Positions 1 through 64,000 of a stretch of 64,000 nucleotides of DNA are shown one piece after another. The stretch covers positions 1,440,001-1,504,000 of the forward strand of contig CAVTBR010000001.1 of assembly GCA_963733055.1 (NCBI GenBank), given 5' to 3'. Made by a program: the position numbers and the translations under genes. The notes under the pieces were generated by a model. The model ran no database searches. It saw nothing but the letters and a program-made list of their open reading frames with translations, and was not told where the DNA came from. Numbering within the stretch: the first letter of the stretch is position 1; every line of letters starts with the position of its first letter. The DNA comes from Candidatus Bathyarchaeota archaeon (GTDB lineage Archaea > Thermoproteota > Bathyarchaeia > 40CM-2-53-6).

Positions 1-1
1 A

Positions 2-205
2 AGCTCAGAGGATATCGAGTTCTCATTCGATATCTCTGATGCGACGAGCTCGATTATCTGGTTGAACGATCGAGCGGATCATCCTCCCACTGAAGCGGTT
101 TGGTTCCAGCATGTTCCGCTGGCAAGAATACTCAGGGAGAATTTCGAAATGCTTTGGCGGAGCGCAACCCCTGCGCAAAACATTTTGCGCAAGAGGATCG
201 CCTAG
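2..205 (+). CDS. 3' end of a gene running in from the left edge, probably the C-terminal domain of a TrmB-family regulator
   Basis: Open frame from nt 2 to TAG at 203-205, ending ...EAVWFQHVPLARILRENFEMLWRSATPAQ, similar to TrmB C-termini (F-x-x-L-W). Confidence 0.55.
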   Translation, partial: SSEDIEFSFDISDATSSIIWLNDRADHPPTEAVWFQHVPLARILRENFEMLWRSATPAQNILRKRIA

Positions 206-224
206 GCATGGAGCTTCTTTCCTG

Positions 225-515
225 TCAGTACATCACTTTGAAGTCTGTGTATTCCCCTCTCCAATCTTCCCATTCGATCTCAACATTCTGCACAGAAGCT
301 CCCCGTGGCCCCCTCCGACAGAAATCGACCTCTTCTTCAACGTGCTCTTTCTCACCTTCGAACAAAGCCTCTACGCGGCCGTCAGATAGGTTCCGGACCC
401 ACCCGGTGATCCCAAGCCTTCGGGCATGTTCTGCGGTTTCAGACCTGAAGAAGACCCCTTGAACGTTTCCGCTCACGTACACATGCGCTCGGACTTTCAT
501 GTTTCCGGTGCCCAT
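225..515 (-). CDS. acyP: acylphosphatase
   Basis: VSGNVQGVFFR and GWVRNLSDGRVE motifs. Confidence 0.95.
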   Translation of the reverse strand: MGTGNMKVRAHVYVSGNVQGVFFRSETAEHARRLGITGWVRNLSDGRVEALFEGEKEHVEEEVDFCRRGPRGASVQNVEIEWEDWRGEYTDFKVMY

Positions 516-569
516 CTATGTCTAAATAATGCTTTCAGAAAGCTATGATCTGGTACCGAAAGGGTTAGA

Positions 570-1715
570 GTGAATCTGTTAGGTTTGCGAGCAGTAATCG
601 CGGAACTCAAAGTTCCCGCTTTCCCGTCGTTGGCGGATGAGACGCGGCTTATGGCGGAGAGCATTGGCTATCAAGTGGTTGGGGTGCTCATTCAGAGGCG
701 CAAGAGCGTCCACCACACCTACACCATCGGGCCCGGCCGATTGAAGGATCTTAAGCACCTAGTTGAGGACGAGCATGCGGACACGGTCATTTTCGCTAAC
801 CCCCTCACCAGCAGTCACGTGTTCAAATTGACGCAGTATCTTGGTGGAGAGATCAGGGTAATTGACCGAAACCTACTGATCCTCGAAGTCTTCGACAAGA
901 GGGCGTTCACGAATGAGGCTAAACTTCAGATTCGCCTTGCCAAATTGAAGTACACCTTGTCTTGGGGTAGGGAATTCATCAAACTCCGCGGTATCATGGG
1001 TGAACAGCTTGGCTGGATGGGCCCCGGAGATTACCCATACCAAGAATACTACCGAGCCGCTAGAAACCGCATCAGCCGAATCGAAGCAGAGCTCGAGGAT
1101 ATTTACAAGAAAAAAATGTTAAAACGAGACCACAGACGCGAGCTCGGCTTCCCGATCGTCGCCCTCGCAGGTTATACCCAAGCTGGGAAGACCAGCTTCT
1201 TCAACTTGGTAGCTCATGAAGAGAAGACGGTCGGACTCGGCCCGTTTACGACACTCACCACATTCGCACGCAGGGCGAGTACAGACCCCGAGGACAGCTC
1301 CTCTGACTTCATAATCGTCGATTCTATTGGGTTCATTGAAGACATGCACCCCATCATCCTGAAAGCCTTCCACGCAACCCTAGGCGAGTTGGCGACTGCC
1401 GACCTTCTCCTGCTCTTTATCGACGCAACAGACGATGAATTTCCTCTGGAGAGGAAAGTTAGGTCATGCAGTCAAATTCTCCGCGAGGTGGACATCTCGT
1501 CGCCGATCATTATTTGCGCCAACAAGATAGACGAGGTATCAGACGAACAACTGGAAGTGTCAACGGCAATCATACGCAAGTATTTCGCTGAGGAAGAGAT
1601 CGTCCCAGTAAGCGTCAAATCGGGACAGAACGTCGATAGGCTTCTAGCAGCGATTAAAGCGAGACTTGCGCATGTTCTCACAGTGAAGCAACGAAACCCT
1701 CAAGCGCCCGATTGA
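570..1715 (+). CDS. hflX: GTPase HflX
   Basis: IDRNLLILEVF, EAKLQIRLAKLKY, G1 GYTQAGKTS, G2 FTTL, G3 DSIGFI, G4 NKID. Confidence 0.92.
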   Translation: MNLLGLRAVIAELKVPAFPSLADETRLMAESIGYQVVGVLIQRRKSVHHTYTIGPGRLKDLKHLVEDEHADTVIFANPLTSSHVFKLTQYLGGEIRVIDRNLLILEVFDKRAFTNEAKLQIRLAKLKYTLSWGREFIKLRGIMGEQLGWMGPGDYPYQEYYRAARNRISRIEAELEDIYKKKMLKRDHRRELGFPIVALAGYTQAGKTSFFNLVAHEEKTVGLGPFTTLTTFARRASTDPEDSSSDFIIVDSIGFIEDMHPIILKAFHATLGELATADLLLLFIDATDDEFPLERKVRSCSQILREVDISSPIIICANKIDEVSDEQLEVSTAIIRKYFAEEEIVPVSVKSGQNVDRLLAAIKARLAHVLTVKQRNPQAPD

Positions 1716-2358
1716 ATTCGCGATGCTTCTCAAGCATCACGCTGTGGCCGGCTCCAGGGATTATCTCAAGCTTTGAACCCCTTATCTTCTCATGAAGATA
1801 CATAGAGTACTTCTTCGGAGTCATCTTATCATCCTCGCCGCAAACGACCAGGGTTGGGCATGTCACTTTTTCGAGGTCGTTCATGCGGTCAAACTTGTCG
1901 CAAGCCAAGTAGTCGGCCAAGGTGACTTCGGGACTCAGTTGAAGGAGGCTTTCGGTGAACCTGTCGATAATTACTGGATCAGCGCTCGGGGATACGGACC
2001 AAGATGCGATATGCTTGGCGGCCTGTTCATAGTTCTCTCTAAGTTCTGAAAGTAACTCTGGGTTAACTCGTAGTCGCCCTCCGGTCCCGACGAGCACGAG
2101 CCCCCGAAGAGCTTGGTTGCCGAGGGCGAGTTCTATTGCGATCGCTCCACCCATCGAATGCCCCACCAATACTATGTCACGCCACTCGTGGTGGCCGATT
2201 TGATCGCGAACTGATTGAGCATAGTCCGCGATACTAGTCAAACTGGTTCCAGTGGGGTGTCCTGGAAGTTCAACTGCAACGGAGTCCTTGAAATGCAGGG
2301 TTTGCAGGCGCCACACTGCTGGTGTTTCGCCCGCACCATGAATGAAAAAGAGCGCCAA
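1678..2358 (-). CDS. alpha/beta hydrolase
   Basis: FIHGAG, GHSMGG nucleophile elbow, C-terminal GAGH. Start trimmed to TTG 2358; the longer ORF overlaps the divergent gene. Confidence 0.9.
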   Translation of the reverse strand: MALFFIHGAGETPAVWRLQTLHFKDSVAVELPGHPTGTSLTSIADYAQSVRDQIGHHEWRDIVLVGHSMGGAIAIELALGNQALRGLVLVGTGGRLRVNPELLSELRENYEQAAKHIASWSVSPSADPVIIDRFTESLLQLSPEVTLADYLACDKFDRMNDLEKVTCPTLVVCGEDDKMTPKKYSMYLHEKIRGSKLEIIPGAGHSVMLEKHREFNRALEGFVASL

Positions 2359-2440
2359 TTCAAGCGTCTCCGATGCGCACAGACGAGCTTGGAAACAATA
2401 TAGAATAACCCCAATTAAGCCGAGAGGTATAGCGGGCCAT

Positions 2441-3406
2441 TTGACACATCGCTTCACGTTTTTTCGAGGAATTCTCCTAGCCGCCCTAGTTCTGGTCCTG
2501 CTCTCACCCCACCCTGCCTTCGCTAACAAAACGATGTTCATGCAAGCAACACTCAACCCAACACAGATCAACCAAGGCATCTCGGTAGCTGTTGCGGGGG
2601 AAGTATTCGATACCAACGGAATACCCATCTCCAACGCCATTGTCTCAATTCAAGTAACAAACCCCCAGGCAACGAGTATACACCTTGCCGTAGCCTACTC
2701 CGCGAAAGACGGAACCTTTCAGGATAGTTTCCTGATTGCATCCAACTCTCTCGGCGGCAACTACACGGCTTACATGGTCACGGATAAACCGGGGTACGAC
2801 ACAGCCCGAGTTACATTGACTTTCAACTACTCATCCCCTGACTTTTCAATGCAATCCTCGTCCGCTCTGCTAACCCTTCGCCAAGGCGATTCGGGCAAGG
2901 TCACGGTTACGTTGCTTTCGCTGAGAAACTTCAAAGAACCGGTGAATCTAACGGCCCTCAACTTGCCCCCTGGGGTAAGTGTGCAGTTTAATCCGGAATC
3001 TATCACGCCAAGTGGAAATGCGGAAGTGACAGTTCTTGCTTCTCGGTCTGCTCAGATCGGTAATTTCACGATAACTCTGCTTGGTGTATCCGGGCCGCTT
3101 ATTCACACGGTGTCATTCCAGCTTGAAGTCACGCCAGGTCCAATTCAAGTAACTTTCGTGTTAATACCTGCGGTTGTAGTCATCGCTCTCATCGCTGGAG
3201 TTCTGATTCAGAGGCGGCAGCGGCGTTCGCATAGGAGGGCTGCGATTGAGGAATTGTTGAAAGCGAGCGAAGCCGACATGGGTTATGTTTCCACCGCTCG
3301 GGTGATTGCGCGCCTTGAAGAATTGCGGGCTACAAATGAAGTTGATGAATCAACGTACCAGAGACTGAAGAGGGAGTACGAGAAGCGGCTAGAGAAATCT
3401 AAGTGA
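2441..3406 (+). CDS. secreted, C-terminally anchored Ig-like/MG2-type surface protein
   Basis: Signal peptide (ILLAALVLVLLSPHPAFA), beta-rich domains, TM helix followed by a basic cluster. Start uncertain. Confidence 0.7.
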   Translation: MTHRFTFFRGILLAALVLVLLSPHPAFANKTMFMQATLNPTQINQGISVAVAGEVFDTNGIPISNAIVSIQVTNPQATSIHLAVAYSAKDGTFQDSFLIASNSLGGNYTAYMVTDKPGYDTARVTLTFNYSSPDFSMQSSSALLTLRQGDSGKVTVTLLSLRNFKEPVNLTALNLPPGVSVQFNPESITPSGNAEVTVLASRSAQIGNFTITLLGVSGPLIHTVSFQLEVTPGPIQVTFVLIPAVVVIALIAGVLIQRRQRRSHRRAAIEELLKASEADMGYVSTARVIARLEELRATNEVDESTYQRLKREYEKRLEKSK

Positions 3407-3409
3407 ATC

Positions 3410-4184
3410 CTACATCTTCTTGAGAGTCTCAGCGATCTCGCCCACCGACCTGGAGAATATGTGGTCGGGTTTGTCGATGGTGTAGATTGATTTGCCGCCG
3501 AACGCCATCAGCTCGCACAGGCATGGTATCATTCCGACCAATGGCAATCCAACCTCTTCCTCAATCTGGCGGGTGAATTTTTCCTTGCCCCCTGCTGCGG
3601 CAACTTGTTCGAGCGGTATCTTGTTCAGGACGATGCCAGACTTTCTCCCGAGGGCCTCGTAGACCCCCTTCGCCAGCTCCTTTGTACCCTCCAAGTCGAA
3701 CTCATCTGCTTTCATAACCAATGAAACCAGATCCGCCCCTGCGAGCGCGGTTTATCGATGAGTATTGTGCTCCGGGGCTAGTGTCGTAGATCAGGTAGTC
3801 AATTTGTTTCTCTTGCAGAATCTCCTTCTTCCCGGCGAGGGTCTTCGATAACGCCTTGACCTCCCATTTCCTGTCTTTACTCATTATGTCCTTGAGCGCC
3901 TCGAGCGAGGGGTTCGCGAAGCCAACCCAGATTTTGCCTGGTAGTTTGAATTTGTCGGATTGGTCGACGAGGGTATCGATGATGCCGCATTTGTCTTCGA
4001 GGTAGTCGTTCAACCAAAACTCCGGCCTTCCCTTGAAGAGCACGTTGAGGCTGGGGGCACGAAAGTCAAAGTCCAGAAGGCACACGTTAGCGCCCTGCCT
4101 AGCATAGACCGCCCCCAGGTTGGTTACCAGTGAGGTTTTTCCTGTTCCGCCTTTGTAGGAGTGAAACGCAAATGTCTTACCCAT
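3410..4184 (-). CDS. MinD/ParA-family ATPase, split by a 1-nt frameshift near 3749
   Basis: Deviant Walker A KGGTGKT, LLDFD, YDTSPG. Removing one C joins ORFs 3702-4184 and 3410-3721 (..YSSINALAGADLVSLVMKADEFD..). Confidence 0.85.
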
Positions 4185-4196
4185 TTCTAATTCATC

Positions 4197-4571
4197 TCAT
4201 GTCTCCACGAAGAAGTATACATCGCGACCTTTCCGTTTCTTCTTTACTAACCCCATCGATACGAGCTGGTTTAGGTAGTCACTTTCAACCGCCCGCACCC
4301 TCCCCGTCTCCTTCGAGAGGTCAGTTGCCGTCGCCTCTCGAAGCGTAGCTAAGGCCAGCGCTGACTTGCGAAGATGGTCCGGGAGTGAAAGAAGAGTAGT
4401 CACGTCGAGTGGCATGTCTTCGGGTAGGGAGACGCCTGGGCGAATCATCTGCCCGGCGGGGGTCCGTTGTACTTCAATGAGCCTGTCGAGTTTCCTCGAG
4501 ATGATTTCCATATTTCGGTTCATCTTCTTCAGCAGATCTATGAGAACAGTGTCCGTGCCCCTAGAACTCAC
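4197..4571 (-). CDS. winged-helix DNA-binding protein with N-terminal coiled coil
   Basis: ATATDLSKETGRVRAVESDYLNQLVSMGLVKKKRKGR; 12 nt upstream of the MinD/ParA gene. Confidence 0.8.
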   Translation of the reverse strand: MSSRGTDTVLIDLLKKMNRNMEIISRKLDRLIEVQRTPAGQMIRPGVSLPEDMPLDVTTLLSLPDHLRKSALALATLREATATDLSKETGRVRAVESDYLNQLVSMGLVKKKRKGRDVYFFVET

Positions 4572-4721
4572 GGGAAGACCACGCGTAGATGATTCATTTA
4601 CAGGCTATATGAAAGTTTGTGAGCGCTACACAAACACAGTTTTTTGTTGTAGATGTGTAGTACGTAAAAACACTTAAATACTCTTCACTGAACTATTCTT
4701 TCAATCCATGGAGCCCCCAAA

Positions 4722-6269
4722 ATGACCATCCCAACACGTTCCCGAACCAACACCGCCATACTCTTGCTTCTCTTAGCCACACTAACAAGCCTCCAAACAG
4801 GGGCCATGATCGCAAACGCCTACGCAGACAATACGTTGACGATTCAGCTAACCCGCACTACATTAAGCACGGACCCTCTTTCGGCCTCAGGAACCGTCCA
4901 AATTAACCTCAACACTGGCCAACTTACCGTTCAACTGAACCAGGCCACACCCGGTTCCGCCTATACCGCAATCTTCGTATCCCCTCCTCCCTCGGCAACA
5001 CTACAGCTAGGATCCTTCGTCACTAGCTCAGGAGGCAGCGGGAGCGTCCAGGCGAACCTAAGCGGGGGCACCTACACGGGAGTCTTCGAGTTAACGAAGC
5101 TGACCCTCGCGCAATACTCCTCAACCACTACATCTTTCACGATAGGAGCCAGCGGTTCGACTTCCACAAGCGTGACCACAGCCTCCATCCAGACCTCGAG
5201 TCAAACTTCCCAATCCGGAAACGCGGTTACCGCTAACAATACTGGATCGTTTACTTTTCAAATTCAACCGCCCTCAAACACGATCACTGCGGGTGCGTTT
5301 GCCAAATTCGACATACACATAGCCGGGAACTCGACAGCGGATGTGTTCCTAGTCGCCAAGGGCGTTCCTCCCGATAGCGTCGCAATCTTCACGCCAAACG
5401 TGGGCGTTGCCTCGCCCAATTTCAGTTCAAGCCTCACCATAGTCACCTCAGCGGACACCCCGGCCGGCAACTACACGGTGACAGCTGTGGCGATAATCAA
5501 CGGAAAGGAGTTGACGAGCCAGGTGGCTCTACAGATCTTACCACCGTCCATCATAACTACCAGCGGCAACACTACAACCAGCGTTTCATTCGGAACCACA
5601 CTCACAATGACTGTTACAACCGACCAACCCCAATACCAACCCAACGCTACGGTCACCATCCAAGGTCAGGTCAGGGATTCGACCGGAAGCGCAGCCTCCG
5701 GAGTTACCATCTCAGTGCAAGTCGACGCTCCAACCGGCAGTGAACTATTCTCTACAAACAGCATCGACACGGACGCGGCGGGCATATTCCAAGTACAAGT
5801 CAACCTCCCGGCAAGCTCACCGACGGGAACTTACACTGTGTTTACCTCAGCTGCAAAGTCGGGTTACTCAAGCGTGACCACGCGCACCACGTTCGTGGTG
5901 GGAACGTCCACAACGCCCAGCGTGATAATCAAAGCAGTCTACGCAGGGGATAGCGCCGGGAATCCAACTACAACGTTTACATCGGGACAGACTATTTGGG
6001 TCTGGGTCGTTATCGAAAACATCGGAGGCACATTCCAGGGGGTAGTCTGGATTCAGGTGCGTGACCCGAACGGTGTGCCCGTTCAAATTCAGATACATAT
6101 ATCCAGGTTAGACGCTGGTGAAACCATCAAGGATGGGCTTGGGTTCACATTGCTAAACCACCCAACTATTGGCGTTTACACGGTCAACGCCTTGGTCTCC
6201 GACAAGCTGATTTCTCAGGGCGGAACCTTCCTAGCCAGCGCAGACGCACAGTTTGCTCTGATAAGTTGA
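4722..6269 (+). CDS. secreted Ser/Thr-rich multi-Ig-domain surface protein
   Basis: Signal peptide, S/T linkers, MG2-like VTTDQPQYQPNATVTI..GTYTV. Confidence 0.75.
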   Translation: MTIPTRSRTNTAILLLLLATLTSLQTGAMIANAYADNTLTIQLTRTTLSTDPLSASGTVQINLNTGQLTVQLNQATPGSAYTAIFVSPPPSATLQLGSFVTSSGGSGSVQANLSGGTYTGVFELTKLTLAQYSSTTTSFTIGASGSTSTSVTTASIQTSSQTSQSGNAVTANNTGSFTFQIQPPSNTITAGAFAKFDIHIAGNSTADVFLVAKGVPPDSVAIFTPNVGVASPNFSSSLTIVTSADTPAGNYTVTAVAIINGKELTSQVALQILPPSIITTSGNTTTSVSFGTTLTMTVTTDQPQYQPNATVTIQGQVRDSTGSAASGVTISVQVDAPTGSELFSTNSIDTDAAGIFQVQVNLPASSPTGTYTVFTSAAKSGYSSVTTRTTFVVGTSTTPSVIIKAVYAGDSAGNPTTTFTSGQTIWVWVVIENIGGTFQGVVWIQVRDPNGVPVQIQIHISRLDAGETIKDGLGFTLLNHPTIGVYTVNALVSDKLISQGGTFLASADAQFALIS

Positions 6270-6270
6270 G

Positions 6271-7275
6271 ATGTACATGTCAGACTCCAAGGGCAATAGC
6301 TTAGACGATGTCATCTCGAACCTTAGCGGAGGTCATCCGGGCTTGGACCGCACTAACGAGAACGGAGAACGTGGCGAGGACCCGAATACGCTTGCCCTCG
6401 AAGAATACTTGGCCAGTAGACTGCAACAGATTGGTGAAGTTACTGCAGAGAAAAGAGAGATCAAAGCGCTGAAGACCGGGAACGGCTGGGACCCTAACCA
6501 AGTAGTTGAACAAGTCTACAAGATTGAACCAATCTCGATCAAGAGAGCAATTGAAATCGCTGTCTCCTCAAACAGGACACTCGGAGAGCGCCTCTCCTTC
6601 AGAAACAGGAAACGGGACTTCGAATTAGTCGGAACACCGACCGTTGATTATGTTCCAATCTGGAAAGTGAGAGGTTTCCACGAATGTTACTACATCCGCG
6701 GCAGCTCATACAAAGTGAGCCTGAAGGATGATGTTGTCGCAGTTGAGATGGAGGGGCAGAGTCGAGATCTTATGCTGGAACGCAAGCACAGCCGCCTGAT
6801 TCCGATAGCAATCATGGACCGGCTCCAGAGGATAAGCTCATTTCTGTCAAACGAATCGAAGTACTTCGTAATCACGAACGCCCTCGAGCTGGCCGTAAAA
6901 TCGTCCGAAGCGGAACTTGTGATAAGCGGAGCAGGCCGCTCGGTGACTCCTGACGACGAAGCTGAATTAACTTCCTGGAAATCTAAGAGGATTTTCGACG
7001 AGGAAGATATGAAGGTTCGCGGAGCCAAAGTGGAGATCCGCGACCCAGCATTACCAAAGGACGTGCTACTCGCGAAGTTCAGAGAACACGTAATACGTAT
7101 GCCCGAACACTTCAAGCAGATCCTGAGCAACAAATTACAGATAACGGAGCTCAAACGCATATACGTGCCCCTGATCAGAGTGCCCACGCAGAAAGGACTC
7201 GTACCACACGAAACCATCGTGAACGGTACGACCGGGGAACTTGCAGATGCGAAACTACTCGCTCTCTTCGAGTGA
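6271..7275 (+). CDS. hypothetical protein
   Basis: 334-aa ORF 1 nt after the previous stop; no family recognised. Confidence 0.7.
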   Translation: MYMSDSKGNSLDDVISNLSGGHPGLDRTNENGERGEDPNTLALEEYLASRLQQIGEVTAEKREIKALKTGNGWDPNQVVEQVYKIEPISIKRAIEIAVSSNRTLGERLSFRNRKRDFELVGTPTVDYVPIWKVRGFHECYYIRGSSYKVSLKDDVVAVEMEGQSRDLMLERKHSRLIPIAIMDRLQRISSFLSNESKYFVITNALELAVKSSEAELVISGAGRSVTPDDEAELTSWKSKRIFDEEDMKVRGAKVEIRDPALPKDVLLAKFREHVIRMPEHFKQILSNKLQITELKRIYVPLIRVPTQKGLVPHETIVNGTTGELADAKLLALFE

Positions 7276-7343
7276 ACATCCATTCCGGGCAGCGTATAGC
7301 GGGATAAACTAAATCTAATCCATTGACGTGCAGCTCTCCATAG

Positions 7344-8381
7344 GTGGGTTCACTGCATACTCCGAGAAGACTACTACTGCTCACAGCAATATTCGCAATG
7401 ATTCTGGTTCTGCCACAAGTCTTCTCGCAAGCCTCTTTGACCGTCACGGTATCGACCAACCAAACTCAGTATGCGCCGGGTGCCTTGGTTACAATTTTCG
7501 GTAAGGTCGTGGACAACCAGAGCAACCCTGTTGTTGGGGCCGCGGTTTCGATCGAAGTAAACGAACCGCCAATCTATGTGCAGCTCGTTTCCTCAGACCA
7601 ATCTGGATCCTTCTCAGACCAATTCGCCTTATCCAGCGAGTTTCCACAAGGGCAGTACACGATCTACGTCACTGCGCACAAGGGCAATTTCACTGCGGCG
7701 CAACAAACGCAGTTTACCGTTCTACCACAAACAGCCTCAACCACAGCATCGTCATCAACATCAAGTTCACAAACGACTCCCCCAAGCCAATGCTTCATCG
7801 CAACCGCAACATACGGCTCCGAACTCTCACCAGAAGTCTCACTCCTCCGGAACCTCAGAGACAAGAAGATCAGTCAAACCGTTGCGGGAAGGAATTTCAT
7901 GCTTCTCTTCAACTCATTCTACTATAGCTTCAGTCCTCAGGTAGCTTCCGTTATATCATCCCACCCGCTGGTGAGGTCCGCCGCGAAACTTCTACTCTAC
8001 CCCCTCATTGGGCTTCTTTACGTCTCGGATAGAGTCTTCACAGCGCTTTCATTCAATGGCGAACTGGCCGTAACGGCAGCCGGAGTATTCGCTGCGATAG
8101 GCATCGGTGCCATTTACGTCGGACCGGTTGCCATGGTCTTCTGCAAGATCTCCAAGCAAGGTAAACGTGCAATCTACAGCGGAGGCTGGAAGGTGTCTAT
8201 CTCATCGTGTATTCTCGCAGCCCTGATCCTAAGTCTAGGAGAAGCTGTAGGAGTCCCAATACTGCTCTCCGTTGGGATAGTTTCGATTCTTCTCAGTTTC
8301 ATTTTGCTCGGCGCGTTATCGGCCCTGCGCCTATGGGGATTAGTTGAGAATTGGAAGAGAACTGACTTTCCAGGAAAGTAG
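7344..8381 (+). CDS. CFI-box-CTERM domain membrane protein with MG2-like N-terminal domain
   Basis: CFIATATYGSELSPEVSLLR..GRNFM..FNSFYYSFSPQVA motif plus C-terminal TM helices. Confidence 0.88.
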   Translation: MGSLHTPRRLLLLTAIFAMILVLPQVFSQASLTVTVSTNQTQYAPGALVTIFGKVVDNQSNPVVGAAVSIEVNEPPIYVQLVSSDQSGSFSDQFALSSEFPQGQYTIYVTAHKGNFTAAQQTQFTVLPQTASTTASSSTSSSQTTPPSQCFIATATYGSELSPEVSLLRNLRDKKISQTVAGRNFMLLFNSFYYSFSPQVASVISSHPLVRSAAKLLLYPLIGLLYVSDRVFTALSFNGELAVTAAGVFAAIGIGAIYVGPVAMVFCKISKQGKRAIYSGGWKVSISSCILAALILSLGEAVGVPILLSVGIVSILLSFILLGALSALRLWGLVENWKRTDFPGK

Positions 8382-8382
8382 T

Positions 8383-8820
8383 CTAGCGTCTTGGCTTCTC
8401 TTTCTTGCCCTTCATGAGGGCATCTAGGGAGACGGAGTTGATGGCGTACACTTTGTAGCGTATGCCCGGAATGTCGCCCATAGCTTTGCCTTCCGCACCG
8501 CCAATCCCTTCGATCAGAACCTCGTCATGTTCGTCGATGAAGTTGAGCGCGCCGTCACCTGGGACGAAGGCGGTTATGACTTTACCATTCTTGATTAGTT
8601 GAACCCGCACGGCTTTCCTCACAGCGCTGTTAGGTTGTCGCGACTCCACCCCAACCTTTTCGAGAACGATCCCGCGTCCCTGCGGCGCACCCTGTAGCGG
8701 ATCCGCCTTAAAGTCAAGGCCAAGCATTCTTCGTTTGAAGGGTCTATAGTGCCATCTAAAGCGACGCCTATCCTTCTTCGCCTTCCTCGCAGCGAGAATA
8801 CCTCCGGCACCACTTCCCAT
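8383..8820 (-). CDS. rps12: 30S ribosomal protein uS12 (archaeal S12/S23)
   Basis: [37 protein letters not shown]. Confidence 0.98.
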
Positions 8821-8951
8821 GTGCTTGCACTTTCCTTGATGATGAATGAGGCAAAACCGAACTTGCGCTATAAGTGCTTATCGTAGCTAGAGGAAAGACA
8901 CGGATCGGGAAAAGTTGAATCTAATATTAGTTTCAGAGCATTACCGACGGG

Positions 8952-9365
8952 ATGACAATGACAGAGAAGCCTGAGTTCCTAAGGATCGATCATGTTCAAC
9001 TAGCCGCGCCTACCGGTTCCGAGGAAAAGGCACGTGAGTTTTTCGGCGCAATTCTCGGTATGACGGAGATTCCGAAATCGGAGAATCTTCAAAGACGTGG
9101 TGGTGTGTGGTTTCAAGTCGGTTTAAACCAATTACACATCGGTATGCAGAATGCGATGAACTTTCACCCAAATAAGAAGGCCCATCCGGCGTTCGAGGTA
9201 AACGACTTGCAAATACTACGTCAGCGATTACGGTCCGCGGGAATCCCCGTTAACTGTGACGAACCGATGGAAGGCGCAGATCGTCTCTATACAGAAGACC
9301 CTTACGGTAACCGGTTAGAGTTCATTCAGTGGAAACGAAGAGATCGTCCACCAACAGAAACCTAA
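8952..9365 (+). CDS. VOC/glyoxalase family protein
   Basis: IDHVQLA, GGVWF, HPAFEV, DPYGNRLEF. Confidence 0.9.
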   Translation: MTMTEKPEFLRIDHVQLAAPTGSEEKAREFFGAILGMTEIPKSENLQRRGGVWFQVGLNQLHIGMQNAMNFHPNKKAHPAFEVNDLQILRQRLRSAGIPVNCDEPMEGADRLYTEDPYGNRLEFIQWKRRDRPPTET

Positions 9366-9406
9366 ACCTCATCCGATGGAGACTTGACGTTACCGACCTC
9401 CTCCAG

Positions 9407-10360
9407 GTGTCTAATTTGCAATTTGGTGTGAAGACGGGACAGGGTGGATATTCGTACGATGAATTGTTGAAAGTCTGGACCGCGGCAGAAGAGCTTGGGT
9501 ACGAATCGGCCTGGTTGTATGACCACTTCTACGCGCTCGGTGACAAGACACAACCCTGCCTAGAAGCTTGGACGACCCTTGCTGCGCTGGCCGCTATGAC
9601 AAAGAGTCTGAAAATTGGAACGATGGTCACTTGCGTCAATTACAGGCATCCTTCTTTGCTGGCGAAAATGGCCACAACGGTCGACCTACTGAGTCACGGA
9701 CGATTAATCCTTGGAATAGGTGCCGGATGGAACGAGGAAGAATACCGAAGTTATGGATACGATTTCCCCGACCAAGCCACAAGAATGAAGCAACTGAAAG
9801 AAGCGCTGATAATAATTCAGAAACTATGGACCGAAGAGAACACGTCCTTCGAGGGGAAGTTTTACACAATTCGAAATGCCATAAGCTCCCCCAAACCCAT
9901 ACAGAAACCGCGACCTAAGATCCTAGTTGGCATCGCTAGTGGCCGGAGAACTTTGCCGTTTCTCGCGATCCGATACGCCGACGGCCTCAATGCAACCTCT
10001 AGTTCGTTGAGCGAGGTCGACGCCATTATCCAATCCGCCCTTCGCTACTGCGAAAAACTCGGTAAGAAGAAGGATGAATTGATCATATCTTGGCAGGGTT
10101 TTCTCCTGATCGGAGAAAACGAGTCCGAGGTCGAAGCGTATGTCGAGAAAGGAGCAAAGGAAAGAGGGAAGTCGGTGTCGGAATTCAGGAAGTCCCTGCT
10201 CGATAGGGGGGTTATTGTTGGGCCTCCGGATGTTTGCGTGAATCAGTTGAGAAGATTCAAAGATTTGGGGGTGAAGACCTTCGTCCTTGGCTTTACGGGG
10301 GACACCGAGATCCGGCCCCTAGAAACCTTTAGGGACAGGGTGATTCCTCAGTTAAGGTGA
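9407..10360 (+). CDS. LLM-class (probably F420-dependent) oxidoreductase
   Basis: WLYDHF, EAWTTLAALA, YRHPSLLAKMATTVD, GRLILGIGAGW. Start placed at GTG 9407. Confidence 0.9.
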   Translation: MSNLQFGVKTGQGGYSYDELLKVWTAAEELGYESAWLYDHFYALGDKTQPCLEAWTTLAALAAMTKSLKIGTMVTCVNYRHPSLLAKMATTVDLLSHGRLILGIGAGWNEEEYRSYGYDFPDQATRMKQLKEALIIIQKLWTEENTSFEGKFYTIRNAISSPKPIQKPRPKILVGIASGRRTLPFLAIRYADGLNATSSSLSEVDAIIQSALRYCEKLGKKKDELIISWQGFLLIGENESEVEAYVEKGAKERGKSVSEFRKSLLDRGVIVGPPDVCVNQLRRFKDLGVKTFVLGFTGDTEIRPLETFRDRVIPQLR

Positions 10361-10365
10361 GCGCC

Positions 10366-10452
10366 ATGAGCGATGAAGTAGTTGCACCGATCGATGCCCC
10401 GCCGACCAACCGTAAACCGAAGAAGCGTTCAAAGCCAAAGCGCAAGCGGTAG
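10366..10452 (+). CDS. unannotated 28-aa basic peptide MSDEVVAPIDAPPTNRKPKKRSKPKRKR
   Basis: ATG preceded by AGGTGA, fills the gap between two co-oriented genes, ends in TAG. Confidence 0.5.
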   Translation: MSDEVVAPIDAPPTNRKPKKRSKPKRKR

Positions 10453-10461
10453 GCATCCCAG

Positions 10462-11205
10462 TTGAGACTCACCTTTCTGGGCTCAGGAGGGTCGGCCGTC
10501 AGTGCGAAGCGAGCCTGCCCTTCCATGCTTGTGGATGACTCAATCGTCTTTGACCTTGGGCCGGGAGCGCTTGGGAACATACGCCGATCTAGACTCGAGA
10601 CCGAGCGCATATCATCCATCTTCATCTCCCACTGCCATGCAGATCACATATCGGACCTCATCCCGTTCCTGTGGGCCATTCAGATCGACGGGCGCAAGAA
10701 CCCACTACAAATCACCGGACCGCCGGGATTCAAACTAATCTTACAGAAACTGCGAGAGTGCACGAATACACCGGACACATTCTTCACGTTCCCCTTGACA
10801 ATTACCGAGATACAGTTCGGCGACAGAGTTGGCGACATTCAAACCTGCCTAACAGACCACAGTGTCCCCACCTTAGCATTCAGGCTTGATTCACAAGGAA
10901 AATCGATCTGCTACGGCGCTGACACAATCTATTCACCCGTACTCATCCGATTGGCACGGGATGTAGACCTCCTAGTCCACGAAGCAACATTCCTCGAGGA
11001 CCAGGCTCCGATCGCGGAATTAACCAAGCACTCCACCGCACGAATGGCCGGAAGGACTGGAAAAGAAGCGGGTGCAGGGAAGTTGGCGTTGTTCCATATT
11101 CCTCCCCCTAACGATCACAGGGAGGACGAATTCATGCATGAGGCCACTCAGGAATATGGAAGCGAGGTGACGCTCGCAACGGATTTGGCCCAAATCGAGA
11201 TTTGA
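10462..11205 (+). CDS. MBL-fold hydrolase, RNase Z/BN-like
   Basis: FLGSG, SHCHADH, HEATF, HST, LFH motifs. Confidence 0.88.
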   Translation: MRLTFLGSGGSAVSAKRACPSMLVDDSIVFDLGPGALGNIRRSRLETERISSIFISHCHADHISDLIPFLWAIQIDGRKNPLQITGPPGFKLILQKLRECTNTPDTFFTFPLTITEIQFGDRVGDIQTCLTDHSVPTLAFRLDSQGKSICYGADTIYSPVLIRLARDVDLLVHEATFLEDQAPIAELTKHSTARMAGRTGKEAGAGKLALFHIPPPNDHREDEFMHEATQEYGSEVTLATDLAQIEI

Positions 11206-11269
11206 GCGTTGTCGGAATTATAGCTTAAATTCCGAATCATCATAGTTGCAATGACAAGGAGTCAAACCA

Positions 11270-12745
11270 ATGAAAGCCGAGGAGACCTCCAGGCAATCAT
11301 TTCTATCGAAGTTCAGGGACATACAAGTTGCGTTAACATTTCGCGATGTAGTAATTCTTCCCGGAAGAGCTGAAGTTGAGCCTAGCGAAGTCGACGTGCA
11401 CACGCGTGTAACAAAGACGCATGCACTCAATATTCCGTTTGTGTCGTCGCCGATGGACACGGTCACGGAGAGCGACATGGCGATCGCGATTGCGCGGCAA
11501 GGTGGGCTGGGTGTTGTTCACAGAAACTGCTCTACAGAAGAGCAGGTGCAGATGGTAAAGCGAGTCAAAAGAGCAGAGGCACTCGTAATACGGGACGTGG
11601 TAACGGTCACGCCTACCAACACAGTCGGGCAAACGTTAGCGCTCATGGAGCAACACAACATCTCGGGTTTTCCTGTGGTTGATGGGACGAAGCTCGTTGG
11701 CATAGTGACGGGTCGTGACCTACGATTTTCACAGCCCGCCCTACTTGTGAAGCAGGTTATGACTAAGGATGTCGTAAAAGCAGAGGAGGGAACGACGTTG
11801 GAGGAGGCCCAACGTCTGCTTCACGATAATAAGATCGAGAAATTGCCAATCGTTAACGAGGTCGGCGAACTTTCAGGCCTAATGACCTTCAAAGACATAC
11901 TCTTGAGGGGGAAATACCCCGACGCTGCACGGGACGAGACCGGCCATCTCTTATGCGCCGCAGCCGTGTCGCCCTTCGACTTGGATAGGGCGAAGAAGCT
12001 CGACGAATACGCTGACATTCTAATCACGGACGTTTCACATTTCCATAATGAAAACGTCTTCAGAGCCACCAAGAAAATCCTGGCGGAAGTTTCAGCCGAC
12101 GTCATTGTTGGAAACATAGGAACCTTCGAAGCGGCTGAAGACGTGATCACGGAATTGGAACATGTAAGCGGCTTCAGGGTGGGTATTGGATCGGGGTCAA
12201 TCTGTACGACGGCAGAGATAACAAAAGCTGGATCACCAACCCTGTTCGCAACCGCTCAGGTTTCGGATGCGGTGGAGAAATATGCGGCTAAGATACCGAT
12301 AATCGCTGATGGGGGCATCCGAACTCCTGGTGATGTGGCAATCGCTCTGACCGCTGGCGCGTCTGCTGTAATGATTGGAAACCTCTTTGCCAGGTGTAAG
12401 GAATCCCCTGGAACTCTGATTACGATCGGAGGCCGATACTACAAACAATACCGGGGCATGGGAAGTCCAACTGCACGTGCGAAGAGGTACTCGCTCGACC
12501 GCTACAGCATGCCCTCCAAAGGCGTCCCAGAAGGAGTTGAGGGTTGGGTTCCCTACAAGGGCGAAGTCACGAATGCTCTCGACGAATTAGTCTCGGGCCT
12601 CCGCGCATCAATGGGATACGCCGGCGCACGGAATATCGAGGAACTTTGGAGCAAGGCAAAGTTAGCCGCGCTAAGCCCATCAGGCGCTCAAGAAGCAGGA
12701 CCCCACGACATACTGCTACCCAGCGAATCACAAGATAGATTGTAG
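11270..12745 (+). CDS. guaB: IMP dehydrogenase with CBS pair
   Basis: SSPMDTVTE, GIGSGSICTT, IIADGGI, YRGMGS, VPEGVEG. Confidence 0.97.
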   Translation: MKAEETSRQSFLSKFRDIQVALTFRDVVILPGRAEVEPSEVDVHTRVTKTHALNIPFVSSPMDTVTESDMAIAIARQGGLGVVHRNCSTEEQVQMVKRVKRAEALVIRDVVTVTPTNTVGQTLALMEQHNISGFPVVDGTKLVGIVTGRDLRFSQPALLVKQVMTKDVVKAEEGTTLEEAQRLLHDNKIEKLPIVNEVGELSGLMTFKDILLRGKYPDAARDETGHLLCAAAVSPFDLDRAKKLDEYADILITDVSHFHNENVFRATKKILAEVSADVIVGNIGTFEAAEDVITELEHVSGFRVGIGSGSICTTAEITKAGSPTLFATAQVSDAVEKYAAKIPIIADGGIRTPGDVAIALTAGASAVMIGNLFARCKESPGTLITIGGRYYKQYRGMGSPTARAKRYSLDRYSMPSKGVPEGVEGWVPYKGEVTNALDELVSGLRASMGYAGARNIEELWSKAKLAALSPSGAQEAGPHDILLPSESQDRL

Positions 12746-12772
12746 ATTGGAAGACCGACATACACTGTTTAT

Positions 12773-12786
12773 ATAACCTCTGTCAT
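12773..12786. promoter_or_regulatory. palindromic box ATAAC-N4-GTCAT overlapping the TATA box of the HTH regulator
   Basis: ATAACCTCTGTCAT overlapping TTTATATA; related boxes at 16639 and 17508. Confidence 0.55.
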
Positions 12787-12809
12787 ACTCGGAATCGTGG
12801 AACTATTCT

Positions 12810-13193
12810 ATGCCTATGATTCTCCCTGAAGAGCTAGCTTCGAAATCCGTAATCCCAGCTATCCGGGCGTTGGTTGTGAAGCGCCTCGTCGAGGAGCATG
12901 GGATGACTCAACAGGAGGCGGCGAAACTTCTTGGAGTAACGCAACCAGCCGTCAGCAAATACCTTCACGAAAAGCGCGGCGCAGCGATCAAGCTCAAGGG
13001 AATAAAGGAGGTTGACCAAGCAACGGGAGAGATCGCGCAGCTTGTATCGACGCAAAAGGTCCCCCAGATTGAGGTCATGAGTAAGATCGAGGCAGCATGC
13101 GACTACGTTCGGAGAAACAGGTACATGTGCGACCTTCACAAGAAACTCGAACCAACCATGGACGTAGACTCCTGCCACGTATGCGAACAGTGA
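12810..13193 (+). CDS. HTH regulator with C-terminal Cys/His cluster
   Basis: MTQQEAAKLLGVTQPAVSKY HTH; CDLH...CHVC. Confidence 0.88.
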   Translation: MPMILPEELASKSVIPAIRALVVKRLVEEHGMTQQEAAKLLGVTQPAVSKYLHEKRGAAIKLKGIKEVDQATGEIAQLVSTQKVPQIEVMSKIEAACDYVRRNRYMCDLHKKLEPTMDVDSCHVCEQ

Positions 13194-13237
13194 TCAAAGC
13201 GGTTAACGCGATTACAGAATCGCCGGTGTTTTGATTA

Positions 13238-13699
13238 ATGGACATAAAAGTGAAAGCGGGAGACCCAGCTCCTGATTTTGAAGGCCCAACATCAGATGGA
13301 AGTAAGCTGGGGCTGAAGGACTTTGTAGGAAAGAAGAACGTAGTACTCTACTTCTACCCCAAGGATGACACACCCGGGTGCACAAGGGAAGCGTGCAGCT
13401 TCAGGGACAACCTGCAACCGATCAGGGACATGGGTGCGGAAATTATTGGAGTCAGCTTGGACAGCATCCAGTCTCACGGTAGGTTCGCTTCAAAATATGG
13501 GCTAAAGTTTCCACTCATCAGCGATAAGGAGAAACGAATCGCCAACGCGTATGGAGTCCTTAAGGACACGGGAACGGGCGCAAGCCGCGTAACATTCATC
13601 ATCGACAAGTCAGGTAAGATTGCGAAAGTGTTCCCGAAAGTCGACGTAACGAAGCACACCGAGGAAGTTGTGTCCGCTCTGAAAGAGCTGGCTTCGTAG
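13238..13699 (+). CDS. bcp: peroxiredoxin Q/BCP
   Basis: YFYPKDDTPGCTREAC. Confidence 0.96.
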   Translation: MDIKVKAGDPAPDFEGPTSDGSKLGLKDFVGKKNVVLYFYPKDDTPGCTREACSFRDNLQPIRDMGAEIIGVSLDSIQSHGRFASKYGLKFPLISDKEKRIANAYGVLKDTGTGASRVTFIIDKSGKIAKVFPKVDVTKHTEEVVSALKELAS

Positions 13700-13804
13700 C
13701 CCGTGCAGTCATGTCTGTCATTGATGCGACATGTCCCAATAAGTCGACAAAGTTTTTCAATGGTGTAGGCACCCCCGTGTGCGTAGCCTAACGGTCGGGA
13801 TAGA

Positions 13805-14323
13805 ATGAGCCAGGAAACTCTCCAGGACTTCGCTGGGGTTTGGATTGGGAAGATAAGCGAAGTTGTTAGGTCGATAACTGGCTCGGGCCCGATCAAGTTC
13901 ATGATCAACTGGAGCCGCATGTACGCCCTCTGGCCAGTTCACATCACAACCGCTTGTTGCAGCGCTGAGTTTGGCGCGATGATGGGCCCACGCTTGGACC
14001 CCGAGAGGTTCGGATTTCAAGCGGTAGCCGGTGGGCTGAGGCAGTGCGATCTCATCATCGTCGAAGGTACAGTCACGAAGAAGATGGCGAAGCGGTTGAA
14101 GATAGTTTACGAGCAGATGGCGAAACCACGGTACGTAATCGCGATGGGAGACTGCGCGTGTTCCGGTGGACTGTTTCACGATTCATACAGCATAGTAAAC
14201 GACGTCCACAAAATCTTCCCAGTAGACGTATACATCCCCGGATGCCCCCCAAGGCCCGAAGCGCTCCTCAGCGCAATCGTGAAGCTACGCGAGAAGATCC
14301 GCAGAGAAGAGGTATTCGCCTAG
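13805..14323 (+). CDS. nuoB: complex I-like subunit B (NuoB/FpoB)
   Basis: TACCSAE, AMGDCACSGG, VDVYIPGCPPRPEA. Confidence 0.93.
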   Translation: MSQETLQDFAGVWIGKISEVVRSITGSGPIKFMINWSRMYALWPVHITTACCSAEFGAMMGPRLDPERFGFQAVAGGLRQCDLIIVEGTVTKKMAKRLKIVYEQMAKPRYVIAMGDCACSGGLFHDSYSIVNDVHKIFPVDVYIPGCPPRPEALLSAIVKLREKIRREEVFA

Positions 14324-14817
14324 TGGCCACCCAAACCCCTACTAGAGAAGAAGACTTAGTGAACAAGCTGAAGACACATTTCCCGGACGCGATCAAAGAT
14401 TCGAAGATCGAAGGAAAGCATCGCATAACAATCCACTTCGACAAGGATAAGCTGCTTGACATCGCGCGGTACATGTGCGACGAACTTGGCTTCGACCACG
14501 TCAAGGGAGTGGCTGGCGTCGACGACCCAACACACAAGAAGATCGAGGTCCTCTACTTCACGGGTTCGTTCTCAAAACCAGAGATAGAAGATCTAATCGT
14601 GATTCTACAAGCTGACCTACCTCGCGACAACCCGACGATCGCCTCAGCCACCTCCGTATGGGAGAGCACTCATTTTCACGAACGGGAGACTTTCGAAATG
14701 TTCGGTGTAAAGTTCGAAGGACACCCGGACCTTAGAAAACTGTTGACTCTAGATAACTGGGAAGGACCACCGCCGATGCTGAAGGATATCAAATTCCCAG
14801 AGATGGGACAGCGATGA
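14323..14817 (+). CDS. nuoC: complex I-like subunit C
   Basis: HERETFEMFGVKFEGHPDLR. Start placed at the GTG overlapping the nuoB stop. Confidence 0.9.
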   Translation: MATQTPTREEDLVNKLKTHFPDAIKDSKIEGKHRITIHFDKDKLLDIARYMCDELGFDHVKGVAGVDDPTHKKIEVLYFTGSFSKPEIEDLIVILQADLPRDNPTIASATSVWESTHFHERETFEMFGVKFEGHPDLRKLLTLDNWEGPPPMLKDIKFPEMGQR

Positions 14818-15968
14818 CCACAAACCCGGCCCCGGACCAAATGAAGCCTCCTCCCTCGCAAATCACTATGACGGCCGCGAAGGAACCTGGAACGCTGGAT
14901 GTGTCGGTTGGGCCGCAACACCCGGGCTCAGGCCACTTACGAATGCTCATGCGCGTTGACGGCGATTACATAGTCGGCGTCGACCCAGATATTGGATATG
15001 TTCACCGTGGCTGTGAGAAGATCGCCGAATACCGAACCGCAGTGAGCAACATCCCACATTTAGAGAGGCCTTGCATCATCGATGCAATCCACCTCAACTG
15101 GGGCTATGTTATGCCAATCGAGGAAATGCAGGGGGTGGTGGTTCCTCCACGCGGGCAGTACATCTCTACGATAGCCGCGGAGATGAACCGTATCATGAGC
15201 CACCTGTACTGGTTGGCAATCAACGCCGGCGTATTCTCAGGCCACACAACGATCTTCATGTACGCTTTCGGGGACCGGGACCTGTTCATAGAATTGGCTG
15301 AGATGTTGACCGGTGCCAGGTTAACCTACTCGTTCCTTGCACCCGGAGGACCGAGACGTGACCTTCCCGCAGAATTCCAAGACCGCCTCCTCAAACTGCT
15401 CGACTATTTCGAGAGGCGGCTCGTCGAATACGACCGCATATTCTTCAGCAACCCACTCGTCATCGCCCGAGCGAAAGGCATAGGCACACTCAAGCGCGAA
15501 GAGGCCATAAAGCTCGGCCTCACGGGCCCTGTTCTCCGCGGGTCGGGCGTCAAATACGATGTTCGTAAGGTGGAGCCATACGGCGCCTACGCTGACCTAG
15601 ATTTTGAAATCCCGGTTTTCGAAGAAGGCGACTCCTACGCGCGATTCCTAGTTCGATTCGAAGAGATGAAACAGAGCATCAAGATAATTCGCCAAGCACT
15701 GGAGAAGATGCCAAAGGGACCGATCGCACGAAAAGCTCCTCTGATTATACCGGAGGGGGAAGCGGTCGGCCGCGTTGAATCCTCCCGCGGTGAACTAACT
15801 TACATGGTCAAGGGCGACAACAGCGATAAACCGAGCAGAGTGAAAATCATGAACGGTTCGTTTCGAACCCTCATCGCATTGCCCTACCTAATTCGAAACG
15901 TCCACGTCGCAGACATGCCAATAATTTACGGCAGCTTAGACTACTGGCCCGTAGAGGCGGACCGCTAA
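14814..15968 (+). CDS. nuoD: complex I-like subunit D
   Basis: GPQHP, IGYVHRGCEK, GPVLRGSG, ESSRGE, C-terminal EADR; no NiFe CxxC pairs. Confidence 0.93.
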   Translation: MTTNPAPDQMKPPPSQITMTAAKEPGTLDVSVGPQHPGSGHLRMLMRVDGDYIVGVDPDIGYVHRGCEKIAEYRTAVSNIPHLERPCIIDAIHLNWGYVMPIEEMQGVVVPPRGQYISTIAAEMNRIMSHLYWLAINAGVFSGHTTIFMYAFGDRDLFIELAEMLTGARLTYSFLAPGGPRRDLPAEFQDRLLKLLDYFERRLVEYDRIFFSNPLVIARAKGIGTLKREEAIKLGLTGPVLRGSGVKYDVRKVEPYGAYADLDFEIPVFEEGDSYARFLVRFEEMKQSIKIIRQALEKMPKGPIARKAPLIIPEGEAVGRVESSRGELTYMVKGDNSDKPSRVKIMNGSFRTLIALPYLIRNVHVADMPIIYGSLDYWPVEADR

Positions 15969-15982
15969 AGAGGTTTCCCCCC

Positions 15983-16471
15983 ATGGTTTTCGCGGCTATG
16001 TACGAAGGAATCAAGCACATCTTCAAACGAACATTCACAATGAAATACCCCTACCAGAAAATACAGCTACCCAAGGGGTACAGGGGAAGACACATCCTAT
16101 ACATGGAGAAGTGCACCGGATGCGGAATCTGCGCCTGGATCTGTCCCGAGAGGTGCATATCATTCGTCCCACCTGCAGATGGGAATGAACACCCGCAGAA
16201 CCCTGAGAATAGATTTCCACAGTACTGGTACGCACGCTGCTGTTTTTGTCATTTCTGCACAGATTATTGTCCCACTGGAGCATTGGATTACTCGCCAGAC
16301 TACGAACTTGCGGAATACGATCGTGAACTTCTCGTCTGGAGCCCCGAACGCCTTGCAAAGTTACCTACGAACAACGGCAATTACCGGTCGGAGTTTCATG
16401 GAGACAAGGGGCGCATGGGAGTCACTTACGAACGTGTGGACCCGCAACCTAAAGCTGCTGAGGCTCAGTGA
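15983..16471 (+). CDS. nuoI: complex I-like subunit I, 2x[4Fe-4S]
   Basis: CTGCGICAWICP and CCFCHFCTDYCP. Confidence 0.92.
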   Translation: MVFAAMYEGIKHIFKRTFTMKYPYQKIQLPKGYRGRHILYMEKCTGCGICAWICPERCISFVPPADGNEHPQNPENRFPQYWYARCCFCHFCTDYCPTGALDYSPDYELAEYDRELLVWSPERLAKLPTNNGNYRSEFHGDKGRMGVTYERVDPQPKAAEAQ

Positions 16472-16638
16472 GAACTCTTAGGAGCCGGTTCGCGATTTAC
16501 GTCGAAGATGTTGAGTAACTATGTCGGATGTTACGGATCACATTCAACGTAATATTGAGAAGAGGACGAAGGCGCGGAAGCGGAAGCGCGGCCCTTATCG
16601 GAAGTCGTCGCCGCTGCCGATTGGGCTCTGAGCTTTTC

Positions 16639-16660
16639 ATAACGTACGTCATATTTAATA
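16639..16660. promoter_or_regulatory. ATAAC-N4-GTCAT box abutting the TATA-like element of sufC
   Basis: ATAACGTACGTCAT followed by ATTTAATA, about 50 nt upstream of sufC. Confidence 0.55.
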
Positions 16661-16707
16661 GCGCCAAATTCCTCTACCCGAACAAAACCTGTACGGAATG
16701 AAAACGA

Positions 16708-17496
16708 ATGCCAACAACACTCGAAATCAAAGACCTTCATGCTAGCATCGAAGGCAAACAGATTCTGAAAGGAGTCAACCTGAAAGTTGCGCAAGGAGAA
16801 ATTCATGCGATCATGGGCCCAAACGGCTCGGGAAAGAGCACGTTAGCAAACACGCTGATGGGCCACCCGAAGTACAAAGTTGACAGCGGAGACATCCTGG
16901 TAGACGGGGAGAGTATCGTGGGCATGGCACCGGACCTTCGCGCGAAGAAAGGTCTCTTCTTAGCGTTCCAGTACCCTCTAGAAATTTCCGGCGTCCCACT
17001 CGCACAATTCCTCCGCTCAGCCTACAGATCGCTTCATGGCGAAGCGAAGAGCGACACCAAGGGCGTCGGGGGTGAGATGATCTCGGCTCTTGCATTCAAG
17101 AAGAAGCTGGAGGAGAAATTGAAAGAGGTTGATATGGACCCCGCATTTACGAAGCGGTACTTGAACGAAGGATTCTCGGGCGGCGAGAAGAAAAGGGCCG
17201 AGGTTCTTCAGATGGCAATTCTCCAACCCGCGATTGCGATTATGGATGAGACTGATTCGGGTTTGGATATTGATGCGGTTAGGAAGGTTGCTGAGGTTGT
17301 TGCGGGAATGGCTGGGCCGCAGATGGGCGTGCTATTGATCACGCATTATCAACGCATTCTTGAGTACATCAGGCCTCAGTTCGTGCACGTGATGGTGAAT
17401 GGCCGAATATTCAGGTCCGGCGGACCGGAATTGTCGAAGTTGCTTGAGGAGAAAGGGTATACGTGGATCGAGGAGGAGGCTGCTGCAACGGTTTGA
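16708..17496 (+). CDS. sufC: Fe-S assembly ATPase SufC
   Basis: GPNGSGKST, FLAFQYP, GFSGGEKKR, DETDSGLD, ITHY. Confidence 0.97.
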   Translation: MPTTLEIKDLHASIEGKQILKGVNLKVAQGEIHAIMGPNGSGKSTLANTLMGHPKYKVDSGDILVDGESIVGMAPDLRAKKGLFLAFQYPLEISGVPLAQFLRSAYRSLHGEAKSDTKGVGGEMISALAFKKKLEEKLKEVDMDPAFTKRYLNEGFSGGEKKRAEVLQMAILQPAIAIMDETDSGLDIDAVRKVAEVVAGMAGPQMGVLLITHYQRILEYIRPQFVHVMVNGRIFRSGGPELSKLLEEKGYTWIEEEAAATV

Positions 17497-17507
17497 AGGG
17501 AACCCTT

Positions 17508-17521
17508 ATTACGTATGTCAT
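17508..17521. promoter_or_regulatory. variant box ATTAC-N4-GTCAT upstream of sufB
   Basis: ATTACGTATGTCAT overlapping a TTATTA element. Confidence 0.45.
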
Positions 17522-17543
17522 GCGAGGGGCTCAGTGATTAACG

Positions 17544-18947
17544 ATGGCGACCAAGCAGACCCTCGACATTGACTATACTAAGTACAACTTCCGAGACTCC
17601 ACCGAAGATTACGAGTACAAGTTTCCACCTGGATTGACCAGGGAAGTTGTCGAGAGAATTTCTAAGATAAAGAAGGAACCTGACTGGATGCTCCAGTTCA
17701 GGCTGCGCGCTTATGATCACTACTTGAAGAGGCCCTTGCCCATGTGGGGCGGGGACCTTACCACTCTCAAGTTCGACGAAATGCTATACTACGCAAGCCC
17801 CACCGAGAAGAAAAGCCGCTCATGGGAAGACGTCCCCCCGTACATCAAGAACACCTTCGACAAACTGGGAATACCAGAAGCCGAACAGAAGTTCTTGGGT
17901 GGCGTTGGAGCTCAATACGAATCCGAAGTCGTATACCACAGCCTCAGAGACGACCTCGCGAAGAAAGGAATCATCTTCAAGGACACCGACACGGCTCTAC
18001 GTGAAAACCCGGACATATTCAAGAAATATTTCGGGACCGTAGTTCCACCTGAGGATAACAAGTTCGCTGCGTTGAATAGCGCTGTTTGGAGTGGTGGAAG
18101 TTTCATCTATGTGCCACCGGGAGTCACGGTTGATGTGCCGCTTCAGGCATATTTCAGAATCAACACGCAGAACATGGGACAGTTTGAGCGAACGCTCATC
18201 ATAGCCGACGAGAACAGCCGAGTCCACTACATAGAAGGTTGCACAGCCCCAATCTACTCAACCGATTCACTGCACTCGGCGGTGGTTGAGATTATTGCTA
18301 GACCCGGCGCGCAGGTGCGTTACACTACTATCCAGAATTGGTCTGGAGACGTTTACAACTTGGTCACGAAGCGAGCCTACGCATACGCCAACGCGACTGT
18401 TGAATGGGTGGACGGAAACCTCGGCAGCAAACTCACAATGAAATATCCATCAATCTACTTGCTCGGACCGGGAGCGAAGGGAGAGATTCTCTCAGTAGCA
18501 TTCGCCGGCAAAGGCCAACACCAAGATGCAGGCGGAAAGATTGTACACATAGCCCCACGCACCACGTCCCGAATCACTTCCAAATCAGTCTCAAAGGATG
18601 GGGGAAGGACAACGTACAGAGGCCTCCTACACGTAGCCAAAGGAGCTAAGCAGGTTAGATCAACCGTCAGATGCGACGCCCTACTGCTCGACGAATATTC
18701 AAGGACGGATACTTACCCGTACAACGAGATCAACGAAGACGACGCAACAACAACCCACGAGGCTTCAGTAGGCAAGGTCGGCGAAGACCAACTGTTCTAC
18801 CTAATGTCCCGCGGACTCTCAGAGCAGGAAGCACTCAGCATGATCGTTATGGGATTCATGGAACCATTCACAAAGGAACTACCAATGGAATACGCCATCG
18901 AACTAAACAGACTCATACAAATGGAAATGGCCGGCTCAGTCGGCTAA
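17544..18947 (+). CDS. sufB: Fe-S assembly protein SufB
   Basis: [40 protein letters not shown]. Confidence 0.97.
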
Positions 18948-19001
18948 ACCAACCCACCTTTAACTTGTACCGAACCCTACCGTCCGAGGCAGTGCATACT
19001 A

Positions 19002-20420
19002 ATGTCGACGTTAACGCTAACCCAAGCAACCGACCAATACATCCGCTCACTTGCAGAATCTAGGAAGGAACCGGATTGGTTGCGAGAATTCCGTCTCAAG
19101 TCACTCGACCTCTTCCGAAAGCTACCGGCTGAAACTTCCAACCTTTACACCAAGTACGTGGACTTGGCTGGAGTAGATTTCGAATCTACAACGCTAACTC
19201 CTACCGAGCCTTCGAAAGCCCAAATCGAAACAGTCATGGACAAGCTGAAATCCGACAGAGCTCTCACCATATTTCAGATCGAATCGAAAACCTTCCCCGC
19301 CGACATACCCGAAGCCCTCCGAAAGGAAGGCGTAACATTCACCGACATAGGCACCGCGATTCGCAACGAACCCGAACTCTTCCGCCGCTACTTCCTTGAG
19401 AAAGCAATACTACCAGAGGAAGACAAGTTCGCCGCGTTGAATAATGCCCTCTTCACATCCGGGTTCTACCTGCGCGTGCCTAAGGGCATTGAGGTAACCG
19501 TCCCATTCAGATGCGTAACCATACTTGACGCTGAACGACACGGGACTTTCGCCCAGAACCTTGTAATGGCGGAAAACCGGAGCAAGTTCACGGTTCTCGA
19601 AGAATTATACTCAACGCGTCTGACCGCCCAATCGGAGAAATCAACCTACAGCGGCCTCTCGGAAGTGCACCTCCACGAAGGGGCAGAGGTTACTTACGGG
19701 AGCATCATGAATCTCGGCCAAAGCGTAAACGTGTTCTCGAACAAGAAGTCGATCGGGAAACAGGACAGCAAGATGGTGTGGTCCTCAGGGCTGTTGGGTG
19801 GTGCGTTTACACGTTCTCGAGTTGAGAGCGTAATGAAGGAATCGGGCGCGTCGTCTGAGAATGTTGAGGTTGTGTTTGGTGCTGGGACGCAGCGGTTCGA
19901 TACGGTTTCGAACATAACGCATAGCGGACCAAACACGAGCGGCCACGCCATCTCGAAAGGAGTGGTGAAGGATAAGTCTAGGGCGATCTTCAAGGGCATG
20001 ATTAGGATAAACAACAACGCCAAGAACTCTCGGGCCTACCTCGCGGAACACGCAATGATACTCGGCAAAGACGCTCTCGCTGATGCCATACCCGGGCTTG
20101 AAATTGACACTAATGACGTGAAGGCCACACACTCGGCGTCGGTTGCGCAGATCAATGAGGAAGAAATCTTCTACCTCATGTCCCGAGGCCTATCGGAAGA
20201 TGACTCGAAGAAACTCATCATAGTTGGATTCTTCGAACCAATAGTCGAACGAATCCCCGTACCCGAAATCGCAAAACGCATCCGCCGCATCCTCGACCTA
20301 AAGTGGTCCGGAATCTACGACTTCGCCTCCTCCCTGAACGTACCGCCGTTCGACGACGAATACTACGAAGAAGGACACAAAACCAGAGACATATTCGAAG
20401 GACACTACAAATACCGCTAG
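19002..20420 (+). CDS. sufD: Fe-S assembly protein SufD
   Basis: [38 protein letters not shown]. Confidence 0.93.
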   Translation: MSTLTLTQATDQYIRSLAESRKEPDWLREFRLKSLDLFRKLPAETSNLYTKYVDLAGVDFESTTLTPTEPSKAQIETVMDKLKSDRALTIFQIESKTFPADIPEALRKEGVTFTDIGTAIRNEPELFRRYFLEKAILPEEDKFAALNNALFTSGFYLRVPKGIEVTVPFRCVTILDAERHGTFAQNLVMAENRSKFTVLEELYSTRLTAQSEKSTYSGLSEVHLHEGAEVTYGSIMNLGQSVNVFSNKKSIGKQDSKMVWSSGLLGGAFTRSRVESVMKESGASSENVEVVFGAGTQRFDTVSNITHSGPNTSGHAISKGVVKDKSRAIFKGMIRINNNAKNSRAYLAEHAMILGKDALADAIPGLEIDTNDVKATHSASVAQINEEEIFYLMSRGLSEDDSKKLIIVGFFEPIVERIPVPEIAKRIRRILDLKWSGIYDFASSLNVPPFDDEYYEEGHKTRDIFEGHYKYR

Positions 20421-20485
20421 TGGGTTAAGAGCGGCGAAACCCCGGAAGCCTGTACGGGCCGAAACGTAGGTTCCTACCAACAAGT

Positions 20486-20505
20486 TCGATCGATTAATCG
20501 ATCGA
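20486..20505. repeat. perfect 20-bp palindrome TCGATCGATTAATCGATCGA
   Basis: Self-complementary; lies between sufD and the first accessory gene. Confidence 0.9.
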
Positions 20506-20626
20506 TCTCTGGTCATGTTTCGTTTTAGTGTGTGTGCGGTCTAGTGGTGTCCGGATGTGACTGTCCAAAGAGGAGAACTGTTGCTCGAAACGTTGGAGCG
20601 AATTGAAAATGATCACCGGACTGAGG

Positions 20627-21148
20627 CTACGTCGTCCCTTGCCTTTTGAACCAGAACAATGTGACCAACAGGCACATTAATGCTAGAAACGTAAGTTCTG
20701 TTGGGAATCCTCCACTGACTATCCACATAACTACGTAAACGAGGATTTCTGTGATGATTAGTGCCGCGATGAATATAGTTCCTGTTGCGAAGAACGTTTT
20801 GCCGAGACGTCTACAAAACTTGGCAATCACGGGCCCGTAGATATCTTCCGATAGCCCTATCGCCATCACTACTACGTACAGAATCCAGAAGGCCAAAAGA
20901 AAATCCAGAAGACTAAGTATCGGAAATCCGAATAGCGTTGCTGTTTCTAGTTGGGCTCTTACCGCAACAAGAGCGGCTATTGCGCCAATCGCAAAAATGC
21001 CGCGCACCTCTTCGCTTCGCGACCGCACTTCGCTCCGGAGCCTCTCGACTTCGCGACTGAGATCTCGAAGCTCTTTCTCTTCTAGGGTAGCATGCCTTCT
21101 AATGCGCTGCCCGATCGAGTAGCCCCGAGCCCTAGCTGGCAAACGCAA
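20627..21148 (-). CDS. hypothetical multi-TM protein with N-terminal coiled coil
   Basis: About four hydrophobic segments; start uncertain. Confidence 0.6.
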   Translation of the reverse strand: MRLPARARGYSIGQRIRRHATLEEKELRDLSREVERLRSEVRSRSEEVRGIFAIGAIAALVAVRAQLETATLFGFPILSLLDFLLAFWILYVVVMAIGLSEDIYGPVIAKFCRRLGKTFFATGTIFIAALIITEILVYVVMWIVSGGFPTELTFLALMCLLVTLFWFKRQGTT

Positions 21149-22075
21149 CTAGCCTTGCATTTTCTTGAAAATTATAGAGATTAAGAGTAACACCACAACA
21201 ACAAAGGCTATCGTAATCAGACTAGCAGATGTTGTAATCTGCTGCCACAAGGAAGGGTTTACGGTCAAAGCTTGTGCGCTAGTCGCTGTTTTTTGGTTGG
21301 ATGATGACACCTGAAGAAAGATTGAGTAGGAGCCCGCTGTTTGCGGTACAAATGTCCAACTCACCGTTGCAGATTGACCGCGAGGGATGTCCCCAAGAAG
21401 CTGCGAAGCTTGGCCATTAGTAATCGTAACACTCGGAGGCACTTGTATGGTTGCGTTGACGTTAACGACCGGCGCGGTACCCTGGTTGTTGATAACGGCT
21501 GTGGCGGTAACAGTATCCCCAACGGTTGGGTTCGAGGTGCTAAGCATGAAGCTTGAGATCATCAGAAGCGGCTGTGCGACTACTTTCACTTGCATCGCGT
21601 TTTCGGGTTTCAGGGTCGTATCAAACACAATATCTGGCGACTGCCCGAGTCTGCCCCAAAATGGGGCTGGATCTGAAAAACTCAGCGCGAGGAGATTGAC
21701 AACGTACACTTCTCCCTCTTGGACAGATGATGGTGCATTGATCGTAAAGTTCTCGTCCCGGACATCCCCCGGACTTAATGAATTGATATGAATATGACCG
21801 CCACTGACGGTCAGCGGCGTTCCCGGTTCAACCTGCAAGTCGAAATCGTAGACTTGTTTTTGAACCGTTATTTCGATGGACAAACTGATCTGGCCTCCGG
21901 GCTGGATGGAATTTGCAGACAGATAGTAGTTGAGAGTCCAAGCTGGAGTGGTAGCCGTATTTGCTTTGGCCACAGCAACCACATATCTGCTGTTGCAGAG
22001 CATAACTAGGAGAAGACATATCGGCAGAGCCCTCAAAGTAGGGCTGCTCATCCCACTTTCATGATGTGTTTTCAA
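21149..22075 (-). CDS. CARDB/NEW3-like Ig-domain surface protein
   Basis: Signal peptide, VTATAVINNQG..LGDIPRGQSATVSW..GSYSI, C-terminal TM helix. Confidence 0.75.
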   Translation of the reverse strand: MKTHHESGMSSPTLRALPICLLLVMLCNSRYVVAVAKANTATTPAWTLNYYLSANSIQPGGQISLSIEITVQKQVYDFDLQVEPGTPLTVSGGHIHINSLSPGDVRDENFTINAPSSVQEGEVYVVNLLALSFSDPAPFWGRLGQSPDIVFDTTLKPENAMQVKVVAQPLLMISSFMLSTSNPTVGDTVTATAVINNQGTAPVVNVNATIQVPPSVTITNGQASQLLGDIPRGQSATVSWTFVPQTAGSYSIFLQVSSSNQKTATSAQALTVNPSLWQQITTSASLITIAFVVVVLLLISIIFKKMQG

Positions 22076-22166
22076 TTGGAATCACGTACATTATGATCCT
22101 AAATGTATACAACGATGTTTCGGAACTCTTTTCAGAAACAAGTTCCGGAACATTATTCCGGAAACT

Positions 22167-22586
22167 TTGACTAAGCATAGTCGTTCGGAGAAGCTAAGGA
22201 ACATTTTGGATTTATTTCGGCTAGACGAGACCGATTTCAACGATTTCAGAAGGAGAGCTCTTGACGGACGCCTAACCGAATCTGATTGGAATAGAGTGAA
22301 AGAATATCTCCCAACATACAGAGAAGAACCACTTCCCCTGAGTGATAACCTGGTGAGGGATAAGGCAAAACTCGGAAGCAAGGAGGCGAAAAAGTACATC
22401 GAGTATCTGCTTCGTCAGCAGTACTTACAACGCAATGCAGAAGAAGAGCTTGAAATAACGTCTCAAGGAATAGTCTTCCATGATCAGTTGGTTAAGCACC
22501 TTAGCACCGACGTGGCCCTAAAACTAAGGCAACTAGACGAATATCTGAGTATGAAGAATACTGGAGCGTCCGACAGCCATGACTGA
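22167..22586 (+). CDS. hypothetical protein
   Basis: 139-aa ORF overlapping the next gene. Confidence 0.5.
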   Translation: MTKHSRSEKLRNILDLFRLDETDFNDFRRRALDGRLTESDWNRVKEYLPTYREEPLPLSDNLVRDKAKLGSKEAKKYIEYLLRQQYLQRNAEEELEITSQGIVFHDQLVKHLSTDVALKLRQLDEYLSMKNTGASDSHD

Positions 22587-23376
22587 ATTCGAAACAGTGG
22601 CTAAATTGCTCAGTCAAGTAACGCGTAGCCTGAGAGTTGGCATTCTCGTTGCAGGCGCGATCGTTGGCTCATCATTGTTCGCCGTTCTGACCGACTTTAT
22701 CGATCAGATCGACATCGCACAGATCACTCTGCGAAACCCCAGATGTTGCGAATTCGTTGGAGCGGGACCTGAGCGTTATGTCTCAGCGGCTATCGTAGGT
22801 GTTGCCTTAATTGTCTTACTAATTATTGGCTACACGGTATGTTCATCCTTTCTCAAGGAAATCAGGCTACTCTTGAGAATTAACAATAGACTCACCCGCG
22901 ACATGGAAAACACGCAATATCCCGGAAAAACCTCTCGTCGACATATTTCGAGCGAAGAGATGCTATATCGATCCTATCAATCACAAGTAGTATACAAGCT
23001 CAGGGATTTCTCACTAATATTGATCTGCTCATTTCTACTCGTGGCCGTTCCTGCTCTTGTATGGGTATTCATTCCAGTCTATCAAGGCATAGTTACTGCT
23101 CAACAGCTGCAACGCTTTGGTTTGCTAGGGAGCACTGCGATTTTGGACCCGATTCTGTTCGAAGGCACGATCAGATTTTACGTGTTTCAACTGGTAAACT
23201 ACGGACTGGCCGTGTTTCTCAATACCTTGTTGGTCGTTTGGTCAATGCAGAATATTGTTAAGGCTTTTAGAATTAACAATATCGTCTCTCCAGCAGAAGA
23301 TACGAGCATTCAACCAGTCTCGGAACTCGATGCTCACTTCCGAGTGCTTCGAAGACATGCAAGGAAGACCGTCTGA
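22579..23376 (+). CDS. hypothetical 4-TM membrane protein
   Basis: Four hydrophobic segments; no family recognised. Confidence 0.65.
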   Translation: MTEFETVAKLLSQVTRSLRVGILVAGAIVGSSLFAVLTDFIDQIDIAQITLRNPRCCEFVGAGPERYVSAAIVGVALIVLLIIGYTVCSSFLKEIRLLLRINNRLTRDMENTQYPGKTSRRHISSEEMLYRSYQSQVVYKLRDFSLILICSFLLVAVPALVWVFIPVYQGIVTAQQLQRFGLLGSTAILDPILFEGTIRFYVFQLVNYGLAVFLNTLLVVWSMQNIVKAFRINNIVSPAEDTSIQPVSELDAHFRVLRRHARKTV

Positions 23377-23389
23377 AGTGTGGTATCAT

Positions 23390-23414
23390 TGGTGCGGCTG
23401 TTCAGAATCGGACC
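23390..23414 (-). other. degenerate tRNA 3'-end (att-like) motif
   Basis: Minus strand reads GG-TCCGATT-CTGAA-CAGCCGC-A-CCA (T-loop + 5 + 7 + discriminator + CCA). Confidence 0.45.
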
Positions 23415-23520
23415 ACCGTCTCCTCCTTTGAAGGTGTGTGCGCACACCAAGGGATACTAAGGATACCACATTTTCTCAGCTTCACTAGCTTAATCTATAC
23501 TGCAAGCGCTAAATCATGGC

Positions 23521-25521
23521 ATGCGACTAGAATCAATTCGGACGCAAAACTACAAATCCATAATTGATTCAGGGACAGTTGAAATCGAGTCAGATATTAC
23601 AGCCCTCGTTGGAATGACCGGATCTGGGAAGACGTCATTTTTGGAGATGACCTCCGGGCTCGCTCCCGAAAAAGTCTTCCACGAGACTGAACTCCCCAAT
23701 GGATCGGATACAAAACAAAAATTTTCGAACGGCGAGTTAAGAGCCAGCGACATTCTTCAGCTATCTGCTATTTTTAGGATCGAGACTACGGATGGAATGC
23801 TGTTGCCGGAAGAATTTCGAGGCGTAGATAAAATTGAGATTAACCGGTACTTTGATGGACACTTCGAAATCAAGACAATGAAGGGTTCCATCAAGCAAGG
23901 ATCGATAACTCTAGAGCCTTTCAACACCAGAATTAGTACTATTCTTCAAAACACCAAGAACGACTTTACCAGCGCAGCCCCCAGGGTGCCGAATCTAGCA
24001 CAACAACAGGCCACATACTTCAAAGCAATTGATGATTTCTCTCAGACCAATCTAGCGAACCTCAAGGAACTTGATCTATCGTTGCAAACGGTGAGGAATG
24101 CAATGAACGGGATACCGAAGGATGGACCTTACCAGAACGAACTTAACCAAAGATTGTCTGAATTGCAAGCCCTACGCAACGAGATCTCTACCGCACTTGA
24201 ACAAGATCCCGTAAAAAAGCTACTAGATGTTATCCCAAAACCTGCCTACAAACGAGATGTCTTCGAGCTTGCTGACAAAATGTCATTAGACGAGTTTATC
24301 AGCAAACCAGAGAGTTCGAAGACTTTCCATTGTCTCGCCATAATTAGCGGTTTGAAGCCTAGTGGGGTGCAAAGAATTCGGAACGCTCCCAAGGCAGATC
24401 AGGAGGCTTACCTCCGAGTGATATCGAAGAGCCTGAGCGACCAGTTAAACAGTTTTTGGACCCAAGAGGAATATGATTTCCAAGTCGGTATAGGCGGTGA
24501 TCAACTGACTTTAACCGTAGCCGATCGAACAACACACAAGATTACTTCTGTTCTTGACGGAAGCGACGGATTCAAATGGTTTACATCATTCTTCTTAGAA
24601 ATGTCCGCTGACCTATCACTGAAATCGACTGCCGGCATCGTGCTGCTTGATAATCCCGCCACAAGTCTACACGACGAAGGTAAGGCGGATGTTCTGCGAT
24701 TCCTTAACAGCATGGCGGAGTCGGGAAAAATTCAGATTCTATACGCTACTCATGAGCGTCCGTTGGTAGACCCTTGGAGAATAGACCGCATTAGAGTTGT
24801 CGAAAAGAAAGAAGCAGGAACGAAGGTAGAAAGAGTAAGGGGCGACTCGAGATCGGATCTACTTGAGAGAGTAAGGCGAAATATAGGTTCACCCGCCAAG
24901 TACTCTTTGTTTGGGGCCCCCCGGACCGTCGCATTCGAAGGCATTAGCGACATGGATACCATCTCAGCCTTTAATGAATACTTGGAGCAACGAGGTTTGG
25001 CGCACTTACACAAGGATCTATTTTCAATTAATTGTATAAACGGAATAGACGGTGCTCCCGATTTTTGCAGGCTGTTCAAAACTCTAGGAATCGACTTTGT
25101 GATAGTGGTAGATAGCGGTCAGAAGACGCAGGACATCAGACAAAAGGTCCCTGACGAAGATTACAGCAGGCACTTCGTAGAGATCAAAGAGGTGATCGAC
25201 AGGGATGGGGACACCGAGGATCTCCTTGATCCGAACCTATACTATAGAGCGTTCAGGATGGCTTACGAGGACATCCTTGAACAAGTTCCAGAAGTTGAAG
25301 AACTAGATACGCTCGGTAGAAACCGGAAGACAGTAAACAAATACGACGATTGGTTCAGGAATAAGGGGAAGGAATTCAACAAGACCCTGGTCTCTCGACA
25401 AATGTTCAAGCTGCTTATGATGAATTCCAATCGCGATAAATCGGAGCAGGAACTCGTCGATAAATCAGTTGAAAATGTAGTCAAACTGTTTGATATCATA
25501 ACCGGAAGATTCGCACAGTAA
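23521..25521 (+). CDS. OLD-family ABC-ATPase/TOPRIM nuclease (GajA/OLD-like)
   Basis: IRTQNYKSI, Walker A GMTGSGKTS, GSDG, LLDNP..SLH, ATH, TOPRIM FEGISD..VVDSG..TEDLL. Confidence 0.8.
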   Translation: MRLESIRTQNYKSIIDSGTVEIESDITALVGMTGSGKTSFLEMTSGLAPEKVFHETELPNGSDTKQKFSNGELRASDILQLSAIFRIETTDGMLLPEEFRGVDKIEINRYFDGHFEIKTMKGSIKQGSITLEPFNTRISTILQNTKNDFTSAAPRVPNLAQQQATYFKAIDDFSQTNLANLKELDLSLQTVRNAMNGIPKDGPYQNELNQRLSELQALRNEISTALEQDPVKKLLDVIPKPAYKRDVFELADKMSLDEFISKPESSKTFHCLAIISGLKPSGVQRIRNAPKADQEAYLRVISKSLSDQLNSFWTQEEYDFQVGIGGDQLTLTVADRTTHKITSVLDGSDGFKWFTSFFLEMSADLSLKSTAGIVLLDNPATSLHDEGKADVLRFLNSMAESGKIQILYATHERPLVDPWRIDRIRVVEKKEAGTKVERVRGDSRSDLLERVRRNIGSPAKYSLFGAPRTVAFEGISDMDTISAFNEYLEQRGLAHLHKDLFSINCINGIDGAPDFCRLFKTLGIDFVIVVDSGQKTQDIRQKVPDEDYSRHFVEIKEVIDRDGDTEDLLDPNLYYRAFRMAYEDILEQVPEVEELDTLGRNRKTVNKYDDWFRNKGKEFNKTLVSRQMFKLLMMNSNRDKSEQELVDKSVENVVKLFDIITGRFAQ

Positions 25522-25578
25522 CCTCTGTTGTCGTGAAACCTTGCGTAGCTGGGACAGGCGAAATGTATGTGACATCAA

Positions 25579-25605
25579 TGGTGCTGGCAACTGAATTTGA
25601 ACCCG
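25579..25605 (-). other. degenerate tRNA 3'-end (att-like) motif
   Basis: Minus strand reads CGGG-TTCAAAT-TCAGT-TGCCAGC-A-CCA. Confidence 0.6.
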
Positions 25606-25871
25606 ATTTCTTGCGTGGTCTTCACTTCTGCACTCGAACTGCGCCCTACGATGGTGCGCATAGTCGTCGACCTATTACCGCGGGGAGATTAACCCAGACT
25701 ATTTGGACGATTTCGGAGTCTGGGTTAAGCCCATTTTCGAATCCCGTTCAACATGCTTGAGTAGAAAAACTGTAGCTTGATTAGTCTTCTCACGAGACTA
25801 GAAACGCGATACCACGTATGATTCTTATCTATGCAGATGCATGAGAACAACTAGATCTTTGAGGACTTAAC

Positions 25872-28250
25872 ATGTCGTCCCTATGGGACTATTTACTTCA
25901 AGCAATTTTGTCGTATGTCCCGCTAACTGTTGCTCTAATCACAATCCCATTTGCATATCAATACATTCGTGAGTTGCGCGCAAGAAAATCTCTCGAACAA
26001 GAAGTGAACCGTCTTAAATCGTTGGCAGAATTCAGCGAGCCAGCATCAACTCGAACTTATGGAAAACCGGTAGTGCCCTCTGTTCCTCGGGGGCTAGCTG
26101 TCGTATGTGCAGAGGGTGAATGTGTGCTATTCGCAGGCAGTAAGTTGGGTGCACTGGCAGGTTTGCCCACCTTGCGTGACGTGCTAGCACGAATTGTTGA
26201 GAGGGAGGAAGATGCCGGAGCAGAACGAGATTGGGATACCGTCAGACTGGCGCTCCAAACGGGCGACTTGATAGCGGCTGCTGAACTTATTTCAAACAGA
26301 GTCCCACGGAGTCGCGTCCTTCAAACAGTTAGAGACTTGTACGAACAGCGTGTGGCTGGAATACCGCCTACGTACAGGTCGCTCCAGCGGATTCCGTTTG
26401 CTGCTATTCTCACGACAGCGTGGGATAATCTCCTAGAGCAGGCGTTCCTCGACCGAAAGCCGGTCGTTCTTACAACCAGCGACGCTCCAACGTTCGCTCA
26501 ACTGCTTCGCCAGAATGAATTCATTATTCTGAAGTTGTATGGGGATCTGAAGAATGTGGAGAGTTTCAGTCTTTTTTCTGACGAATTTCGGCAGGGTATT
26601 CTCCGAAAGGAGCCACGGCTCCTTGAGTTCTTGAATTCAATCTGTCGATCCAAGACAATTCTGTTCCTCGGTGCGACATTACAGGAAGTTCGAGATTTTC
26701 TTACCAATTTCACGATTGAGGGGTCTGATCGGAGGCACTTCGCACTGGTTGAAGACCAAGCCGATATTGAAATGCAAAAGAGGCGTTTTCTCTCTAGATA
26801 CAATGTTCAACTCATGAGTTACCGGCCGTCGAGAGGTTCCCCGGAAGTCTCAGAGTTCATTGAGAAACTCGCTTTCGAGGTGCAAGCGAAATTCACGGAA
26901 ACCAAACCACGTGTCAAAATGCGTCCAGCCACACTGGATGAGCTTTCTCTGGAAAACATAGGGCCGTTTGAGAAACTCCAACTCAACCTAAACAGATCGT
27001 GGAATGTAATACTAGGGAATAACGGGTGTGGCAAATCTACATTGCTGAGGGCAATTGCTCTAGGGCTCTGCGGCAACGATGATAGGGCTAGGAGTGCGGC
27101 AGTGCAGCTGTTACGTTCAGGTGCGCAACGAGGATCAATTGAACTAGTCGTTGGAGGAGCAAAGTACAGGACAGAGCTGCTGCGCGAAGGCAACGAAGTA
27201 CGTGTCCGAAGTGACCGGCTGACTCCCCTCCAAACAGGAACGTGGCTTGTTCTCGGATTTCCTGCACTTCGCGGAGTTACAATCCAGGACCCCCGAGGAC
27301 CAACGGGTGATACGCCACGGAATCCAAATGCTGATGACGTGCTTCCGCTGGTTGGGGGAGTTCTTGACACTCGTCTTGATAGCCTCAAACAGTGGCTCGT
27401 GAATGTTCTGTTGCGTTCTGAAGCAGGGGAAGGAATTAGTCGATCCCAAGCTAGGACATACGCGAAATTACGAAGCGCATTCTTTGATCTCTTGAATGAA
27501 CTTACTCCTGGCATTAAGTTGGAGTTCAGCCGGGTTGACCGAAAATCGTGGCAAGTAATGGTCGAAACCATCGACGGAACTGTGCCCATTGACCTAGTAA
27601 GTCTAGGAACGAGCGCTATTATGAGTTGGATAGGGACATGGCTCCAGCGAGTGTACGAAATTTATCCTTCATCAGAAAACCCGACCATGGAACCGGCTCT
27701 TGTAATGATCGACGAGATTGATGCACATATGCATCCAGAGTGGCAGTATCACTTAGCTCCTAAACTAAAACAACTGTTCCCCAATTTGCAGGTTGTTGCA
27801 ACTACTCATTCACCGCTGATAGTTGGAAACCTCGAATCAAACGAAGTTTTCCGTCTCAGCAGGGAACAAACAAACCACCATCTCATACTGGAGAAAATGC
27901 CAGAATCTTTCGAAGGTTGGAGAGCGGATCAGATTCTGACAGGTCCAGCCTTCGGACTAGACACCACTATAGGACAGAGGACGGTGAAGCTAATTGATGA
28001 ATATTCGAGCTTACTTGGAAAGACCAAACGGTCTCCTCAAGAGGACGATAGAGTCAGAACTCTCGAATCGAAACTTGAGAAATCAATTCCGCTGCACCCT
28101 GAAACTGAGGAGGAGAGAGATATCGTCAGGATGATGGAGCAGTGGATGCTTCAGAGACTTCAGGCGGTGCCCGAGGAAAGAAGAAGAAAAATGCTGAAGG
28201 AAATCGAAAGATACCTGCCGCAGATTGGAACCGAAAAGGGGACAGGATGA
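25872..28250 (+). CDS. N-terminal TM + SIR2-like domain + PtuA-like ABC ATPase fusion
   Basis: TM residues ~5-30. SIR2-like CVLFAG..GLPT, ILTTAWD, LKLYGD, ILFLG. ATPase LENIGPF, GNNGCGKST, IDEIDAHMHPEWQ, TTHSP. Confidence 0.85.
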   Translation: MSSLWDYLLQAILSYVPLTVALITIPFAYQYIRELRARKSLEQEVNRLKSLAEFSEPASTRTYGKPVVPSVPRGLAVVCAEGECVLFAGSKLGALAGLPTLRDVLARIVEREEDAGAERDWDTVRLALQTGDLIAAAELISNRVPRSRVLQTVRDLYEQRVAGIPPTYRSLQRIPFAAILTTAWDNLLEQAFLDRKPVVLTTSDAPTFAQLLRQNEFIILKLYGDLKNVESFSLFSDEFRQGILRKEPRLLEFLNSICRSKTILFLGATLQEVRDFLTNFTIEGSDRRHFALVEDQADIEMQKRRFLSRYNVQLMSYRPSRGSPEVSEFIEKLAFEVQAKFTETKPRVKMRPATLDELSLENIGPFEKLQLNLNRSWNVILGNNGCGKSTLLRAIALGLCGNDDRARSAAVQLLRSGAQRGSIELVVGGAKYRTELLREGNEVRVRSDRLTPLQTGTWLVLGFPALRGVTIQDPRGPTGDTPRNPNADDVLPLVGGVLDTRLDSLKQWLVNVLLRSEAGEGISRSQARTYAKLRSAFFDLLNELTPGIKLEFSRVDRKSWQVMVETIDGTVPIDLVSLGTSAIMSWIGTWLQRVYEIYPSSENPTMEPALVMIDEIDAHMHPEWQYHLAPKLKQLFPNLQVVATTHSPLIVGNLESNEVFRLSREQTNHHLILEKMPESFEGWRADQILTGPAFGLDTTIGQRTVKLIDEYSSLLGKTKRSPQEDDRVRTLESKLEKSIPLHPETEEERDIVRMMEQWMLQRLQAVPEERRRKMLKEIERYLPQIGTEKGTG

Positions 28251-29071
28251 AGCACATATCTTTTGATCCGAACGCTCTAGTAGGCGCAGAACGTGATTGG
28301 TGGAGCAAGTGGGTTGAGAAAGCCAAAACAGCTAGATCACAGATACTCAAGGAAGCCAAAGCGGGCAAGATCCTTCATTACGACAATGAGGTTTGGAGCG
28401 AGCTCAAGTCTTGGCTGCTTGACAAGGTCTTCAATGGAAAGTGCGCCTACTGCGAATCAAAGTTCTCCGGGGTTTCGAGTTTCGGGGCTGCAGATCATTA
28501 CCGCCCGAAAGGGAAAGTGACTATCAGAGTTGCGGACAAGCAGGAGACGGTCATTTACCGCGGTCGTCCTCATCCGGGCTATTACTGGCTGGCTTACGAT
28601 TGGAGGAATATTCTCCCCGCATGCCCACCTTGCAACAGCGCGAAAGGGAAAGGAAGCCAGTTCCCCATTGCTGGAAGGTATGTGTTTGACCCTGGGAAAG
28701 GGCAAGATCCTGATGCTTTGGATAGAATAGAGAAACCTTTGCTATTGCATCCATGTCGAGATGATCCAGGCGAATACATCAGATTTGGAATCAAAGGTGC
28801 GGTAGCTGCGATCGATGGAAATGCAAGAGGCGATCAATCTATCTTGGTCTACAATCTGAGCCGCGATCGGCTCAGACAGAAAAGACAGCGTGCGCAAGAG
28901 GACGCGAGGCGCGCGTTTCTGTTCGCGGTAGAAAGCGGCACTTTGAAGAAGATGCTCGAGCCATATGAGCAGGGCGTCGAAGAGTACTCAGTCGCAGCTT
29001 TGGATTTTCTTCGCAACCATGTTTTCGAGAACATCGCTCTCGCGCTGCGACCGACTGAGAAAGAAACTTGA
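28247..29071 (+). CDS. PtuB-like HNH endonuclease
   Basis: KCAYCE, DHYRPK, YYWLAYDWRNILPACPPCN..K..FP, PLLLHP..DDP; ATGA overlap with the ATPase stop. Confidence 0.85.
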   Translation: MKHISFDPNALVGAERDWWSKWVEKAKTARSQILKEAKAGKILHYDNEVWSELKSWLLDKVFNGKCAYCESKFSGVSSFGAADHYRPKGKVTIRVADKQETVIYRGRPHPGYYWLAYDWRNILPACPPCNSAKGKGSQFPIAGRYVFDPGKGQDPDALDRIEKPLLLHPCRDDPGEYIRFGIKGAVAAIDGNARGDQSILVYNLSRDRLRQKRQRAQEDARRAFLFAVESGTLKKMLEPYEQGVEEYSVAALDFLRNHVFENIALALRPTEKET

Positions 29072-29270
29072 AAAGGACACTTGGCATATCACAACACACG
29101 TTAGCAACGGGACCGACGGTCAAGGTTGCCCATTGCATACGTTTACTCTTGCTGCTTCAATGTGACCGCTTTGCGAGGCCGGTCTCATTCCGAGATGTAT
29201 CTCCGGATCCTCCTGCCGTCTCATAACATCACGTAACCACGATCTCCGAAGGAGACTAAGGTATGTGGGC

Positions 29271-29297
29271 TGGTGATGCGGGCGACGGAATTTGAAC
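29271..29297 (-). other. degenerate tRNA 3'-end (att-like) motif
   Basis: Minus strand reads G-TTCAAAT-TCCGT-CGCCCGC-A-TCACCA; 16/17 identical to the motif at 39621-39637. Confidence 0.6.
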
Positions 29298-29493
29298 AAG
29301 CCAGGTGACAGTCTCTCCGCTTAGATTTCTCTATGATTATCAGCCGGTGACATTTGAATATCGAAAATGCGCTTTAATGGACACATTGCTCATATGGACA
29401 ACTATTTTTCGTCATATACTTCAGAGTCGGAAATAGTGGGGGTTCTACGTCTTCACTGTCTCAATTGACAACCTTGCTGAGTCTTCTTGCTCC

Positions 29494-31102
29494 TTATTCT
29501 GGAGGAATTTCCTTGAAAGCCAATGACAGATCGAGGCCTCTGTGTTTATTGTAGACTTTTGCCACGTAGAAGAGTACTAGGCCGGAGAGACCAACCCCGG
29601 CTACCGTCGCCATCGAAGCAGCTGAGTTCACTCCATATGCAGAATAGGCACCATACGCGTATGCGAGGAGGCCGAGGAAGATCACTGAGAGTATGCCGGC
29701 CAATGTGATTACCGGTACCCCAGCAATTTTGCCCTTGTGAGGAGACTGATCGAACAGACTTTTCCTGCGGTAGGGGAAAGCAACGCCGCTGATGGCAACG
29801 AGAATGAACGACATAATGATCTGTCCAAACACGAAACTTAGACCCAACAAAATCCCACCCACATAAGTGTACAGCAGAAGGACGACCTCAGCTCCAACAC
29901 ACGAGACCGCAATCGCGAACAAGGGCGTGTTCGTTCTGTCATTCACCTTTGAGAGGGCCATTGGTAAAGTGCGATCAAAGGACATCGCGAGGAACCATCT
30001 TGAGATTCCAAGAATGCACAGCGGTAGTTCAGCGAACAAGTAGAGGGTTACACCAACTCCGATTATGAGCATGACCCACGGAGCGTTGCTCACCATTACG
30101 CTGGCCAAAGTATTGTAGAATGGTGGTACGGGTAAGGTGTACGAGCTAGGCGCGTTATAGTAAGCGTAGCTTACCGCGTTCACGAAATCAACCGTACCGC
30201 TTCCGAGGTAGGATACTACCGCCGCGATCATCAAGACACCCGCGATTCCTAATGCGCCCAGAAGCCCGAACATAGAGTTCTTAGAAGCGGACTTAATTTC
30301 TCCGCTAACGACCTGCTGAAGCGAAATGTATGTGAACGCATAGGCTGCAAGCGGAACGATACCTAGTGTATTTGACCAGCTAAAGCCGGGGTTCGGTTCG
30401 AAACCTGACTTGCGCACCGTGTTGATGATTGTGTGGTAATAGTCAGGGTCCTTCGTGAACGGCAGACTAAAACGCGTTGAAACGAGAAATGAACACATCA
30501 ACCGGCGTAGAGACAAATACAACAACGATGATGAGAATACTAAGCAACCCCAAAACAACACCGATCCGGAGAACCAGAAAAGACCATTTTGTTCTCCACG
30601 CTGTAAGCAAACCTGCGGCAATCAGCAGTATTGTGCCAACTCCCGCCACCCAGTTTGGATCGAGCGCAGCTGTAGCCATACTCGAGAGCACTGGCGTGTT
30701 TGTTACTGCACCCATTACTCCGAAGCTTTCCGAAAATGCGATTGTCAAGACCCAGTTAGCACCGACGCCAAGGTAAAAGATGTACCAGATCGAATTTGTC
30801 CAACCATCCACGAACCCAAGCCATGGATGAACAACTCGGCTTACGAAGACATAATCGCCTCCAGAACGAGGCATCGCAGCAGACAGCATCGCGTACACGC
30901 ATGCAAGTGGAACAGTAGCAAGAGCAGTGATGAGTGTCGCCATTCCCATGTCGCCGCCTGGGAACGACCACGCGAAAGCAGTAACGTAAAAGACGCCAAG
31001 CACAATGTTGAAGTTGACCATATTGAGGGACATCGCGTCCCAAACACTTAGGTTTCGAACGAGCCCGGTTGCTTCACGAACGAAAATTCTGGGATTAGCC
31101 AA
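29494..31102 (-). CDS. APC-family amino acid permease, 1-nt frameshift near 30470
   Basis: [32 protein letters not shown]. An extra T in a T4 run splits the ORF. Confidence 0.85.
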
Positions 31103-31175
31103 ACCGAATCTTATCGCAACAGCTCCTGATTCTCAGTATATATGGCAACTCATAGGTGACATACAACCCACGAGT

Positions 31176-32435
31176 CTATGAGTGATTTGCAAGTCTTAGC
31201 ACAGTCTGAAGCAGGACGTTGGCTCCATTCTCCAGATGCTTCGGCCCAGTGGATTCGGTGGGAGAATGGCTGACCCCTTCATGGCTTGGTACGAAGATCA
31301 TCCCGGTTTCCGTTACCCTGGCCATGTTCTGACAGTCATGTCCAGCTCCGCTAGGCATACGCCTGTGACTAAGCCTCAACGATTCAGCAGCCCTGGTCAC
31401 AGTCGCGACGACGTTCTCTGACATCAATGCTGGCCTAGAGAAACTCACAGCGCCCACCCGAACCTGCAATCGATGAACTCTGCCAATTCTGCGAGCCGCG
31501 CGCCCAATTCGGTTCTGCAGTAAACGGACTTTATCACTCGTTTGGGCCCGAACGTCTATACCAAGCACCACCCAATTCGGAATCACGTTTGAAGCATTCG
31601 GCAATACCCTGACAGACCCAACTGTTACAACTGAACCTCGAGTAGCCCGCACGATCTGGTTTGTCGTGGCTATGAACTCAGCTGCGCCCAAGAGCGCATC
31701 GCGGCGCATACTCATCGGTGTAGTCCCCGCGTGTCCCGCAACACCGTGGATTGTCACTTTTAACTCCGCTAATCCGACAATTTTGGTGACCACCCCAATC
31801 TCGGTGTGCGCGAGCTCCAAAGTTGGCCCCTGTTCGATGTGGGCCTCTACGTAAGACTTGATCGCGGTTCTTGGATTTCGATGATAAGGTCGAAGTTCCG
31901 CCGGATTAAACCCTGCGCTCTTCAACGCCTGTTTGAAAGTCATACCCTGTCCGTCCATCAACCGGTGGGCCGCTTGGGGAACAAGCGTGCCCGAGAACCC
32001 TAAGCTACCTGTGAATGAAGGAAACCTTACCCCCTCTTCTTCCGTGAACATGACAACCTCCAGAGGACGCTCAAGCGCAATCCCTTCCTGGTTAATTGTC
32101 TTCGCGACCTCGATAGCGGCAAGCACGCCGTAGGCACCGTCTAAGTGACCGCCATTTGGTACGGTATCAATGTGAGACCCGCATACAACCGCGGCCTTCT
32201 TTCCCGAACGGGCTTCAAGGCGACCGATTATGTTCGCGAAAGCGTCGATCGAGATTTGCATGCCCGAATTGACCAGTAGCTTAGTAACGTAGGCTCGGGC
32301 CTTTAGATCCGATTCTGAAAACGTGAACCTTGAGATTCCACCACTCGGCGTACGCCCGATCTTGGAAAGACTCTCGATTGAATGTCTTAGACGACCTCCA
32401 TTGACCCGTAACGACGTGAATGGTTCCAACTTCAC
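31176..32435 (-). CDS. M20 Zn hydrolase (allantoate amidohydrolase / N-carbamoyl-amino acid hydrolase)
   Basis: GSHIDTV, DGAYGV, EEEGVRF, EAHIEQG, GHAGTTPM, SGAGHD, SHSPTE. Confidence 0.93.
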   Translation of the reverse strand: MKLEPFTSLRVNGGRLRHSIESLSKIGRTPSGGISRFTFSESDLKARAYVTKLLVNSGMQISIDAFANIIGRLEARSGKKAAVVCGSHIDTVPNGGHLDGAYGVLAAIEVAKTINQEGIALERPLEVVMFTEEEGVRFPSFTGSLGFSGTLVPQAAHRLMDGQGMTFKQALKSAGFNPAELRPYHRNPRTAIKSYVEAHIEQGPTLELAHTEIGVVTKIVGLAELKVTIHGVAGHAGTTPMSMRRDALLGAAEFIATTNQIVRATRGSVVTVGSVRVLPNASNVIPNWVVLGIDVRAQTSDKVRLLQNRIGRAARRIGRVHRLQVRVGAVSFSRPALMSENVVATVTRAAESLRLSHRRMPSGAGHDCQNMARVTETGMIFVPSHEGVSHSPTESTGPKHLENGANVLLQTVLRLANHS

Positions 32436-32526
32436 TCACCGCAAATCAAGCACGTTTCCGGCCTTTCTAGATTTTCATTGACTACCTTGAGAACCATTAA
32501 ATAGAATTTCGAAACTTGGCATCTTC

Positions 32527-33846
32527 ATGGACCTTGATTTTTCCGGCATAGAGCTTATCGACTTTCATGCACATGCTCTTCGGGAGTTCAATGTTTCGCA
32601 ATGGTTGGAATCGTTCGCACTAACAATGCTCGAGTCTGCGATTCCTCAAGAAGCCCTCAAGACACTGATGATTGCGAAGGGTGACCTCTTCGGTGTCAAG
32701 ATTACTCCAGAAAGACAACGAAGCTGCATCAAGAAAGCCGCTGAGTATGAAAGGACTCTCAACATCGTCGCTCTTCTTGAGAGACAGAGACAGGAAATCA
32801 CCCGACTATCGTCATTCGATGATCTTCGACTATACTTGGCCCACGTCTACGATTGTCAACCCGTTATCTCTGAATTAGATAAGAAGATAGACGAGGCTCT
32901 TCATCGAGATCCCACCCAGTACGTAGATTCAGTGCTGGAACGGGAAAACATCAAATTGGCTCTTCTGGACTTGATAGGTTCCACGGAGCTAGAGCCTCCC
33001 TTTCCAAGAGAGAAGTTCGGTTTAGTGTTTTGCCCGACCAAGAACCTACTGAACCCTCTCTGGGCTGCAAGACACGGGGCGCGTACCTTAGGCGACGCAG
33101 TCGAGCTATGCGAGAAGAAGATAGAAGAGCTTCAACGGATCAGATTCAGCGGTTTCAAATTTGACATAGCATATTTCCGAACTCTGGAGATAGAAAATAT
33201 ACGAACGGCAACCGCCAACAAGGCCTTCAGGGCGCTCCGTAGAAGAAAACCGAGCGGTATGGACCTATGGGAGACGGTTCCTACCTACGCAAGAGGTTCT
33301 GACAGACGCAATCTAGCTGCCTTCCAGGATTACATGATTAGATACCTAATGTCAAGAGCGGGAGAGCTTAAGGTTCATGCCCAATTTCACACGGGATGTG
33401 GTGGACCTGGGCCGCATCCTGACCTACTGAACGCAAATCCTGCGCTACTCTATGATTTCTTGACGGATGAGCAGATTAAAGGTACGAACGTCGTCCTACT
33501 TCACACCGGTTATCCGTACGTCGAGGAAACTGCGCTCATGGCAGCGCAATTCGTAAACGTGTACGTGGATATTTCGATCGGGCTACTATTTCACGGAGCC
33601 TACGAAAGATCTCTTAGAACCATTCTGGAATTTGCTCCCCCTCAGAAAGTGATATTCGGAACTGATGCGGTGGAATTTGCAGAACTATTCGGTTACCATA
33701 GCTGGTTCATCAAGGAGACATTGAGAAGACTGCTAGAGGAGTTTACCCAAACCCATGGGTGGAGTTCAGACAAGTGCATGGAAGTCGCTGGGATGATTCT
33801 GAACAAGAACGCGAAAGCGCTGGGAGCCAGAAAGACCGCCGGTTAG
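32527..33846 (+). CDS. amidohydrolase (TIM-barrel, amidohydrolase_2-like)
   Basis: IDFHAH, QFHTG, LLHTGYP, VYVDIS, FGTDA. Confidence 0.85.
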   Translation: MDLDFSGIELIDFHAHALREFNVSQWLESFALTMLESAIPQEALKTLMIAKGDLFGVKITPERQRSCIKKAAEYERTLNIVALLERQRQEITRLSSFDDLRLYLAHVYDCQPVISELDKKIDEALHRDPTQYVDSVLERENIKLALLDLIGSTELEPPFPREKFGLVFCPTKNLLNPLWAARHGARTLGDAVELCEKKIEELQRIRFSGFKFDIAYFRTLEIENIRTATANKAFRALRRRKPSGMDLWETVPTYARGSDRRNLAAFQDYMIRYLMSRAGELKVHAQFHTGCGGPGPHPDLLNANPALLYDFLTDEQIKGTNVVLLHTGYPYVEETALMAAQFVNVYVDISIGLLFHGAYERSLRTILEFAPPQKVIFGTDAVEFAELFGYHSWFIKETLRRLLEEFTQTHGWSSDKCMEVAGMILNKNAKALGARKTAG

Positions 33847-33871
33847 ATGTCTCTGAGAAGTTGGCCGGCGC

Positions 33872-35245
33872 ATGAACACGACTGAGGAATTGGCACGTTA
33901 CGTTAGGGACACAGACTACCAAGACCTCCCGAAGGAAGCAGTCACGAAGGCGAAAACTCTCATTCTTGATTCTCTAGGCTGCGCTTTGGGCGGATGCAAG
34001 ACCGAGATTGCTACTTCAATTCTGGGTGCAATCGCGGACTCGCATGGAGGAGAAGCCACGCTAATTGGAGGTGATAGGAAGTATCCATGCAGAGACGCCG
34101 CTTTTGCGAACGCGACGCTGATCAATGCGTTGGATTTTGACGATGACAATTGGGTAGGTCATCCGTCAGCAACCATACTTCCGGCGGCGATGGCTGTCGC
34201 GGAACGTGTGGGTGCCTCTGGGCGAGACCTCCTAACCTCCTTCGTCCTCGCCTTCGAGGTTGTAACTCGTATCGGTTGGGCCATCTGGCCTTCTAAGGCT
34301 AGATATGACAAGGTTTGGGGTGTTGGGACTCACCAAGTGTTCGGGGCGGTCTCGGCGGCGGCTAAGATTCTAGCCTTGAATGAGTTTGAGAGCTTGAATG
34401 CCTTTGGAATTGCCGGAGCGGTTGCGCCTCTCCCTTCGGCCATGAAATGGGGTTTTGGAAATCGACCTCTAACTTGGGTGAAGGATAGCGTTGCGTATGC
34501 AACAGTTGCGGGCCTTAATGGCGCACTCCTGGCAAAGCAGGGGTTTCTAGGGTGCAGAGACATTCTAGATGGGGAAACAGGTTTCTGGATAATGGCTGGT
34601 TCGGACAGATGCGACTTCGGCCGAATGGTTCGAGGATTGAGAAGTGAGTATCTCATTATGAAGGACTCGATAAAACCTTGGCCGGCGTGCAGATTCATTC
34701 ACGCAACTCTTGATGCGGTCAGTGAAATCGTAAAACAACATAGCTTGAAGCCTGAAGAGATCGAAGAGGTTCGAGTGCGATCCATCTGGGACCTAGCCCA
34801 GTTCTTCGTAGACTACCAACCTTTCGCGATCGTTGACGCGCAGTTCAGTGTCCCATACACAATAGCTATGGTCATCATGGGCGAGAAAGCAGGCGCGAAT
34901 TGGTTCGACAAATCTAGCCTACGGAGTGCAAAATTGTTAGCACTTGCTAAAAGAGTGGTAGTCGAAACCGACCAAAAGGCGGATGACCTCTATCACAGCG
35001 ACGTACCAAAAATAACGTCGAACGTTACGATAACCACCAAGAACGGAAACGAATTTGGCGCATCGATTGAGTTCGCGAAGGGAGAGCCAGAGAACCCACT
35101 TAGCCCCGACGAAGTGGAGGAGAAATTCATGAGGCTCGCCACAGTCACGGTTGATCACCACCGTGCTAAGGATATTTTCGATATTGTAGACGACCTGGAT
35201 CGACTCAAGAAAATAACCGACCTCACAGAGCTCTTGCGTAAGTAG
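33872..35245 (+). CDS. MmgE/PrpD family protein
   Basis: ILDSLGCALGG, ALDFDD, GHPSA, KPWPAC, AQFSVPY, KGEPENP. Confidence 0.92.
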   Translation: MNTTEELARYVRDTDYQDLPKEAVTKAKTLILDSLGCALGGCKTEIATSILGAIADSHGGEATLIGGDRKYPCRDAAFANATLINALDFDDDNWVGHPSATILPAAMAVAERVGASGRDLLTSFVLAFEVVTRIGWAIWPSKARYDKVWGVGTHQVFGAVSAAAKILALNEFESLNAFGIAGAVAPLPSAMKWGFGNRPLTWVKDSVAYATVAGLNGALLAKQGFLGCRDILDGETGFWIMAGSDRCDFGRMVRGLRSEYLIMKDSIKPWPACRFIHATLDAVSEIVKQHSLKPEEIEEVRVRSIWDLAQFFVDYQPFAIVDAQFSVPYTIAMVIMGEKAGANWFDKSSLRSAKLLALAKRVVVETDQKADDLYHSDVPKITSNVTITTKNGNEFGASIEFAKGEPENPLSPDEVEEKFMRLATVTVDHHRAKDIFDIVDDLDRLKKITDLTELLRK

Positions 35246-35297
35246 AAACGAAATTCTTAGACAGGTGGAAAATTGGGCGGATTCCATCAAACACTGG

Positions 35298-36485
35298 CTA
35301 GCTCTCGCGAACTGATTCAGTTACTTTGATTCCTCTTTCATCGAGAGCCCTCAGAAACTCTCGGTGAGGTACGACATTTTCAGGTGCATGTACGCCCGGT
35401 TCCGAGATTTTGCCGCGGCCAATCATCTGAGCTACAATGCTGCACGGAAAACCAGTGGTCCGTTCCATTGCGGTCAATGCAGCTCGATTATCGTACATGT
35501 CGACGAGATCGAATGTGACATCCATCTGCTTCCCGGACTTCAGACCTTTCAAGAAGACTCGCATCACAACGACATCTCCTTCTCCCGGTCGATACCGCAT
35601 TGTCCGTGACATTTGCTCGATCAGGAAAGCCCTTGGCGTGGTGCGCACTCCGTTAACTGTAATGGGTTGTGTGCTTGTTAAACCGAGTTCAATCAATGTC
35701 TTGAACTGCTCGAAGTGGCCCGGCCAGCGGACGGTCTTGGACCAACACTCCCGCACACCTTTCAACCCTAGGTTTTCCACAACGTCTAACGGAGAATGAG
35801 TGAACACGCATTCGCACTCGCCAATGGGCTCCTGAAATCTGGCTTTTTCTAAGCCCGATAGCTTTTCGACCTGAATTTTCTTTCCGTCTTTAAGTATCGT
35901 GACTCGCCGCGGATGTTTAGGCGTCTCGAAGAGCTCATCCCAATCGACATAGCTCGCAATCACTCCTTCAATCGACCAAGTGATTTTGTAGGAGAGAGGG
36001 CAGGGTAGCACGCTCTTTTGGGGAAAGCCGCCACATAACACTGTCACCCGCTCAACGGAATCGAGCTTGGAAGCTCCATAGGAGATTAGCACGCGGTCGA
36101 TGCCTGGGTCGAGGCCGCAGTTTACCACCACAGAGACACCAGCGGCTTTGGCGGTTTTGTCAAGTTTGTAGATTGCCGACGGCGAGCCGATGTCCACTAT
36201 ACTCGCTCCAGCACTCACTGCGGTTCTGGTTACCTTCTCGTTCCAGTACCAAGGTAACGCGTTTGTGACGATGTCGACCGCTCTAATTCGCCGTGCGAGA
36301 GCGTTGCGATCGGTTGCGTCAAGCCGAACGGTGCGCAGTTTCTCGTTAACGAGCTTAGTACTGATGTGGTTGAGGCGATGCCTATCCACATCTGCGATGG
36401 AGACTTCTTCGATGTCCGGAGCACGTAGCAGGTCCCACGCCATTGCGTATCCTTGGTTCCCGCCGCCCAAGACTAGAGCTTTCAT
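35298..36485 (-). CDS. saccharopine dehydrogenase-family oxidoreductase
   Basis: VLGGGNQG, NCGLDPG, CGGFP, YKITWS, KTVRWPGH, AMERTTGFP. Confidence 0.9.
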   Translation of the reverse strand: MKALVLGGGNQGYAMAWDLLRAPDIEEVSIADVDRHRLNHISTKLVNEKLRTVRLDATDRNALARRIRAVDIVTNALPWYWNEKVTRTAVSAGASIVDIGSPSAIYKLDKTAKAAGVSVVVNCGLDPGIDRVLISYGASKLDSVERVTVLCGGFPQKSVLPCPLSYKITWSIEGVIASYVDWDELFETPKHPRRVTILKDGKKIQVEKLSGLEKARFQEPIGECECVFTHSPLDVVENLGLKGVRECWSKTVRWPGHFEQFKTLIELGLTSTQPITVNGVRTTPRAFLIEQMSRTMRYRPGEGDVVVMRVFLKGLKSGKQMDVTFDLVDMYDNRAALTAMERTTGFPCSIVAQMIGRGKISEPGVHAPENVVPHREFLRALDERGIKVTESVRES

Positions 36486-36570
36486 TCGAAACTCATCCTC
36501 GTATTCCCACGTGGGAAACTCCCAATAGACATCTCAGCTCAGCGAAATTCGTTCAAATCTCTTGGAGAGG

Positions 36571-37614
36571 TCAACCGAGTTTGGGGCCGGGTTGTCTGAT
36601 TAGCGGTCCGGTTGCGCAGTGTGCACCGCCCCCAGCATCTGTTACGTTGGCCCATTCGAAATTAACCACGTCAACTCCTTCCCTGGTCAACTGGCGTTGG
36701 GTTTCCGGGAAACCATTGGCCATCATGATTTTGCCCGGTTCAAGAGCGACAGTATTGCATGCGAGATACCTAGCCTCTTCGGGAAGGACCTCTATGAGGT
36801 TGATGCCCTTTCCTTGGAGGTATTCGATGAAATCATAGGGCACGGCGGGTGGATATATGATGCCGAGTCCATCGTCGACGTACCCAAAGACGCAATCCAG
36901 ATGAGCAAAACCACCCGCAGGCCACTGGAGGTTGTTAAGCCATCCCGGAATTGGTACGACTTTGATCTCTTCAACGCCGTTCGCTCTCAGGACAGTGGAG
37001 ACCTGATCGATGCCGTCCTGGTTCGTGCGTGCACTGCGGCCAATGCAAACATGTTCTGGGTCGAGCCAGACAACATTTCCACCTTCAAAGGTTCCAGTAC
37101 CGCGCACAGTGTAGAGGATCGGACAACCCATGTCCACCACTTTTCTGGTCCACCAATACTCCTCACCCTTTCTGTACGGCAGGGACATTCTACCGATTAT
37201 GGCGCCACCATTGACTACGAAACCCGGATCCCTCGAACCCCCACCATACCTTGCATGCATCACACCAAAGGGTTCTTTCATCAACCACTCCATAGGGGGC
37301 GTAATATCATGCACTTTGACGCCTTCATTTCTCAGTAACTCGACAAAGCCATCATGTTCCTTTCTCGCCTTGGCTACGTCGACTCTCTTGACGAACTGAT
37401 AATAGGCAAGATCGCTCTCAGGGACCGCAGCCTCGTCACCGATACTTACTACGGTCACCTCTTCCAGTTTGCCTATTTCTGACTGTGCGCCCCATTTCTT
37501 TCCCCATATGATTTCAAGCTCATCCATGTATGACAGAGGAAGCGGAACGGATGGAATGCTTCTATTCTCAAGATACCGGTCCAGTTTCTTCAGAAGTTCC
37601 TGTTTGCTATTCAA
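36571..37614 (-). CDS. amidinotransferase/deiminase (pentein, DDAH/ADI-like)
   Basis: SEIGKL, SRDP, FEGGN, HLDC, GGGAHCAT. Confidence 0.9.
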   Translation of the reverse strand: MNSKQELLKKLDRYLENRSIPSVPLPLSYMDELEIIWGKKWGAQSEIGKLEEVTVVSIGDEAAVPESDLAYYQFVKRVDVAKARKEHDGFVELLRNEGVKVHDITPPMEWLMKEPFGVMHARYGGGSRDPGFVVNGGAIIGRMSLPYRKGEEYWWTRKVVDMGCPILYTVRGTGTFEGGNVVWLDPEHVCIGRSARTNQDGIDQVSTVLRANGVEEIKVVPIPGWLNNLQWPAGGFAHLDCVFGYVDDGLGIIYPPAVPYDFIEYLQGKGINLIEVLPEEARYLACNTVALEPGKIMMANGFPETQRQLTREGVDVVNFEWANVTDAGGGAHCATGPLIRQPGPKLG

Positions 37615-37771
37615 CGCTAGTCAGCCAATGAAATTAACTGGGGCTTATAATTCGCCATAAGAGGCTTCTCATATGGCCCGAAATTCTTGTCTTCTCAATT
37701 CAGCTAGGAATACCGGTAAGTTTTCTTTACATTAGTCATACTAAGAACATAAACTGAAAAGCGTAACGGCA

Positions 37772-38563
37772 ATGTCTGAAGATAGTATCTCCGATCTGGT
37801 TGAGCTCGGACTGACATCCCTCCAAGCCAGGGTCTACGTTGCCCTGCTTGCCTCAGGGAGAAGACCAGTACGCCAGCTTGTCGAACATGTGGGAATCGTA
37901 CGTCCAGAGGTGTACCGGGTCCTAAGGGAATTGGCGTCAAAGGGATTGGTTCAGCGAGTACCCAGTTCACCTTCGTCATACGTGGCCACGCCGCCCTCTC
38001 AAGCAGTGTCGTTGCTGGTGACGAATTTTAGGCAGCGGTTAGCTTCGTTGGAAAGGAAAAACGAGAGGTTGGTGAAGTCACTGTCGTCCGTGACCTCGAA
38101 CCCTGAAAACGGCCTCGAATACCACTTCTCAGTTATCAGAGGCGGTGCAAATGCCTTGCAACAGGCGCGACGACTGATCGCTGAAGCGAAATTAGATTAT
38201 TCGGGGATCCTCAGCAAAATTGGGCTCAAACGCATTCGCGAAGACGGATTAGCGACCTCCCTGATTCATGCAAAGAAACGCGGGGTCAAGGTTCGGTTGA
38301 TCACCGAGATCGACAGCTCCAACATCGACTGCGCCCGCTATATTTCGAGACACGTCGAGGTTAGAAGAGCGAGTAAACTTCCATTCTACCTAGACATCAT
38401 GGACAAGAAAAAATTGCAGATGGGCCCCGCGATAACTATTGAAGAAGAAGTCGACAAATCATCTAGAGAAATGGACCTCTGGACAGATAACCCGAGATTT
38501 GTAGATGGAATGTATATGCTGTTCGACCAATTATGGCACAGATGCAAACGGTTCAGATCGTAA
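37772..38563 (+). CDS. TrmB-family regulator
   Basis: LGLTSLQARVYVAL..VYRVLRELASKGLV; divergent from the catabolic genes. Confidence 0.9.
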   Translation: MSEDSISDLVELGLTSLQARVYVALLASGRRPVRQLVEHVGIVRPEVYRVLRELASKGLVQRVPSSPSSYVATPPSQAVSLLVTNFRQRLASLERKNERLVKSLSSVTSNPENGLEYHFSVIRGGANALQQARRLIAEAKLDYSGILSKIGLKRIREDGLATSLIHAKKRGVKVRLITEIDSSNIDCARYISRHVEVRRASKLPFYLDIMDKKKLQMGPAITIEEEVDKSSREMDLWTDNPRFVDGMYMLFDQLWHRCKRFRS

Positions 38564-38701
38564 CGGCCTTGCTCCTCGCTGAGTGCTTTCTCACGCGGGA
38601 CCTCAAGTTCAAGATCGGACATCATACTTGAATATGAGTAGATGCGGTTGTAAGTCTTCCTACCTACACCTCCTTTTATCGAAACTTCGCGTCTGTATGA
38701 A

Positions 38702-39534
38702 GTGAAAGTTTCAACCTTGTCAGCTACTCAAGCGTCATTGGTTGGGACAGGCGTTACCCCCTACCACTCAAATGAATCAATTGTGAGACTCCCACTAGAC
38801 ATGTTGTCGACGGCATCCTGGATGCTCCGCCCCATAAGTAATGAGTTAGTAGAGGAACTTGAAAGATCGATAAAGAACATCGGCCTTCTTCAACCAATTG
38901 TTGTTCGCGAAATCGGCGAAGGATATGAAATTGTTTTCGGAAATCACAGGCTCCGGCATGCCGACGTCTTGGGATGGAGTACATTAGCGCTATAATCAAA
39001 CCCTTTGCCGAGGAAGACAGCTTCCTAGCCCGGGTTTCAGAGAATCTGTTGCGGAACTCCTACATTGATACCATCGAGGAAGCGGAAGGGTACAAGATGC
39101 TTGTGGAAAAAGGGTGGACTCTGAACGCAATCGCGCAGAAGGTTGGCAAGTCAGACAGCTACGTATGCGAACGGTTAGGTTTACTTACCAATCTCTCCCC
39201 GCACGTTCGCTCGTTGGTCCCCCGCGGCAAATTGACCGCAAGCCATGCAGAAATAATCTCCCGAATACGTGACCCCGTAATGCAAAAAGAGATTGCAGAA
39301 CTAGTCAGAAGGAAGAGACTTAGCGTAAGAAGCTTAGAGGCCATGCTGAAACACATGCCCACACCAGTATGGCTCGAAATTCAAAGCAACGTTGGAGAGG
39401 CTTCCGTCCGTATCCCTCATGGGTTCATGAAGGCAATGGGTTTCAAGACAGGGCAACGCATATTCATGTACGCCCGAGGGCGTAAACTGATACTAGAAGA
39501 CGTAGCGAAGTCTACATCTCCCAGCAAGGCGTAG
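38702..39534 (+). CDS. ParB/Srx-domain protein with HTH and AbrB-like C-terminus, frameshift near 38956
   Basis: SIKNIGLLQPIVVR..IVFGNHR, then SENLLR, IEEAEGY, IAQKVGKS, VRIPHGFMKAMG. A G is missing at CGG/CAT. Confidence 0.8.
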
Positions 39535-39617
39535 GCGTCATTCGTTCCGATCTATAGGTGTGCTCGCACCCTCAGAATTGAACCGTCGCACGGCGCAAAA
39601 GTGCGTGGTGCGTCTAG

Positions 39618-39641
39618 TAGTGCGGGCAACGGAATTTCGAA
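39618..39641 (-). other. degenerate tRNA 3'-end (att-like) motif
   Basis: Minus strand reads TTCGAAAT-TCCGT-TGCCCGC-A-CTA. Confidence 0.55.
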
Positions 39642-39797
39642 TGCAGCTCATATGGAAACGGATCCGAGGCCCCGCAGAGCCAATTCGTGTGTGGAGCACT
39701 GATGGGTACTGGTCCGCCTTCTTCGGGAAGAGAATCAATGTGGAGGAAACGCGATGCGTTGCGAAAGGTGATGCGGCCCGTGAGTTCCTGCTCACCC
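39636..39797 (+). pseudogene. diverged copy of the 3' end of the V4R gene (60914-61076)
   Basis: 162 vs 163 nt, 56-nt identical core, about 17-18 differences by hand alignment, mostly third-codon. Confidence 0.9.
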
Positions 39798-39802
39798 AGA
39801 TA

Positions 39803-39827
39803 GGTTCAAATCCGTGAGCTCGCGCCA
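39803..39827 (+). other. degenerate tRNA 3'-end (att-like) motif, opposite orientation
   Basis: GG-TTCAAAT-CCGTG-AGCTCGC-G-CCA. Confidence 0.6.
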
Positions 39828-40058
39828 CATGTATGTGCAAATAATCGTAGAAATTCTTAACGACAGTAGAATTGATTGGTAATTAACCGTCGAGATTGTT
39901 GTCTACTCAACATCCTGACTGTTCTATAGGTTACCACAATGGTGAGTCAGTCTGTATCAAATTTATGTGGAAACTTCACGAGCCAATGACGGCCTTTTGC
40001 GCGGTAGTGTCATGAAAAGTTCGCATGGTAGACTCGACATATACTTGCTGACGCTCAC

Positions 40059-40664
40059 TTGTCGGAATCTTTTCTCTCAAGAATGGAGGATAAACTCGGT
40101 ATCCACCAGCAGCCGCTCAAAGAACGGCTAGCCTTGGCATCCTACAGGCTCAGAACGCTTCGAAATAGGATGGAATCCAAACACCTGATGCTTCAAGCGC
40201 GTGACAAGGAACTATTCGACAAATGCCTGGCAGCGAAGACCTCAGGCGACTCCGCACGCGCCAGCCTGTACGCTGAGGAATGCGCGGAGACCAGGAAGAT
40301 TGCGAAAGTTATCCTTCAATGCGAATTAGCTGTTGAGCAGGTTACCTTCAAGCTTGAAACTGCTGAAATGGTTGGAGACTTGGCGTTCATGATGCACCCC
40401 ATCAAGAATGTGGTTAGCATGGTGGGGCAACAGATTCAACACATAATGCCAGAAGTATCTTTCGAACTCAACCAGATCAACGAAAGCCTCGATGGCGTAG
40501 TAACCAGCGCAGGCGAAGTAACCGAAACAGTATCCCCTGCAGGGTCATTCTCAGGTGAAGCCGAGAGCATACTAAGGGAAGCAGATGCGCTAGCCGAGCA
40601 GAAGATCAAATCTAGATTCCCTGAACTTCATCCGATTCCAACCGCCGAATCCACAAAAAACTGA
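40059..40664 (+). CDS. ESCRT-III/Snf7 (CdvB paralogue without C-terminal wH domain)
   Basis: RDKELFDKC..A....D..RASLYAEECAETRK, LAVEQV..KLET, IMPEVS.EL, EAESILREA...AE.KI...FP. Confidence 0.88.
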   Translation: MSESFLSRMEDKLGIHQQPLKERLALASYRLRTLRNRMESKHLMLQARDKELFDKCLAAKTSGDSARASLYAEECAETRKIAKVILQCELAVEQVTFKLETAEMVGDLAFMMHPIKNVVSMVGQQIQHIMPEVSFELNQINESLDGVVTSAGEVTETVSPAGSFSGEAESILREADALAEQKIKSRFPELHPIPTAESTKN

Positions 40665-40739
40665 CGCGAAAGCGTTTTGCTAGGTCTAGGCTTAACAGAC
40701 CTTTTGCTGATCGGACAAGAACTTACGGGAGTAGCGGAT

Positions 40740-41003
40740 TCATGTTCCTGTTGCTTTCTTGATGTTAGTTGGAGCCGGTATTTGCAATCGATTCAGGATA
40801 GGGCAGTCTACGTATAGGTCACACTGCGAACAAATCTTCGGGTCCGGCCCTTGTCCAGTGAATTCATTGGTGAGAGGCCAAGGCACGACTCCGGGACATT
40901 TTCCTGTCGTTTCGATGTACTGTAGAGCTTCTGCTCGTTGCTTCAGCCTAGTAAGGTATCGATCCTCTCTCAGCCGCTTGGTCGCTTCAAACCTAGATTG
41001 CAT
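40740..41003 (-). CDS. small Cys-rich protein, possibly a truncated gene
   Basis: CPG..CSQC..DCP; the upstream in-frame CKAC segment is interrupted by stops. Confidence 0.45.
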   Translation of the reverse strand: MQSRFEATKRLREDRYLTRLKQRAEALQYIETTGKCPGVVPWPLTNEFTGQGPDPKICSQCDLYVDCPILNRLQIPAPTNIKKATGT

Positions 41004-41792
41004 AGGAACCTGGACATTCTCGAAGCCTACCCTTAGTCCTATGAGACAAATTCAGCGAAATCCACGACCACTTCCGCTTCAAACCTCACGCAAACCTCTG
41101 TGTTCACACGCCTTGCATTCCACTGGAAGATCGAGAAAGAATGGGAGGCGCCCAGACGGACCCCCACCTAGAATCTGAATCCCTAGGGTTCCCATTGCTT
41201 AAATGACCTCAAACGGTCGCGATCTCTCAGTTTTCCGAACTCAAAACTTTAACCTCAAATTTCGAACGCTCCAATACCAAAGAAATTGCCATGGCTTACA
41301 CTCAAGTGAACCATCTCTGTTGCTTTCGCACATTGAGCAGACCAAGTTTCCTGACAATTACGATCGCCAGGAAAAATAGGGGAGTTTGCGGAAACTTTCG
41401 AAGATAGGCTCTTTTCAACCGCCTGAACCGACCCCACCGTCCACGAATGCCTTTACGAACTGGACTACTGGGTTGAAATCCCAAAGCGCCATCTTTGCGA
41501 CTGTTGCAACTTCATCAACCATTACGATCACCCCCATCCATTTTGTGTCAAAGAGGTCAGGAAGCATGTCAGGCACTGTCTTAACTCGAGGATGGATAAC
41601 AGGACTGAGAGACCCACGATGAGCTCGATCACTTGCATGCTTCTCTCACCAACACCGAATAATGCAGAGATCGAATTAGCTCAGTAGTCGCAGTATAGTT
41701 GCAACTTATGCATCAGACCTGTCGATTTGGGAAGTCACGAATTACTCTAGAACTAGAAAGCGAGCAAGTCTTTGGGAAGCCTTTACTGATCT

Positions 41793-41809
41793 TGCAACAG
41801 GATTGCAAC
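41793..41809 (+). promoter_or_regulatory. TGCAAC-N5-TGCAAC direct-repeat box, copy 1
   Basis: TGCAAC AGGAT TGCAAC; exact counterparts at 43393 and 44175. Confidence 0.65.
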
Positions 41810-42126
41810 GTCCACTGTAGATGTCTGGTGACATTAATCTCTGACAAGAATGGTTGGAGGTGAAAGGGAGCTATGACTTATGATGAGTACCGAAATCCTC
41901 TCAGACTTCGAACGCCGCTAGTGAGCCAAGATTACATCGATCTGCATCACGGTCAGTACAAAGGACCGTTCTATGTAAAGACCGATCCCAGACGCATCTA
42001 GAACACGAGCCTAAACCTTTCTAGAATCTCCACATTTTTCTTAACGAATCCTATGTCAGTTTGTGTCGGATCAATGCTAATCGAATTAGGTGCATTTGAT
42101 GGCGCTGCATTCTACCAGGTTTGGAG

Positions 42127-42744
42127 CTAACCTTTCTTATTGCAGAGCATGCATTCATATTTGCCTAAAGAATCCCTGGCGTGGGGAATGTTCCCTCTAT
42201 GTTGCTTGCAGGTCATATACTTGATTGACTTATTGATTATCTTCTCAAGCCAATCCTTAATTTCTGCTGATTTGGGGCTCAAGCGCGATACAATTCTATG
42301 AAGGTCTCTAGCTCCTAGATCGGTAATCGTATACTGCGTATAGAATTTGGTTTCTTCATTTCGGATAGATGCAATGAACTTTTTCTTCACAAGGCGGTTG
42401 TAGTACGTTTTAGATGTCTTCGTGCGATCAAAGGAGTAACTTAACCGAGGTTCTGATGCGATTCTCCATAATTGATATCTGTTGAAAGTAACTCCGAATG
42501 TCGGATCGGTCTGAACGGATTTGGGTAGAGTTCCCATGTTCGAGTAGGGTCCGTGCTGGGCATAGAACAGAACAGCGAGATAACGCACTTCCTCAAGTTT
42601 AGGATCCTTGTTAAGCACGTAGATGAAATCAGCTCTCTCCAAGACGTTCAGCACAAACTCTATTTCTTCAGTGGAAAGAGGTTGCGCATCGTCGTCATTG
42701 CCCTGCCCGGTGTCTGCAGGCATGTCAGGCATTTCTCCTGTCAA
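42127..42744 (-). CDS. wHTH-like protein with C-terminal Zn-binding motif
   Basis: YYNRLVKKKFI..YTITDLG wing; CKQH..CMLC. Confidence 0.6.
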   Translation of the reverse strand: MTGEMPDMPADTGQGNDDDAQPLSTEEIEFVLNVLERADFIYVLNKDPKLEEVRYLAVLFYAQHGPYSNMGTLPKSVQTDPTFGVTFNRYQLWRIASEPRLSYSFDRTKTSKTYYNRLVKKKFIASIRNEETKFYTQYTITDLGARDLHRIVSRLSPKSAEIKDWLEKIINKSIKYMTCKQHRGNIPHARDSLGKYECMLCNKKG

Positions 42745-42746
42745 GC

Positions 42747-43130
42747 TTACCTTCGCAAATACTTCTTGCTCAGTTTTCTAATAGCCGCCTTTAGTGACCG
42801 TTGTCTTGAGTCAGTTACTATCATTTCTACAAGACCTTCGACTTCCTTCCAGGTGGCTTTTTTTCCCAAGCCGAGTCGAGACGAGAGCTTGGGTATCTCC
42901 TCTCTATCCACATTGAACAGTTGATCGATCAGGCTGAAAATCAAGATGGCTCTGGCTTGGAGAGTAATTCCTTTTGGTACGTACTGATCCATAGAATCCA
43001 GGTGCGTCTCAACGCTGCGTATATCTTGCACCATGATACTTGATTGACTTAGGTCGGTTCCTCCTCGCAACATTCGATCATGCAACCTCCAAACCCGTAA
43101 AATGCTGGAGGCCTCATCAAGCATGCTCAC
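42747..43130 (-). CDS. hypothetical protein
   Basis: 127-aa ORF tightly packed with neighbours. Confidence 0.6.
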   Translation of the reverse strand: MSMLDEASSILRVWRLHDRMLRGGTDLSQSSIMVQDIRSVETHLDSMDQYVPKGITLQARAILIFSLIDQLFNVDREEIPKLSSRLGLGKKATWKEVEGLVEMIVTDSRQRSLKAAIRKLSKKYLRR

Positions 43131-43333
43131 GACTCAGAAACCTCAAGGCAATAGGGGAGATGGACGCCAATTAAGACATTCGGTGTCAGGAATCTCTCTA
43201 CCTGCAACGTTGCGACCATCATTGGGGGGCAATTATGCGAAATGTGTTCTAGACAGAACACGCAACCGCACCCTAGGCAGTCCACTTTGCCCTTTCTGCC
43301 GCACATTACACAAGCAGATTCCTTGAGCACCAT
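43127..43333 (-). CDS. small AN1/B-box-like zinc finger protein
   Basis: C-x2-C-x7-C-x2-C-x4-C-x2-H-x2-H-x-C. Confidence 0.65.
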   Translation of the reverse strand: MVLKESACVMCGRKGKVDCLGCGCVFCLEHISHNCPPMMVATLQVERFLTPNVLIGVHLPYCLEVSES

Positions 43334-43392
43334 CTTGTATCACCAAAAAATCAATTAGACTTCAGAAAATCTATACCCATAGTCGCAGAAAC

Positions 43393-43409
43393 GTTGCAAG
43401 GGCGTTGCA
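43393..43409 (-). promoter_or_regulatory. TGCAAC-N5-TGCAAC box, copy 2
   Basis: Plus strand GTTGCA AGGGC GTTGCA, 60 nt upstream of the 43333 start. Confidence 0.65.
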
Positions 43410-43574
43410 CCACGAAAGAACACGCGCTATGGTCGATCCTTTCAAATGATGAGTTCCTACGAACTGAACACAGCTAAATGGGAGAAGATGAGCTCATCTA
43501 CGCGATTCTGAGTAATCACTAGAGTTGTGATAGTTTTCGTCCTGCACTAACTAATCCTTGTACTGGTAACAGCG

Positions 43575-44273
43575 CTATTCCGGAGGTATGTTCAGCAGTT
43601 TAATTCTCTTCCATAGGGGAAGCAGGCACTTCACGCACTCGTTGCTCCAGTTAAGTGCAAGGTTATTTCGCTTTCCTTCAACACGCCAGATGATTAATTC
43701 AGATTGGTTGAGTTGCTCAAGAAGTCTCTTGAATTTGGGTCTGCGTATGGTCGTAAGTGGAATACCCGCTAAGTAAGCTAGTTCTGTGAGGTTTGTATAT
43801 TGTGTAGGATCTCTCCTTAGCTGGGCCAGAGCCATGCCCAGCCTATGCATTTGAGCATGGCCATACCATTGTGAGATAGCCATTGCAAGCTTTCTTGTTT
43901 CGACCTCATACTTCTTACGAGAGGCTACTTCGAGTAGAAGTGCATTCAATTCTTCTTTTACGATTTTTCGCAGAAGTCCCTTGACTATGATTGCGGACCG
44001 GAATTGCTTGTCAATTATCAAAGTTGAGCTGGATTTGGAATTATTGGAATCATTTTGCCCTGCATCTTGTTTGTCAATGGGATCCGATGGTCGATTTCTG
44101 TATCTGTCCCGGGTCGCAGCTTGCAATTTAGCCACCTTTACAATTATGTGGCTATTGGCGAGTTTACCATGAATGTTGCAGATTGGTTGCACAGCGCCCT
44201 TCGGCACACTTAGTTTTTGGCAAGACGACTTTGCGTCATACATCCATACATCTTTGCAACTAAACAGCAACAT
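43575..44273 (-). CDS. protein with C-terminal winged HTH; true start probably below 44175
   Basis: NLTELAYLAGIPLTTI..LLEQLNQSELIIWRVEGKRNNLALNW. Confidence 0.65.
   Translation of the reverse strand: MLLFSCKDVWMYDAKSSCQKLSVPKGAVQPICNIHGKLANSHIIVKVAKLQAATRDRYRNRPSDPIDKQDAGQNDSNNSKSSSTLIIDKQFRSAIIVKGLLRKIVKEELNALLLEVASRKKYEVETRKLAMAISQWYGHAQMHRLGMALAQLRRDPTQYTNLTELAYLAGIPLTTIRRPKFKRLLEQLNQSELIIWRVEGKRNNLALNWSNECVKCLLPLWKRIKLLNIPPE
44175..44191 (-). promoter_or_regulatory. TGCAAC-N5-TGCAAC box, copy 3
   Basis: Plus strand GTTGCA GATTG GTTGCA. Confidence 0.6.
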
Positions 44274-44525
44274 CCCTTCTAGATACTAGAATCAACTTAG
44301 CTTGCTCACGAGCGGAGGTGAAATTTGTCATGCTCTATTGCCCCGTTGACCCATTGTGCGTAGGTCTCATCTACCGGAAACGTCATTTCGTCCGGCAGTC
44401 CTACATGGATAATCGTGCACCGTACTCAGGCGAGACCGACTAGGTTCTCAGGTCATCTCGCAAGACACAAATCGCATAGTGGACTAGGCTGAGTATATGT
44501 GAAATAGCTGATAGCAGAATGCTTG

Positions 44526-46223
44526 CTAACTGAATGAAATGGTTGAATCCGGTTGCCCAAAGAGAACGTAGGCCGCCCAAGTCACGAGGTCAGTGGTCTT
44601 TGTCCCTTCTAGACGAGCAAGTTGAAGCGCTGTTCCAACAGACGTTCCCGAACATAGTCTTCTGTAAAAAGCGATAGCTATCTTTCTTGCCAAATCGTCA
44701 AAGACTGGCCATAGTGTTCCAACATAGGCTCTAGCCCCTGCCGACGTGAATGCCGAGGCTAAGCCTTCAATACGTGGCGTTACCATGAATTCGCTCACAT
44801 GGATCTCTTGATCTTCGATCCCCGTTTCGCACGCGTTCACGAAGACGACGGGAGAACCACCCAGAAGATTGTATATCTCATTGGCGCTCATGGGAATTGT
44901 TCCTCCAGAGCCATTATTTAGAAGTAGAAAAGCCTCCTTATGCTCCTTCAGATATCCAGCATGTCCAGAGTAGTGCACTATATCGTAGGCCTGAGCTAAT
45001 AACCGAGCCACAGTTTCCGGGGTGACCTTTTTCCCAGTGACAATATCGACCTCGATCTTGTCCGCCATCTCAGAAGTTTCGACATTGCGAGCTATTTCCT
45101 CTGCTTCTTCGCGAGCCTCGGGCAACGCTTTTCCAGTCACATTTTCGAGAGGATCCGCAAGGATTAGCATTTTCAGCTTCGCAGGCATCGTGGCTGGTAC
45201 TAAGTGCCTTTGTGGGAAAAACGGTCTGATGATAGTTCTACCCATGGAATACTGTCGGCACAGGAAATCCCGTCCGTCATGCAACAACTCCCAAGGAATC
45301 TTAGAATCATCGGTCGAGATGACCAGGTAGCCATCATGGGATCGCAAGTCAGCCCCTATATCCTTCGGAATCAAAGAAGCAAACAGCCCTTTCCCAAGTT
45401 CTTCTAGATTGGGAGGAGGGCCTTCGGATTCAAGCATCAGTTCACGATGGATACTTCGGTTTGCGAGTGAATCATGTAACGAAAGATCATATGTGATCCT
45501 GCCTTGTAGATTTTTAGCGAAGTGAGAGAGAAGTCTTCTGTTCAAACGCTTATGGAATGGTCCAACTGGGTTGGGAAGATCGCTTCTCTCATAAACGATA
45601 GCGAATCCATCTCGCGAGCTTTGCATTAGCAATTTTGTCATGAAAGCTCTCTCATGGACTCGATTCTGAATTCGTCGAGGTTTCCATTTTTCGCGATATG
45701 TCACGACGGTTTGAAACTGTTCTTTCGAAAGTCGCGAAAGTTCAGGGGCGCCTTTGGTAATCATCTGGCAAGCGCGGTCTCCGCGGTCTATTAGCTCGTC
45801 AGCCTCCCTCGCAGCTTTCCTCTCGACGTCGAGTAGAAGTGCAGTTAGGCCAACTAGCCCGGTAGCCTCGACGTCAAGAGTGCCCTGGACCGAAGTCTGG
45901 TTATCGCCAGTTCGACAATAAGTGAGTGTTGCAAGAGCCTGCTGAGACAATCCGAACTTATGCGCTGAGACGAGATACTTGGCTACGCCTTTTTCAGAGT
46001 CGCCCTCGATAATAATCAGTTGAACGGAGCCACGCCCTTTGAATCTCTTTTTTCCAACAAGCGGATTGACTATACTCCAGAATCCGTCCCGCTCCTTTAC
46101 CACATTCCACCTGTGATCCATCATTGTGTCAAGGATATCCCAGTTCTCACAAAAACAGCGAACAACATCGGGAGTCGTCTGGATGATTCTGCCACGTTCG
46201 ATATGGAGATGCAATCTCAACAC
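44526..46223 (-). CDS. CHAT-domain (caspase-like) protease with unknown N-terminal domain
   Basis: IPWELL, LILADP, LPEAREE, VHYSGHA (His), FVNACET (Cys), GLASAF..AGA, GTLWPV.D, WAAYVLFG. Confidence 0.9.
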   Translation of the reverse strand: MLRLHLHIERGRIIQTTPDVVRCFCENWDILDTMMDHRWNVVKERDGFWSIVNPLVGKKRFKGRGSVQLIIIEGDSEKGVAKYLVSAHKFGLSQQALATLTYCRTGDNQTSVQGTLDVEATGLVGLTALLLDVERKAAREADELIDRGDRACQMITKGAPELSRLSKEQFQTVVTYREKWKPRRIQNRVHERAFMTKLLMQSSRDGFAIVYERSDLPNPVGPFHKRLNRRLLSHFAKNLQGRITYDLSLHDSLANRSIHRELMLESEGPPPNLEELGKGLFASLIPKDIGADLRSHDGYLVISTDDSKIPWELLHDGRDFLCRQYSMGRTIIRPFFPQRHLVPATMPAKLKMLILADPLENVTGKALPEAREEAEEIARNVETSEMADKIEVDIVTGKKVTPETVARLLAQAYDIVHYSGHAGYLKEHKEAFLLLNNGSGGTIPMSANEIYNLLGGSPVVFVNACETGIEDQEIHVSEFMVTPRIEGLASAFTSAGARAYVGTLWPVFDDLARKIAIAFYRRLCSGTSVGTALQLARLEGTKTTDLVTWAAYVLFGQPDSTISFS

Positions 46224-46699
46224 TAGAGTTAACTCAATTACCGAGTAGGAATCCTATAAGTAAAGCGCCGCGGAGCCTCCACGACCGTTTCAAGAGTTAC
46301 CTAGTTGTTGGACGGAAAGTGGACCGCTTTCCATAGCTCATCTGAAAGGAAAGAAAGGGGAAGGGATGGAAGAGGGCAGTTATCAGGTCAGTAACGAATG
46401 GTCCTTGGGACGTAGTGGTTAGAAATATCTGGCACAGAAATCGTAGCGGTGTGGGTAGCTAGATCTATGTCCGCAAGTTGTCCTCCGATCATCCCTATTG
46501 TTCTAGACGGTAAGGGTCTGAACCGGTCCAACGGGTCGTACAAGTCATTTTCACTTCGCTTGGCAGTAACGGCGTATCCAAAGGACTAACCTTCTGTCGC
46601 AATCTAGATGCAAAGCAGTTGCTGAGCCGTTAGTTACCCTCCACTCAGCCATCATTCATAATTATGGTGCAACTTGAGCAACTAGATTCCTCAAAACGG

Positions 46700-46731
46700 A
46701 CTCTTGTATCTAAGAGAATGTCACTTCCATA
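46700..46731 (+). repeat. 32-bp direct repeat, copy 1, containing CTCTT-N6-AAGAG
   Basis: ACTCTTGTATCTAAGAGAATGTCACTTCCATA; 27/32 identical to 49711-49742. Confidence 0.8.
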
Positions 46732-46734
46732 CAG

Positions 46735-47460
46735 ATGTCAATGGGAGATGTTCACATGTTTGAACACAATTTGTTGACACTTGGAGCAGCATCATTTGGA
46801 GTCATTCAGTTTCTAGGTCAAACTCTCTTAGCCATCATTGTCTGCGCGGCTGTTATCGCGTTCGCGATTCTCTTTGCTGGGAAATTGGGGATCTTTGCGC
46901 GGAAAAGAGTTGAGGATTGGACAAGGGAGTTCACACCAAGGATTTCAAGAAGCCGTTCCACTGTTGGGAAAGCTACGAGAACTCATGCACAAACTTTCAC
47001 ATATGATCCTGATGCCAAAGAGGCAAATGCTTACAGTTCTGATAGAAATTTCAAAGTTTGGTCAAAGGCATTCCCTATAGAGAAACGAGTGTACGAAGAG
47101 TTCGATGGACTGTTAAGGTCAAATTCGCCAACACGATTTCTTCTTTTGAGTACTGATCCACCAACCCTCAAGATGACTCAATGGGGGCCGATGCCGATCG
47201 TAACCGCACTGTATCAAGTTGAAGATCTCGATAAGTTTCCAGAATACTATACAACGCTGCCCAAGAACGTTGTCGCTACAGCTCACAACCATCTGAAAGA
47301 CGCGAGTATTGCTGAGCATGATATCGAGATTTTCGAAAGCATTGATCGGCTCATAGGAATGAAGGTACATGTGATCGGCACGAAGATTGAACGCCGGATG
47401 TATTGCACGGGTGATGGTCCTGTTTTCACAGGACATGCGGCGGTTGGAGGTGAAAAGTGA
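46735..47460 (+). CDS. membrane-anchored JAB/JAMM-like metalloprotease ending in GG-EK
   Basis: N-terminal TM; VVATAHNHLKDASIAEHD resembles HxH..xxD; C-terminus HAAVGGEK. Confidence 0.5.
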   Translation: MSMGDVHMFEHNLLTLGAASFGVIQFLGQTLLAIIVCAAVIAFAILFAGKLGIFARKRVEDWTREFTPRISRSRSTVGKATRTHAQTFTYDPDAKEANAYSSDRNFKVWSKAFPIEKRVYEEFDGLLRSNSPTRFLLLSTDPPTLKMTQWGPMPIVTALYQVEDLDKFPEYYTTLPKNVVATAHNHLKDASIAEHDIEIFESIDRLIGMKVHVIGTKIERRMYCTGDGPVFTGHAAVGGEK

Positions 47461-47558
47461 ACCTTGGGAAATTGGCATGATGGAGAAGTCCCTCAACCTA
47501 GAGCGGAAACAAGTGGAATGAAATCAAGTGAACCACCAGATCTGGAGTATGCGTAACA

Positions 47559-47888
47559 ATGCGATACCAGTATCGGTATATTGCCGGACGTCGTTTCATC
47601 TACCTAGAAGACTATCACCTGCCATCTACATGTCAGTGCGACTTCACCCACTCCACCATTTCGCTTCTGGTTGATGTTGATGGTGACAAGCCGCTCTTGT
47701 ACGTTCCAACCATGTTGCAGTGCTTTCGTGGCACTTCATTCCATCTCAATCAACCTGCTCCAAGCTATCTCGGCCGTGGTTGGAAGTGGGCGTGCTGGGA
47801 GATTGAGGATTGGAGCTACAATAGGTACGGGGGAGAGGCGCTGGTCAACCTCATAGACAACTACTTCACAAACTATTGGAGAACATGA
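47559..47888 (+). CDS. prokaryotic E2/UBC-like protein (family E-like)
   Basis: FIYLEDYHLP..ISLLV..LYVP..L..FH...GWKWACW...W pattern; stop overlaps the E1 start. Confidence 0.55.
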   Translation: MRYQYRYIAGRRFIYLEDYHLPSTCQCDFTHSTISLLVDVDGDKPLLYVPTMLQCFRGTSFHLNQPAPSYLGRGWKWACWEIEDWSYNRYGGEALVNLIDNYFTNYWRT

Positions 47889-49144
47889 ATTTGGAATCGA
47901 GAGTAAGTTATGAGTCATGGGCATTGCCTGTATACTTAGAGATAGTAGACCATTTCGAGAGAAACAAACCAAACGAATCATTTGGCGTAGGCTTAGCGGA
48001 GGAATACCCAGACCCATACAGACCTGGCTGGGTTTGGCACAAAGTAAGGAAAGTCGTAATTCCCGCAGATGAGGACTATCAGGCTCAGAACGGAGTATAC
48101 ATCAAACTGAAACGCAGCTTCATCGACAGGCTGATCGAAACTGCCGAAGAGACTAAGCTTCAACCGAAAGTATTTGATCACTGCCAACCCATCGATGTTC
48201 TAAGTCAGACAGATTTTGATACAATGAGGAAAGTCGAAGCTTATTACAAGAACACGGTGACAGGATCTTACAACAGATACCACCGATTCTTTAGACTCAC
48301 CGAAACTGGAACAGAAATTGTGCCATGGAGCGTTGATGACGGAACTAACAATAGGCAGATTCTTGCGTACGGGGAGGAAACCCAACACCGAATTAGAACC
48401 TCATCAGTTCTTATCGCCGGCGTAGGGGGAATCGGCTGGAAGTGCGGCACCGATTCGCTACTCAAGGGAATCAGCAAGTTTGGCTTAGTTGATCCGGACA
48501 CGATTGAGAGATCAAACCTCTCAAGAATCCCATTACCTGAAACGCAGACTGGACAATACAAGGTAACACAATTGAAGAGAATAATGGAAGACCTACGGCC
48601 AAATGTAATATGCGACACGTGGTCCTCGAAGGTTCAGGACATCCCCAAAGATCAGCTGTCAAATTACGATGTCTGGATTGTCACTACTGACAACGTCAAA
48701 TCACGCGAGTATCTCAATCGAACGTCATTTGAGCTAGGAATTCCGACAATACAGGTCGGAGCCAGCCTCGAGAATGGCAACAGGGCTGTAAGTTGTCGAA
48801 CAGTAGTCCCTGGACGTACGCCTCAATGCTACTCGTGTTGGAAGGACTACACGCTCGAACAAATGCAGCGTGACTACTATACCCCGGAACAACTGGCCAG
48901 GATAAAGCAATCAAACCATCCGTACAATCTTCCAAGCCCAGTTCCCAGCATCGTAGACGTCAACTCGCTCGCTGCTGGACTCACTGGCGAAGCATTATTC
49001 AGAGTGCTGACAAACCAGAAGATAATCCCGAAAATATACGTGGACCTCAAGACAATGGAAACAAACATTTACGAGGGTAAGCAAGATCCCAATTGCAAAG
49101 TTTGCTCTGATTCCAATTTTTTCCTATCGAATGAACCCAACTGA
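47885..49144 (+). CDS. degenerate JAB domain fused to ThiF/E1-like adenylyltransferase
   Basis: N-terminal NE..VVIP.DEDY..FDHCQP..LSQTD. E1 RQ, IAGVGGIG, VDPD.IE.SNLSR, G.YKV, TTDN..SR, CYSC, CKVC. Confidence 0.85.
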   Translation: MNLESRVSYESWALPVYLEIVDHFERNKPNESFGVGLAEEYPDPYRPGWVWHKVRKVVIPADEDYQAQNGVYIKLKRSFIDRLIETAEETKLQPKVFDHCQPIDVLSQTDFDTMRKVEAYYKNTVTGSYNRYHRFFRLTETGTEIVPWSVDDGTNNRQILAYGEETQHRIRTSSVLIAGVGGIGWKCGTDSLLKGISKFGLVDPDTIERSNLSRIPLPETQTGQYKVTQLKRIMEDLRPNVICDTWSSKVQDIPKDQLSNYDVWIVTTDNVKSREYLNRTSFELGIPTIQVGASLENGNRAVSCRTVVPGRTPQCYSCWKDYTLEQMQRDYYTPEQLARIKQSNHPYNLPSPVPSIVDVNSLAAGLTGEALFRVLTNQKIIPKIYVDLKTMETNIYEGKQDPNCKVCSDSNFFLSNEPN

Positions 49145-49319
49145 TCGACTAAGTGCTTCTTGGCCGAGATACTAGATTGTGGTGTCTCCTCTTTCAGTAA
49201 CTTCATTCTCTTTACGTTATCGGTACTACTATCCTCTGATGATTCGACTGCCTGCAGAGGTGACCAGTAACTTCAGTGGCTCTGATAAGCGCCCGCCTGT
49301 TTCTCGATTCGAATCCATG

Positions 49320-49664
49320 TCACCTGAATCTCCTGCTGAGAGTGAATATGCGAGTCAAAACGGGGATAGTTATCAGCTCGGTGTGTACGAAGGGGATTAG
49401 TAGCGGGAATAGGTTGCTGTAGCCTAGGGTCCTAGCTAAGGCATATGATGTTAGAGGATCAATAACTATCTCGTTTGCAACCCAGACCGCTAATGCCACC
49501 AAGCCTAATTTCTTGTGTGTTTTGAGTTCGTTCAGCAGTTTTCGTGGATCTAATCTTGAGGTCACGCAATCCAAAATGACGTCTTTTCTCGAGTTCATGA
49601 ATGCGTGATTGGGTGAAAGACGAATTGGGTCAAACGTCGCAGTCGTGGAGCACGCGTGTTGCAT
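49320..49664 (-). CDS. small hypothetical membrane protein
   Basis: Hydrophobic LGLVALAVWVANEIVI; start uncertain. Confidence 0.45.
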   Translation of the reverse strand: MQHACSTTATFDPIRLSPNHAFMNSRKDVILDCVTSRLDPRKLLNELKTHKKLGLVALAVWVANEIVIDPLTSYALARTLGYSNLFPLLIPFVHTELITIPVLTRIFTLSRRFR

Positions 49665-49674
49665 TCACGTTGCG
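49658..49674 (-). promoter_or_regulatory. TGCAAC-N5-TGCAAC box, copy 4 (one mismatch)
   Basis: Plus strand GTTGCA TTCAC GTTGCG. Confidence 0.5.
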
Positions 49675-49710
49675 TTAGAGCAATTTGGTTAACGAAACTT
49701 GCCATATTGA

Positions 49711-49742
49711 ACTCTTGAAACTAAGAGAATGTGGCGTCCATA
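49711..49742 (+). repeat. 32-bp direct repeat, copy 2
   Basis: ACTCTTGAAACTAAGAGAATGTGGCGTCCATA. Confidence 0.8.
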
Positions 49743-49932
49743 GCACTCTACGGAGAAGTTTGCATGTCCGGATTCGGACCTTTTGGAGAACGTGAGAATG
49801 AACCGCTCGATAGCAACTGCTACACTCTTTGTCGGTGGGGCATAGGTTGGACGGAATCCATCAGGTCACGAAGCGTTCTGGAAGAACCCGTCTATCCCCT
49901 CTCGCGTAAAAACGAAGATGGAGGGAATCATA

Positions 49933-50208
49933 ATGTTTGAAGATGTGATTCCTTACAACTTGATTGGAATTGCGATTATCGTCACTTTCTGTTACTTGGG
50001 AATGAAGACAAGGAACGCACTCATGCAGCTTCTCAGTTTCATTATTGTCATCTTGGTTGGAGCCTCACTTGCAGGTTTCTTTGATCTCGTTCAGTCCGTT
50101 GTTGCTATAGGATTCGCAGGTGTTGCACTGGTGATACTGTTGGCGTTAGTCCTCGTCTACATGCTCGTGTCCAAGATTGGTAGTTGGATGAGAAGTGCAC
50201 CACCTTGA
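49933..50208 (+). CDS. small 3-TM membrane protein
   Basis: GGAGG upstream of ATG 49933; three hydrophobic segments. Confidence 0.65.
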   Translation: MFEDVIPYNLIGIAIIVTFCYLGMKTRNALMQLLSFIIVILVGASLAGFFDLVQSVVAIGFAGVALVILLALVLVYMLVSKIGSWMRSAPP

Positions 50209-50330
50209 ACGAAGAAGAGAGAAAACGCAGATTGCTCTGGATCATGATTGGCTTCTTAGTGCTAGTTGCAGGTGTTCTCATCTACGTCGCTAGGAGACTT
50301 CGTAGGCAGTCTGCTCAAAGATATGATTAA
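50205..50330 (+). CDS. unannotated 41-aa single-TM protein
   Basis: TTG overlaps the previous stop (TTGA); MNEEERKRRLLWIMIGFLVLVAGVLIYVARRLRRQSAQRYD. Confidence 0.6.
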   Translation: MNEEERKRRLLWIMIGFLVLVAGVLIYVARRLRRQSAQRYD

Positions 50331-50436
50331 CTTAAACGGTAACCGTTGAACGTCCTCACAGATCGCAGAATTCTAGATTCCCTCCTTGGAAGATGTGAGT
50401 CGTTTTCAGGCGGTCATCGATGCGGGGGGTGAGAGA

Positions 50437-52123
50437 TTATGGTAAAGTCACTGGTGAGAAAGACAAGGCGGGGTCCCCATAGAGGATCATTGCGGCCCAC
50501 GAAACGTCTCCCTCTCTTTTGCTTTCATTGAAAACCTTCTCTCTCGCAGCGCGCATTGCCTCCCCGACTGATACTCCTTCAATGATGTTCTCATAGAAGG
50601 TTGATGCTAACATGGCGGCCCGCGAATCCCGGACCTCCCACAGAGAACCGACGAAGCACATCACTCCTCCATCAATCAGAGTCTTGGCGAAATCCGCTTC
50701 GGATTTCTCAGATTTCTTGGATTTCTTAAGTTCTTGGCTTCCTTCACGTGCAGAGGAGCACGCGTTTCGCGAAAAATATCACTGGTGGATTCTCGCCGAG
50801 AGATTGCGCGATTTCGCTCCGGTAGCATGGAATCCAGCCCTCTCCGAACTCTTTGGGAAACATCAAGTAGCTATTCTCTGGCTTGTGAGCGTCAAAGTGG
50901 CCGTGACCTGCAAAGTGAACGACGTCAAAAACCCCAGTATCCAATGCTGAGAGGAATCTCATCTTCGTCGCTTCAGACTGTTCCCAGACTGTGATATCTA
51001 TCTTCGACCTCGTTCGACCACTCTTCAATGCACTTTCTATCAACTTGACCTCCGTGAGCGCCTCTGGGAGATTACTGGTAGGGTCGGCGATGAATAGGAG
51101 TTTGACTCTGTCTCTTTGAACTCTGGGTTTGGTCTTCTTAGCACCCTTGCCTAAAATTAGTCGGCCAATAGCATATCTAGTCCCAAGAAAATGTTCACCG
51201 TCGTTAAGCAGTTCCCAGGGCAAATGGAACAACTCTGGTGTCGCTGTTACGCGCAAGTGACCACTGCCTTGCTTGAGCTCTTCTCTGACTGTCTTCGGAA
51301 GAAGGAGGAACATGTCTTTGCCTACCTTTTCTAATCGCGAGAGCGCGTGGGGGTGAATTTGAGCATCGTGAAGACTTCGCACACCAGGATCAGAATAAGT
51401 GTGCAAGTGCAAATCTTGGAGTAGGACCTGCCATGTCTGTGGTTCAAGTCTGACATCTGCGGTGAATTGGTTGACCACGACATCAATTGTAGCAGTGGCT
51501 TCTGATCTCTGCAGCACTAGTGCGAAATTGTAGAGGGGCGCTTTTGCGGCAGGAGTGAGTGTGATATTTGTGACACTCAACGGTTGATGATCTGCTCCTA
51601 GCACGGTTATATCGGGGCGCGTTACCATGCTGCCAAGGTAATTCTGCGGGTTCTTTGAGACCTCTTCTAGCGCTTTGCAGAACCAATCCATTGTAGTTTG
51701 AACTGCTCGATCAATTCTGGCACGAAGTTTCTTGATCACCGTCTCAATGACAGGATTGGCATCCACTCTGGCGATTCCTCTGAGGATCATGTCACCACTC
51801 GCCATTTTCATCACGATATGGTCGACCTCCACCGCCCGAACGCTCCAAAGTCCGAGTTTTGCGTTTACAAGCCACTTAACAGTAAACTCACTCTCGGATT
51901 CCTCCGTAGCCAAATATCGAAAATCTACATGTATTCCTTCGAGTTCACACTCGAATCGTTTATCCTCAGGAGAGCCAATCGGCTTGAATCCTTTCGCTTC
52001 GCCGCAAGCGACGCCCGCCTTGTCCAAAATATCTAAACGACCGCGTCCCAGCACTTGCTTTGTAATGTCAAAATCTGCCTTCAGTTTGCGTGGTGTGTCA
52101 ACTAACGGGTACTTAGATCCCAA
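50437..52123 (-). CDS. second CHAT-domain protease, +1 frameshift just before the catalytic Cys
   Basis: LPWELL, FIADP, VHFAGHG. Removing one A near 50766 restores IFFANACSS and joins VGSLWEV.D..WAAMILYGDP. Confidence 0.85.
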
Positions 52124-52409
52124 GAGTGTGAGCCTGAACTATCCTAGCGATAGTTTGTATCCGGTTAGAAAGCTTTCTTTCCGTCATCCGCTTTCGGTTG
52201 TTTCAAGCTAGTCTCGTCTCTGAAAGAGAATAGATGCGACATTGAGGAGACAACGGCGAACACTATCAAAAACACTGCATCCCCAATACCAACTAAGGGA
52301 TTTCGAGTGGGAACTCTCGGAGGTAAACGAATCGGAGTGAGTGGTCGGTTGGTCTTGGATTATGGCTATGGACTCTGGCCTGGCTCTTCAACGTCAGAGA
52401 GGGTTTCTC

Positions 52410-52588
52410 CAAGAAAAGACGACATAATCCCACCACGAATGCACCTAGACCCTCTGCCCGACGGCAACTCGAAAGGGAAGGTAGTCACCACGGCAGACTT
52501 TGAGCAGATGCTCACAGAATACTACAACGTCTGGGGATGGGACGACCAAGGAAGCCCAAGGCGTCGACAATTCACGAACTCGGGCTAA
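52410..52588 (+). pseudogene. C-terminal fragment of aldehyde:ferredoxin oxidoreductase
   Basis: RKDDIIPPRM..DPLPDGNSKGKVV...FEQMLTEYYNVWGWDDQGSP. Confidence 0.75.
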
Positions 52589-52673
52589 CCGGATTGGTAA
52601 CATAACACTAGGTACGCTAATAACTGCAAGTCACTATCGCTAACTCCGCCTAGACGTCGATTCTTCATCCGCA

Positions 52674-54092
52674 TTAGTAGTTCTTGGGCACTCCGTACAA
52701 CTTACCCAGGAAGCTGGTGTCGATTGTTCGACTGGCGTACACGGCGAGGGCGAGGGACCAGAGTCGGTCGTCGTGGGTTCCGTCCGGGTGGCTGAATTGT
52801 AACTGGCCGGTTTTTGTTGTTTGGAAGGTTTCTACGTTGATTTCTGCGATTAGATCTGCGTCATAATATAGAGCGAGGCCTTTGGTCTGCATGAGTTGTT
52901 TCATGTGGCTGAGCATCTCCTGCTTGGACGGCAGGGTCAAGGTAATCCCTTCGATGGTAGATCGTATTCGGGCTTCTTTCATATCTTCGACTATATATTC
53001 TCCGACGCCAGTTTGATCGCAAAACGTCTTCTCGACTCTATTCAGTTTGTCGCAGATGATCTTCACATATCCGATTACGCTAGCGTAGGGTGTCTCGAGA
53101 TCAAAGCGGACTATTCCCGCTACCTTGACAAGGTCTTGGTCTAGCTGAACGACTGCGACCACCGAGTGGTCGTTGTGTTTGCCGAAATCGAGGCCGACGA
53201 AGTATCGGCCCATCTTTGCCCTAATAGTCTTGGTCCAGTCGTCGGTTAAGGGGCTCAGGTCGCTGTCGATGCATTGGGTGATTAGTTTCATGGGGAAGTA
53301 GGATGTTTGGTCGTCGACGAATTCGGCTAAGTATTCGCGTCGGTAGCGTTCAGCTGGCGTTCGTTTCTCCATCTCTTGAATGAACTCGCGCGTGGTCAGC
53401 CCAGCCTTGATTACGTCATCAATCGTCACCCTGTGCACTCTGAAGGTGGAATCTCGCGTGAACTTGTAGAAGACCGAGTCTTTGCTCCAGGGGGTTGAGC
53501 TTGCGATCAGCGTCCCATTGGTTGTTTGGAGCATAGGGAAGAGGACGTTGTAGAAGACGGTTTGGTCGTCGGCGAAGAATGAGGCTTCATCGGCGACGAG
53601 TAAGTTTGCCGCGTACCCCCGAAGCAAATTTACTGAGCAGGGTAGCGCGACGAGCTTCGAACCGTTCTTCAGGCTAATGGTGGTGCGTTTGATTTGTTGA
53701 AATCGTTCGCGGCGTCGTCGGGTGGGTATGAGTGAGATTTGTTCTTGGATGCGGTCCATTACGATCATTGATTGTCGGAGGCCGGGGGCGACTATGAGGC
53801 TGGTTGTGTTTGGGTTCGTGAGGGCGTAGTGGATCATGCGTATGGCGAGGGTGGTTGTCTTGCCGGATTGGCGGGGGAAGACGACGACGATTCGTTTGCT
53901 GGGGTCGGTTAGTAGTTTGGCTTGGTAGGGGGTCGGCTGGAAGCTTAGCCATTCGGTCGCGAATTTGACAGGGTCGGAGGGAACGGTTTCGGGTTTTGCG
54001 GCCGGTAGGTGACGGCTACGTTTCTCTGCTTCCTGAAGCGTTTTCTTGCCCTTTCTGATCAGTTTGTTTAAGCTGTTCTTTGAGCTGCTCAA
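52674..54092 (-). CDS. terminase large subunit
   Basis: PTPYQ, PRQSGKTT, LVADEA, SSTP, REYLAEF, GLDFG...D, DQTGVG, HDD. Confidence 0.92.
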   Translation of the reverse strand: MSSSKNSLNKLIRKGKKTLQEAEKRSRHLPAAKPETVPSDPVKFATEWLSFQPTPYQAKLLTDPSKRIVVVFPRQSGKTTTLAIRMIHYALTNPNTTSLIVAPGLRQSMIVMDRIQEQISLIPTRRRRERFQQIKRTTISLKNGSKLVALPCSVNLLRGYAANLLVADEASFFADDQTVFYNVLFPMLQTTNGTLIASSTPWSKDSVFYKFTRDSTFRVHRVTIDDVIKAGLTTREFIQEMEKRTPAERYRREYLAEFVDDQTSYFPMKLITQCIDSDLSPLTDDWTKTIRAKMGRYFVGLDFGKHNDHSVVAVVQLDQDLVKVAGIVRFDLETPYASVIGYVKIICDKLNRVEKTFCDQTGVGEYIVEDMKEARIRSTIEGITLTLPSKQEMLSHMKQLMQTKGLALYYDADLIAEINVETFQTTKTGQLQFSHPDGTHDDRLWSLALAVYASRTIDTSFLGKLYGVPKNY

Positions 54093-54703
54093 TTAGTTGA
54101 TTCAACTCGTCCACGTGGGGTTGGATGTAGGCTCGTTCGTAACCCGCTAAGATCGCTTCCCCTGCTCGCGATAGGGCGCTGGCGGCTTTCATGGCGTCTA
54201 TTCGGGACCCAGCCTTCTCCGCCAACGCCTCGTTCTCACTCAACTCCTGAGCCTCCTTCAACATGCCAACCACAATCCAGTACAGCCCCTCGCAGTTCCT
54301 TCACCGAGTCAACCCGTCGCGGCCGCGGGGGCTCCTTTTCCTCCTCTTCACGCCTCTCCTCCCGTTCCCCCGGGATTCGCACGGACCCCGCAATCCGCAC
54401 CCCACCCTCCGACCCTGGCATGGTCCCTTCCGCCGGAAGCACCGCTACCCTGAGCTGAAGCTGCTTCGACAACAAATCCAGCCGCCCAAGGGTGTGGCTC
54501 ACCCTTTGAGAGGGGGTGTGGCTCACCCTCTCAAACATCCACTCAGCCAAAACCTCACGCACAAGCTTCGCGACCGTGGTTCGGCGGGCCACAGCATACG
54601 CCTCAAGAAACCGTTTCAGCACCGGATCCATACGGGTTCTAACAAGCGGGTTACCCTTACCCGGCAGAGCAAGCCACCTCCAAACCTTCCGAAAGCACAT
54701 CAA
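54016..54703 (-). CDS. RHH N-terminus plus helical C-terminus, candidate small terminase; apparently frameshifted near 54273
   Basis: VRTRMDPVLKRFLEAYA..TTVAKLVREVLAEW. Two overlapping ORFs directly upstream of and overlapping terL. Confidence 0.5.
54490..54535. repeat. 16-bp direct repeat (24-bp period) interlocked with a 10-bp-stem hairpin
   Basis: GGGTGTGGCTCACCCT at 54490 and 54514; TTTGAGAGGG (54505) pairs with CCCTCTCAAA (54526). Confidence 0.85.
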
Positions 54704-54854
54704 TCAGCATAAGACTGGAGGAATCGAGGGATTAGATGGTGACGAGTTCCTCCCTGTTAGAGAGTGGTGAGGAAAACTATGCGACTAGAATGTGGGGGTT
54801 CTAGGGGTGGGGAATAATTATGGGATAGTACGCAGGTGCTGTTTCGTGTAGGGG

Positions 54855-56010
54855 ATGCTGCGTAAGCATTTTGTTTTGATGGTTGCTACATTATCTTTTG
54901 TCATGCTTGGTCTGGGGCTGTTTGGTTATCCGCCAATATCCAGGTACGTCATCCTGGATCTCAATCTCTCGCATACTGAGTCTGGGTATATCACTTCGGT
55001 CTTCGCGCTCACGTTCGCTTTGATGCAGGTGCCTGGCGGGTACTTGGCTGATAGGTTTGGGGGAGCCAAGACTCTCATGGTCTTCGCGGCGGTGGTGGGT
55101 GTGTCTCCCTTCATCTTCATCGTAGGGGATAGTTTTGTGATGGCCCTGGTCTTTCGTGCTCTGGCTGGCGGTGCGTGTGGTGTAACGTTTCCTTCCGCAG
55201 TTCGTGTCCTCTCATCCTGGTTCTCGGAGAGGGAGGTGGGTTCGGCTATGAGCGTTTTTGGGTTGGGTTATGGGATGTCCCAGATCGTTTCTTCCGCGTT
55301 CTTACCCTTACTGATTCTGGGCGCAGGATTGGAGGCCTCCCCTCATCTTTACCGCGCTGTTTTCTCTTCTCGTGATGGCGTTAGCCGTCTTTCCTGCTCG
55401 GTGGTCTTCTCCGATTGAGTCTTCGGTAAGTGTGAAGGTTGATGTTAGGGGGTTATTTACGCGTAATATGGTCGCTCTGGTTCTTCCTAATTTTGCCTCG
55501 CTCGCAGTAGTGGTGGGTATCTTTGCGTGGACGCCAGCATTTCTTACTTCGATTTTACATCTGTCGGATGAGTATGCTGGAATCATTCTGGGGTCGATCG
55601 GTGTGGCTAACATGTTGGGCGCCTATGCGGGCGGCTTGGCGAATAAGTGGTTGGGAAAGCGTCGGACCATTGCCCTGTCCATGATCCTAATGACGGGTTT
55701 CGCTGTGTTGTTGGGTACGGCAAATTCAGGTTTGGTTGCCGCGGTGTGGATTTCAGGCATTGGTTTCACGAGCATGTTGTATTTCGCAGCGGTCTTTGGC
55801 TTGATTCCTTACGCAGCGAAGCAGGGTCGTTCAGTAGCCGGCATAAGTTTTGGTGTCTTCAACATGTTGAGCAACATCGGGACCTTTGTCTCGCCAATTA
55901 TCGGGGGGTATATCTTAGACTCGACCGGGAATTTCTTCTTAGGATTTGCCTCAATAGGAAGCATCGGGGTTCTCGGAGTGCTCGGAGCAATAGTTCTCCG
56001 CACAGACTAG
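54855..56010 (+). CDS. MFS transporter, frameshift near 55326
   Basis: GGYLADRFG motif A; about 12 TM helices across two overlapping ORFs. Confidence 0.85.
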
Positions 56011-56036
56011 ATTTCTCGCTGTTGGAAGCCTTGCCT

Positions 56037-56621
56037 CTACGTAGTCTTGTCTGATTCGTATGTTATCAGGGTCTTTTCTTCAAGTGTGTCTTGCAGTTTT
56101 GAGATAGCTCTGTGAACCTCCGCCTCTTTCTTGGCGCCGGTACAAACGAGTTTTCCGCTTGAGAAGATTAGTATGACTGTTTTGGGGTCGTCCATTCGGT
56201 AGATAAGGCCGGGGAATTGTTCGGGTTCATACATGGTGCGTTTCAGTGAGTAGGTTGCCTTTTCCAAATCAATATGGCCGCCTAAACCTACCGACGCTAC
56301 CATATTCTGAATCTGAATCTCAGGCTTACCCAGAATGACGATCCCGTTACGGTTGAGCTCGTCCACAACCTTCATGACGGCCTTGCGAGCCTGCCGCTCC
56401 GACTTCGCCCCCGTGCAGACCATTTTACCCGAGCTGAAGATCAAGGTGGTGGCCTTCGGCTTCTTCAATCGATATACTAAACCAGGAAATTGTTCAGGCC
56501 GATACTCAACGCCAGGGAACACGCGCACAATAGAGTTCAGGTCAATATTCTGATGGAGCGTACCTGTCGCGACCACATTCTCGATGTTGATGAACGTTCT
56601 CCTTCCGACGCGAGATGCCAC
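56037..56621 (-). CDS. tbp: TATA-box binding protein
   Basis: Two repeats: IENVVA..YRPEQFPGL..LIFSSGKMVCTGAK and IQNMVA..YEPEQFPGL..LIFSSGKLVCTGAK. Confidence 0.98.
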   Translation of the reverse strand: MASRVGRRTFINIENVVATGTLHQNIDLNSIVRVFPGVEYRPEQFPGLVYRLKKPKATTLIFSSGKMVCTGAKSERQARKAVMKVVDELNRNGIVILGKPEIQIQNMVASVGLGGHIDLEKATYSLKRTMYEPEQFPGLIYRMDDPKTVILIFSSGKLVCTGAKKEAEVHRAISKLQDTLEEKTLITYESDKTT

Positions 56622-56651
56622 TCCAAAAACCCTTGATAAATGCCTGAAGGC

Positions 56652-56837
56652 TTACCACATATAAGCCCTAAGCCTAGAGAAGCCGAAGTCTTTGAATTCA
56701 GAATCCTCAACTAGACCGTCCATTAGATAATCGGTCTTTGTCTCCTCCTCGAGCAGTCGCATGGCGGTTCTGATGTCCAGCGGACAGCCGCACCGCGAGC
56801 AGAAAACACTAGCAAATGAATTTGACTCTTGACGAGG
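56652..56837 (-). pseudogene. C-terminal Zn-ribbon remnant of an archaeal tyrosine integrase
   Basis: Unlisted frame PRQESNSFASVFCSRCGCPLDIRTAMRLLEEETKTDYLMDGLVEDSEF, typical of archaeal integrase tails; adjoins a tRNA-end motif. Confidence 0.6.
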
Positions 56838-56857
56838 TTCCCGTCGTCGTGGTCTAA

Positions 56858-56882
56858 TGGCGCGGGGACCTGAAACCGAACC
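56858..56882 (-). other. degenerate tRNA 3'-end (att-like) motif
   Basis: Minus strand reads GG-TTCGGTT-TCAGG-TCCCCGC-G-CCA. Confidence 0.5.
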
Positions 56883-56948
56883 ATCCTCTTTGAGGCGTTT
56901 TAATGCTGACTTCCGGTTAGCCCATATTGGCGGAGTGGTATACGACCG

Positions 56949-57320
56949 GTGCTGATTTTCTTGGAGATTCCAGTTACAATCTACACGCTAAATCATCGAT
57001 TGATTTACGATTTACTTGGAGAGAGTAGGGGGAGGCTGGGGACGAGGAAGCAATTGACAGGTGACTTGGCTGTTAGGTACGACGGCGCCAAAATTAGAAC
57101 AGCTTTCGGACTCGCTGAAATGGTTCAGATAACGTTGATCGTTGCCGAGGATATCACTGATAGAGTTGGGGCGAGTCTTATCGTCGATTGGTTGCTCAAG
57201 AATCTTAACACGAAGGAAGCTCAAGTAACCAAATTAGAAATCGACAAGGTTGCCGTGGAACTTGACGAAGACGAGATCAAGAAAGTCGTGTTGGAGAAAA
57301 TCACAAAGACAAGCCAGTAA
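56949..57320 (+). CDS. hypothetical protein
   Basis: 123-aa ORF; start uncertain. Confidence 0.55.
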   Translation: MLIFLEIPVTIYTLNHRLIYDLLGESRGRLGTRKQLTGDLAVRYDGAKIRTAFGLAEMVQITLIVAEDITDRVGASLIVDWLLKNLNTKEAQVTKLEIDKVAVELDEDEIKKVVLEKITKTSQ

Positions 57321-57370
57321 ACTTTCTGCCTCTGACAACCGAGCAAAAGTAGATTAGTTTCTTCAGGAAA

Positions 57371-57556
57371 TTGGGTTTGGTTCTCAGCTTGTTTGTTGCT
57401 GTCTTCCTCATATCGATTGGCATCTACCCGTCCGCTGAAGGATTTTTGAACATCCTGTATTGGCGTCCTTCCCATCCGCCCTGGCTGTTCCAGGCCGGGA
57501 GAGTCCTGCGCGGGTTAATCGGCGTTAGCATGATGATTGTAGGTCTTATGCACTAA
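57371..57556 (+). CDS. small 2-TM protein
   Basis: Hydrophobic 61-aa ORF just upstream of the UbiA gene. Confidence 0.5.
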   Translation: MGLVLSLFVAVFLISIGIYPSAEGFLNILYWRPSHPPWLFQAGRVLRGLIGVSMMIVGLMH

Positions 57557-57567
57557 GGCGTCATCTA

Positions 57568-58470
57568 GTGGACAACGTCAAGGTTGGACTCGAGCGGTTC
57601 TATGAAGCAAATTATTTCGTGCGAAACGCGTTTGTGCGAATCGTAAGATTCCATGAGTACGGACCGTGCTACTTGGTTTCTGCCTTGGCTTGTGCATTCG
57701 TGGCCAGATTTCCTGTCGATAGCAAAATTCTGCCCGTGCTTTTCTTCGTTGCAGCCTCTTCCATTTTTGGTTTTGTGATTAACGACATTGCCGATGCAGG
57801 ACTTGACAAAAGAGCTGGCAAACCAAGGAACCCTGTAGCCTCGGGTGAATTGTCGGCGGCTGCGGCTTGGGCCTTCGTAGTAGTTCTCTTGGGCGTGGCG
57901 ACTCTATCCATCTATCTGCTTAATTTTCTGAATAGGTTGCTTGGGATCCTGGTGATTTTGCTGTTTGGTGGCTATTCTTTCGGTCTAAGGATAAAGGCTA
58001 GGCCTGGTCTTGATGTTGTCTCCCACGCTTCCTGGAATGCAACATATGGAGTAATGGCTTACTCCGTTTATCGTCCGCTTGATTTCGTGGGAGCGGGGCT
58101 GACGGGTATCCTCTTCCTATTGTCCATGTTGGCAGAGCTTGTCAATCAGATTAGAGATCATGATTCGGACAGAGACATGATAAGGACAACCGTGACGTTG
58201 ATTGGCAAGAAGAGAGCGCTGAAGGGATGTGTTGTACTCCTTTTCTTGGTCCTCGCGTTATTTGTCAGCGTTGTGTTAATTAGCGGACTTCCTTGGATTC
58301 TCCTCGCTTTCTCGCCCTCCATCATATTCCTTCTCGTGCCCATATTCGACGCACTGCGGTGTGAGCAAAAGGAGCAGGCACTAATGCCCTCGTTCGTGAT
58401 GAGGGGCACTGTAATCGGACTGCTCTTGTTCGTCACCTATGTCGCTGTAAAGATCGCCGGTGCCGGCTGA
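57568..58470 (+). CDS. UbiA-family prenyltransferase
   Basis: INDIADAGLDK..K.RNPVASG, YS, NQIRDHDSD..TT. Confidence 0.88.
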   Translation: MDNVKVGLERFYEANYFVRNAFVRIVRFHEYGPCYLVSALACAFVARFPVDSKILPVLFFVAASSIFGFVINDIADAGLDKRAGKPRNPVASGELSAAAAWAFVVVLLGVATLSIYLLNFLNRLLGILVILLFGGYSFGLRIKARPGLDVVSHASWNATYGVMAYSVYRPLDFVGAGLTGILFLLSMLAELVNQIRDHDSDRDMIRTTVTLIGKKRALKGCVVLLFLVLALFVSVVLISGLPWILLAFSPSIIFLLVPIFDALRCEQKEQALMPSFVMRGTVIGLLLFVTYVAVKIAGAG

Positions 58471-58631
58471 TTAGGTCAAATCGTCAAAATTGTGTGTGTG
58501 GTATAGTTGGTGCGCGTACACACACTTCGCCGCGCCCCTTCGTGGCGAAATGGTAGGATGTGTTTGCTCATTTTATGGTAGTATAGAAGTATAGGATACT
58601 GGTCGCTACAGTATTTCATGAATGCGCGGCG

Positions 58632-59942
58632 TCAGCGGCGCGAATGTCGATAGTTTGAAGGGCGGTGGTGCCTTGGGTATCGTGATCTTCCCGCAAATTC
58701 GCGACGAGTTTCACCAACAGATATCCATGGTTCCTCTCTCCCACCAGTGAATACGCCTGGGCCAGAGGTGAAGCTAAGTTGCTCAATGCGGTCGTCTGCC
58801 ATTGATTGTATTGCTCGAAAGTCGCTATTTTGCTCGGCGGATACTATCGTCACTGCGGTTCCCGTCTTGCCCGCTCGTCCAGTTCGGCCAATCCTGTGGA
58901 AGTAGGTATACGGGTTCTCAGGAACATCATAGTTGATAATGTGTGTAACTCCGTCAATATCCAAGCCTCTTCCAGCTAGGTCGGTGGCAACTAGGATACG
59001 GCTTTGACCGCTTCGAAACGCCTTCATTGCTCCATCGCGTTGATGTTGCGAGAGGTCACCGTTCAGCGCTGTTGCATCCTGATTTCTTCTCCGGAGTGAA
59101 TGGTTCAACCAAAATGTGTTCCGTTTGGTTCGACAGAAAACTATGGCACGATGCACTTCTTTGTCCTGCAGAATTCTCAGCAGCGCATCAAGTTTTCTTT
59201 CCCGGTCCACATGGTAATAGTATTGGCTGATCTCCCTGACGTTGAGATCCTCCGGTTCGATCAGAACTTCGCGAGGATTCTTCATATGTCTACGGGCAAG
59301 TTTCAGTACATCCTTGGGCATCGTTGCGGAGAAGAACGCGATTTGACGTTTACTTCTAGTCTTAGTTAGAATATGCTCAACGTCACGAATGAAACCCATG
59401 TCCAGCAACCTGTCAGCCTCATCCAAAACAACGTACTGGACTTTGTCAAGGTGAATGGATCCGCGTTCCATATGATCGATGACTCGCCCGGGAGTTCCAA
59501 CTATAATCTGTGGGCAATCCTCCAACGCGCGGATTTGAACATTAATTGATTGGCCACCATAGATCGCGAGGGCACGCTTGCGGGTGAATCTGCCATACGA
59601 GTTAATGTCGCGTGCTACTTGTACCGCAAGCTCGCGGGTTGGAACTAGCACCAGCGCCTGAATATTCAGATTCTTTTCGTCAACGATCTCTAGGAGCGGT
59701 AGCCCGAAGGCTGCGGTCTTTCCAGTTCCGGTATGGGCTTGACCAATCACATCGATTCCGTGCTGCAGAAGCGGAATCGTTGCTTCTTGGATCGGAAACT
59801 GTCGCTCGAACCCAAGTGCCTTGATAGCATCCAATATTTCTGGGCTTAAACCCAGTTTCTCGAAAGTACTCGTAGGTTTTTTCTCCTCATCTTCCACGTC
59901 GCGGGTCCAAGATCTAGACCGAAGACTGGTTCCGTCATTCAC
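58632..59942 (-). CDS. DEAD-box RNA helicase
   Basis: AHTGTGKT, PTRELA, TPGR, DEAD, SAT, HRIGRTGR. Confidence 0.97.
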   Translation of the reverse strand: MNDGTSLRSRSWTRDVEDEEKKPTSTFEKLGLSPEILDAIKALGFERQFPIQEATIPLLQHGIDVIGQAHTGTGKTAAFGLPLLEIVDEKNLNIQALVLVPTRELAVQVARDINSYGRFTRKRALAIYGGQSINVQIRALEDCPQIIVGTPGRVIDHMERGSIHLDKVQYVVLDEADRLLDMGFIRDVEHILTKTRSKRQIAFFSATMPKDVLKLARRHMKNPREVLIEPEDLNVREISQYYYHVDRERKLDALLRILQDKEVHRAIVFCRTKRNTFWLNHSLRRRNQDATALNGDLSQHQRDGAMKAFRSGQSRILVATDLAGRGLDIDGVTHIINYDVPENPYTYFHRIGRTGRAGKTGTAVTIVSAEQNSDFRAIQSMADDRIEQLSFTSGPGVFTGGREEPWISVGETRREFAGRSRYPRHHRPSNYRHSRR

Positions 59943-60277
59943 TTATCGTCGGAACGAGATTTCGGTTGTTTCCTCAGACTTCGGCGACTTCGATCAGTTG
60001 CAGCAAGAAGAAGAACATGCGGTCAATCGTTGCAAATGACTCGTACCTCTCGTTCTCGACAACCAACTTTGTGCATTCTCGCCTTGGTTCAATATAAGGA
60101 TGGATTGGGATAGAAAGTAATGCCTTCTCTATGTCTCAGCCAGTACCACGGTAACATGTTCAAACGCTGGTGACGCTCGAATAAATTGAGTCCTCCTTGT
60201 TCACGGCCCCGCTATTCCAACGCATAGGTTAATCCATCTTAGCAGGGTTCGAATCGACGAGTAGGATCGGATCAGAA

Positions 60278-61084
60278 TTGCAAAACGGAACCACCGACTT
60301 GGCCCCGGGTCGTTTTAATTCTTCTGAATTCGGTCCCGGCAAGAACCTCGCGCAATTCGTACTCAAACTTAGGAATGAACCTGGAATTCTAGAATCGCTA
60401 TCGGCGATCGCTACAAGAAACAGGGTCAACGTCCTCTCCGGCTCCCACACCGCACCCCCAAATTCAGACCACGCTTCCTGGAGCTTCTTCGCCGACATGA
60501 CCAATTCGAAACAGTCAGCTGAAGGGCTTGCGAAGGAATTCTCTTCGCTCCCAGGTACGTTGGATGTGAGATTCAAAACTGCAACGACGCTTATCGTCGA
60601 CACGTTTCATTTCCCCCTCTATGCTGGCGGCCAACAGGTCATGGTATTGGCGACTCGTTCACTCGCGGCCATATTCCAACGAGTAAAGGACTTGCTGGGA
60701 GCAGGGCCGGCTACGAGCGTATTATTGCATCAGATTGGCCAAGCAACCGGAAAGACAAATTACGAAATAATGCTGTCCAAGCTCGGTCGAGAGAATTTGT
60801 TGGGTTCCACTTCAGAGGTCGCGGGCCTATGGTCCGCGGCAGGCTGGGGAAGGCAACGAATACTAGACCTGGACTTAGAGGGGATGACGGCAAGAATCGA
60901 GATTCAAGGTAACTTCGAATGCAGCTCATACGGAAACGGATCCGAAACCCCACAAAGCCAATTCGTACGTGGATGCCTCGACGGGTATTGGTCAGCCTTC
61001 TTCGGGAAGAGAATCAATGTGGAGGAAACGCGATGCGTTGCGAAAGGTGACGCAGCCTGTGAGTTCCTCCTCACCCCCACATGA
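60278..61084 (+). CDS. ACT-like + V4R domain protein
   Basis: LRNEPGIL ACT-like start; GWG, FEC, FVRGCLDG, EETRCVAKGDAACEF. Confidence 0.85.
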   Translation: MQNGTTDLAPGRFNSSEFGPGKNLAQFVLKLRNEPGILESLSAIATRNRVNVLSGSHTAPPNSDHASWSFFADMTNSKQSAEGLAKEFSSLPGTLDVRFKTATTLIVDTFHFPLYAGGQQVMVLATRSLAAIFQRVKDLLGAGPATSVLLHQIGQATGKTNYEIMLSKLGRENLLGSTSEVAGLWSAAGWGRQRILDLDLEGMTARIEIQGNFECSSYGNGSETPQSQFVRGCLDGYWSAFFGKRINVEETRCVAKGDAACEFLLTPT

Positions 61085-61110
61085 CCCGGGCATCTGCATC
61101 GGGGTGTGCG

Positions 61111-61497
61111 CTAGAACCAGCGTGTCTTCAATCCGGTGATCGATTTCATGTGGTCGTCGTCGGTGAAGCAAACCAATTTCTTGAGTTTGGCGCTTGCAGT
61201 GATTATCGCGTCTGCGATGGGAAAGTCTCTGCCTTGAGAGACTTTGATCTCCGCTGATTCTGCGGCTATGTCAGAGTCAACGTTGATTAGTTCGAAGTCT
61301 CTCTCGATAGCGGATTTTCTTATCTTCGCCACGTCTCGGCCTTCGCCGTCGAGGCTTATTCGATATATTTCGTGAATGGTGATCGCTGATACGTATCTGC
61401 GTGTTCGGGTCTGTAATTCGGACCTGATTTTCGATTTTGGGCCGCGCTCTGCGGAGTAGGTTGCTAGGAACCTTGTGTCGTAGAGTGTGTCAGGCAT
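61111..61497 (-). CDS. vapC: VapC PIN toxin
   Basis: YDTRFL, SAITIHEI, ADAII, TDD. Confidence 0.88.
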   Translation of the reverse strand: MPDTLYDTRFLATYSAERGPKSKIRSELQTRTRRYVSAITIHEIYRISLDGEGRDVAKIRKSAIERDFELINVDSDIAAESAEIKVSQGRDFPIADAIITASAKLKKLVCFTDDDHMKSITGLKTRWF

Positions 61498-62083
61498 CTT
61501 CTCGCCTAATCTCTTCTAGCCTTCGCTTCATTTCATCGAAGCTTCTTTTGCTGGTGCCAGTCAAGGACCCTATCGCAGACTCTAGGAGAACTACTTGTGG
61601 CAGTCTTGCTTCTCGGTATGGAAGGGGTTGGCGTCTCTTCAGTCTGTGTAGCCTGGCTTCAAGGTTTTCTTTCTTGAGTTCGAATTCGTTGGCCAATCCC
61701 TTATCGAGGGTCACCATCTTCTCACAGCCGACGAAAGTCCCTGACAGGTTTGTTCCGAAGGTTGCATATGCGAGCACTTTCGCGTCCTCACCAGTCAGTG
61801 CGGTGGCTTTCCTTAAGATTCTGAGCCACTCGTTGAATGGATTTGAACGATACAGCGTGTCACTGTTGGCGATGATTGCCTTCGAGATTTGCGGATTTCT
61901 CAGAATTCTCGTGAGTATGTTGTAGGTTTCGAGGGTAACGTAGACTTCAACGTTCTGGGACTTTGCGGTTGCGAGAATCGATACAACTAACTCTTGCTCA
62001 TTTGTAAGTGGGTGGCCTAAATTTGATCTGATGATGGATTCAAACCATCGACGCACGATGTTCTTATCGACGAGAACCCGCAA
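61490..62083 (-). CDS. PIN-like protein with an antitoxin-like C-terminal tail
   Basis: VLVDKN, EDAKVLAYA, VTLD; ends IGSLTG..FDEMKRRLEEIRREDA. Confidence 0.65.
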   Translation of the reverse strand: MRVLVDKNIVRRWFESIIRSNLGHPLTNEQELVVSILATAKSQNVEVYVTLETYNILTRILRNPQISKAIIANSDTLYRSNPFNEWLRILRKATALTGEDAKVLAYATFGTNLSGTFVGCEKMVTLDKGLANEFELKKENLEARLHRLKRRQPLPYREARLPQVVLLESAIGSLTGTSKRSFDEMKRRLEEIRREDA

Positions 62084-62375
62084 TCGTTTTCACGACGACT
62101 TCGGATTTCTTAGAGTAGGCTTCTGCCTCTCGGTACCAGTTCTCCCACAACTCTGTTCGGTCTCTTTCAGACATGGCCATGTACCTCGATACGGTGAGGT
62201 CTCTTGTCAAGGGTTCCTCTCCCGTAAGGACGCGATGTGTCATTTCTAGCCGGGTGAAAGCAAGCATCAGGCTCCTCAAAGTCTCGCTGGGTTTCAACCC
62301 CAGGGTCTCACACTGCTTCTCGAAAGCCTTCTTCAACTTCGGTGCTACTCGTACGACGACCTGACTCTGCGTCAA
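62064..62375 (-). CDS. ribbon-helix-helix antitoxin-like protein
   Basis: VVVRVAPKLKKAFEKQCETLGLKPSETLRSLM. Confidence 0.75.
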   Translation of the reverse strand: MTQSQVVVRVAPKLKKAFEKQCETLGLKPSETLRSLMLAFTRLEMTHRVLTGEEPLTRDLTVSRYMAMSERDRTELWENWYREAEAYSKKSEVVVKTIAGSRR

Positions 62376-62469
62376 CTCCCAGATTCACGATTGCAATGCA
62401 AAGGCAATGCAACCTTAAAAATCTGACCCACGGTGAGACGCCGTCGCATTATCGAAGTTCGTACTACGG

Positions 62470-63006
62470 TTAGGCGTGGTTCTTGAGTTTCTGCATGTAG
62501 TGTTCTCGGAATTTTCTGACTTTCGGCGCGATAACCATTTGGCAGTAAGGTTGGCGGGGGTTGTTCTCGAAGTAATCATGATGATAGGTTTCGGCTCGGT
62601 AGAAGGCCTGGAGCGGTTGAATTTGTGTCACTATGGGCGCGTTCCATAGTTTTGCCGCCGTCACCTCCGCCACGACTCTTTGTGCTGTGGACTTCTGTTG
62701 GTCGCTGTGGTAGAAGATTGCTGACCGGTACTGGGTCCCCGCATCTGCTCCCTGTCTGTTCAGGGTGGTTGGGTCGTGGACTGTGAAGAAGATTTTCAGA
62801 AGTTCTTCGTAGGAGATTATTGCCGGATCGAAGGTTACCTGAACCGCTTCCGCGTGCCCCGTTCTACCAGTGCAGACATGCTCATAGGTGGGGTTTGGCA
62901 CGGTACCTCCCGCGTACCCCGGCTCAACCTTCTCTACACCCTTCAACTCCTTGAATACCGCTTCCGTGCACCAGAAACATCCCCCAGCGAACGTAGCAAC
63001 CTCCAT
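62470..63006 (-). CDS. msrA: peptide methionine sulfoxide reductase A
   Basis: GGCFWC, TGHAE, HDPTTLNRQG, QYRS, AETYH. Confidence 0.97.
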   Translation of the reverse strand: MEVATFAGGCFWCTEAVFKELKGVEKVEPGYAGGTVPNPTYEHVCTGRTGHAEAVQVTFDPAIISYEELLKIFFTVHDPTTLNRQGADAGTQYRSAIFYHSDQQKSTAQRVVAEVTAAKLWNAPIVTQIQPLQAFYRAETYHHDYFENNPRQPYCQMVIAPKVRKFREHYMQKLKNHA

Positions 63007-63172
63007 GACCCAAATCACACGCCCCTATTGCTCAAGCCGCCAAATAAGCGAAGGATTGAACAGATCAAGCGAAACGTAGAATCCAATTCAGCAAGTTTGG
63101 CTGTTCTAACGAATCTCTCTGTCTGGGTGGCGGAATCGTGCTCCCTCTCGCCTGCCGAATATTGTGTGAATA

Positions 63173-63197
63173 TTGTGTGGCCGGGGGATTTGGACCC
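63173..63197 (-). other. degenerate tRNA 3'-end (att-like) motif
   Basis: Minus strand reads GGG-TCCAAAT-CCCCC-GGCCAC-ACAA, one base short of canonical spacing. Confidence 0.45.
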
Positions 63198-63255
63198 ACC
63201 AAACATCGTGGGGATAAGTTACCTCGGTTGCGATTCTCTTCGCATTCTTTTGGAC

Positions 63256-63660
63256 TTAATCGAACCTGCTTGGGTCCATTCTCGGAATTTCACGATCGTC
63301 GAAGTCTTTATCGAGTGAGATCACGGCCCTGACGCCAAGTCTCCTCGCACTTGCATACTGAACTGCGTCGTCCACGTCGAACTCACCGTTGGCGGCGAGC
63401 TCGACGGCGTCTACCTTGTCCTCAAGAGATGTTGCGTAGACCGTGAGACCCTTGTAAGCAGATAGGCTGCGAAGAAATCGATCGAGCTCTCGAAGCTTCC
63501 CGCGGCCGTCCAGAATGATCATAATCGAGTAGATTGTGAAGTCTGTAACCGCGGCCCTTTGTCTCCCTGCCCTCACGGCATTAAGAACCTCCATGCATGC
63601 CTTACGCTTGGTTTGCGCCAGCATAACCTCTAGGAAAATGTTCGTGTCAATCAGCAGCAT
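63256..63660 (-). CDS. vapC: VapC PIN toxin
   Basis: LLIDTNIFLE, DDAVQYA, SLDKDFD. Confidence 0.9.
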   Translation of the reverse strand: MLLIDTNIFLEVMLAQTKRKACMEVLNAVRAGRQRAAVTDFTIYSIMIILDGRGKLRELDRFLRSLSAYKGLTVYATSLEDKVDAVELAANGEFDVDDAVQYASARRLGVRAVISLDKDFDDREIPRMDPSRFD

Positions 63661-63925
63661 TCGGAGAGACCTTCTCCCGCCAACCTCTCCTGACGGAATG
63701 CTGCAGCTCGACCGAACTCAACTTCATTCCGACAAGGATTCCGTCTATGACCTTGACAGGGTCACCCTCAAACCGAACATTCTCCTTTGCCGTGCTGAGC
63801 CACCTTTCGAATGCCTGCTCCGCAGCTCGTGTAAGGGAACCCTTACCAAACCCGAAACGCTTCATAGCGGTCTCCCGAAACCGCCTCTCAAGATCTCCTC
63901 TGACCTGCAGCCTTAACCCTGCCAT
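63647..63925 (-). CDS. VapB-type antitoxin
   Basis: LERRFRETAMKRFG..KGSL..AAEQA...W, SSVELQH; overlaps vapC. Confidence 0.8.
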   Translation of the reverse strand: MAGLRLQVRGDLERRFRETAMKRFGFGKGSLTRAAEQAFERWLSTAKENVRFEGDPVKVIDGILVGMKLSSVELQHSVRRGWREKVSPNAAD

Positions 63926-64000
63926 ACGGATTCAAGTGACAAATGTACATATGGGCTTATAGCAGTATCCTTAGACAAGAGGTTAATCAATCGTACTCAA

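Follow-up and report, generated by a model that had tools for sequence, protein, structure and literature searches.

The locus raises the question of what the short tRNA-like motifs between its gene blocks are, and whether those blocks arrived through them. The window, a 64,000-nt stretch of the 2.88-Mb genome of a soil archaeon of the Bathyarchaeia, whose tRNAs are intron-rich and have gene-encoded CCA, was first annotated with eight intergenic motifs, read as tRNA 3′ ends and as marks of repeated cassette capture in an integron-like array. All the motif sequences listed in that annotation are in place. Overall, the arrangement resembles scars left by site-specific integration more than a novel machine of the integron type.

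tRNA origin of the motifs

The T-loop of the host tRNA genes is also that of the motifs. A 23-nt PWM that runs from the T-loop to CCA and was built from 26 distinct host tRNA 3′ ends matches the genome far more often than five genome-wide Markov-3 simulations (95 vs 22.0 ± 4.2 at ≥12 bits, 74 vs 7.6 at ≥14 bits and 62 vs 0.4 at ≥18 bits), an excess in line with the first-pass annotation. The window contains four matches of at least 12 bits, where about 0.5 would be expected by chance. Furthermore, a profile of the repeat family (nhmmer) also recognises genuine tRNA-Gly(TCC) genes in 14 relatives, aligning with them between the variable loop and CCA (model positions 22–70). Most of the motifs are derivatives of tRNA 3′ halves. 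The PWM and the family profile uphold this for 23390, 25579, 29271, 39618, 39803 and 56858. The site at 38591 is unsupported as a tRNA-derived site (PWM below 8, family profile silent), and 63173, which is weak by the same two measures and carries no CCA, was rejected as a family member; its sole match is to another fragment, C1:817913 (24 nt, 92%, E 0.035).

ARAGORN, run with and without introns, and Rfam agree with the earlier observation that the window contains no complete tRNA, and Rfam has no match in the window. The 400 nt upstream of each window site contain no 7-bp acceptor partner, and the 5′ T-stem strands pair as poorly as had been noted (2–3 of 5 pairs). A match to the host tRNA set did not materialize: the cognate acceptor strand is found in no host tRNA, which weighs against reading the sites as att sites.

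A composite repeat with three forms

The sites at 23390, 25579, 29271, 39618 and 56858 and, more loosely, 39803 are evidently copies of one composite repeat (Table 1). Three of the motifs had been described as converging on one sequence; they do, and all three also match a fourth copy at C1:814604. The core of the repeat is a TTCAAAT-like T-loop heptamer. In the right arm, five variable bases lead to an acceptor strand of the yGCCCGC type, followed by A, CCA, a 7-nt stretch that often reads yTAGACC, and a CA-run. The left arm combines a CA-run with a T-rich stretch and with repeats of the AACGAC type resembling a tRNA variable loop and 5′ T-stem, and the CCA arm often recurs ahead of it in inverted form. 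The host genome contains 37 copies (nhmmer, E ≤ 0.05), five of which fall in the window, as against 0.8 if they were evenly spread, and a regular expression for the CCA arm has 41 matches in this genome vs 2–9 in five simulations. Three copies were absent from the earlier list, namely the two CCA-arm remnants and the degenerate tandem T-loop of Table 1.

By form, the 37 copies comprise 13 full units, nine with left arm and core, nine with core and right arm, and six others. The full, left-only and right-only forms overlap at the T-loop, and coverage of the model is maximal over the T-arm (97–99 of 110 matches). The T-arm is unpaired and displays no compensatory changes. A hairpin is clear in two of five full copies, the only two that fold better than shuffles.

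Table 1. Repeat units and related features in the window. Family-profile E-values are from an nhmmer scan of the window alone.
Position	Strand	Feature	Evidence	Remarks
20528–20552	−	CCA-arm remnant: CCA, yTAGACC-like 7 nt, CA-run	sequence inspection	~110 nt past SufB/D stop
23378–23450	−	full unit (left arm, degenerate T-loop, right arm with CCA)	nhmmer E 9e-12, model 4–77; PWM 12.0	outer inverted repeats extend to about 23374–23470; terminal stem in DNA fold, z −2.1
25565–25612	−	core + right arm (T-loop, 5 nt, acceptor strand, A, CCA)	nhmmer E 9e-8, model 32–79; PWM 14.0	24-nt match to C1:814604; preceded by OLD-like nuclease gene
29269–29301	−	core + right arm	nhmmer E 4e-5, model 38–70; PWM 21.1 at 29274(−)	21-nt, 95% match to C1:814607; after SIR2-ATPase and HNH genes
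39562–39588	−	second T-loop unit in tandem, degenerate	sequence inspection; weak nhmmer match, E 1.3	~40 nt 3′ of 39618 unit
39608–39637	−	core + right arm	nhmmer E 2.5e-4; PWM 9.0 at 39618(−)	one extra A in T-loop; same T-loop is the joint to the V4R fragment (alignment)
39636–39800	+	V4R gene fragment, 165 bp	alignment; BLAST; V4R domain by Pfam	
39802–39828	+	core + right arm, GCTCGC subtype (T-loop, 5 nt, acceptor strand, G, CCA)	PWM 19.3 at 39805(+); nhmmer E 0.015	without CA-run
56852–56903	−	unit facing TBP gene, upstream of conserved 123-aa ORF	nhmmer E 1e-4; PWM 9.0 at 56858(−)	
58492–58518	−	CCA-arm remnant (GT-run, CCA arm, CA-run)	arm pattern with 2 mismatches	between UbiA and DEAD-box helicase genes; left edge of helicase block common to G022, G024 and G026
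63173–63197	−	weak T-arm-like fragment without CCA	PWM <8; missed by nhmmer	between msrA and PIN gene

Gene blocks and breakpoints

Most of these sites lie in a stretch (20.4–54.8 kb) that is almost without DNA match in 12 same-genus genomes. SufB/D (Pfam) is the last gene with a match in all 12 relatives; the match stops at ~20422 and covers the first ~420 bases of positions 20001–40000. The only other sizeable match in that interval is an arginine-deiminase-like gene, found in two of the 12 genomes at different loci; the few further matches are each shorter than 200 bases, and 40–54.8 kb has almost none. The gene calls made earlier (OLD, HNH, ParB, msrA and PIN) are correct, and the motifs do lie between functional gene blocks, as had been claimed: the units separate the OLD nuclease, the SIR2-ATPase/HNH pair and the metabolic/TrmB/ParB block. 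The blocks of the window are 2–17 kb long, hold several genes each and run in both orientations. The units are sited at the joins between gene blocks.

Breakpoints in relatives, which had been proposed as a check, fall exactly at the T-loop or the CA-run of a unit. The 56858 unit is in place in six of eight relatives. At this site homology is lost no more than 2 nt past the T-loop in three relatives and, with the right arm retained, past the CA-run in another three; one matches the window and one has no unit. The 3′ flank of tRNA-Gly(TCC) diverges directly past CCA among 14 relatives, three similar pairs excepted. In G000, G022, G024 and G026 the helicase block begins at the CA-run of a unit, with the units differing in build, and single-gene blocks (helicase, UbiA and the 123-aa ORF) occur in contexts that differ between relatives, with their edges at units. 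Public contigs are too thin to reveal excision joints, and none was seen among them.

The piece between 39618 and 39803, formerly taken for an integrase remnant, has no PF00589 match and is a fragment of a V4R gene that shares ~88–90% identity with the 3′ portion of the intact copy at 60910–61075. It is flanked by two units pointing outward. In the alignment the fragment tracks the intact gene up to a TTCGAA stretch, after which the right arm follows; as aligned, a T-loop-like heptamer within a protein-coding gene took part in the recombination at this joint.

Proposed serial integration at a T-loop site

The reading favoured here, to which we give about an even chance, is that the units are att-type joints that arose by serial integration and rearrangement. 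The repeat would serve, or would have served, as an attachment-type site with site-specific crossover in or beside the T-loop, in the manner of tRNA-targeting tyrosine integrases. Small islands would have entered such sites in succession, first OLD, then SIR2-ATPase and HNH, then the metabolic/TrmB/ParB block, each entry giving hybrid joints that bear one arm only. We infer this order and direction of events, as well as enzymes supplied in trans by elements since lost; the sites may or may not still be active. Later island decay would have split the ParB, permease and MFS genes, and recombination among copies would also have shuffled adjacent conserved genes. Repeated capture at tRNA-derived sites, as first proposed, is plausible, with tRNA origin and breakpoints in its favour and the missing window integrase and host tRNA against it.

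Several observations weigh against this reading. The internal joints at 25579 and 29271 are without the left arm predicted by simple serial integration. The bases flanking the T-loop are asymmetric and the 3′ T-stem is hypervariable, unlike the core of a working tyrosine recombinase. Furthermore, 16 specified bases of the arm are kept exactly across genera and several families of the order, while the reversed pattern has no match in any of 105 genomes. Their persistence points to selection or ongoing spread and away from decaying scars.

An intact integrase was also sought: PF00589 has no match in the window or beside any family copy inspected. The repeat is present in 52 of 105 genomes of the order, including 21 of 22 of the same genus (≤38 copies each) and members of other families, and it does not co-occur with PF00589 integrases across the 105. 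G026 (98% complete) has 20 arm copies, yet no PF00589 match at E ≤ 1e-8, and in genus g10, which belongs to the same family, 14 of 22 genomes carry integrases and one of 22 the arm pattern. No recombinase family tracks the repeat across genomes.

Alternative explanations

This independence from integrase content, together with the spread through genus and order, would also fit a dispersed tRNA-derived extragenic repeat of the REP/REPIN or MITE type, self-spreading or self-persisting, at whose copies no gene blocks were inserted; synteny breaks would fall there only because repeats favour ectopic recombination. REP/REPIN sequences with RAYT transposases and MITEs are likewise short, extragenic, partly palindromic and multicopy, with both orientations and inverted doublets. 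Here, ORFs take up 86% of the genome, yet 30 of the 34 arm copies fall between genes; units show no polarity to neighbouring genes (on each side, 18 face a stop and 12 a start); inverted doublets have a terminal stem (z −2.1 and −3.4); and at C2:518–531 kb nearly every intergenic gap holds a copy. We nevertheless consider this explanation unlikely, if the strongest of the rivals. The host genome, G000, lacks Cas1, serine resolvases and, in contrast to such elements, any Y1/RAYT-type transposase or TnpB, and no target-site duplications are seen at the full copies inspected. Half-copies end at the T-loop and run into unique DNA, where exchange between repeats would leave the rest of the repeat; the V4R joint used a T-loop-like heptamer and no repeat copy; and folding beats shuffles in only two of the five full copies.

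A dedicated platform analogous to integrons, in which single genes or small modules, each with a unit, are captured, excised and reordered by an unrecognised recombinase, is improbable. It would account for arrays with one unit per gap and unrelated cargo (beta-helix protein, FAD oxidoreductase, glyoxalase-like and KaiC-like proteins), for the single-gene blocks described above, and for a viral-collection contig on which a full unit separates a ParB block from a type IIG methylase. Moreover, a unit or arm lies no more than 200 nt from an end in 10 of 22 KaiC-like paralogues (at the 3′ end in nine), compared to 38 of 5000 random intervals. Integrons, and the clusters of attC sites lacking an integrase reported, Archaea included, in PMC9668308 (where a term count finds no mention of Bathyarchaeota), similarly have repeated sites of ~60–110 bp between unrelated genes, some of them imperfect palindromes, in arrays without an adjoining integrase. 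Unlike those, the family in the window has no attC-like conserved boxes and no consistent orientation to cassettes, forms hairpins only occasionally, is clearly tRNA-derived and borders multigene blocks in both orientations; no IntI-like gene or other recombinase is linked to it by position or phyletic pattern, Rfam is silent in the window, and among 19 TBP paralogue copies in relatives only two have a unit within ~1.2 kb. An integron-like array with its own machinery is undemonstrated.

Least probable of all are selected host elements that are not recombination sites, such as protein-binding sites at gene ends or tRNA-like signals for the processing or stabilisation of RNA: the conserved arm bases, the placement of copies 10–130 nt from gene ends (stops, 36, more than starts, 24) and the retention of the unit upstream of the 123-aa ORF would suit them, but the unpaired T-arm, the lack of a strand relation to adjacent genes, the many half and broken copies, the lack of an Rfam family and the near absence of the pattern from g10 would not.

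Relation to known integration systems

Serial integration has close precedents. The Islander paper (PMC4383910) reports crossover at the T-loop and islands arranged in tandem at tRNA genes, and phage Ms6 is a further case (PMC1762012). As in the islands of PMC4383910, accessory DNA in the window is bounded by tRNA 3′ fragments in one orientation, several in succession, with crossover at the T-loop or the T/acceptor region. Unlike such islands, the window has neither an intact cognate tRNA nor an integrase, its fragments bear conserved non-tRNA arms (CA-run and inverted CCA arm), and they belong to a family of ~40 copies conserved order-wide, independently of integrase content.

Gene capture and chromosome rearrangement are reported for archaeal SSV-type and pTN3-type integrases (PMC7253208, PMC5495485 and PMC8371274): by recombination between dispersed sites such enzymes can alter the order of genes, and archaeal chromosomes retain integrase-less remnants bounded by tRNA-derived sites, a situation like the present one. 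In SSV-type capture, however, the att site lies inside a split integrase gene, whereas the window contains no integrase halves and its split gene fragment is V4R.

Integrase-bearing islands of the Islander kind are present elsewhere in the same genome. Islands bounded by intact tRNA-end duplicates occur, for example, at C1:1423416/1428505 and C3:150471/154828, as classical integrase islands.

tRNA 3' ends in the window

The tRNA genes of the source genome (2.88 Mb in three contigs, C1–C3, 50% G+C, 96% completeness) are very intron-rich: ARAGORN reports 7 plain genes versus 33 when introns are allowed, and the Rfam tRNA model gives 20 matches, 13 of them above the cut-off. CCA is encoded in all recognisable tRNA genes, and their T-arms are G+C-rich with all pairs formed. 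The window carries archaeal genes, including those for TBP, TrmB and CdvB, and neither ARAGORN, in plain or intron mode, nor Rfam finds a tRNA gene in it. The close relatives, identified through one window protein, are Bathyarchaeia/Bathyarchaeota metagenome-assembled genomes from soil and peat.

The first-pass annotation listed eight sequences resembling tRNA 3' ends, all of which are present at their places in the window. A 23-nt weight matrix, built from 26 distinct host tRNA 3' ends, was scanned across the genome and five Markov-3 simulations. The genome contains 95 hits of at least 12 bits (22 ± 4 simulated), 74 of at least 14 bits (7.6 simulated) and 62 of at least 18 bits (0.4 simulated); four hits of at least 12 bits fall within the window, where about 0.5 are expected. 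This observation is borne out in part: the listed sites at 63173 and 38591 each score below 8, and copies at 20528–20552, 58492–58518 and about 39562–39588 had been overlooked. The remaining sites are given in the table together with the genes between them.

tRNA 3'-end sites of the window, their weight-matrix scores (bits) and the intervening gene blocks
Position	Feature	Matrix score
20.6–23.4 kb	CARDB protein and genes of unknown function	
23390	tRNA 3'-end site	12.0
23521–25521	OLD-like ATPase-TOPRIM protein	
25579	tRNA 3'-end site	14.0
25872–29071	SIR2-ATPase and HNH protein	
29274	tRNA 3'-end site	21.1
29.5–39.5 kb	Split amino-acid permease, M20 peptidase, amidohydrolase, PrpD, saccharopine dehydrogenase, arginine-deiminase-like gene, TrmB, split ParB	
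39618	tRNA 3'-end site, loop with one extra base	9.0
39805	tRNA 3'-end site	19.3
40–56.8 kb	CdvB, two CHAT proteases, ThiF, terminase large-subunit remnant, split MFS gene, TBP	
56858	tRNA 3'-end site	9.0

At the window sites, the five nucleotides before and after the T-loop pair at 2–3 of 5 positions, and the best acceptor pairing within 400 nt upstream comprises 5–6 of 7 positions; true tRNAs mostly form five T-stem and seven acceptor pairs. Because the T-stem is poorly paired and a 7-bp acceptor partner is lacking, the sites are fragments, and intron-containing or split tRNA genes at these places were rejected. ARAGORN at relaxed settings returned only low-quality calls in the window, and Rfam none. 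Among host tRNAs, an incomplete set of about 33 genes, no 5' end is complementary to the yGCCCGC acceptor strand, and 5' ends complementary to the acceptor strands matched in coding regions only.

A two-armed repeat family

When the sites were compared with the genome by BLAST, those at 25579, 29271 and 39618 all matched one more fragment, at C1:814604. A listing of the matrix hits showed that the copies are alike beyond their tRNA part: 3' of the CCA there are seven bases, often yTAGACC, followed by a CA-run. On the 5' side of the T-loop, a T-run and a CA-run stand ahead of AACGAC-type repeats, and in many copies an inverted CCA arm is found farther left, so that the full unit is about 100–110 bp long and has inverted ends. 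An iterated nhmmer profile finds 37 copies in the genome at E ≤ 0.05, five of them inside the window. Scanned against the window only, it gives E-values from 9e-12 (23450–23378) to 2.5e-4 (39637–39608), and 0.015 for 39802–39828. Matched with a loose regular expression, the CCA arm turns up 41 times in the genome and 2–9 times in simulations. The matrix and nhmmer together place five window copies in the same orientation on the minus strand, at 23.4, 25.6, 29.3, 39.6 and 56.9 kb. A full unit on the plus strand, opposed to these, lies 2.4 kb past the right end of the window (C1:1506409–1506476). Units of the same family also stand directly 3' of true tRNA-Arg(TCT) and tRNA-Gly(TCC) genes. Among the titles and abstracts returned by literature searches, no description of this repeat was found.

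The 37 genomic copies could be split into 13 full units, nine with the left arm and core, nine with the core and right arm, and six of other form. The 73 hits at relatives' loci, which were picked around units and include true tRNA genes, comprise 9, 21, 30 and 13 of these forms, respectively. Coverage of the profile model is highest over the T-arm. As read from sequence, this is the pattern of a putative two-armed site and its hybrid products about a common core. The idea that full copies fold as hairpins was borne out only in part: two of five fold better than their shuffles (z of -2.1 and -3.4), and the rest range from -0.5 to -1.0.

Joints at the T-loop

One joint lies inside the window: positions 39636–39800 repeat, at 88–90%, the 3' portion of the V4R gene that stands intact at 60910–61075. 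By Pfam this is a V4R domain and not the integrase remnant of the first-pass annotation. Read on the minus strand, the copy follows the intact gene as far as a TTCGAA stretch and then runs on as a right arm; a T-loop-like word within a protein-coding gene therefore appears to have been the partner in recombination with a unit, and the alignment places the probable crossover inside the T-loop-like heptamer. The other end of the fragment stops seven bases short of the 39803 unit, and the two flanking units point outwards.

The unit at 56858 could be followed in eight relatives. One has the same arrangement as the window and one has no unit; in three, similarity ends no more than two bases past the T-loop, and in the other three it extends through the right arm and ends after the CA-run, one of these having a second unit in tandem. 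The 3' end of tRNA-Gly(TCC) is identical in 14 relatives, and the DNA 3' of its CCA differs among them save for three similar pairs; the CA-run and unit follow this gene only in the source genome and in one relative (G029). The helicase block likewise starts at the CA-run of a unit in the source genome and three relatives (G022, G024, G026), where the units differ in structure and in their neighbours, while other relatives have the block beside another, common neighbour. On its opposite side, two relatives carry arm remnants and one a block-facing tRNA 3' end. The right edge of this block in the window (60104) was rejected as a unit joint: it is only a promoter with a T-loop-like word, and at this edge the source genome is the one that departs from the majority. 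Between the CA-run and the helicase stop codon lies a 90-nt stretch (58519–58610) with a perfect G+C hairpin and a TTCG loop, common to the source genome and only those three relatives.

The window was also compared with 12 same-genus relatives. In positions 20001–40000, all 12 match the first ~420 bases, where SufB/D ends; beyond these, a sizeable match exists only for the arginine-deiminase-like gene, in two relatives and at other loci, and the remaining matches are few and each shorter than 200 bases. Positions 40–54.8 kb have almost no match, and the MFS, TBP, 123-aa ORF, UbiA and DEAD-box helicase genes are present but scattered. Downstream of SufB/D, four relatives show four different continuations. 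In one of the relatives (G001, locus L017; compared with C1:1416477–1460420) SufB/D is followed by genes that the source genome has ~41 kb away, in reversed order, which suggests an inversion whose right end lies at window position ~20.4 kb, beside an arm remnant. Contigs from one soil DNA run, which contains 24% of the sampled words, were thin and carried no joints, and they weigh on neither side; among the runs listed, none of RNA contains the sequence. Taken together, the tRNA origin of the units, their excess over chance and their coincidence with joints are well founded.

Distribution and the search for a recombinase

With one mismatch allowed, 52 of the 105 genomes from the order contain the arm pattern (CCA, seven nucleotides and a CA-run); a reversed control pattern has 0 matches in all 105. 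The host genus has the arm pattern in 21 of its 22 genomes (up to 38 copies), the genus g13 in all ten and the genus g10 in one of 22. In the source genome, 30 of 34 arm copies are intergenic, though ORFs make up 86% of the genome, and on each side of these 30 copies 18 genes face with their stops and 12 with their starts, i.e. there is no polarity to genes.

PF00589 integrases have six matches in the genome and none in the window, which spans C1:1440001–1504000 (the nearest is C1:1427721–1428194), and none of them stands beside a family copy inspected. Several are located in classical small islands with intact duplicates of tRNA ends. Classical integrated elements with PF00589 were seen at C1:1423416–1428530, C3:150471–154850, C3:503170/527886/546744 and C2:408335–409309; one integrase ORF overlaps a tRNA-Ser-like fragment and looks SSV-like. 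As a partner of the repeat, the PF00589 family was rejected, its distribution across the order (15 of 22 genomes in the host genus, 14 of 22 in g10) being a misfit to that of the arm pattern. The genome has 0 matches to the Y1 (HUH) transposase PF01797, for which control genomes gave matches, and 0 each to Cas1 (PF01867), a TnpB-type protein and a serine resolvase.

An array is seen at C2:518000–531000, where the CCA-arm motif occupies nearly each intergenic gap in either orientation, between unrelated genes (a beta-helix protein, an FAD oxidoreductase, a glyoxalase-like protein and KaiC-like proteins). No tyrosine recombinase stands next to it. The KaiC-like family (PF06745), whose members lack the usual P-loop, is matched 25 times in the genome and as many as 22 times in relatives (e.g. 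C1:518205–518933, C1:538371–539057 and C2:525068–525763). A unit or CCA arm lies within 200 nt of 10 of 22 checked copies, at the 3' end in nine, and of 38 of 5000 random intervals. Co-distribution with the repeat was rejected for this family too (14 of 22 genomes in the host genus and 14 of 22 in g10). That every shuffled gene is a cassette was rejected for TBP (56037–56621), which exists in several copies in the genus (as many as six DNA matches in one relative, at 75–91% identity), mostly unflanked by units: 19 paralogue copies at 18 loci (56 kb) in ten relatives had three unit matches.

In a viral collection, the arm pattern has six matches, none with a unit, which are thus chance-like. 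The T-loop-plus-acceptor pattern has 20, of which a single contig (L081) passed a tighter pattern filter and was the only one read. It carries a full unit with an inverted CCA arm, T-loop and CA-run (9205–9315); on one side of the unit is a block that includes ParB, a radical-SAM protein and a peptidase, and on the other a type IIG restriction-modification methylase. The ten ORFs scanned on this contig yielded no integrase.

Origin of the units

Three observations agree with site-specific recombination that crosses over at the T-loop: the overlap of half-units there, breaks no more than two bases away, and the V4R joint. Such crossover is described for tRNA-targeting integrases (PMC4383910, PMC1762012). 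Because of this fit, serial integration is favoured and held with moderate confidence: small islands would integrate one after another at tRNA-derived units and then decay, and recombination between the sites would follow. The earlier interpretation of repeated capture at tRNA-derived sites is thus supported in part. Islander-type islands provide the closest comparison. Their displaced tRNA 3' fragment in the same orientation has a counterpart in the window's minus-strand copies, and their crossover in the anticodon loop, T-loop or T/acceptor junction is matched by the breaks near the T-loop at the 56858 unit and, as the alignment suggests, by the V4R joint. Unlike such islands, the window has neither an intact target tRNA gene at one end nor a PF00589 integrase gene inside. 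Most likely, the units began as tRNA-derived attachment sites and became a two-armed repeat, conserved and multi-copy, within a single archaeal order.

Other readings are kept open because the repeat has no linked or co-distributed recombinase, conserved arms throughout the order and no polarity among its copies. A dispersed REP- or MITE-like repeat, rather unlikely on the whole, would account for units that are short, extragenic and, in full copies, flanked by inverted CCA arms like REP/REPIN elements. The RAYT of those elements, a Y1 transposase-like protein, has no match here. MITEs have terminal inverted repeats, target-site duplications and uniform length; inverted arms occur in some units, no direct duplications were seen at the unit flanks read, unit lengths vary and half-copies are frequent.

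It is improbable that an order-wide family of recombination sites derived from tRNA halves, with no linked integrase, is the archaeal counterpart of attC arrays. The T-loop core and the CCA/CA-run arms would then be read by an unrecognised recombinase and would punctuate single genes and small defence or metabolic modules, and KaiC-like paralogues, OLD and SIR2-HNH would move between sites and genomes. A dedicated cassette system is less probable still, and the integron-like array proposed in the first-pass annotation failed on integrase, site structure and polarity. Integrons have an integrase next to the array, and a general search for tyrosine recombinases found none in the window or next to the C2 array. 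The attC sites fold with paired boxes of a conserved consensus; no such boxes appear in the alignment of the units. Integron sites have one orientation to the cassette genes, unlike the units. A casposon would need a Cas1-type integrase, which the genome lacks by PF01867. Least probable is a host-functional element.

Bathyarchaeia are abundant and uncultured, and gene uptake into their genomes is little known. If the units are recombination joints, their sequence could serve as a marker to locate islands, defence modules and rearrangements in hundreds of metagenome-assembled genomes with no recognisable integrase, and conservation throughout the order would be a sign of a recombination system yet to be discovered. 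If the units are no more than a selfish or structural repeat, many synteny breaks would still be explained. Even then, tRNA-like 3' ends in these genomes should be annotated with caution as they are mostly not genes. The phenomenon merits a population-level test.

Gene content between the units

Each block between units holds several genes in both orientations, and the gene content of the blocks indicates that the units separate functional modules. Two defence-type modules stand side by side at 23521–29071, where SIR2 and an AAA_21 ATPase, then HNH, lie next to the OLD-like protein. At 43575–54092, two CHAT-domain proteases, a ThiF-family protein and a T4-type terminase large subunit are found with no other recognisable virion genes, and this stretch could be what is left of a provirus, or else a defence cluster. 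Three genes are each split into two ORFs, namely the amino-acid permease (29494–31102), ParB (38702–39534) and MFS (54855–56010), which suggests decay. A public contig has one extra G at 38953, within the ParB split.

Follow-up and report, generated by a model that had tools for sequence, protein, structure and literature searches.

A tRNA 3'-end-like repeat at the seams of an accessory island in a Bathyarchaeota archaeon: candidate pseudo-attachment sites

We report that an accessory island of a Candidatus Bathyarchaeota archaeon carries copies of a short repeat that is specific to soil Bathyarchaeia and mimics the final 23 bases of a tRNA. In the window, by which we mean the whole 64,000-nucleotide stretch of DNA that was analysed, these units mark the seams of an OLD/GajA-like gene, a SIR2-PtuA/PtuB pair, a 10-kb metabolic block and an integrase remnant (Table 1). 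The units are probably recombination sites left or used by tRNA-targeting integrases, and we give roughly a 0.48 probability, close to an even chance, to the reading that they are pseudo-attachment sites where modules accrete and reshuffle. An initial annotation of the window had noticed eight motifs resembling tRNA 3' ends and had proposed that cassettes were captured repeatedly at tRNA-derived sites; the observation was confirmed in part, and the interpretation is partly supported.

All eight motif sequences occur at the positions and on the strands that the annotation had listed. Six of them (flagged at 23390, 25579, 29271, 39618, 39803 and 56858) belong to a true repeat family. As an independent test, two HMMs trained solely on copies from other genomes were run on the window, and they matched eight places, while none of 60 shuffled windows contained a match of at least 9.7 bits. 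The three copies that had been described as converging on a common sequence are real. Three of the HMM matches (U2, U3 and U4 in Table 1) score 21-23 bits, and the weaker ones 9.7-12.1 bits. Two of the matched places, at ~20.5 kb and ~58.5 kb, are further copies that had gone unlisted, as had the degenerate second module of U4 and the extent of the island. The consensus of the three copies, with up to three mismatches allowed, matched the window four times against an expectation of 0.01, and none of 100 shuffles reached four, but this test is circular because the pattern itself was taken from the window. The generic spacing of T-loop and CCA is not above chance: TTCRAAT-N13-CCA with at most one mismatch gave 15 matches versus 9.9 ± 2.9, and 7 of 100 shuffles reached 15. 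Chance resemblance is the likely explanation for the two remaining motifs, 63173 and 38591, given this chance-level pattern, the lack of a match to either site from either relatives-only HMM, and the missing CCA at 63173. Against chance, 63173 has four of five T-stem pairs and lies near the point (~63000-63073) where homology to the msrA genes of relatives stops; it may be a decayed tRNA remnant.

Table 1. Features of the 64-kb window, with the range matched by the relatives-only HMMs where there is one
Feature	Position	Strand	Evidence and remarks
Accessory island, 42 kb	20421..62470	.	between stop codons of sufD (+) and msrA (-)
Truncated unit, CACCA-CTAGACC-(CA)n-TAAAA, without T-loop part	20515..20562	-	HMM 9.7 bits, E 0.048 per 64 kb; match 20526-20549
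U1 (flagged at 23390), diverged full unit	23372..23452	-	HMM matches 5' part only, 23434-23445, 9.7 bits
OLD/GajA-like ABC-ATPase with nuclease region (cargo)	23521..25521	+	Pfam AAA_15; PADLOC Old 9.5e-12, GajA 1.2e-11
U2 (flagged at 25579)	25560..25622	-	21.0 bits, E 1.4e-5 per window, 6.4e-4 per genome; match 25577-25604
Septu-like pair (cargo)	25872..29071	+	SIR2-PtuA fusion 25872-28250; PtuB HNH nuclease 28142-29071; Pfam SIR2_2 and AAA_21; NCBIfam PtuA 3.6e-38, PtuB 1.3e-10; PADLOC PtuA 5e-63, PtuB 2e-40
U3 (flagged at 29271), without upstream arm	29258..29306	-	23.1 bits, E 3.1e-6 per window; match 29264-29297
U4 (flagged at 39618) and second degenerate tandem module (~39556-39600)	39556..39650	-	21.9 bits; match 39608-39637
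Copy of V4R-domain gene 3' end, between U4 and U5	39627..39797	+	self match and alignment, 88% identical; original of the copied end at 60905-61076
U5 (flagged at 39803), sole + copy in window	39790..39842	+	11.7 bits, E 0.011 per window; match 39803-39827
Tyrosine integrase remnant, last 56 codons, zinc-ribbon region	56664..56831	-	tblastn E 1e-17
U6 (flagged at 56858)	56826..56892	-	12.1 bits, E 0.009 per window; match 56851-56882
U7, 'GT-type' centre	58470..58532	-	11.4 bits; match 58493-58525; C2:520822-520866 matches at 87%
Motif flagged at 63173, non-member, without CCA, outside island	63150..63205	-	no HMM match

The repeat is also abundant beyond the window. Models built from other genomes only found 44 sites at E<0.05 in the archaeon's own genome, of which 36 are intergenic (the intergenic share of the genome is 16%). 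The sites are clustered: for 38 of the 44, another site is no more than 12 kb away, compared with a mean of 13 and a maximum of 25 for random placement. Outside this genome, nearly all matches lie in MAGs titled Bathyarchaeia or Bathyarchaeota.

A unit measures ~60-75 bp and consists of an ACGACG-rich arm, the heptamer TTCAAAT, five bases, yGCyCGC-A-CCA, yTAGACC and a (CA)n run. The core resembles a T-loop-to-CCA end of the '...CGC-A-CCA' type, as found in the resident Gly(TCC) and Arg(TCT) tRNAs (ARAGORN names), and it is flanked by the conserved trailer yTAGACC with (CA)n on one side and by the arm on the other. Conservation is lowest in the five bases after the heptamer (0.57 bits versus 1.81 for the heptamer). 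The poor pairing of the 5' T-stem strands noticed at the outset was borne out in 42 copies from relatives, where a mean of 2.71 of five pairs form versus 2.76 ± 0.13 with shuffled partners; since no T-stem forms, the units are not tRNA genes. Individual copies vary. U1 runs from an inverted CGCACCA and CACAC through the arm, the heptamer TCCGATT and five bases to CAGCCGC-A-CCA and ATGATAC-CACAC, and its E of 1.8e-4 from the seed HMM is circular, the seed having included U1. The heptamer of U4 is a hybrid, TTCGAAAT. U6 reads TTCGGTT-TCAGG-TCCCCGC-G-CCA-TTAGACC-ACGACGACGG, and U7, which is flanked by UbiA and a DEAD-box helicase, reads (GT)n-CGCGCACCA-ACTATAC-(CA)n-ATTTTGACGA.

Neither ARAGORN nor Rfam at its gathering threshold found any tRNA in the window, in agreement with the initial annotation, and a comparison of unit-rich loci with Rfam at E<=1 gave no tRNA match beyond the genuine gene. 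In the genome, 45 candidate 3' ends have a good T-arm, but some few of these are probably spurious. A match of the units to this host set was not found: no resident tRNA among the 45 has the unit acceptor strand, and the sole candidate with a TGCyCGC acceptor strand, at C1:1506441, is itself a unit. The same genome holds five copies of the tRNA-Phe 3' half that are genuine att duplicates with a perfect T-stem. Because these copies keep a perfect T-arm while the middle bases of the units are weakly conserved, the units did not arise simply by integration into a resident tRNA, and their description as plain duplicated att copies fails. The weakly conserved middle bases and the lack of a resident tRNA with the unit acceptor strand also weigh against pseudo-attachment sites. 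A link between units and tRNA genes is nevertheless seen in chains that follow two genuine tRNAs. At C3:367674-367766 a trailer and an arm follow a tRNA and lead into a pseudo 3' end that shares the heptamer and the acceptor strand but has other middle bases, and at C1:343392-343231 a tRNA is followed by a degenerate pseudo 3' end. Like chains follow the same tRNA end in two loci of relatives (L046 and L051).

The units are likewise linked to tyrosine integrases. The integrase remnant is real and lies directly downstream of U6, within ~25 nt. It is 64-70% identical to residues 378-433 of a 439-residue integrase (G033:C158) and to residues 258-313 of a 320-residue one (G014:C2); the gene for the former, the closest full-length relative of the remnant's family, is situated directly after a tRNA-Phe gene. 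In an IMG/VR provirus contig, a zinc-ribbon Phage_integrase of the same family (363 aa) is separated from a unit by 260 nt, and a KaiC-like gene lies beyond. No unit was seen in the available DNA of another provirus contig or of the best homologue. The remnant adjoins U6 only, and no integrase gene stands beside the other window units. The absence of an intact integrase from the window argues against pseudo-attachment sites, as does the finding of unit hits near only one of 17 integrase loci in relatives (~1.5-kb flanks). None of the six PF00589 matches in the genome falls in the window, and besides the remnant no member of the zinc-ribbon integrase family was found in the genome at E<=1e-10. 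The runs searched, which were low-depth contigs, showed neither an excision junction nor a circle junction.

Every supported window unit falls inside the island, in accessory DNA that is absent from relatives, and the truncated unit lies ~100 nt inside its left edge. The placement of motifs at block boundaries, as first described, was upheld: U1 lies 14 nt past an ORF (22579-23376), U2 58 nt past the OLD/GajA-like gene (ORF 23521-25521), U3 200 nt past the PtuB-like HNH gene (ORF 28142-29071) and U4 84 nt past ParB (ORF 38974-39534). Six relatives have both sufD and msrA on one contig. In one of these (G013:C5), homologues of window positions 17544-20419 and 62477-62999 are joined with 4 nt between them; the gap is 235 nt in G016 and 63 nt in G007, and 13-43 kb in G004, G015 and G018. 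The sufD-msrA interval is a hot spot for variable DNA, with the genes 4-235 nt apart in three of six relatives and 13-43 kb apart in the other three.

Units coincide with breaks in synteny. A 2.76-kb insert present only in G000, as defined against syntenic G013:C14 and G032:C81, accounts for every one of the four HMM hits, at three unit places, in a 16-kb region, and the matching 15-kb stretch of G013 has no HMM hit. A DinB gene occurs in three other genomes in differing contexts, with flanking units in two of the three, and the lone unit C1:601404 is located at a synteny break. At the empty sites of relatives there is no unit. This holds for the empty sufD/msrA sites of G013, G016 and G007 and for the L007 insert site, which is empty in G013 and G032, and it counts against pseudo-attachment sites, as does a second G000-only insert (GNAT and TMEM175) with no recognisable unit. 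No clean insertion of a unit alone was found in the synteny comparisons. At one junction, 171 nt copied from the end of the V4R gene run into U4 precisely within its heptamer; the V4R gene has TTCGAAT at that place. A junction inside the heptamer at such a look-alike site is expected of site-specific, not homologous, exchange.

If the units are pseudo-attachment sites, they would derive from tRNA-3'-end targets of tyrosine integrases and would still be recognised likewise. We infer that integrases from proviruses or plasmids, supplied in trans, recombine at the units, with strand exchange probably occurring in or beside the TTCAAAT heptamer. Serial joining in this way would add modules of 1-10 kb, and later shuffling, deletion or inversion of modules between units could yield a co-oriented array within a flexible island.

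A serious rival, which we consider rather unlikely, is a non-autonomous MITE/REP-like repeat whose distant origin is a tRNA 3' end with its trailer. Such a repeat would spread by itself (by transposition, slippage or gene conversion) in tolerant intergenic DNA, would mark seams only since free spacers are most plentiful in accessory islands, and would cause rearrangements through homologous recombination between copies. The cargo-less tandem chains of two to four units (period 55-75 nt), the palindromic forms with inverted arms about a CGCACCA centre, and the (CA)n, poly-G and poly-C variants with their simple-repeat tracts all favour this rival over pseudo-attachment sites. The empty sites without a unit are also in its favour, and the weak conservation of the middle five bases and the lack of a matching tRNA suit a free-running repeat. 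Orientation is evidence on both sides: seven of the eight copies in the window share the minus strand, which favours pseudo-attachment sites, but orientations are mixed in other islands, which favours the repeat. Neither terminal inverted repeats nor target duplications could be defined, and the inverted-arm forms have no consistent ends. The adjacency of units to integrase genes or remnants and to genuine tRNA ends, together with the junction inside the heptamer, also speaks against a MITE/REP-like origin.

It is improbable that the units are cis-regulatory or RNA elements (promoter, terminator, leader or small structured RNA) belonging to KaiC-like paralogues and a few other genes and copied along with them. 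Half of the genomic units (22 of 44) have a KaiC-like locus no more than 200 nt away, and 14 of 30 such loci have a unit, which could mean a gene-family-linked element and weighs against pseudo-attachment sites; three KaiC-like genes stop ~35 nt ahead of the unit centre. Yet none of 31 KaiC-like loci is in the window despite the eight units there, and a KaiC-like match is found in the 200-nt flanks of only 6 of 93 unit loci in relatives, which is a minimum given how short these flanks are. The (CA)n and T-run 22-25 nt ahead of the heptamer would, by its spacing, resemble an archaeal TATA-to-start arrangement, but the window units are oriented against the adjacent genes. A tRNA-sized three-helix fold may form in one subfamily; on the other side, the fold is drawn from four sequences with one compensatory pair, and the units have no Rfam match. 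Far less probable still is the reading that the units are parts of genuine tRNA genes broken up by splitting, permutation or multiple introns in this genome, where tRNAs carry unusually many introns. Many tRNAs here do escape detection, as judged from the 7 found by default ARAGORN and the 13 above the Rfam threshold versus 33 in intron mode (2.88-Mb genome), and CCA is encoded in genuine tRNA genes. However, the T-stem partner is absent, the middle five bases are A/T-rich whereas T-stems are mostly C-rich among the 45 candidate 3' ends, a search for 5' halves whose acceptor strands would match gave none, and neither the dozens of near-identical copies per genome nor the tandem chains suit a tRNA set.

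Among known systems, MITE, REP and BIME repeats are like the units in being short, abundant, intergenic, lineage-specific and sometimes palindromic or tandem. Unlike these, the units have no definable terminal repeats or target duplication, mimic a tRNA end, are found next to tRNA genes and to integrases, and are co-oriented across the island. Integron cassette arrays have also been reported in archaeal MAGs (10.1101/2022.02.06.479319). Like the units, their sites are short and partly palindromic, follow single genes or small groups of genes and mostly point one way, and their cargo is small and serves stress and defence. The units differ in stemming from a tRNA end, and no IntI-type integrase (PF00589 search), attI or common promoter was found for them; the 'integron-like' label given initially is an analogy only. 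The attC core consensus is GTTRRRY, which the unit heptamer GTTCAAA misfits when the two are compared by eye. CIMEs are integrase-less modules bounded by att-like sites that can be joined and moved by an integrase acting in trans. The island's modules resemble CIMEs and IMEs in lacking an integrase, in their att-like bounds and in the possible use of a trans integrase. CIMEs and IMEs accrete with ICEs through site-specific recombination (PMC5704250). Those elements are bacterial, and their att sites are identical and located at the end of a defined gene; their recombination has been demonstrated experimentally, whereas for the units it is inferred. Archaeal integrases favour the tRNA 3' end and integrate in tandem (PMC8371274). 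Tandem arrays at tRNA genes are made by archaeal SSV-type and classical tyrosine integrases and also include bacterial tRNA-linked genomic islands. In contrast to such tRNA-linked tandem arrays, the window array has no anchoring intact tRNA, although chains begin at tRNA genes elsewhere; its repeats match no resident tRNA; and the units lack a T-stem strand, have conserved non-tRNA flanks, and occur in cargo-less chains and palindromes, dozens per genome. The likeness to tRNA-linked tandem elements and islands lies in direct repeats resembling a tRNA 3' end between accessory blocks, with an integrase remnant beside one repeat, as in the window.

All eight motifs that the initial annotation had placed in the window were verified in the sequence, each at its position and on its strand. 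The generic pattern behind them did not prove special: TTCRAAT-N13-CCA with one mismatch gave 15 matches in the window versus 9.9 ± 2.9 in shuffled windows, and 7 of 100 shuffled windows held at least 15. Three of the copies had been said to converge, and this was borne out, with their consensus (up to 3 mismatches) matching the window 4 times versus 0.01 expected. Because that consensus had been taken from the window itself, we sought independent support. A fuzzy search followed by nhmmer revealed that the motifs are part of a genome-wide repeat family, and two HMMs trained solely on copies from other genomes were used as independent detection models. These gave 18 and 26 matches in this genome at E<0.01, and 44 merged sites at E<0.05. 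In searches of the window alone, three matches scored 21-23 bits and five weaker ones 9.7-12.1 bits; none of 100 shuffled windows attained 14 bits, and none of 60 searched singly attained 9.7 bits. Thus, six of the eight motifs are family members, whereas those at 63173 and 38591 are not, and two further members had been overlooked. The motif at 23390 was assigned from an HMM match in its flanking part and from its architecture, judged by eye. With a 21-base pattern of the repeat, 93 stretches were matched across the species-genome collection. Nearly all of them come from MAGs with Bathyarchaeia or Bathyarchaeota in the title, and the few others from different bins. Rfam at E≤1 returned only genuine tRNA and one chance match on four unit-rich loci, the arm-plus-heptamer pattern had no match in viral contigs, and no account of such repeats came to light in the literature searched.

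On the CCA-bearing strand, a full unit (about 60-75 bp) consists, in this order, of an ACGACG-rich arm (ACGACGAACGAyGACGG is typical), the heptamer TTCAAAT, five bases of poor conservation, the stretch yGCyCGC-A-CCA, roughly seven bases (yTAGACC as a rule) and a (CA)n run, often with a T- or A-run after it. In "GT-type" centres the heptamer side is substituted by (GT)n, and in a palindromic arrangement one CGCACCA centre lies between two inverted arms. The 96 centres from other genomes divide into 42 of heptamer type, 29 of GT type and 25 other variants. Information content per position is 1.81 bits in the heptamer and 0.57 in the five bases after it. As the initial annotation had remarked, the T-stem strands pair poorly (2.71 pairs versus 2.76 ± 0.13 with shuffled partners); since the flanking five-base stretches pair no better than shuffled ones, the units are not T-arms. 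Two further pairings were judged by eye on printed copies, arm with variable five bases and inverted CGCACCA with 3' end, and both proved inconsistent. In one sub-family (genome-wide; L012:6330-6410 and loci L027, L052 and L099), two conserved hairpins, GGGG-ATTCTGA-CCCC and CCGG-N10-CCGG, lie upstream, and a 5' strand is complementary to the acceptor-like strand of the unit; a three-helix, tRNA-sized fold is predicted from 4 sequences, with 16 pairs, 1 of them compensatory.

We compared the units with the tRNA genes of this genome (2.88 Mb in three contigs, 50% G+C; the window is C1:1440001-1504000), whose archaeal markers within the window are TBP, TrmB, a V4R protein and a CdvB paralogue. 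No full tRNA had been seen in the window, in agreement with ARAGORN (0) and with Rfam at gathering threshold (0). Genome-wide, ARAGORN found 7 tRNAs by default and 33 in intron mode, and Rfam 13 above threshold, so that detection of tRNA genes is very difficult here; the genes are intron-rich, several with more than one intron, and most genuine genes printed encode CCA and have G+C-rich T-stems. The expected match of the motifs to the host tRNA set failed, as the usual acceptor strand of the unit occurs on no resident tRNA. A search for 5' halves with a matching acceptor strand, as in a split or hidden tRNA, gave coding-looking matches only. Directly after one tRNA, Gly(TCC) in ARAGORN intron mode, come a (CA)n trailer, an arm and a pseudo 3' end; heptamer and seven acceptor bases equal those of the tRNA, whereas 4 of the 5 middle bases and the discriminator differ. 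A more degenerate copy follows a tRNA called Arg(TCT), which escapes Rfam entirely, and in relatives one to three units are chained after the same tRNA end (L046, L051, L107, L114, L125). The 3' half of tRNA-Phe, for its part, recurs in five near-identical copies with intact T-arms, one of which adjoins a truncated integrase that lies 11.5 kb to the left of the window. These copies are classical integration (att) scars and the model of ordinary scars in this genome.

Coordinates of the features discussed (window positions unless a contig or locus is named)
Feature	Position	Strand	HMM match (bits) or remark
Motif 23390	23390	-	23434-23445 (9.7-12.1)
Motif 25579	25579	-	25577-25604 (21-23)
Motif 29271	29271	-	29264-29297 (21-23)
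Motif 38591	38591		
U4	39618	-	39608-39637 (21-23)
U5	39803	+	39803-39827 (9.7-12.1)
U6	56858	-	56851-56882 (9.7-12.1)
Motif 63173	63173	-	
HMM match	58493-58525		9.7-12.1
HMM match	20526-20549		9.7-12.1
Island	20421-62470		between sufD and msrA
Amino-acid permease, split	29494-31102		
ParB	38702-39534		two overlapping frames
ORF	39538-39840		no family match
Copy of V4R gene 3' end	39627-39797		88%; source 60905-61076
ORF	40059-40664		CdvB paralogue
CHAT-domain proteases	44526-46223; 50744-52123		
ThiF, E1-like	47876-49144		PADLOC E1-E2, 4e-15
Aldehyde:ferredoxin oxidoreductase fragment	52307-52588		
Large terminase	52674-54092		PHROG 2, 7e-47
MFS, split	54855-56010		
TBP, UbiA, DEAD-box helicase	56037-60104		
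Integrase remnant	56664-56831	-	last 56 codons
tRNA Gly(TCC)	C3:367674-367766		
tRNA Arg(TCT)	C1:343392-343231		
tRNA-Phe 3'-half copies	C1:989767, 211243, 1423443, 1428532, 1332613		
Truncated integrase	C1:1427652-1428260		
Lone unit	C1:601404		
KaiC-like genes (examples)	L007:7306-8043; L008:3409-4140		

Outside ORFs of at least 100 codons, a class of DNA that makes up 16% of the genome, lie 36 of the 44 sites, and 38 of the 44 have a second site within 12 kb (mean 13 and maximum 25 in 500 random draws). The initial annotation had put the motifs at block boundaries, and units lie closely, 14, 58, 200 and 84 nt, past the + strand stops at 23376, 25521, 29071 and 39534. Seven of the eight window copies are co-oriented; orientation is mixed in the other islands of this genome.

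The window units lie in accessory DNA. The 18 same-genus relatives drawn all match the Suf genes only as far as 20420. Across 22 genus members, DNA matches to 20421-54800 are nearly absent; the exceptions are short and correspond to the units themselves. The sufD and msrA homologues are 4 nt apart in one relative (G013; stop codons about 10 nt apart on reading the sequence), 63 nt in G007, 235 nt in G016 and 13-43 kb in G004, G015 and G018. Since this gap varies from 4 nt to 43 kb among relatives, the stretch between the two genes is a 42-kb island at a recurrent hot spot. By eye, no unit was found at the empty sites of G013, G016 and G007 or at the island edges in G018. The cargo comprises an OLD/GajA-like ATPase-nuclease, a SIR2-PtuA/PtuB (Septu-like) pair, a 10-kb amino-acid-metabolism block with a TrmB-family regulator and ParB, the CdvB paralogue, two CHAT proteases, an E1-like ThiF protein, a lone large terminase, and MFS, TBP, UbiA and DEAD-box helicase genes. 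The CHAT proteases bracket small unknown ORFs and ThiF, possibly forming a ubiquitin-like conjugation defence module, and the solitary terminase gene and the adjoining oxidoreductase fragment look like a provirus remnant. TBP, UbiA and the helicase are 85-93% identical in many genus members with differing neighbours, TBP having several paralogous copies per genome; the right edge of this module (60104) is common to all relatives and has no unit. An extra G after 38953 in a contig of one DNA run restores the ParB frame (278 codons, one stop), so that its split is probably an assembly indel, and the split MFS and permease genes may be artefacts of the same type.

We next consider breakpoints. 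A 16-kb region of this genome (L007) is syntenic with relatives (G013:C14 and G032:C81) apart from two inserts found only in this genome. All four HMM hits of the region, at three unit places, fall in the 2.76-kb insert (an unknown ORF, a glyoxalase, a KaiC-like gene and DinB), and the 15-kb G013 stretch is free of hits. The 1.75-kb insert (GNAT, TMEM175) likewise yields no hit. DinB also occurs in different contexts in G013, G009 and G032; a unit adjoins its 3' side in the first two and is absent there in G032. In another relative (G014:C39), a 1.5-kb gene lies between two units, each followed by an identical 45-nt stretch, and a lone unit in this genome lies at the start of homology with G013, adjoining an inverted gene. 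Within the window, the DNA between the back-to-back U4 and U5 duplicates, at 88% identity, the final part of the V4R gene (its 3' end). In the alignment this copy joins U4 inside the heptamer, where the V4R gene has TTCGAAT and U4 has an odd loop of eight bases. Such a junction would be the expected trace of site-specific exchange at a look-alike site, in a single case. In sequencing run X1, one contig diverges just left of 39704, in the interval from U4 to U5, with 45 unmatched bases that partly resemble local sequence; these may represent either a paralogous copy or a junction variant.

We also looked for a link to integrases. PF00589 has six matches in the genome, none of them in the window, and several are in frames running through a tRNA 3' end, which fits the SSV-type or "suicidal" kind of PMC8371274. 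The genome's own integrases had no tblastn match in the window below E 0.1. At the end of an IMG/VR provirus contig, a 363-aa integrase with a zinc ribbon (L126:136-1227) is followed by 260 nt, a unit and a KaiC-like gene; it has homologues in 10 of 22 genus relatives and none in this genome at E≤1e-10. An integrase remnant was recovered in the window by tblastn with these homologues (64-70% identical, E 1e-17), about 25 nt downstream of U6. Its closest full-length relative (G033:C158) lies directly after a tRNA-Phe gene. In heptamer and acceptor U6 resembles the tRNA-Phe end, and in the five bases between them it differs, just as the copy after the Gly-type tRNA does. Of 17 integrase loci of relatives, only 1 had a unit at a distance of up to about 1.5 kb, which counts against a general link. 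No second att copy was found in the provirus contig, a fragment; a related one (L151) has no unit in the 180 nt present upstream of its integrase, and the best integrase homologue (L131) abuts a CTP-synthase-like gene, as read from the translated sequence, with no unit. Of the ORFs considered as an integrase remnant at 39.5-40.7 kb, 40059-40664 is a CdvB paralogue and 39538-39840 has no family match. The one DNA run showed no joints, its low-depth contigs, which cover 28 of 30 bins, being too sparse to bear on excision.

Units also keep company with KaiC-like genes, found at 31 loci, none in the window. Their products are about 240 aa long and match KaiC (PF06745) only weakly; the three sequences printed lack the GxxxxGK[ST] P-loop at the expected position. 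Twenty-two of the 44 sites lie within 200 nt of one of 30 such loci tested, 14 of which have a unit, and in relatives at least 6 of the 93 unit loci have a KaiC-like match in their 200-nt flanks. These genes may be preferred cargo or preferred targets, or the units may belong to them.

What, then, might the units be? As an inference, we give a probability of roughly one half to their being pseudo-attachment (att-type) sites. In anatomy they are closer to an att-like site than to a tRNA or a chance motif: heptamer and acceptor-CCA part are retained, the stem strand that separates them varies freely, and the flanks on both sides are conserved, as attP-type arms would be. Units with both flanks between modules would then be junctions of tandemly integrated elements, with a left junction of tRNA and trailer and a right junction of arm and pseudo end. 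Chains, palindromes and simple-repeat tracts are accounted for at least as well, and so are the unit-free empty sites, if the units are a self-spreading or slipping repeat that gathers in tolerant spacers and then promotes homologous rearrangements. We regard such a repeat as a serious rival, though a less likely one.

An extension of the att-type reading, which we put forward as doubtful, is that soil Bathyarchaeia have a native cassette-exchange system. Its recombination site would be the tRNA-3'-end mimic of about 70 bp, with crossover at the T-loop-like heptamer and the variable five bases either free or specificity-setting. Integrases of resident proviruses or plasmids would act on this site in trans, and defence and metabolic modules and dozens of KaiC-like genes could have been assembled in this way.

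If the units work as recombination sites, they would explain how defence and metabolic genes are shuffled without an integrase in each island, in soil archaea that are abundant but uncultured, and would be a second, independently evolved kind of cassette site, made from a tRNA end. Even as a plain lineage-specific repeat, they mark island seams in Bathyarchaeia MAGs and are likely assembly break points. They are also a warning that sequences resembling tRNA ends, in archaeal genomes rich in introns, should be taken neither for tRNA genes nor for simple att scars. In archaea it is established that elements integrate in tandem at tRNA genes, that the 3' end of the tRNA is preferred and that attB sites can extend past the gene (PMC8371274). 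In bacteria, integrase-less elements are known to accrete (PMC5704250). A paper on Bathyarchaeia viruses mentions integrases and, in the passages considered, no such sites (PMC10848311). Integrons bearing attC sites are reported from archaeal MAGs (10.1101/2022.02.06.479319). If cassettes are indeed exchanged at the units, the attC sites of integrons would have an archaeal counterpart of tRNA origin.

Follow-up and report, generated by a model that had tools for sequence, protein, structure and literature searches.

A Bub-related E1/E2/JAB operon with a 30-codon candidate modifier gene on an archaeal mobile element

Results and Discussion

Gene content and distribution of the operon

The window analysed, a 64,000-nucleotide stretch of a Candidatus Bathyarchaeota archaeon contig (CAVTBR010000001.1, positions 1,440,001 to 1,504,000), carried a compact operon of ubiquitin-type conjugation genes. 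ORF1, ORF2 and ORF3 were all confirmed at the coordinates given in the original prediction. The features discussed below are, in window coordinates:

46735..47460, + strand: ORF1, 241 aa, a TM helix, a linker and an MPN/JAB domain (models and alignments)
47446..47453, + strand: Shine-Dalgarno GGAGGTGA of the micro-ORF, inside the last ORF1 codons, where it encodes 'GGE'
47464..47556, + strand: micro-ORF, 30 codons from a TTG start followed by TAA; candidate modifier and substrate of the E1
47559..47888, + strand: ORF2, 109 aa, a minimal UBC-fold E2 closest to BubB (model and alignment)
47876..49144, + strand: ORF3, a JAB-like N-domain and a ThiF-type E1 (ThiF match and motifs), with a database start at 47891
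49918..50208, + strand: small multi-pass membrane protein with a homologue downstream of the operon in locus L006 (7548-7829)

We lean towards a layout of four conjugation genes: TM-JAB, micropeptide, E2 and JAB-like-E1. The original prediction of a ubiquitin-type E1/E2/JAB operon lacking a beta-grasp gene was upheld by the folds and motifs of the ORFs and by the lack of any Ubl. The operon contained no beta-grasp ORF, and none of 21 neighbouring ORFs of four related loci matched a Ubl family, so that no canonical Ubl was seen among these neighbours of homologous loci either. Multi_ubiq had no match above cut-off anywhere in the genome. The statement that no beta-grasp ORF was visible thus stood, but the conserved 30-codon ORF at 47464-47556 had been overlooked.

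The operon was rare and was found on different mobile elements in metagenomes, in agreement with its proposed element-encoded nature. Nine related loci were recovered among metagenome contigs and none among the genome contigs or viral contigs searched; the E2 profile had no match in 400 other genomes sampled from the same phylum. Among the sequencing runs listed for this stretch there was no RNA run; one soil-metagenome DNA run contained 0.29 of the sampled words. The membrane protein at 49918..50208 is possibly associated with the operon. There were no tRNA genes within the window, and direct repeats that might bound an island were limited there to short, chance-like families. Scans for sigma-70 promoters and terminators gave shuffle-level results, these models not being meaningful for an archaeon.

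ORF1 is a membrane-anchored MPN protein

The database version of ORF1 begins at Met8 (46756), which is the probable true start. A hydrophobic helix at about residues 10-51 is followed by a disordered linker and by residues 110-228, which were modelled at pLDDT >90 as an MPN fold; this domain is predicted to be cytoplasmic. In VIA its top match was 5cw3_B (Z 9.4, rmsd 2.9, 113 residues aligned), with Rpn11 at Z 9.0, PfJAMM1 at Z 8.9 and BubCD at Z 8.4, and all 50 matches listed (Z 9.4-7.8) were MPN proteins or MPN-containing complexes. The top Foldseek matches were likewise all MPN. Sequence-based searches returned none of this: Pfam, PADLOC and PHROGs gave no family match for ORF1, none of its 22 family sequences matched a JAB family, and its profile, run against 1.84 billion representatives, gave 19 hits, all from its own small family and none from known JAB families.

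Among 22 relatives, H184, H186, D204 and H212 were invariant. The zinc-ligand pattern HxH...D was present, D196, ten residues past the second His, being found in 20/22. The position three before D196 was variable, so that the Ser of SxxD is not kept, and no conserved catalytic Glu was found upstream of HxH, where residues 103-183 held no invariant or near-invariant acidic residue in the 22 sequences. ORF1 therefore has the fold and the HxH...D of the JAMM/MPN+ proteins and lacks their catalytic Glu and SxxD Ser. The original description of a TM-anchored, JAMM-like protein with an HNH..D motif agreed with the hydrophobic helix, the conserved HxH...D and the MPN fold obtained by structure comparison.

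ORF2 is a minimal E2 closest to BubB

ORF2 was modelled as a UBC fold at pLDDT 88. Its best VIA match was Citrobacter BubB (9eav_D; Z 9.5, rmsd 2.8, 102/109 residues aligned), ordinary E2s scoring lower at Z 5-6, and Foldseek returned 9eae_C, also BubB (probability 0.99, TM 0.61). Sequence-only searches with Pfam, PADLOC and PHROGs found no match, and a profile search of the PDB found no E2; the top Pfam family for the ORF2 family was Prok-E2_E, below threshold (2/16 sequences, best E 0.11). The family is stand-alone, with 109-119 aa and no fused Ubl. C55, H62, N64 and C79 were invariant among 16 sequences, H62 and N64 forming an HxN motif and C79 lying in WKWAC. The E2-like assignment first made, with the Cys in WACW, thus held for both fold and residue. 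BubB S333 falls at C79/W80 of ORF2, an approximate placement by offset of the aligned ranges (model 1-108, chain 254-361), and no Ser-x-His is conserved near C79 in the 16 sequences.

ORF3 carries a JAB-like domain and an E1 without a crossover Cys

ORF3 matched ThiF at 3e-27, and all 16 relatives matched this family too. Its nucleotide site was intact, with an invariant Gly-rich loop, R217, K229 and T271-D272-N273, and E34, H102, Q104, S110, D113, both CxxC pairs and Y350 were invariant in the 16 sequences. In both the E1 and the E2, catalytic and nucleotide-site residues stayed invariant among sequences as distant as 42% identity. No Cys lay between the CxxC motifs in any of the 16 relatives. 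The CxxC+14 column holds Y, F or L and aligns, weakly (8.8 bits), to the Cys of UBA3 PMCT. The family profile matched Citrobacter BubCD across both domains (query 55-360, E 2e-11) and MccB (PDB 3h5a and others) at E 2e-20 over query 131-404. The PADLOC E1-E2 models aligned just to the E1 part, at about 140-300. By offset of the aligned ranges, Y350 is the approximate equivalent of BubCD Y370.

In the N-domain, the second His of the JAB motif is replaced by an invariant Gln (H102-C-Q104), while E34, S110 and D113 are retained. We call the domain JAB-like on the strength of this motif, a sub-threshold match to Prok-JAB clusters by features only (0.89/0.88) and a BubCD-like architecture. No relative of the 16 matched Pfam JAB, and a profile of five N-domain sequences found no JAB in the PDB. 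An hhalign comparison with the ORF1 family aligned nothing (probability 0.4), and the JAB-like domains of ORF1 and ORF3 are therefore not detectably related by sequence. Of the originally proposed degenerate JAB fused to an E1 with no Cys between its CxxC motifs, the E1, the missing Cys and the HxQ change were found as described, the JAB identity itself being putative.

A conserved 30-codon gene precedes the E2

The micro-ORF was present in 7/7 loci spanning the gap between ORF1 and ORF2; an eighth locus, L004, retains only its final 10 codons. In the window it starts with TTG 10 nt after its Shine-Dalgarno, whose GGAGG(T/C)G sequence was invariant in 7/7 loci, and a public source already annotates the ATG-started form as a gene; L001 has ACG, rather than ATG, GTG or TTG, at the aligned start. 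The stop lies 2-8 nt ahead of the E2 start or overlaps it. The encoded peptide is acidic and Pro-rich, with an N-terminal [WF]-H-D motif and a C-terminus of the form PP[DE]L[EVI]YA. H5, D6, P25, L27, Y29 and A30 were invariant, all copies ended in YA-stop, and a basic residue (Lys or Arg) was conserved 10-11 residues before the C-terminus.

Pairwise differences over the last 11 codons numbered 60, 40 and 118 at codon positions 1, 2 and 3. Differing codon pairs were 78 synonymous vs. 69 non-synonymous in frame, compared to 16/147 and 17/153 in the shifted frames, a pattern that shows selection on the amino-acid sequence in the micro-ORF frame. The family comprises eight known sequences, and peptide conservation is confounded with relatedness because all of them come from related elements. 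A protein atlas search with the peptide gave no usable match. An RNA element as the source of the intergenic conservation was unsupported: the consensus fold had 4 pairs at -2.0 kcal/mol, and Rfam had no match. The peptide of roughly 30 residues is probably disordered, and it may be a tag that the operon enzymes attach to targets. BubA and most Ubls end in Gly, whereas this peptide ends in Tyr-Ala, which counts against it as a modifier.

The complex of an E1 dimer, the micro-ORF peptide and ATP was predicted with a score of 0.72, compared to 0.02 for the best of three controls. In calibration, 116 of 157 solved complexes and 2 of 215 mismatched pairs attained the mark that this score passes; with our own alignments and a riding ATP the calibration is only rough, and part of the result may stem from E1-tail complexes that the model had memorised. 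Runs shared at least 49% of contacts, and the partner had a pLDDT of at least 47, its own fold being uncertain. Confident contacts joined peptide residues 23-30 to E1 residues 182, 184-187 (Gly-rich loop), 270-274 (TDN), 277, 293-297, 304-308, 322-323, 356, 358, 363 and 366, many of which are family invariants, and the N-terminal 22 residues were unplaced. The model thus supports placement of the last eight peptide residues in the adenylation site.

The GG tail of ORF1 is a read-out of overlapping translation signals

In the original prediction ORF1 itself was the possible modifier, to be trimmed after GG, ligated through its C-terminus and so tethering targets to the membrane. In its favour, the tail in the window ends GG-EK and that of the nearest relative GG-E, Gly occurs within the last four residues of about 14/22 tails, and conjugation of a non-Ubl substrate is already known from Type II CBASS. 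Beyond the conserved ...GPVF, however, the tail varied in length and sequence; the proposed check of GG-xx conservation among homologues found GG[ED] in only 5/22, and 7/22 tails had no Gly in their last four residues. In the window, V-G-G-E-K-stop arises where GGAGGTGA, the Shine-Dalgarno that serves the micro-ORF, is translated, and 20/22 tails can be explained as this motif read in one of three frames or as a reading of the overlapping start of the micro-ORF. The final residues were modelled at pLDDT <50. Nor does ORF1 hold the Ubl position once ascribed to it: in Type I Bub the Ubl immediately precedes the E2 within one fusion protein (10.1101/2024.11.21.623953), and this slot is taken here by the micro-ORF. 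The GG tail is only apparent, an artefact of translation signals that overlap; the comparison of tails leaves the ORF1 model largely refuted by lack of conservation and, in our estimate, highly improbable. The practical lesson is that the candidate gene was too short for routine gene calling, while the overlapping signals mimicked a GG tail.

Comparison with known systems

The closest described system was Type I Bub (6E.1), whose bacterial operons encode BubAB, BubCD and BubE (Ye, Gong, Chambers and Corbett, 10.1101/2024.11.21.623953). In these operons, BubCD has no crossover Cys and needs Y370, and the BubB E2 uses a catalytic Ser, S333, with H335 and D299 (10.1101/2024.11.21.623953). Measured against these features, the present operon shares a putative JAB-type N-domain joined to a homodimer-type E1 with a ThiF-type nucleotide site, an invariant Tyr and no crossover Cys; a minimal E2 that in structure matches BubB best; the order modifier, E2, JAB-E1, with the micro-ORF where BubA sits in BubAB; a hydrophobically anchored peptidase in the set; and a location on mobile or defence-associated DNA. 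The kinship to Bub claimed at the outset was thus borne out by the BubB-like E2, the BubCD profile match, the missing E1 Cys and the invariant Tyr. There are also differences from the Bub operons described there. The host is archaeal and not bacterial; a separate 30-codon gene ending in YA stands in place of a beta-grasp Ubl or Gly-ended Ubl-E2 fusion; by the approximate alignment the catalytic Ser of BubB is replaced in ORF2 with an invariant Cys, and no Ser-x-His is kept there; the E1-fused JAB motif is HxQ and not HxH; and a TM-anchored MPN protein is encoded upstream instead of the Ser-His peptidase BubE (DUF6527). BubE was absent among the operon ORFs, and a genome-wide search with PF20137 yielded nothing over its cut-off, the best match (E 0.046) being interrupted by an in-frame stop.

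Type II CBASS provides a second parallel, and its PDB entry 7to3 was among the matches of both the ORF3 profile and the ORF2 model. The target of the Cap2 E1 domain is a non-Ubl protein, whose disordered tail it binds and adenylates, and the E. cloacae substrate construct ends in aromatic-Ala (10.1101/2022.03.31.486616). The present operon resembles Cap2/Cap3, so described, in combining E1, E2 and JAB enzymes with no beta-grasp modifier and in an E1 site that, as modelled, accepts the disordered C-terminal tail of a non-Ubl polypeptide. It differs in having its E1 and E2 as separate proteins, in an E1 without a catalytic Cys and in a candidate substrate that is a free micropeptide and not an enzyme. 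No nucleotidyltransferase family that could represent a CD-NTase, and no effector family, was found among the operon or flanking ORFs.

Pup of actinobacteria is also a short, acidic, intrinsically disordered tag, ligated through its C-terminal end by PafA. That ligase is glutamine-synthetase-like and acts on a side-chain carboxylate without E1, E2 or JAB, and Pup and the micropeptide have no sequence relation. MccB, as proposed for ORF3, is a ThiF-type enzyme with an extra N-terminal domain and adenylates a ribosomally made micropeptide at its C-terminus; its substrate MccA has 7 residues and ends in Asn, its product is a peptidyl-nucleotide, and neither E2 nor JAB takes part. The archaeal SAMP/UbaA/JAMM systems and the Caldiarchaeum Ub-E1-E2-RING-Rpn11 operon share an archaeal host, an E1 and a JAMM-fold protein with the operon, PfJAMM1 and Caldiarchaeum Rpn11 being among the ORF1 structural matches listed. 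Their modifiers are beta-grasp proteins ending in GG and their E1s are Cys-dependent, and we know of none with a micropeptide gene or a TM-anchored MPN protein.

Alternative explanations

Besides ORF1 as the modifier, three other accounts were weighed. The E1 and E2 might activate a ThiS/MoaD-type SAMP encoded elsewhere in the host, an alternative already raised in the original prediction, leaving the peptide as an adaptor, inhibitor or regulator that occupies the E1 site. Nine ThiS-family matches over the Pfam cut-off were found elsewhere in the 2.88-Mb genome, as were two further E1-like genes, from which it follows that SAMP pathways are present in the host. The window contains none of these ThiS genes, however, and the operon resides on varied mobile elements yet keeps its peptide gene in 7/7 loci, with an invariant peptide C-terminus modelled in the adenylation site; we regard a host modifier as unlikely. 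A little less probable still is RiPP-like maturation, with the E1-like enzyme activating the peptide C-terminus for cyclisation onto the Lys/Arg at -10 or for coupling to a small molecule, as in MccB/MccA, and ORF1 acting as a membrane-side processing peptidase. The tiny, substrate-sized gene, the MccB match of ORF3, the conserved basic residue and the adjacent membrane-anchored metallopeptidase-fold protein would all suit such a pathway. It is at odds with an E2 closest to BubB with an invariant Cys and HxN, a type for which we know of no role in known RiPP pathways, and with a peptide ending in Ala, since MccB chemistry requires a C-terminal Asn. Moreover, no transporter or immunity gene was conserved among the ORFs neighbouring the operon in related loci.

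The micro-ORF could also be a mere translational-coupling or regulatory leader, the E1 and E2 acting on another substrate or the system decaying. Its Shine-Dalgarno and start overlap the end of ORF1 and its stop abuts the E2 start, as in coupling leaders, and the HxQ of ORF3 and the lack of a conserved Glu in ORF1 might be read as decay. Selection on the peptide's own frame, six invariant residues and the absence of conserved RNA structure speak against a leader, and the invariance of the E1 and E2 sites against decay, which makes this account rather improbable.

Proposed conjugation cycle

The reading that we prefer, at a probability of about 0.55, is that the operon is a divergent, element-borne archaeal relative of Type I Bub in which a probably disordered peptide of ~30 residues replaces the beta-grasp Ubl. 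Computation supports the genes, folds, residue conservation, peptide coding signature and E1-tail model; from these we infer the chemical steps, the targets, the role of ORF1 and a function in conflicts of mobile elements or viruses with their hosts. The E1 domain of ORF3 would bind the peptide tail EPPDLEYA and adenylate the terminal Ala. With no crossover Cys available, the acyl group would then move on via Tyr350, as proposed for BubCD Y370, or straight to the E2, forming a thioester on Cys79 before transfer to target amines. The peptide would be made with its final C-terminus, and therefore no precursor cutting would be needed, which fits the HxQ in the JAB-like domain of ORF3. The membrane-tethered MPN domain of ORF1 could remove or edit conjugates, the role of BubE in Bub, or dock the E1 at the membrane. 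Taken as a whole, an E1-E2 cascade on archaeal mobile elements that conjugates a ~30-residue, non-beta-grasp Tyr-Ala micropeptide as a Pup-like tag, through an E1 Tyr oxyester and an E2 Cys thioester and with a membrane-tethered MPN partner, is a tentative proposal to which we give somewhat less than even odds.

To our knowledge, the modifier in every described E1/E2 conjugation system is a beta-grasp protein, except in CBASS, where the tail of a folded enzyme serves instead. The present system is small enough to be reconstituted with a synthetic peptide and hence is directly testable. If the proposal is true, the beta-grasp fold would be dispensable for E1/E2 tagging, the Bub lineage would extend to archaea, and the pairing of a BubCD-like E1 with a Cys E2 would represent a natural intermediate between Cys- and Ser/Tyr-based chemistry.

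Genomic setting and distribution

Three ORFs run in one direction over 46735–49144, as originally predicted, and a fourth gene, a micro-ORF, lies between the first two.

Features of the window
23521–25521, AAA_15/AAA_23 ATPase
25872–28250, SIR2_2 domain fused to an AAA_21/AAA_15 ATPase
28142–29071, ORF with a weak HNH match
38974–39534, ParB-HTH protein
44526–46223 (−), CHAT (caspase-like) protein
46735–47460 (+), ORF1, membrane-anchored MPN/JAB protein
47464–47556 (+), micro-ORF (TTG start, 30 codons, TAA stop)
47559–47888 (+), ORF2, E2
47876–49144 (+), ORF3, JAB-like-E1
49918–50208 (+), 96-aa multi-pass membrane protein
50437–50664 (−) and 50744–52123 (−), two parts of a split CHAT (caspase-like) protein
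52674–54092, lone terminase large subunit (PHROG 7e-47)
54855–55418 and 55372–56010 (+), split MFS transporter
56037–56621, TATA-binding protein (Pfam 4e-65)

The presence of the TATA-binding protein and of a TrmB regulator indicated that the window is archaeal. The operon occurred once in the 2.88-Mb genome, in a region (42–50 kb) with a G+C content of 0.45–0.48 vs. about 0.51, and was flanked by two CHAT-domain proteins, the ParB-HTH protein and the terminase large subunit. Together with several family-less ORFs, this stretch (38974–54703) is probably an integrated element or its remnant; within the window, neither a tRNA gene nor an integrase was detected, and no convincing repeats bounded the stretch. 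An E2 profile gave no match in 400 other genomes sampled across the phylum, and pattern scans of 185,579 species genomes and of viral contigs were likewise negative. Relatives were present in nine metagenome loci. In the four with flanks available (L001, L002, L003, L006) the gene order was identical, the neighbors included a HerA-type ATPase, a Zn-ribbon/wHTH protein and small membrane proteins, and a tyrosine integrase lay nearby in L006; the operon is therefore carried by mobile elements.

The 96-aa membrane protein was homologous to one likewise downstream of the operon in L006 (7548–7829; 49% over 75 aa, E 3e-13), and a second small membrane protein, its likeness judged by eye only, was common to L001 (7254–7550) and L006 (7858–8130). 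Such proteins may serve the operon as accessories or belong to the backbone of the element. The downstream CHAT gene was split into a 459-aa ORF (profile 11–167) and a 75-aa ORF (profile 225–289), pointing to either gene decay or a frameshift, and its product had a weak PADLOC BovA match (5e-06). The MFS transporter was divided between overlapping ORFs (profile 3–154 and 190–345), probably by a frameshift or assembly error. An exact 16-nt direct repeat, GGGTGTGGCTCACCCT, in two nearly palindromic copies 24 nt apart, occupied 54490–54529, inside or at the end of an ORF at 54236–54703 (−). The low-GC (0.45) cluster at 23521–29071 had the look of a defence locus.

Enzymes of the operon

The E1 half of ORF3 was a ThiF domain (3e-27) with all nucleotide-site residues invariant. 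Both CxxC pairs were invariant and no Cys lay between them in 16/16 sequences, in line with the original prediction. In a weak alignment with UBA3, the position 14 residues after the first CxxC falls on the PMCT Cys; here it was occupied by Y, F or L. T336 and Y350 were invariant. Compared with JAB-E1 (BubCD) of the Citrobacter bacterial ubiquitin-like (Bub) operon, the family profile matched at E 2e-11 in a single stretch (query 55–360). The N-terminal 150 residues gave no JAB match with sequence profiles, and a feature search placed them nearest Prok-JAB clusters (0.89/0.88, a lead only on that tool's scale). Their invariant E34, H102-C-Q104, S110 and D113 form a JAMM motif in which Gln replaces the second His.

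ORF2 had 16 relatives of 109–119 aa, with C55, H62, N64, K76 and C79 invariant. Its model adopted the anticipated UBC fold (pLDDT 88), with Citrobacter BubB as best match (VIA Z 9.5, rmsd 2.8, 102 aligned; Foldseek prob 0.99), while some forty ordinary E2s scored Z 5–6; the top Pfam family, Prok-E2_E, remained sub-threshold (2/16, E 0.11). The aligned ranges kept a constant offset that approximately places the catalytic S333 of BubB on C79/W80, so that ORF2 would have a Cys at the BubB Ser position; it shares the HxN motif with classical E2s. Besides C79, ORF2 has another invariant Cys, C55 (context L[RQ]C), in the loop that follows strand 4; it may serve a structural purpose, pair in a disulfide or act in a relay.

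The ORF1 family had 19 representatives in 1.84 billion proteins. A model built with a 22-sequence alignment showed a long hydrophobic helix at 10–51 (hydropathy peak 2.96 at 31–49), a basic disordered linker and a confident domain at ~105–233 (pLDDT >90) with an MPN/JAB fold. The best match was 5cw3_B (VIA Z 9.4, rmsd 2.9, 113 aligned), followed by Rpn11 (9.0), P. furiosus JAMM1 (8.9) and BubCD residues 4–147 (8.4); all 50 matches listed were MPN proteins or MPN-containing complexes. H184-x-H186, with D196 ten residues on (kept in 20/22 sequences), was consistent with a JAMM zinc site, and D204 and H212 were invariant. The fold and metal site thus agree with the original prediction. ORF1 is, however, not a canonical MPN+ enzyme, since in the 22 sequences neither an acidic residue upstream of HxH nor the Ser of SxxD was conserved.

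A micro-ORF encoding a candidate modifier

Comparing the small ORFs of all loci with one another drew attention to the 98 bp that separate ORF1 from ORF2. This gap held a conserved micro-ORF in 7/7 loci covering it; the edge of L004 retained its last 10 codons, and L007 and L008, which start within E1, were outside the count. The peptides were 26–33 residues long, Pro-rich and acidic, with H5, D6, P25, L27, Y29 and A30 invariant, and every copy ended PP[DE]L[EVI]YA-stop. Pairwise differences in the last 11 codons numbered 60/40/118 at codon positions 1/2/3, and differing codon pairs were 78 synonymous vs. 69 non-synonymous in frame (16/147 and 17/153 in shifted frames). The region had no Rfam match and a negligible consensus RNA fold. 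The stop codon overlapped the E2 start or preceded it by 2–8 nt, and the ATG-started form in L002 was already annotated publicly as a hypothetical protein (cluster of 3). Against gene status count the small family, eight known sequences all from related elements, and the L001 copy, which has ACG at the aligned start in place of the ATG, GTG or TTG seen elsewhere. That copy (5547–5624) kept the conserved residues; its ACG could reflect a sequencing error or non-canonical initiation, or the copy may be dead.

Modeling two copies of the E1 domain with the peptide family and ATP gave a complex score of 0.72 (runs 0.72, 0.72, 0.76), vs. 0.02 for the best of three controls. The score mark was attained by 116/157 solved complexes and 2/215 mismatched pairs, counts that are only rough here because custom alignments were supplied and ATP was included, and the pass could stem from the predictor's memory of like complexes. 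Contact agreement between the runs was at least 49% and partner pLDDT at least 47. Confident contacts joined peptide residues 23–30 (EPPDLEYA) to E1 residues 182, 184–187, 270–274, 277, 293–297, 304–306, 308, 319, 322–323, 356, 358, 363 and 366. These E1 residues make up the Gly-rich loop and TDN motif together with adjoining family invariants, the site at which Ubl tails become adenylated. That an E1 site can take a non-Ubl tail has a solved precedent in Cap2, which binds and adenylates the disordered CD-NTase C-terminus, in a construct ending aromatic-Ala (10.1101/2022.03.31.486616).

Proposed mechanism and alternatives

We propose, at a probability of roughly 0.55, a four-step conjugation with the peptide as modifier. 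ORF3 would adenylate its terminal Ala, the acyl group would pass via Tyr350, as proposed for BubCD, or straight to Cys79 of the E2, and the E2 would hand it to target amines. Membrane-tethered ORF1, its MPN domain placed in the cytoplasm because basic residues follow the helix, would strip conjugates as the peptidase BubE does in Bub. Alternatively, ORF1 might pair with the MPN-like domain of ORF3, like Rpn8-Rpn11 or BRCC36-Abraxas2, both among its best structural matches. Since the micro-ORF ends at its own stop, the peptide would need no processing, and the HxQ change in ORF3's JAB motif would be consistent with that. We infer these chemical steps and targets, and likewise a role in conflict between elements, viruses and host.

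The original prediction made ORF1 itself the modifier through its GG tail. The nearest relative of ORF1 likewise ends GG-E, but tails were highly diverse among 22 members and 7/22 lacked Gly at all four terminal positions. The window's V-G-G-E-K-stop is encoded by GTT GGA GGT GAA AAG TGA, and GGAGG(T/C)G was invariant upstream of the micro-ORF, falling within the final ORF1 codons in 6/7 loci. In relatives, reading this motif in either of the remaining two frames gives the EVR-stop and RR-stop tails, and GK-stop tails overlap the micro-ORF start. As 20/22 tails fit one of these read-outs, the GG is a by-product of the ribosome-binding site, and ORF1 as modifier is highly improbable.

Borrowing of a host SAMP as modifier, for which nine ThiS-family genes elsewhere in the genome could provide, appears unlikely given that the operon retains its own peptide gene across different elements. 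A RiPP-like maturation pathway would suit the MccB-like match of ORF3 and the basic residue conserved at −10 of the peptide; it leaves the BubB-like E2 unexplained, and we consider it quite unlikely. That the micro-ORF is a mere coupling leader, or the system decaying, is improbable, with the peptide under selection and the catalytic residues invariant.

Relation to Type I Bub

With the peptide as modifier, the operon may work by analogy like Type I Bub, whose E1 and E2 are the closest structural and sequence relatives of those found here. According to the Bub preprint (10.1101/2024.11.21.623953), the order is BubAB, BubCD, BubE; the Ubl immediately precedes the E2 in one fusion and is freed by the JAB domain, and BubCD is a JAB-E1 fusion without crossover Cys whose sole invariant loop residue, Y370, is required for conjugation. 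Here the BubA position is taken by the micro-ORF, with its own stop codon. Several Bub features are absent: a beta-grasp Ubl (none was found with the operon, as predicted), the Ubl-E2 fusion, a DUF6527 match over cut-off and the Ser-x-His of the E2, replaced by Cys; the JAB motif is HxQ. Neither an operon like this nor a micropeptide partner was described in the literature searched, including the portions compared of the Bub preprint, the companion Ubl preprint and Iyer et al. 2006 (PMC1779556). The operon is a variant with Bub-like enzymes in which the candidate modifier and several defining features differ, and the proposal that the peptide is the modifier is directly testable with a synthetic peptide.
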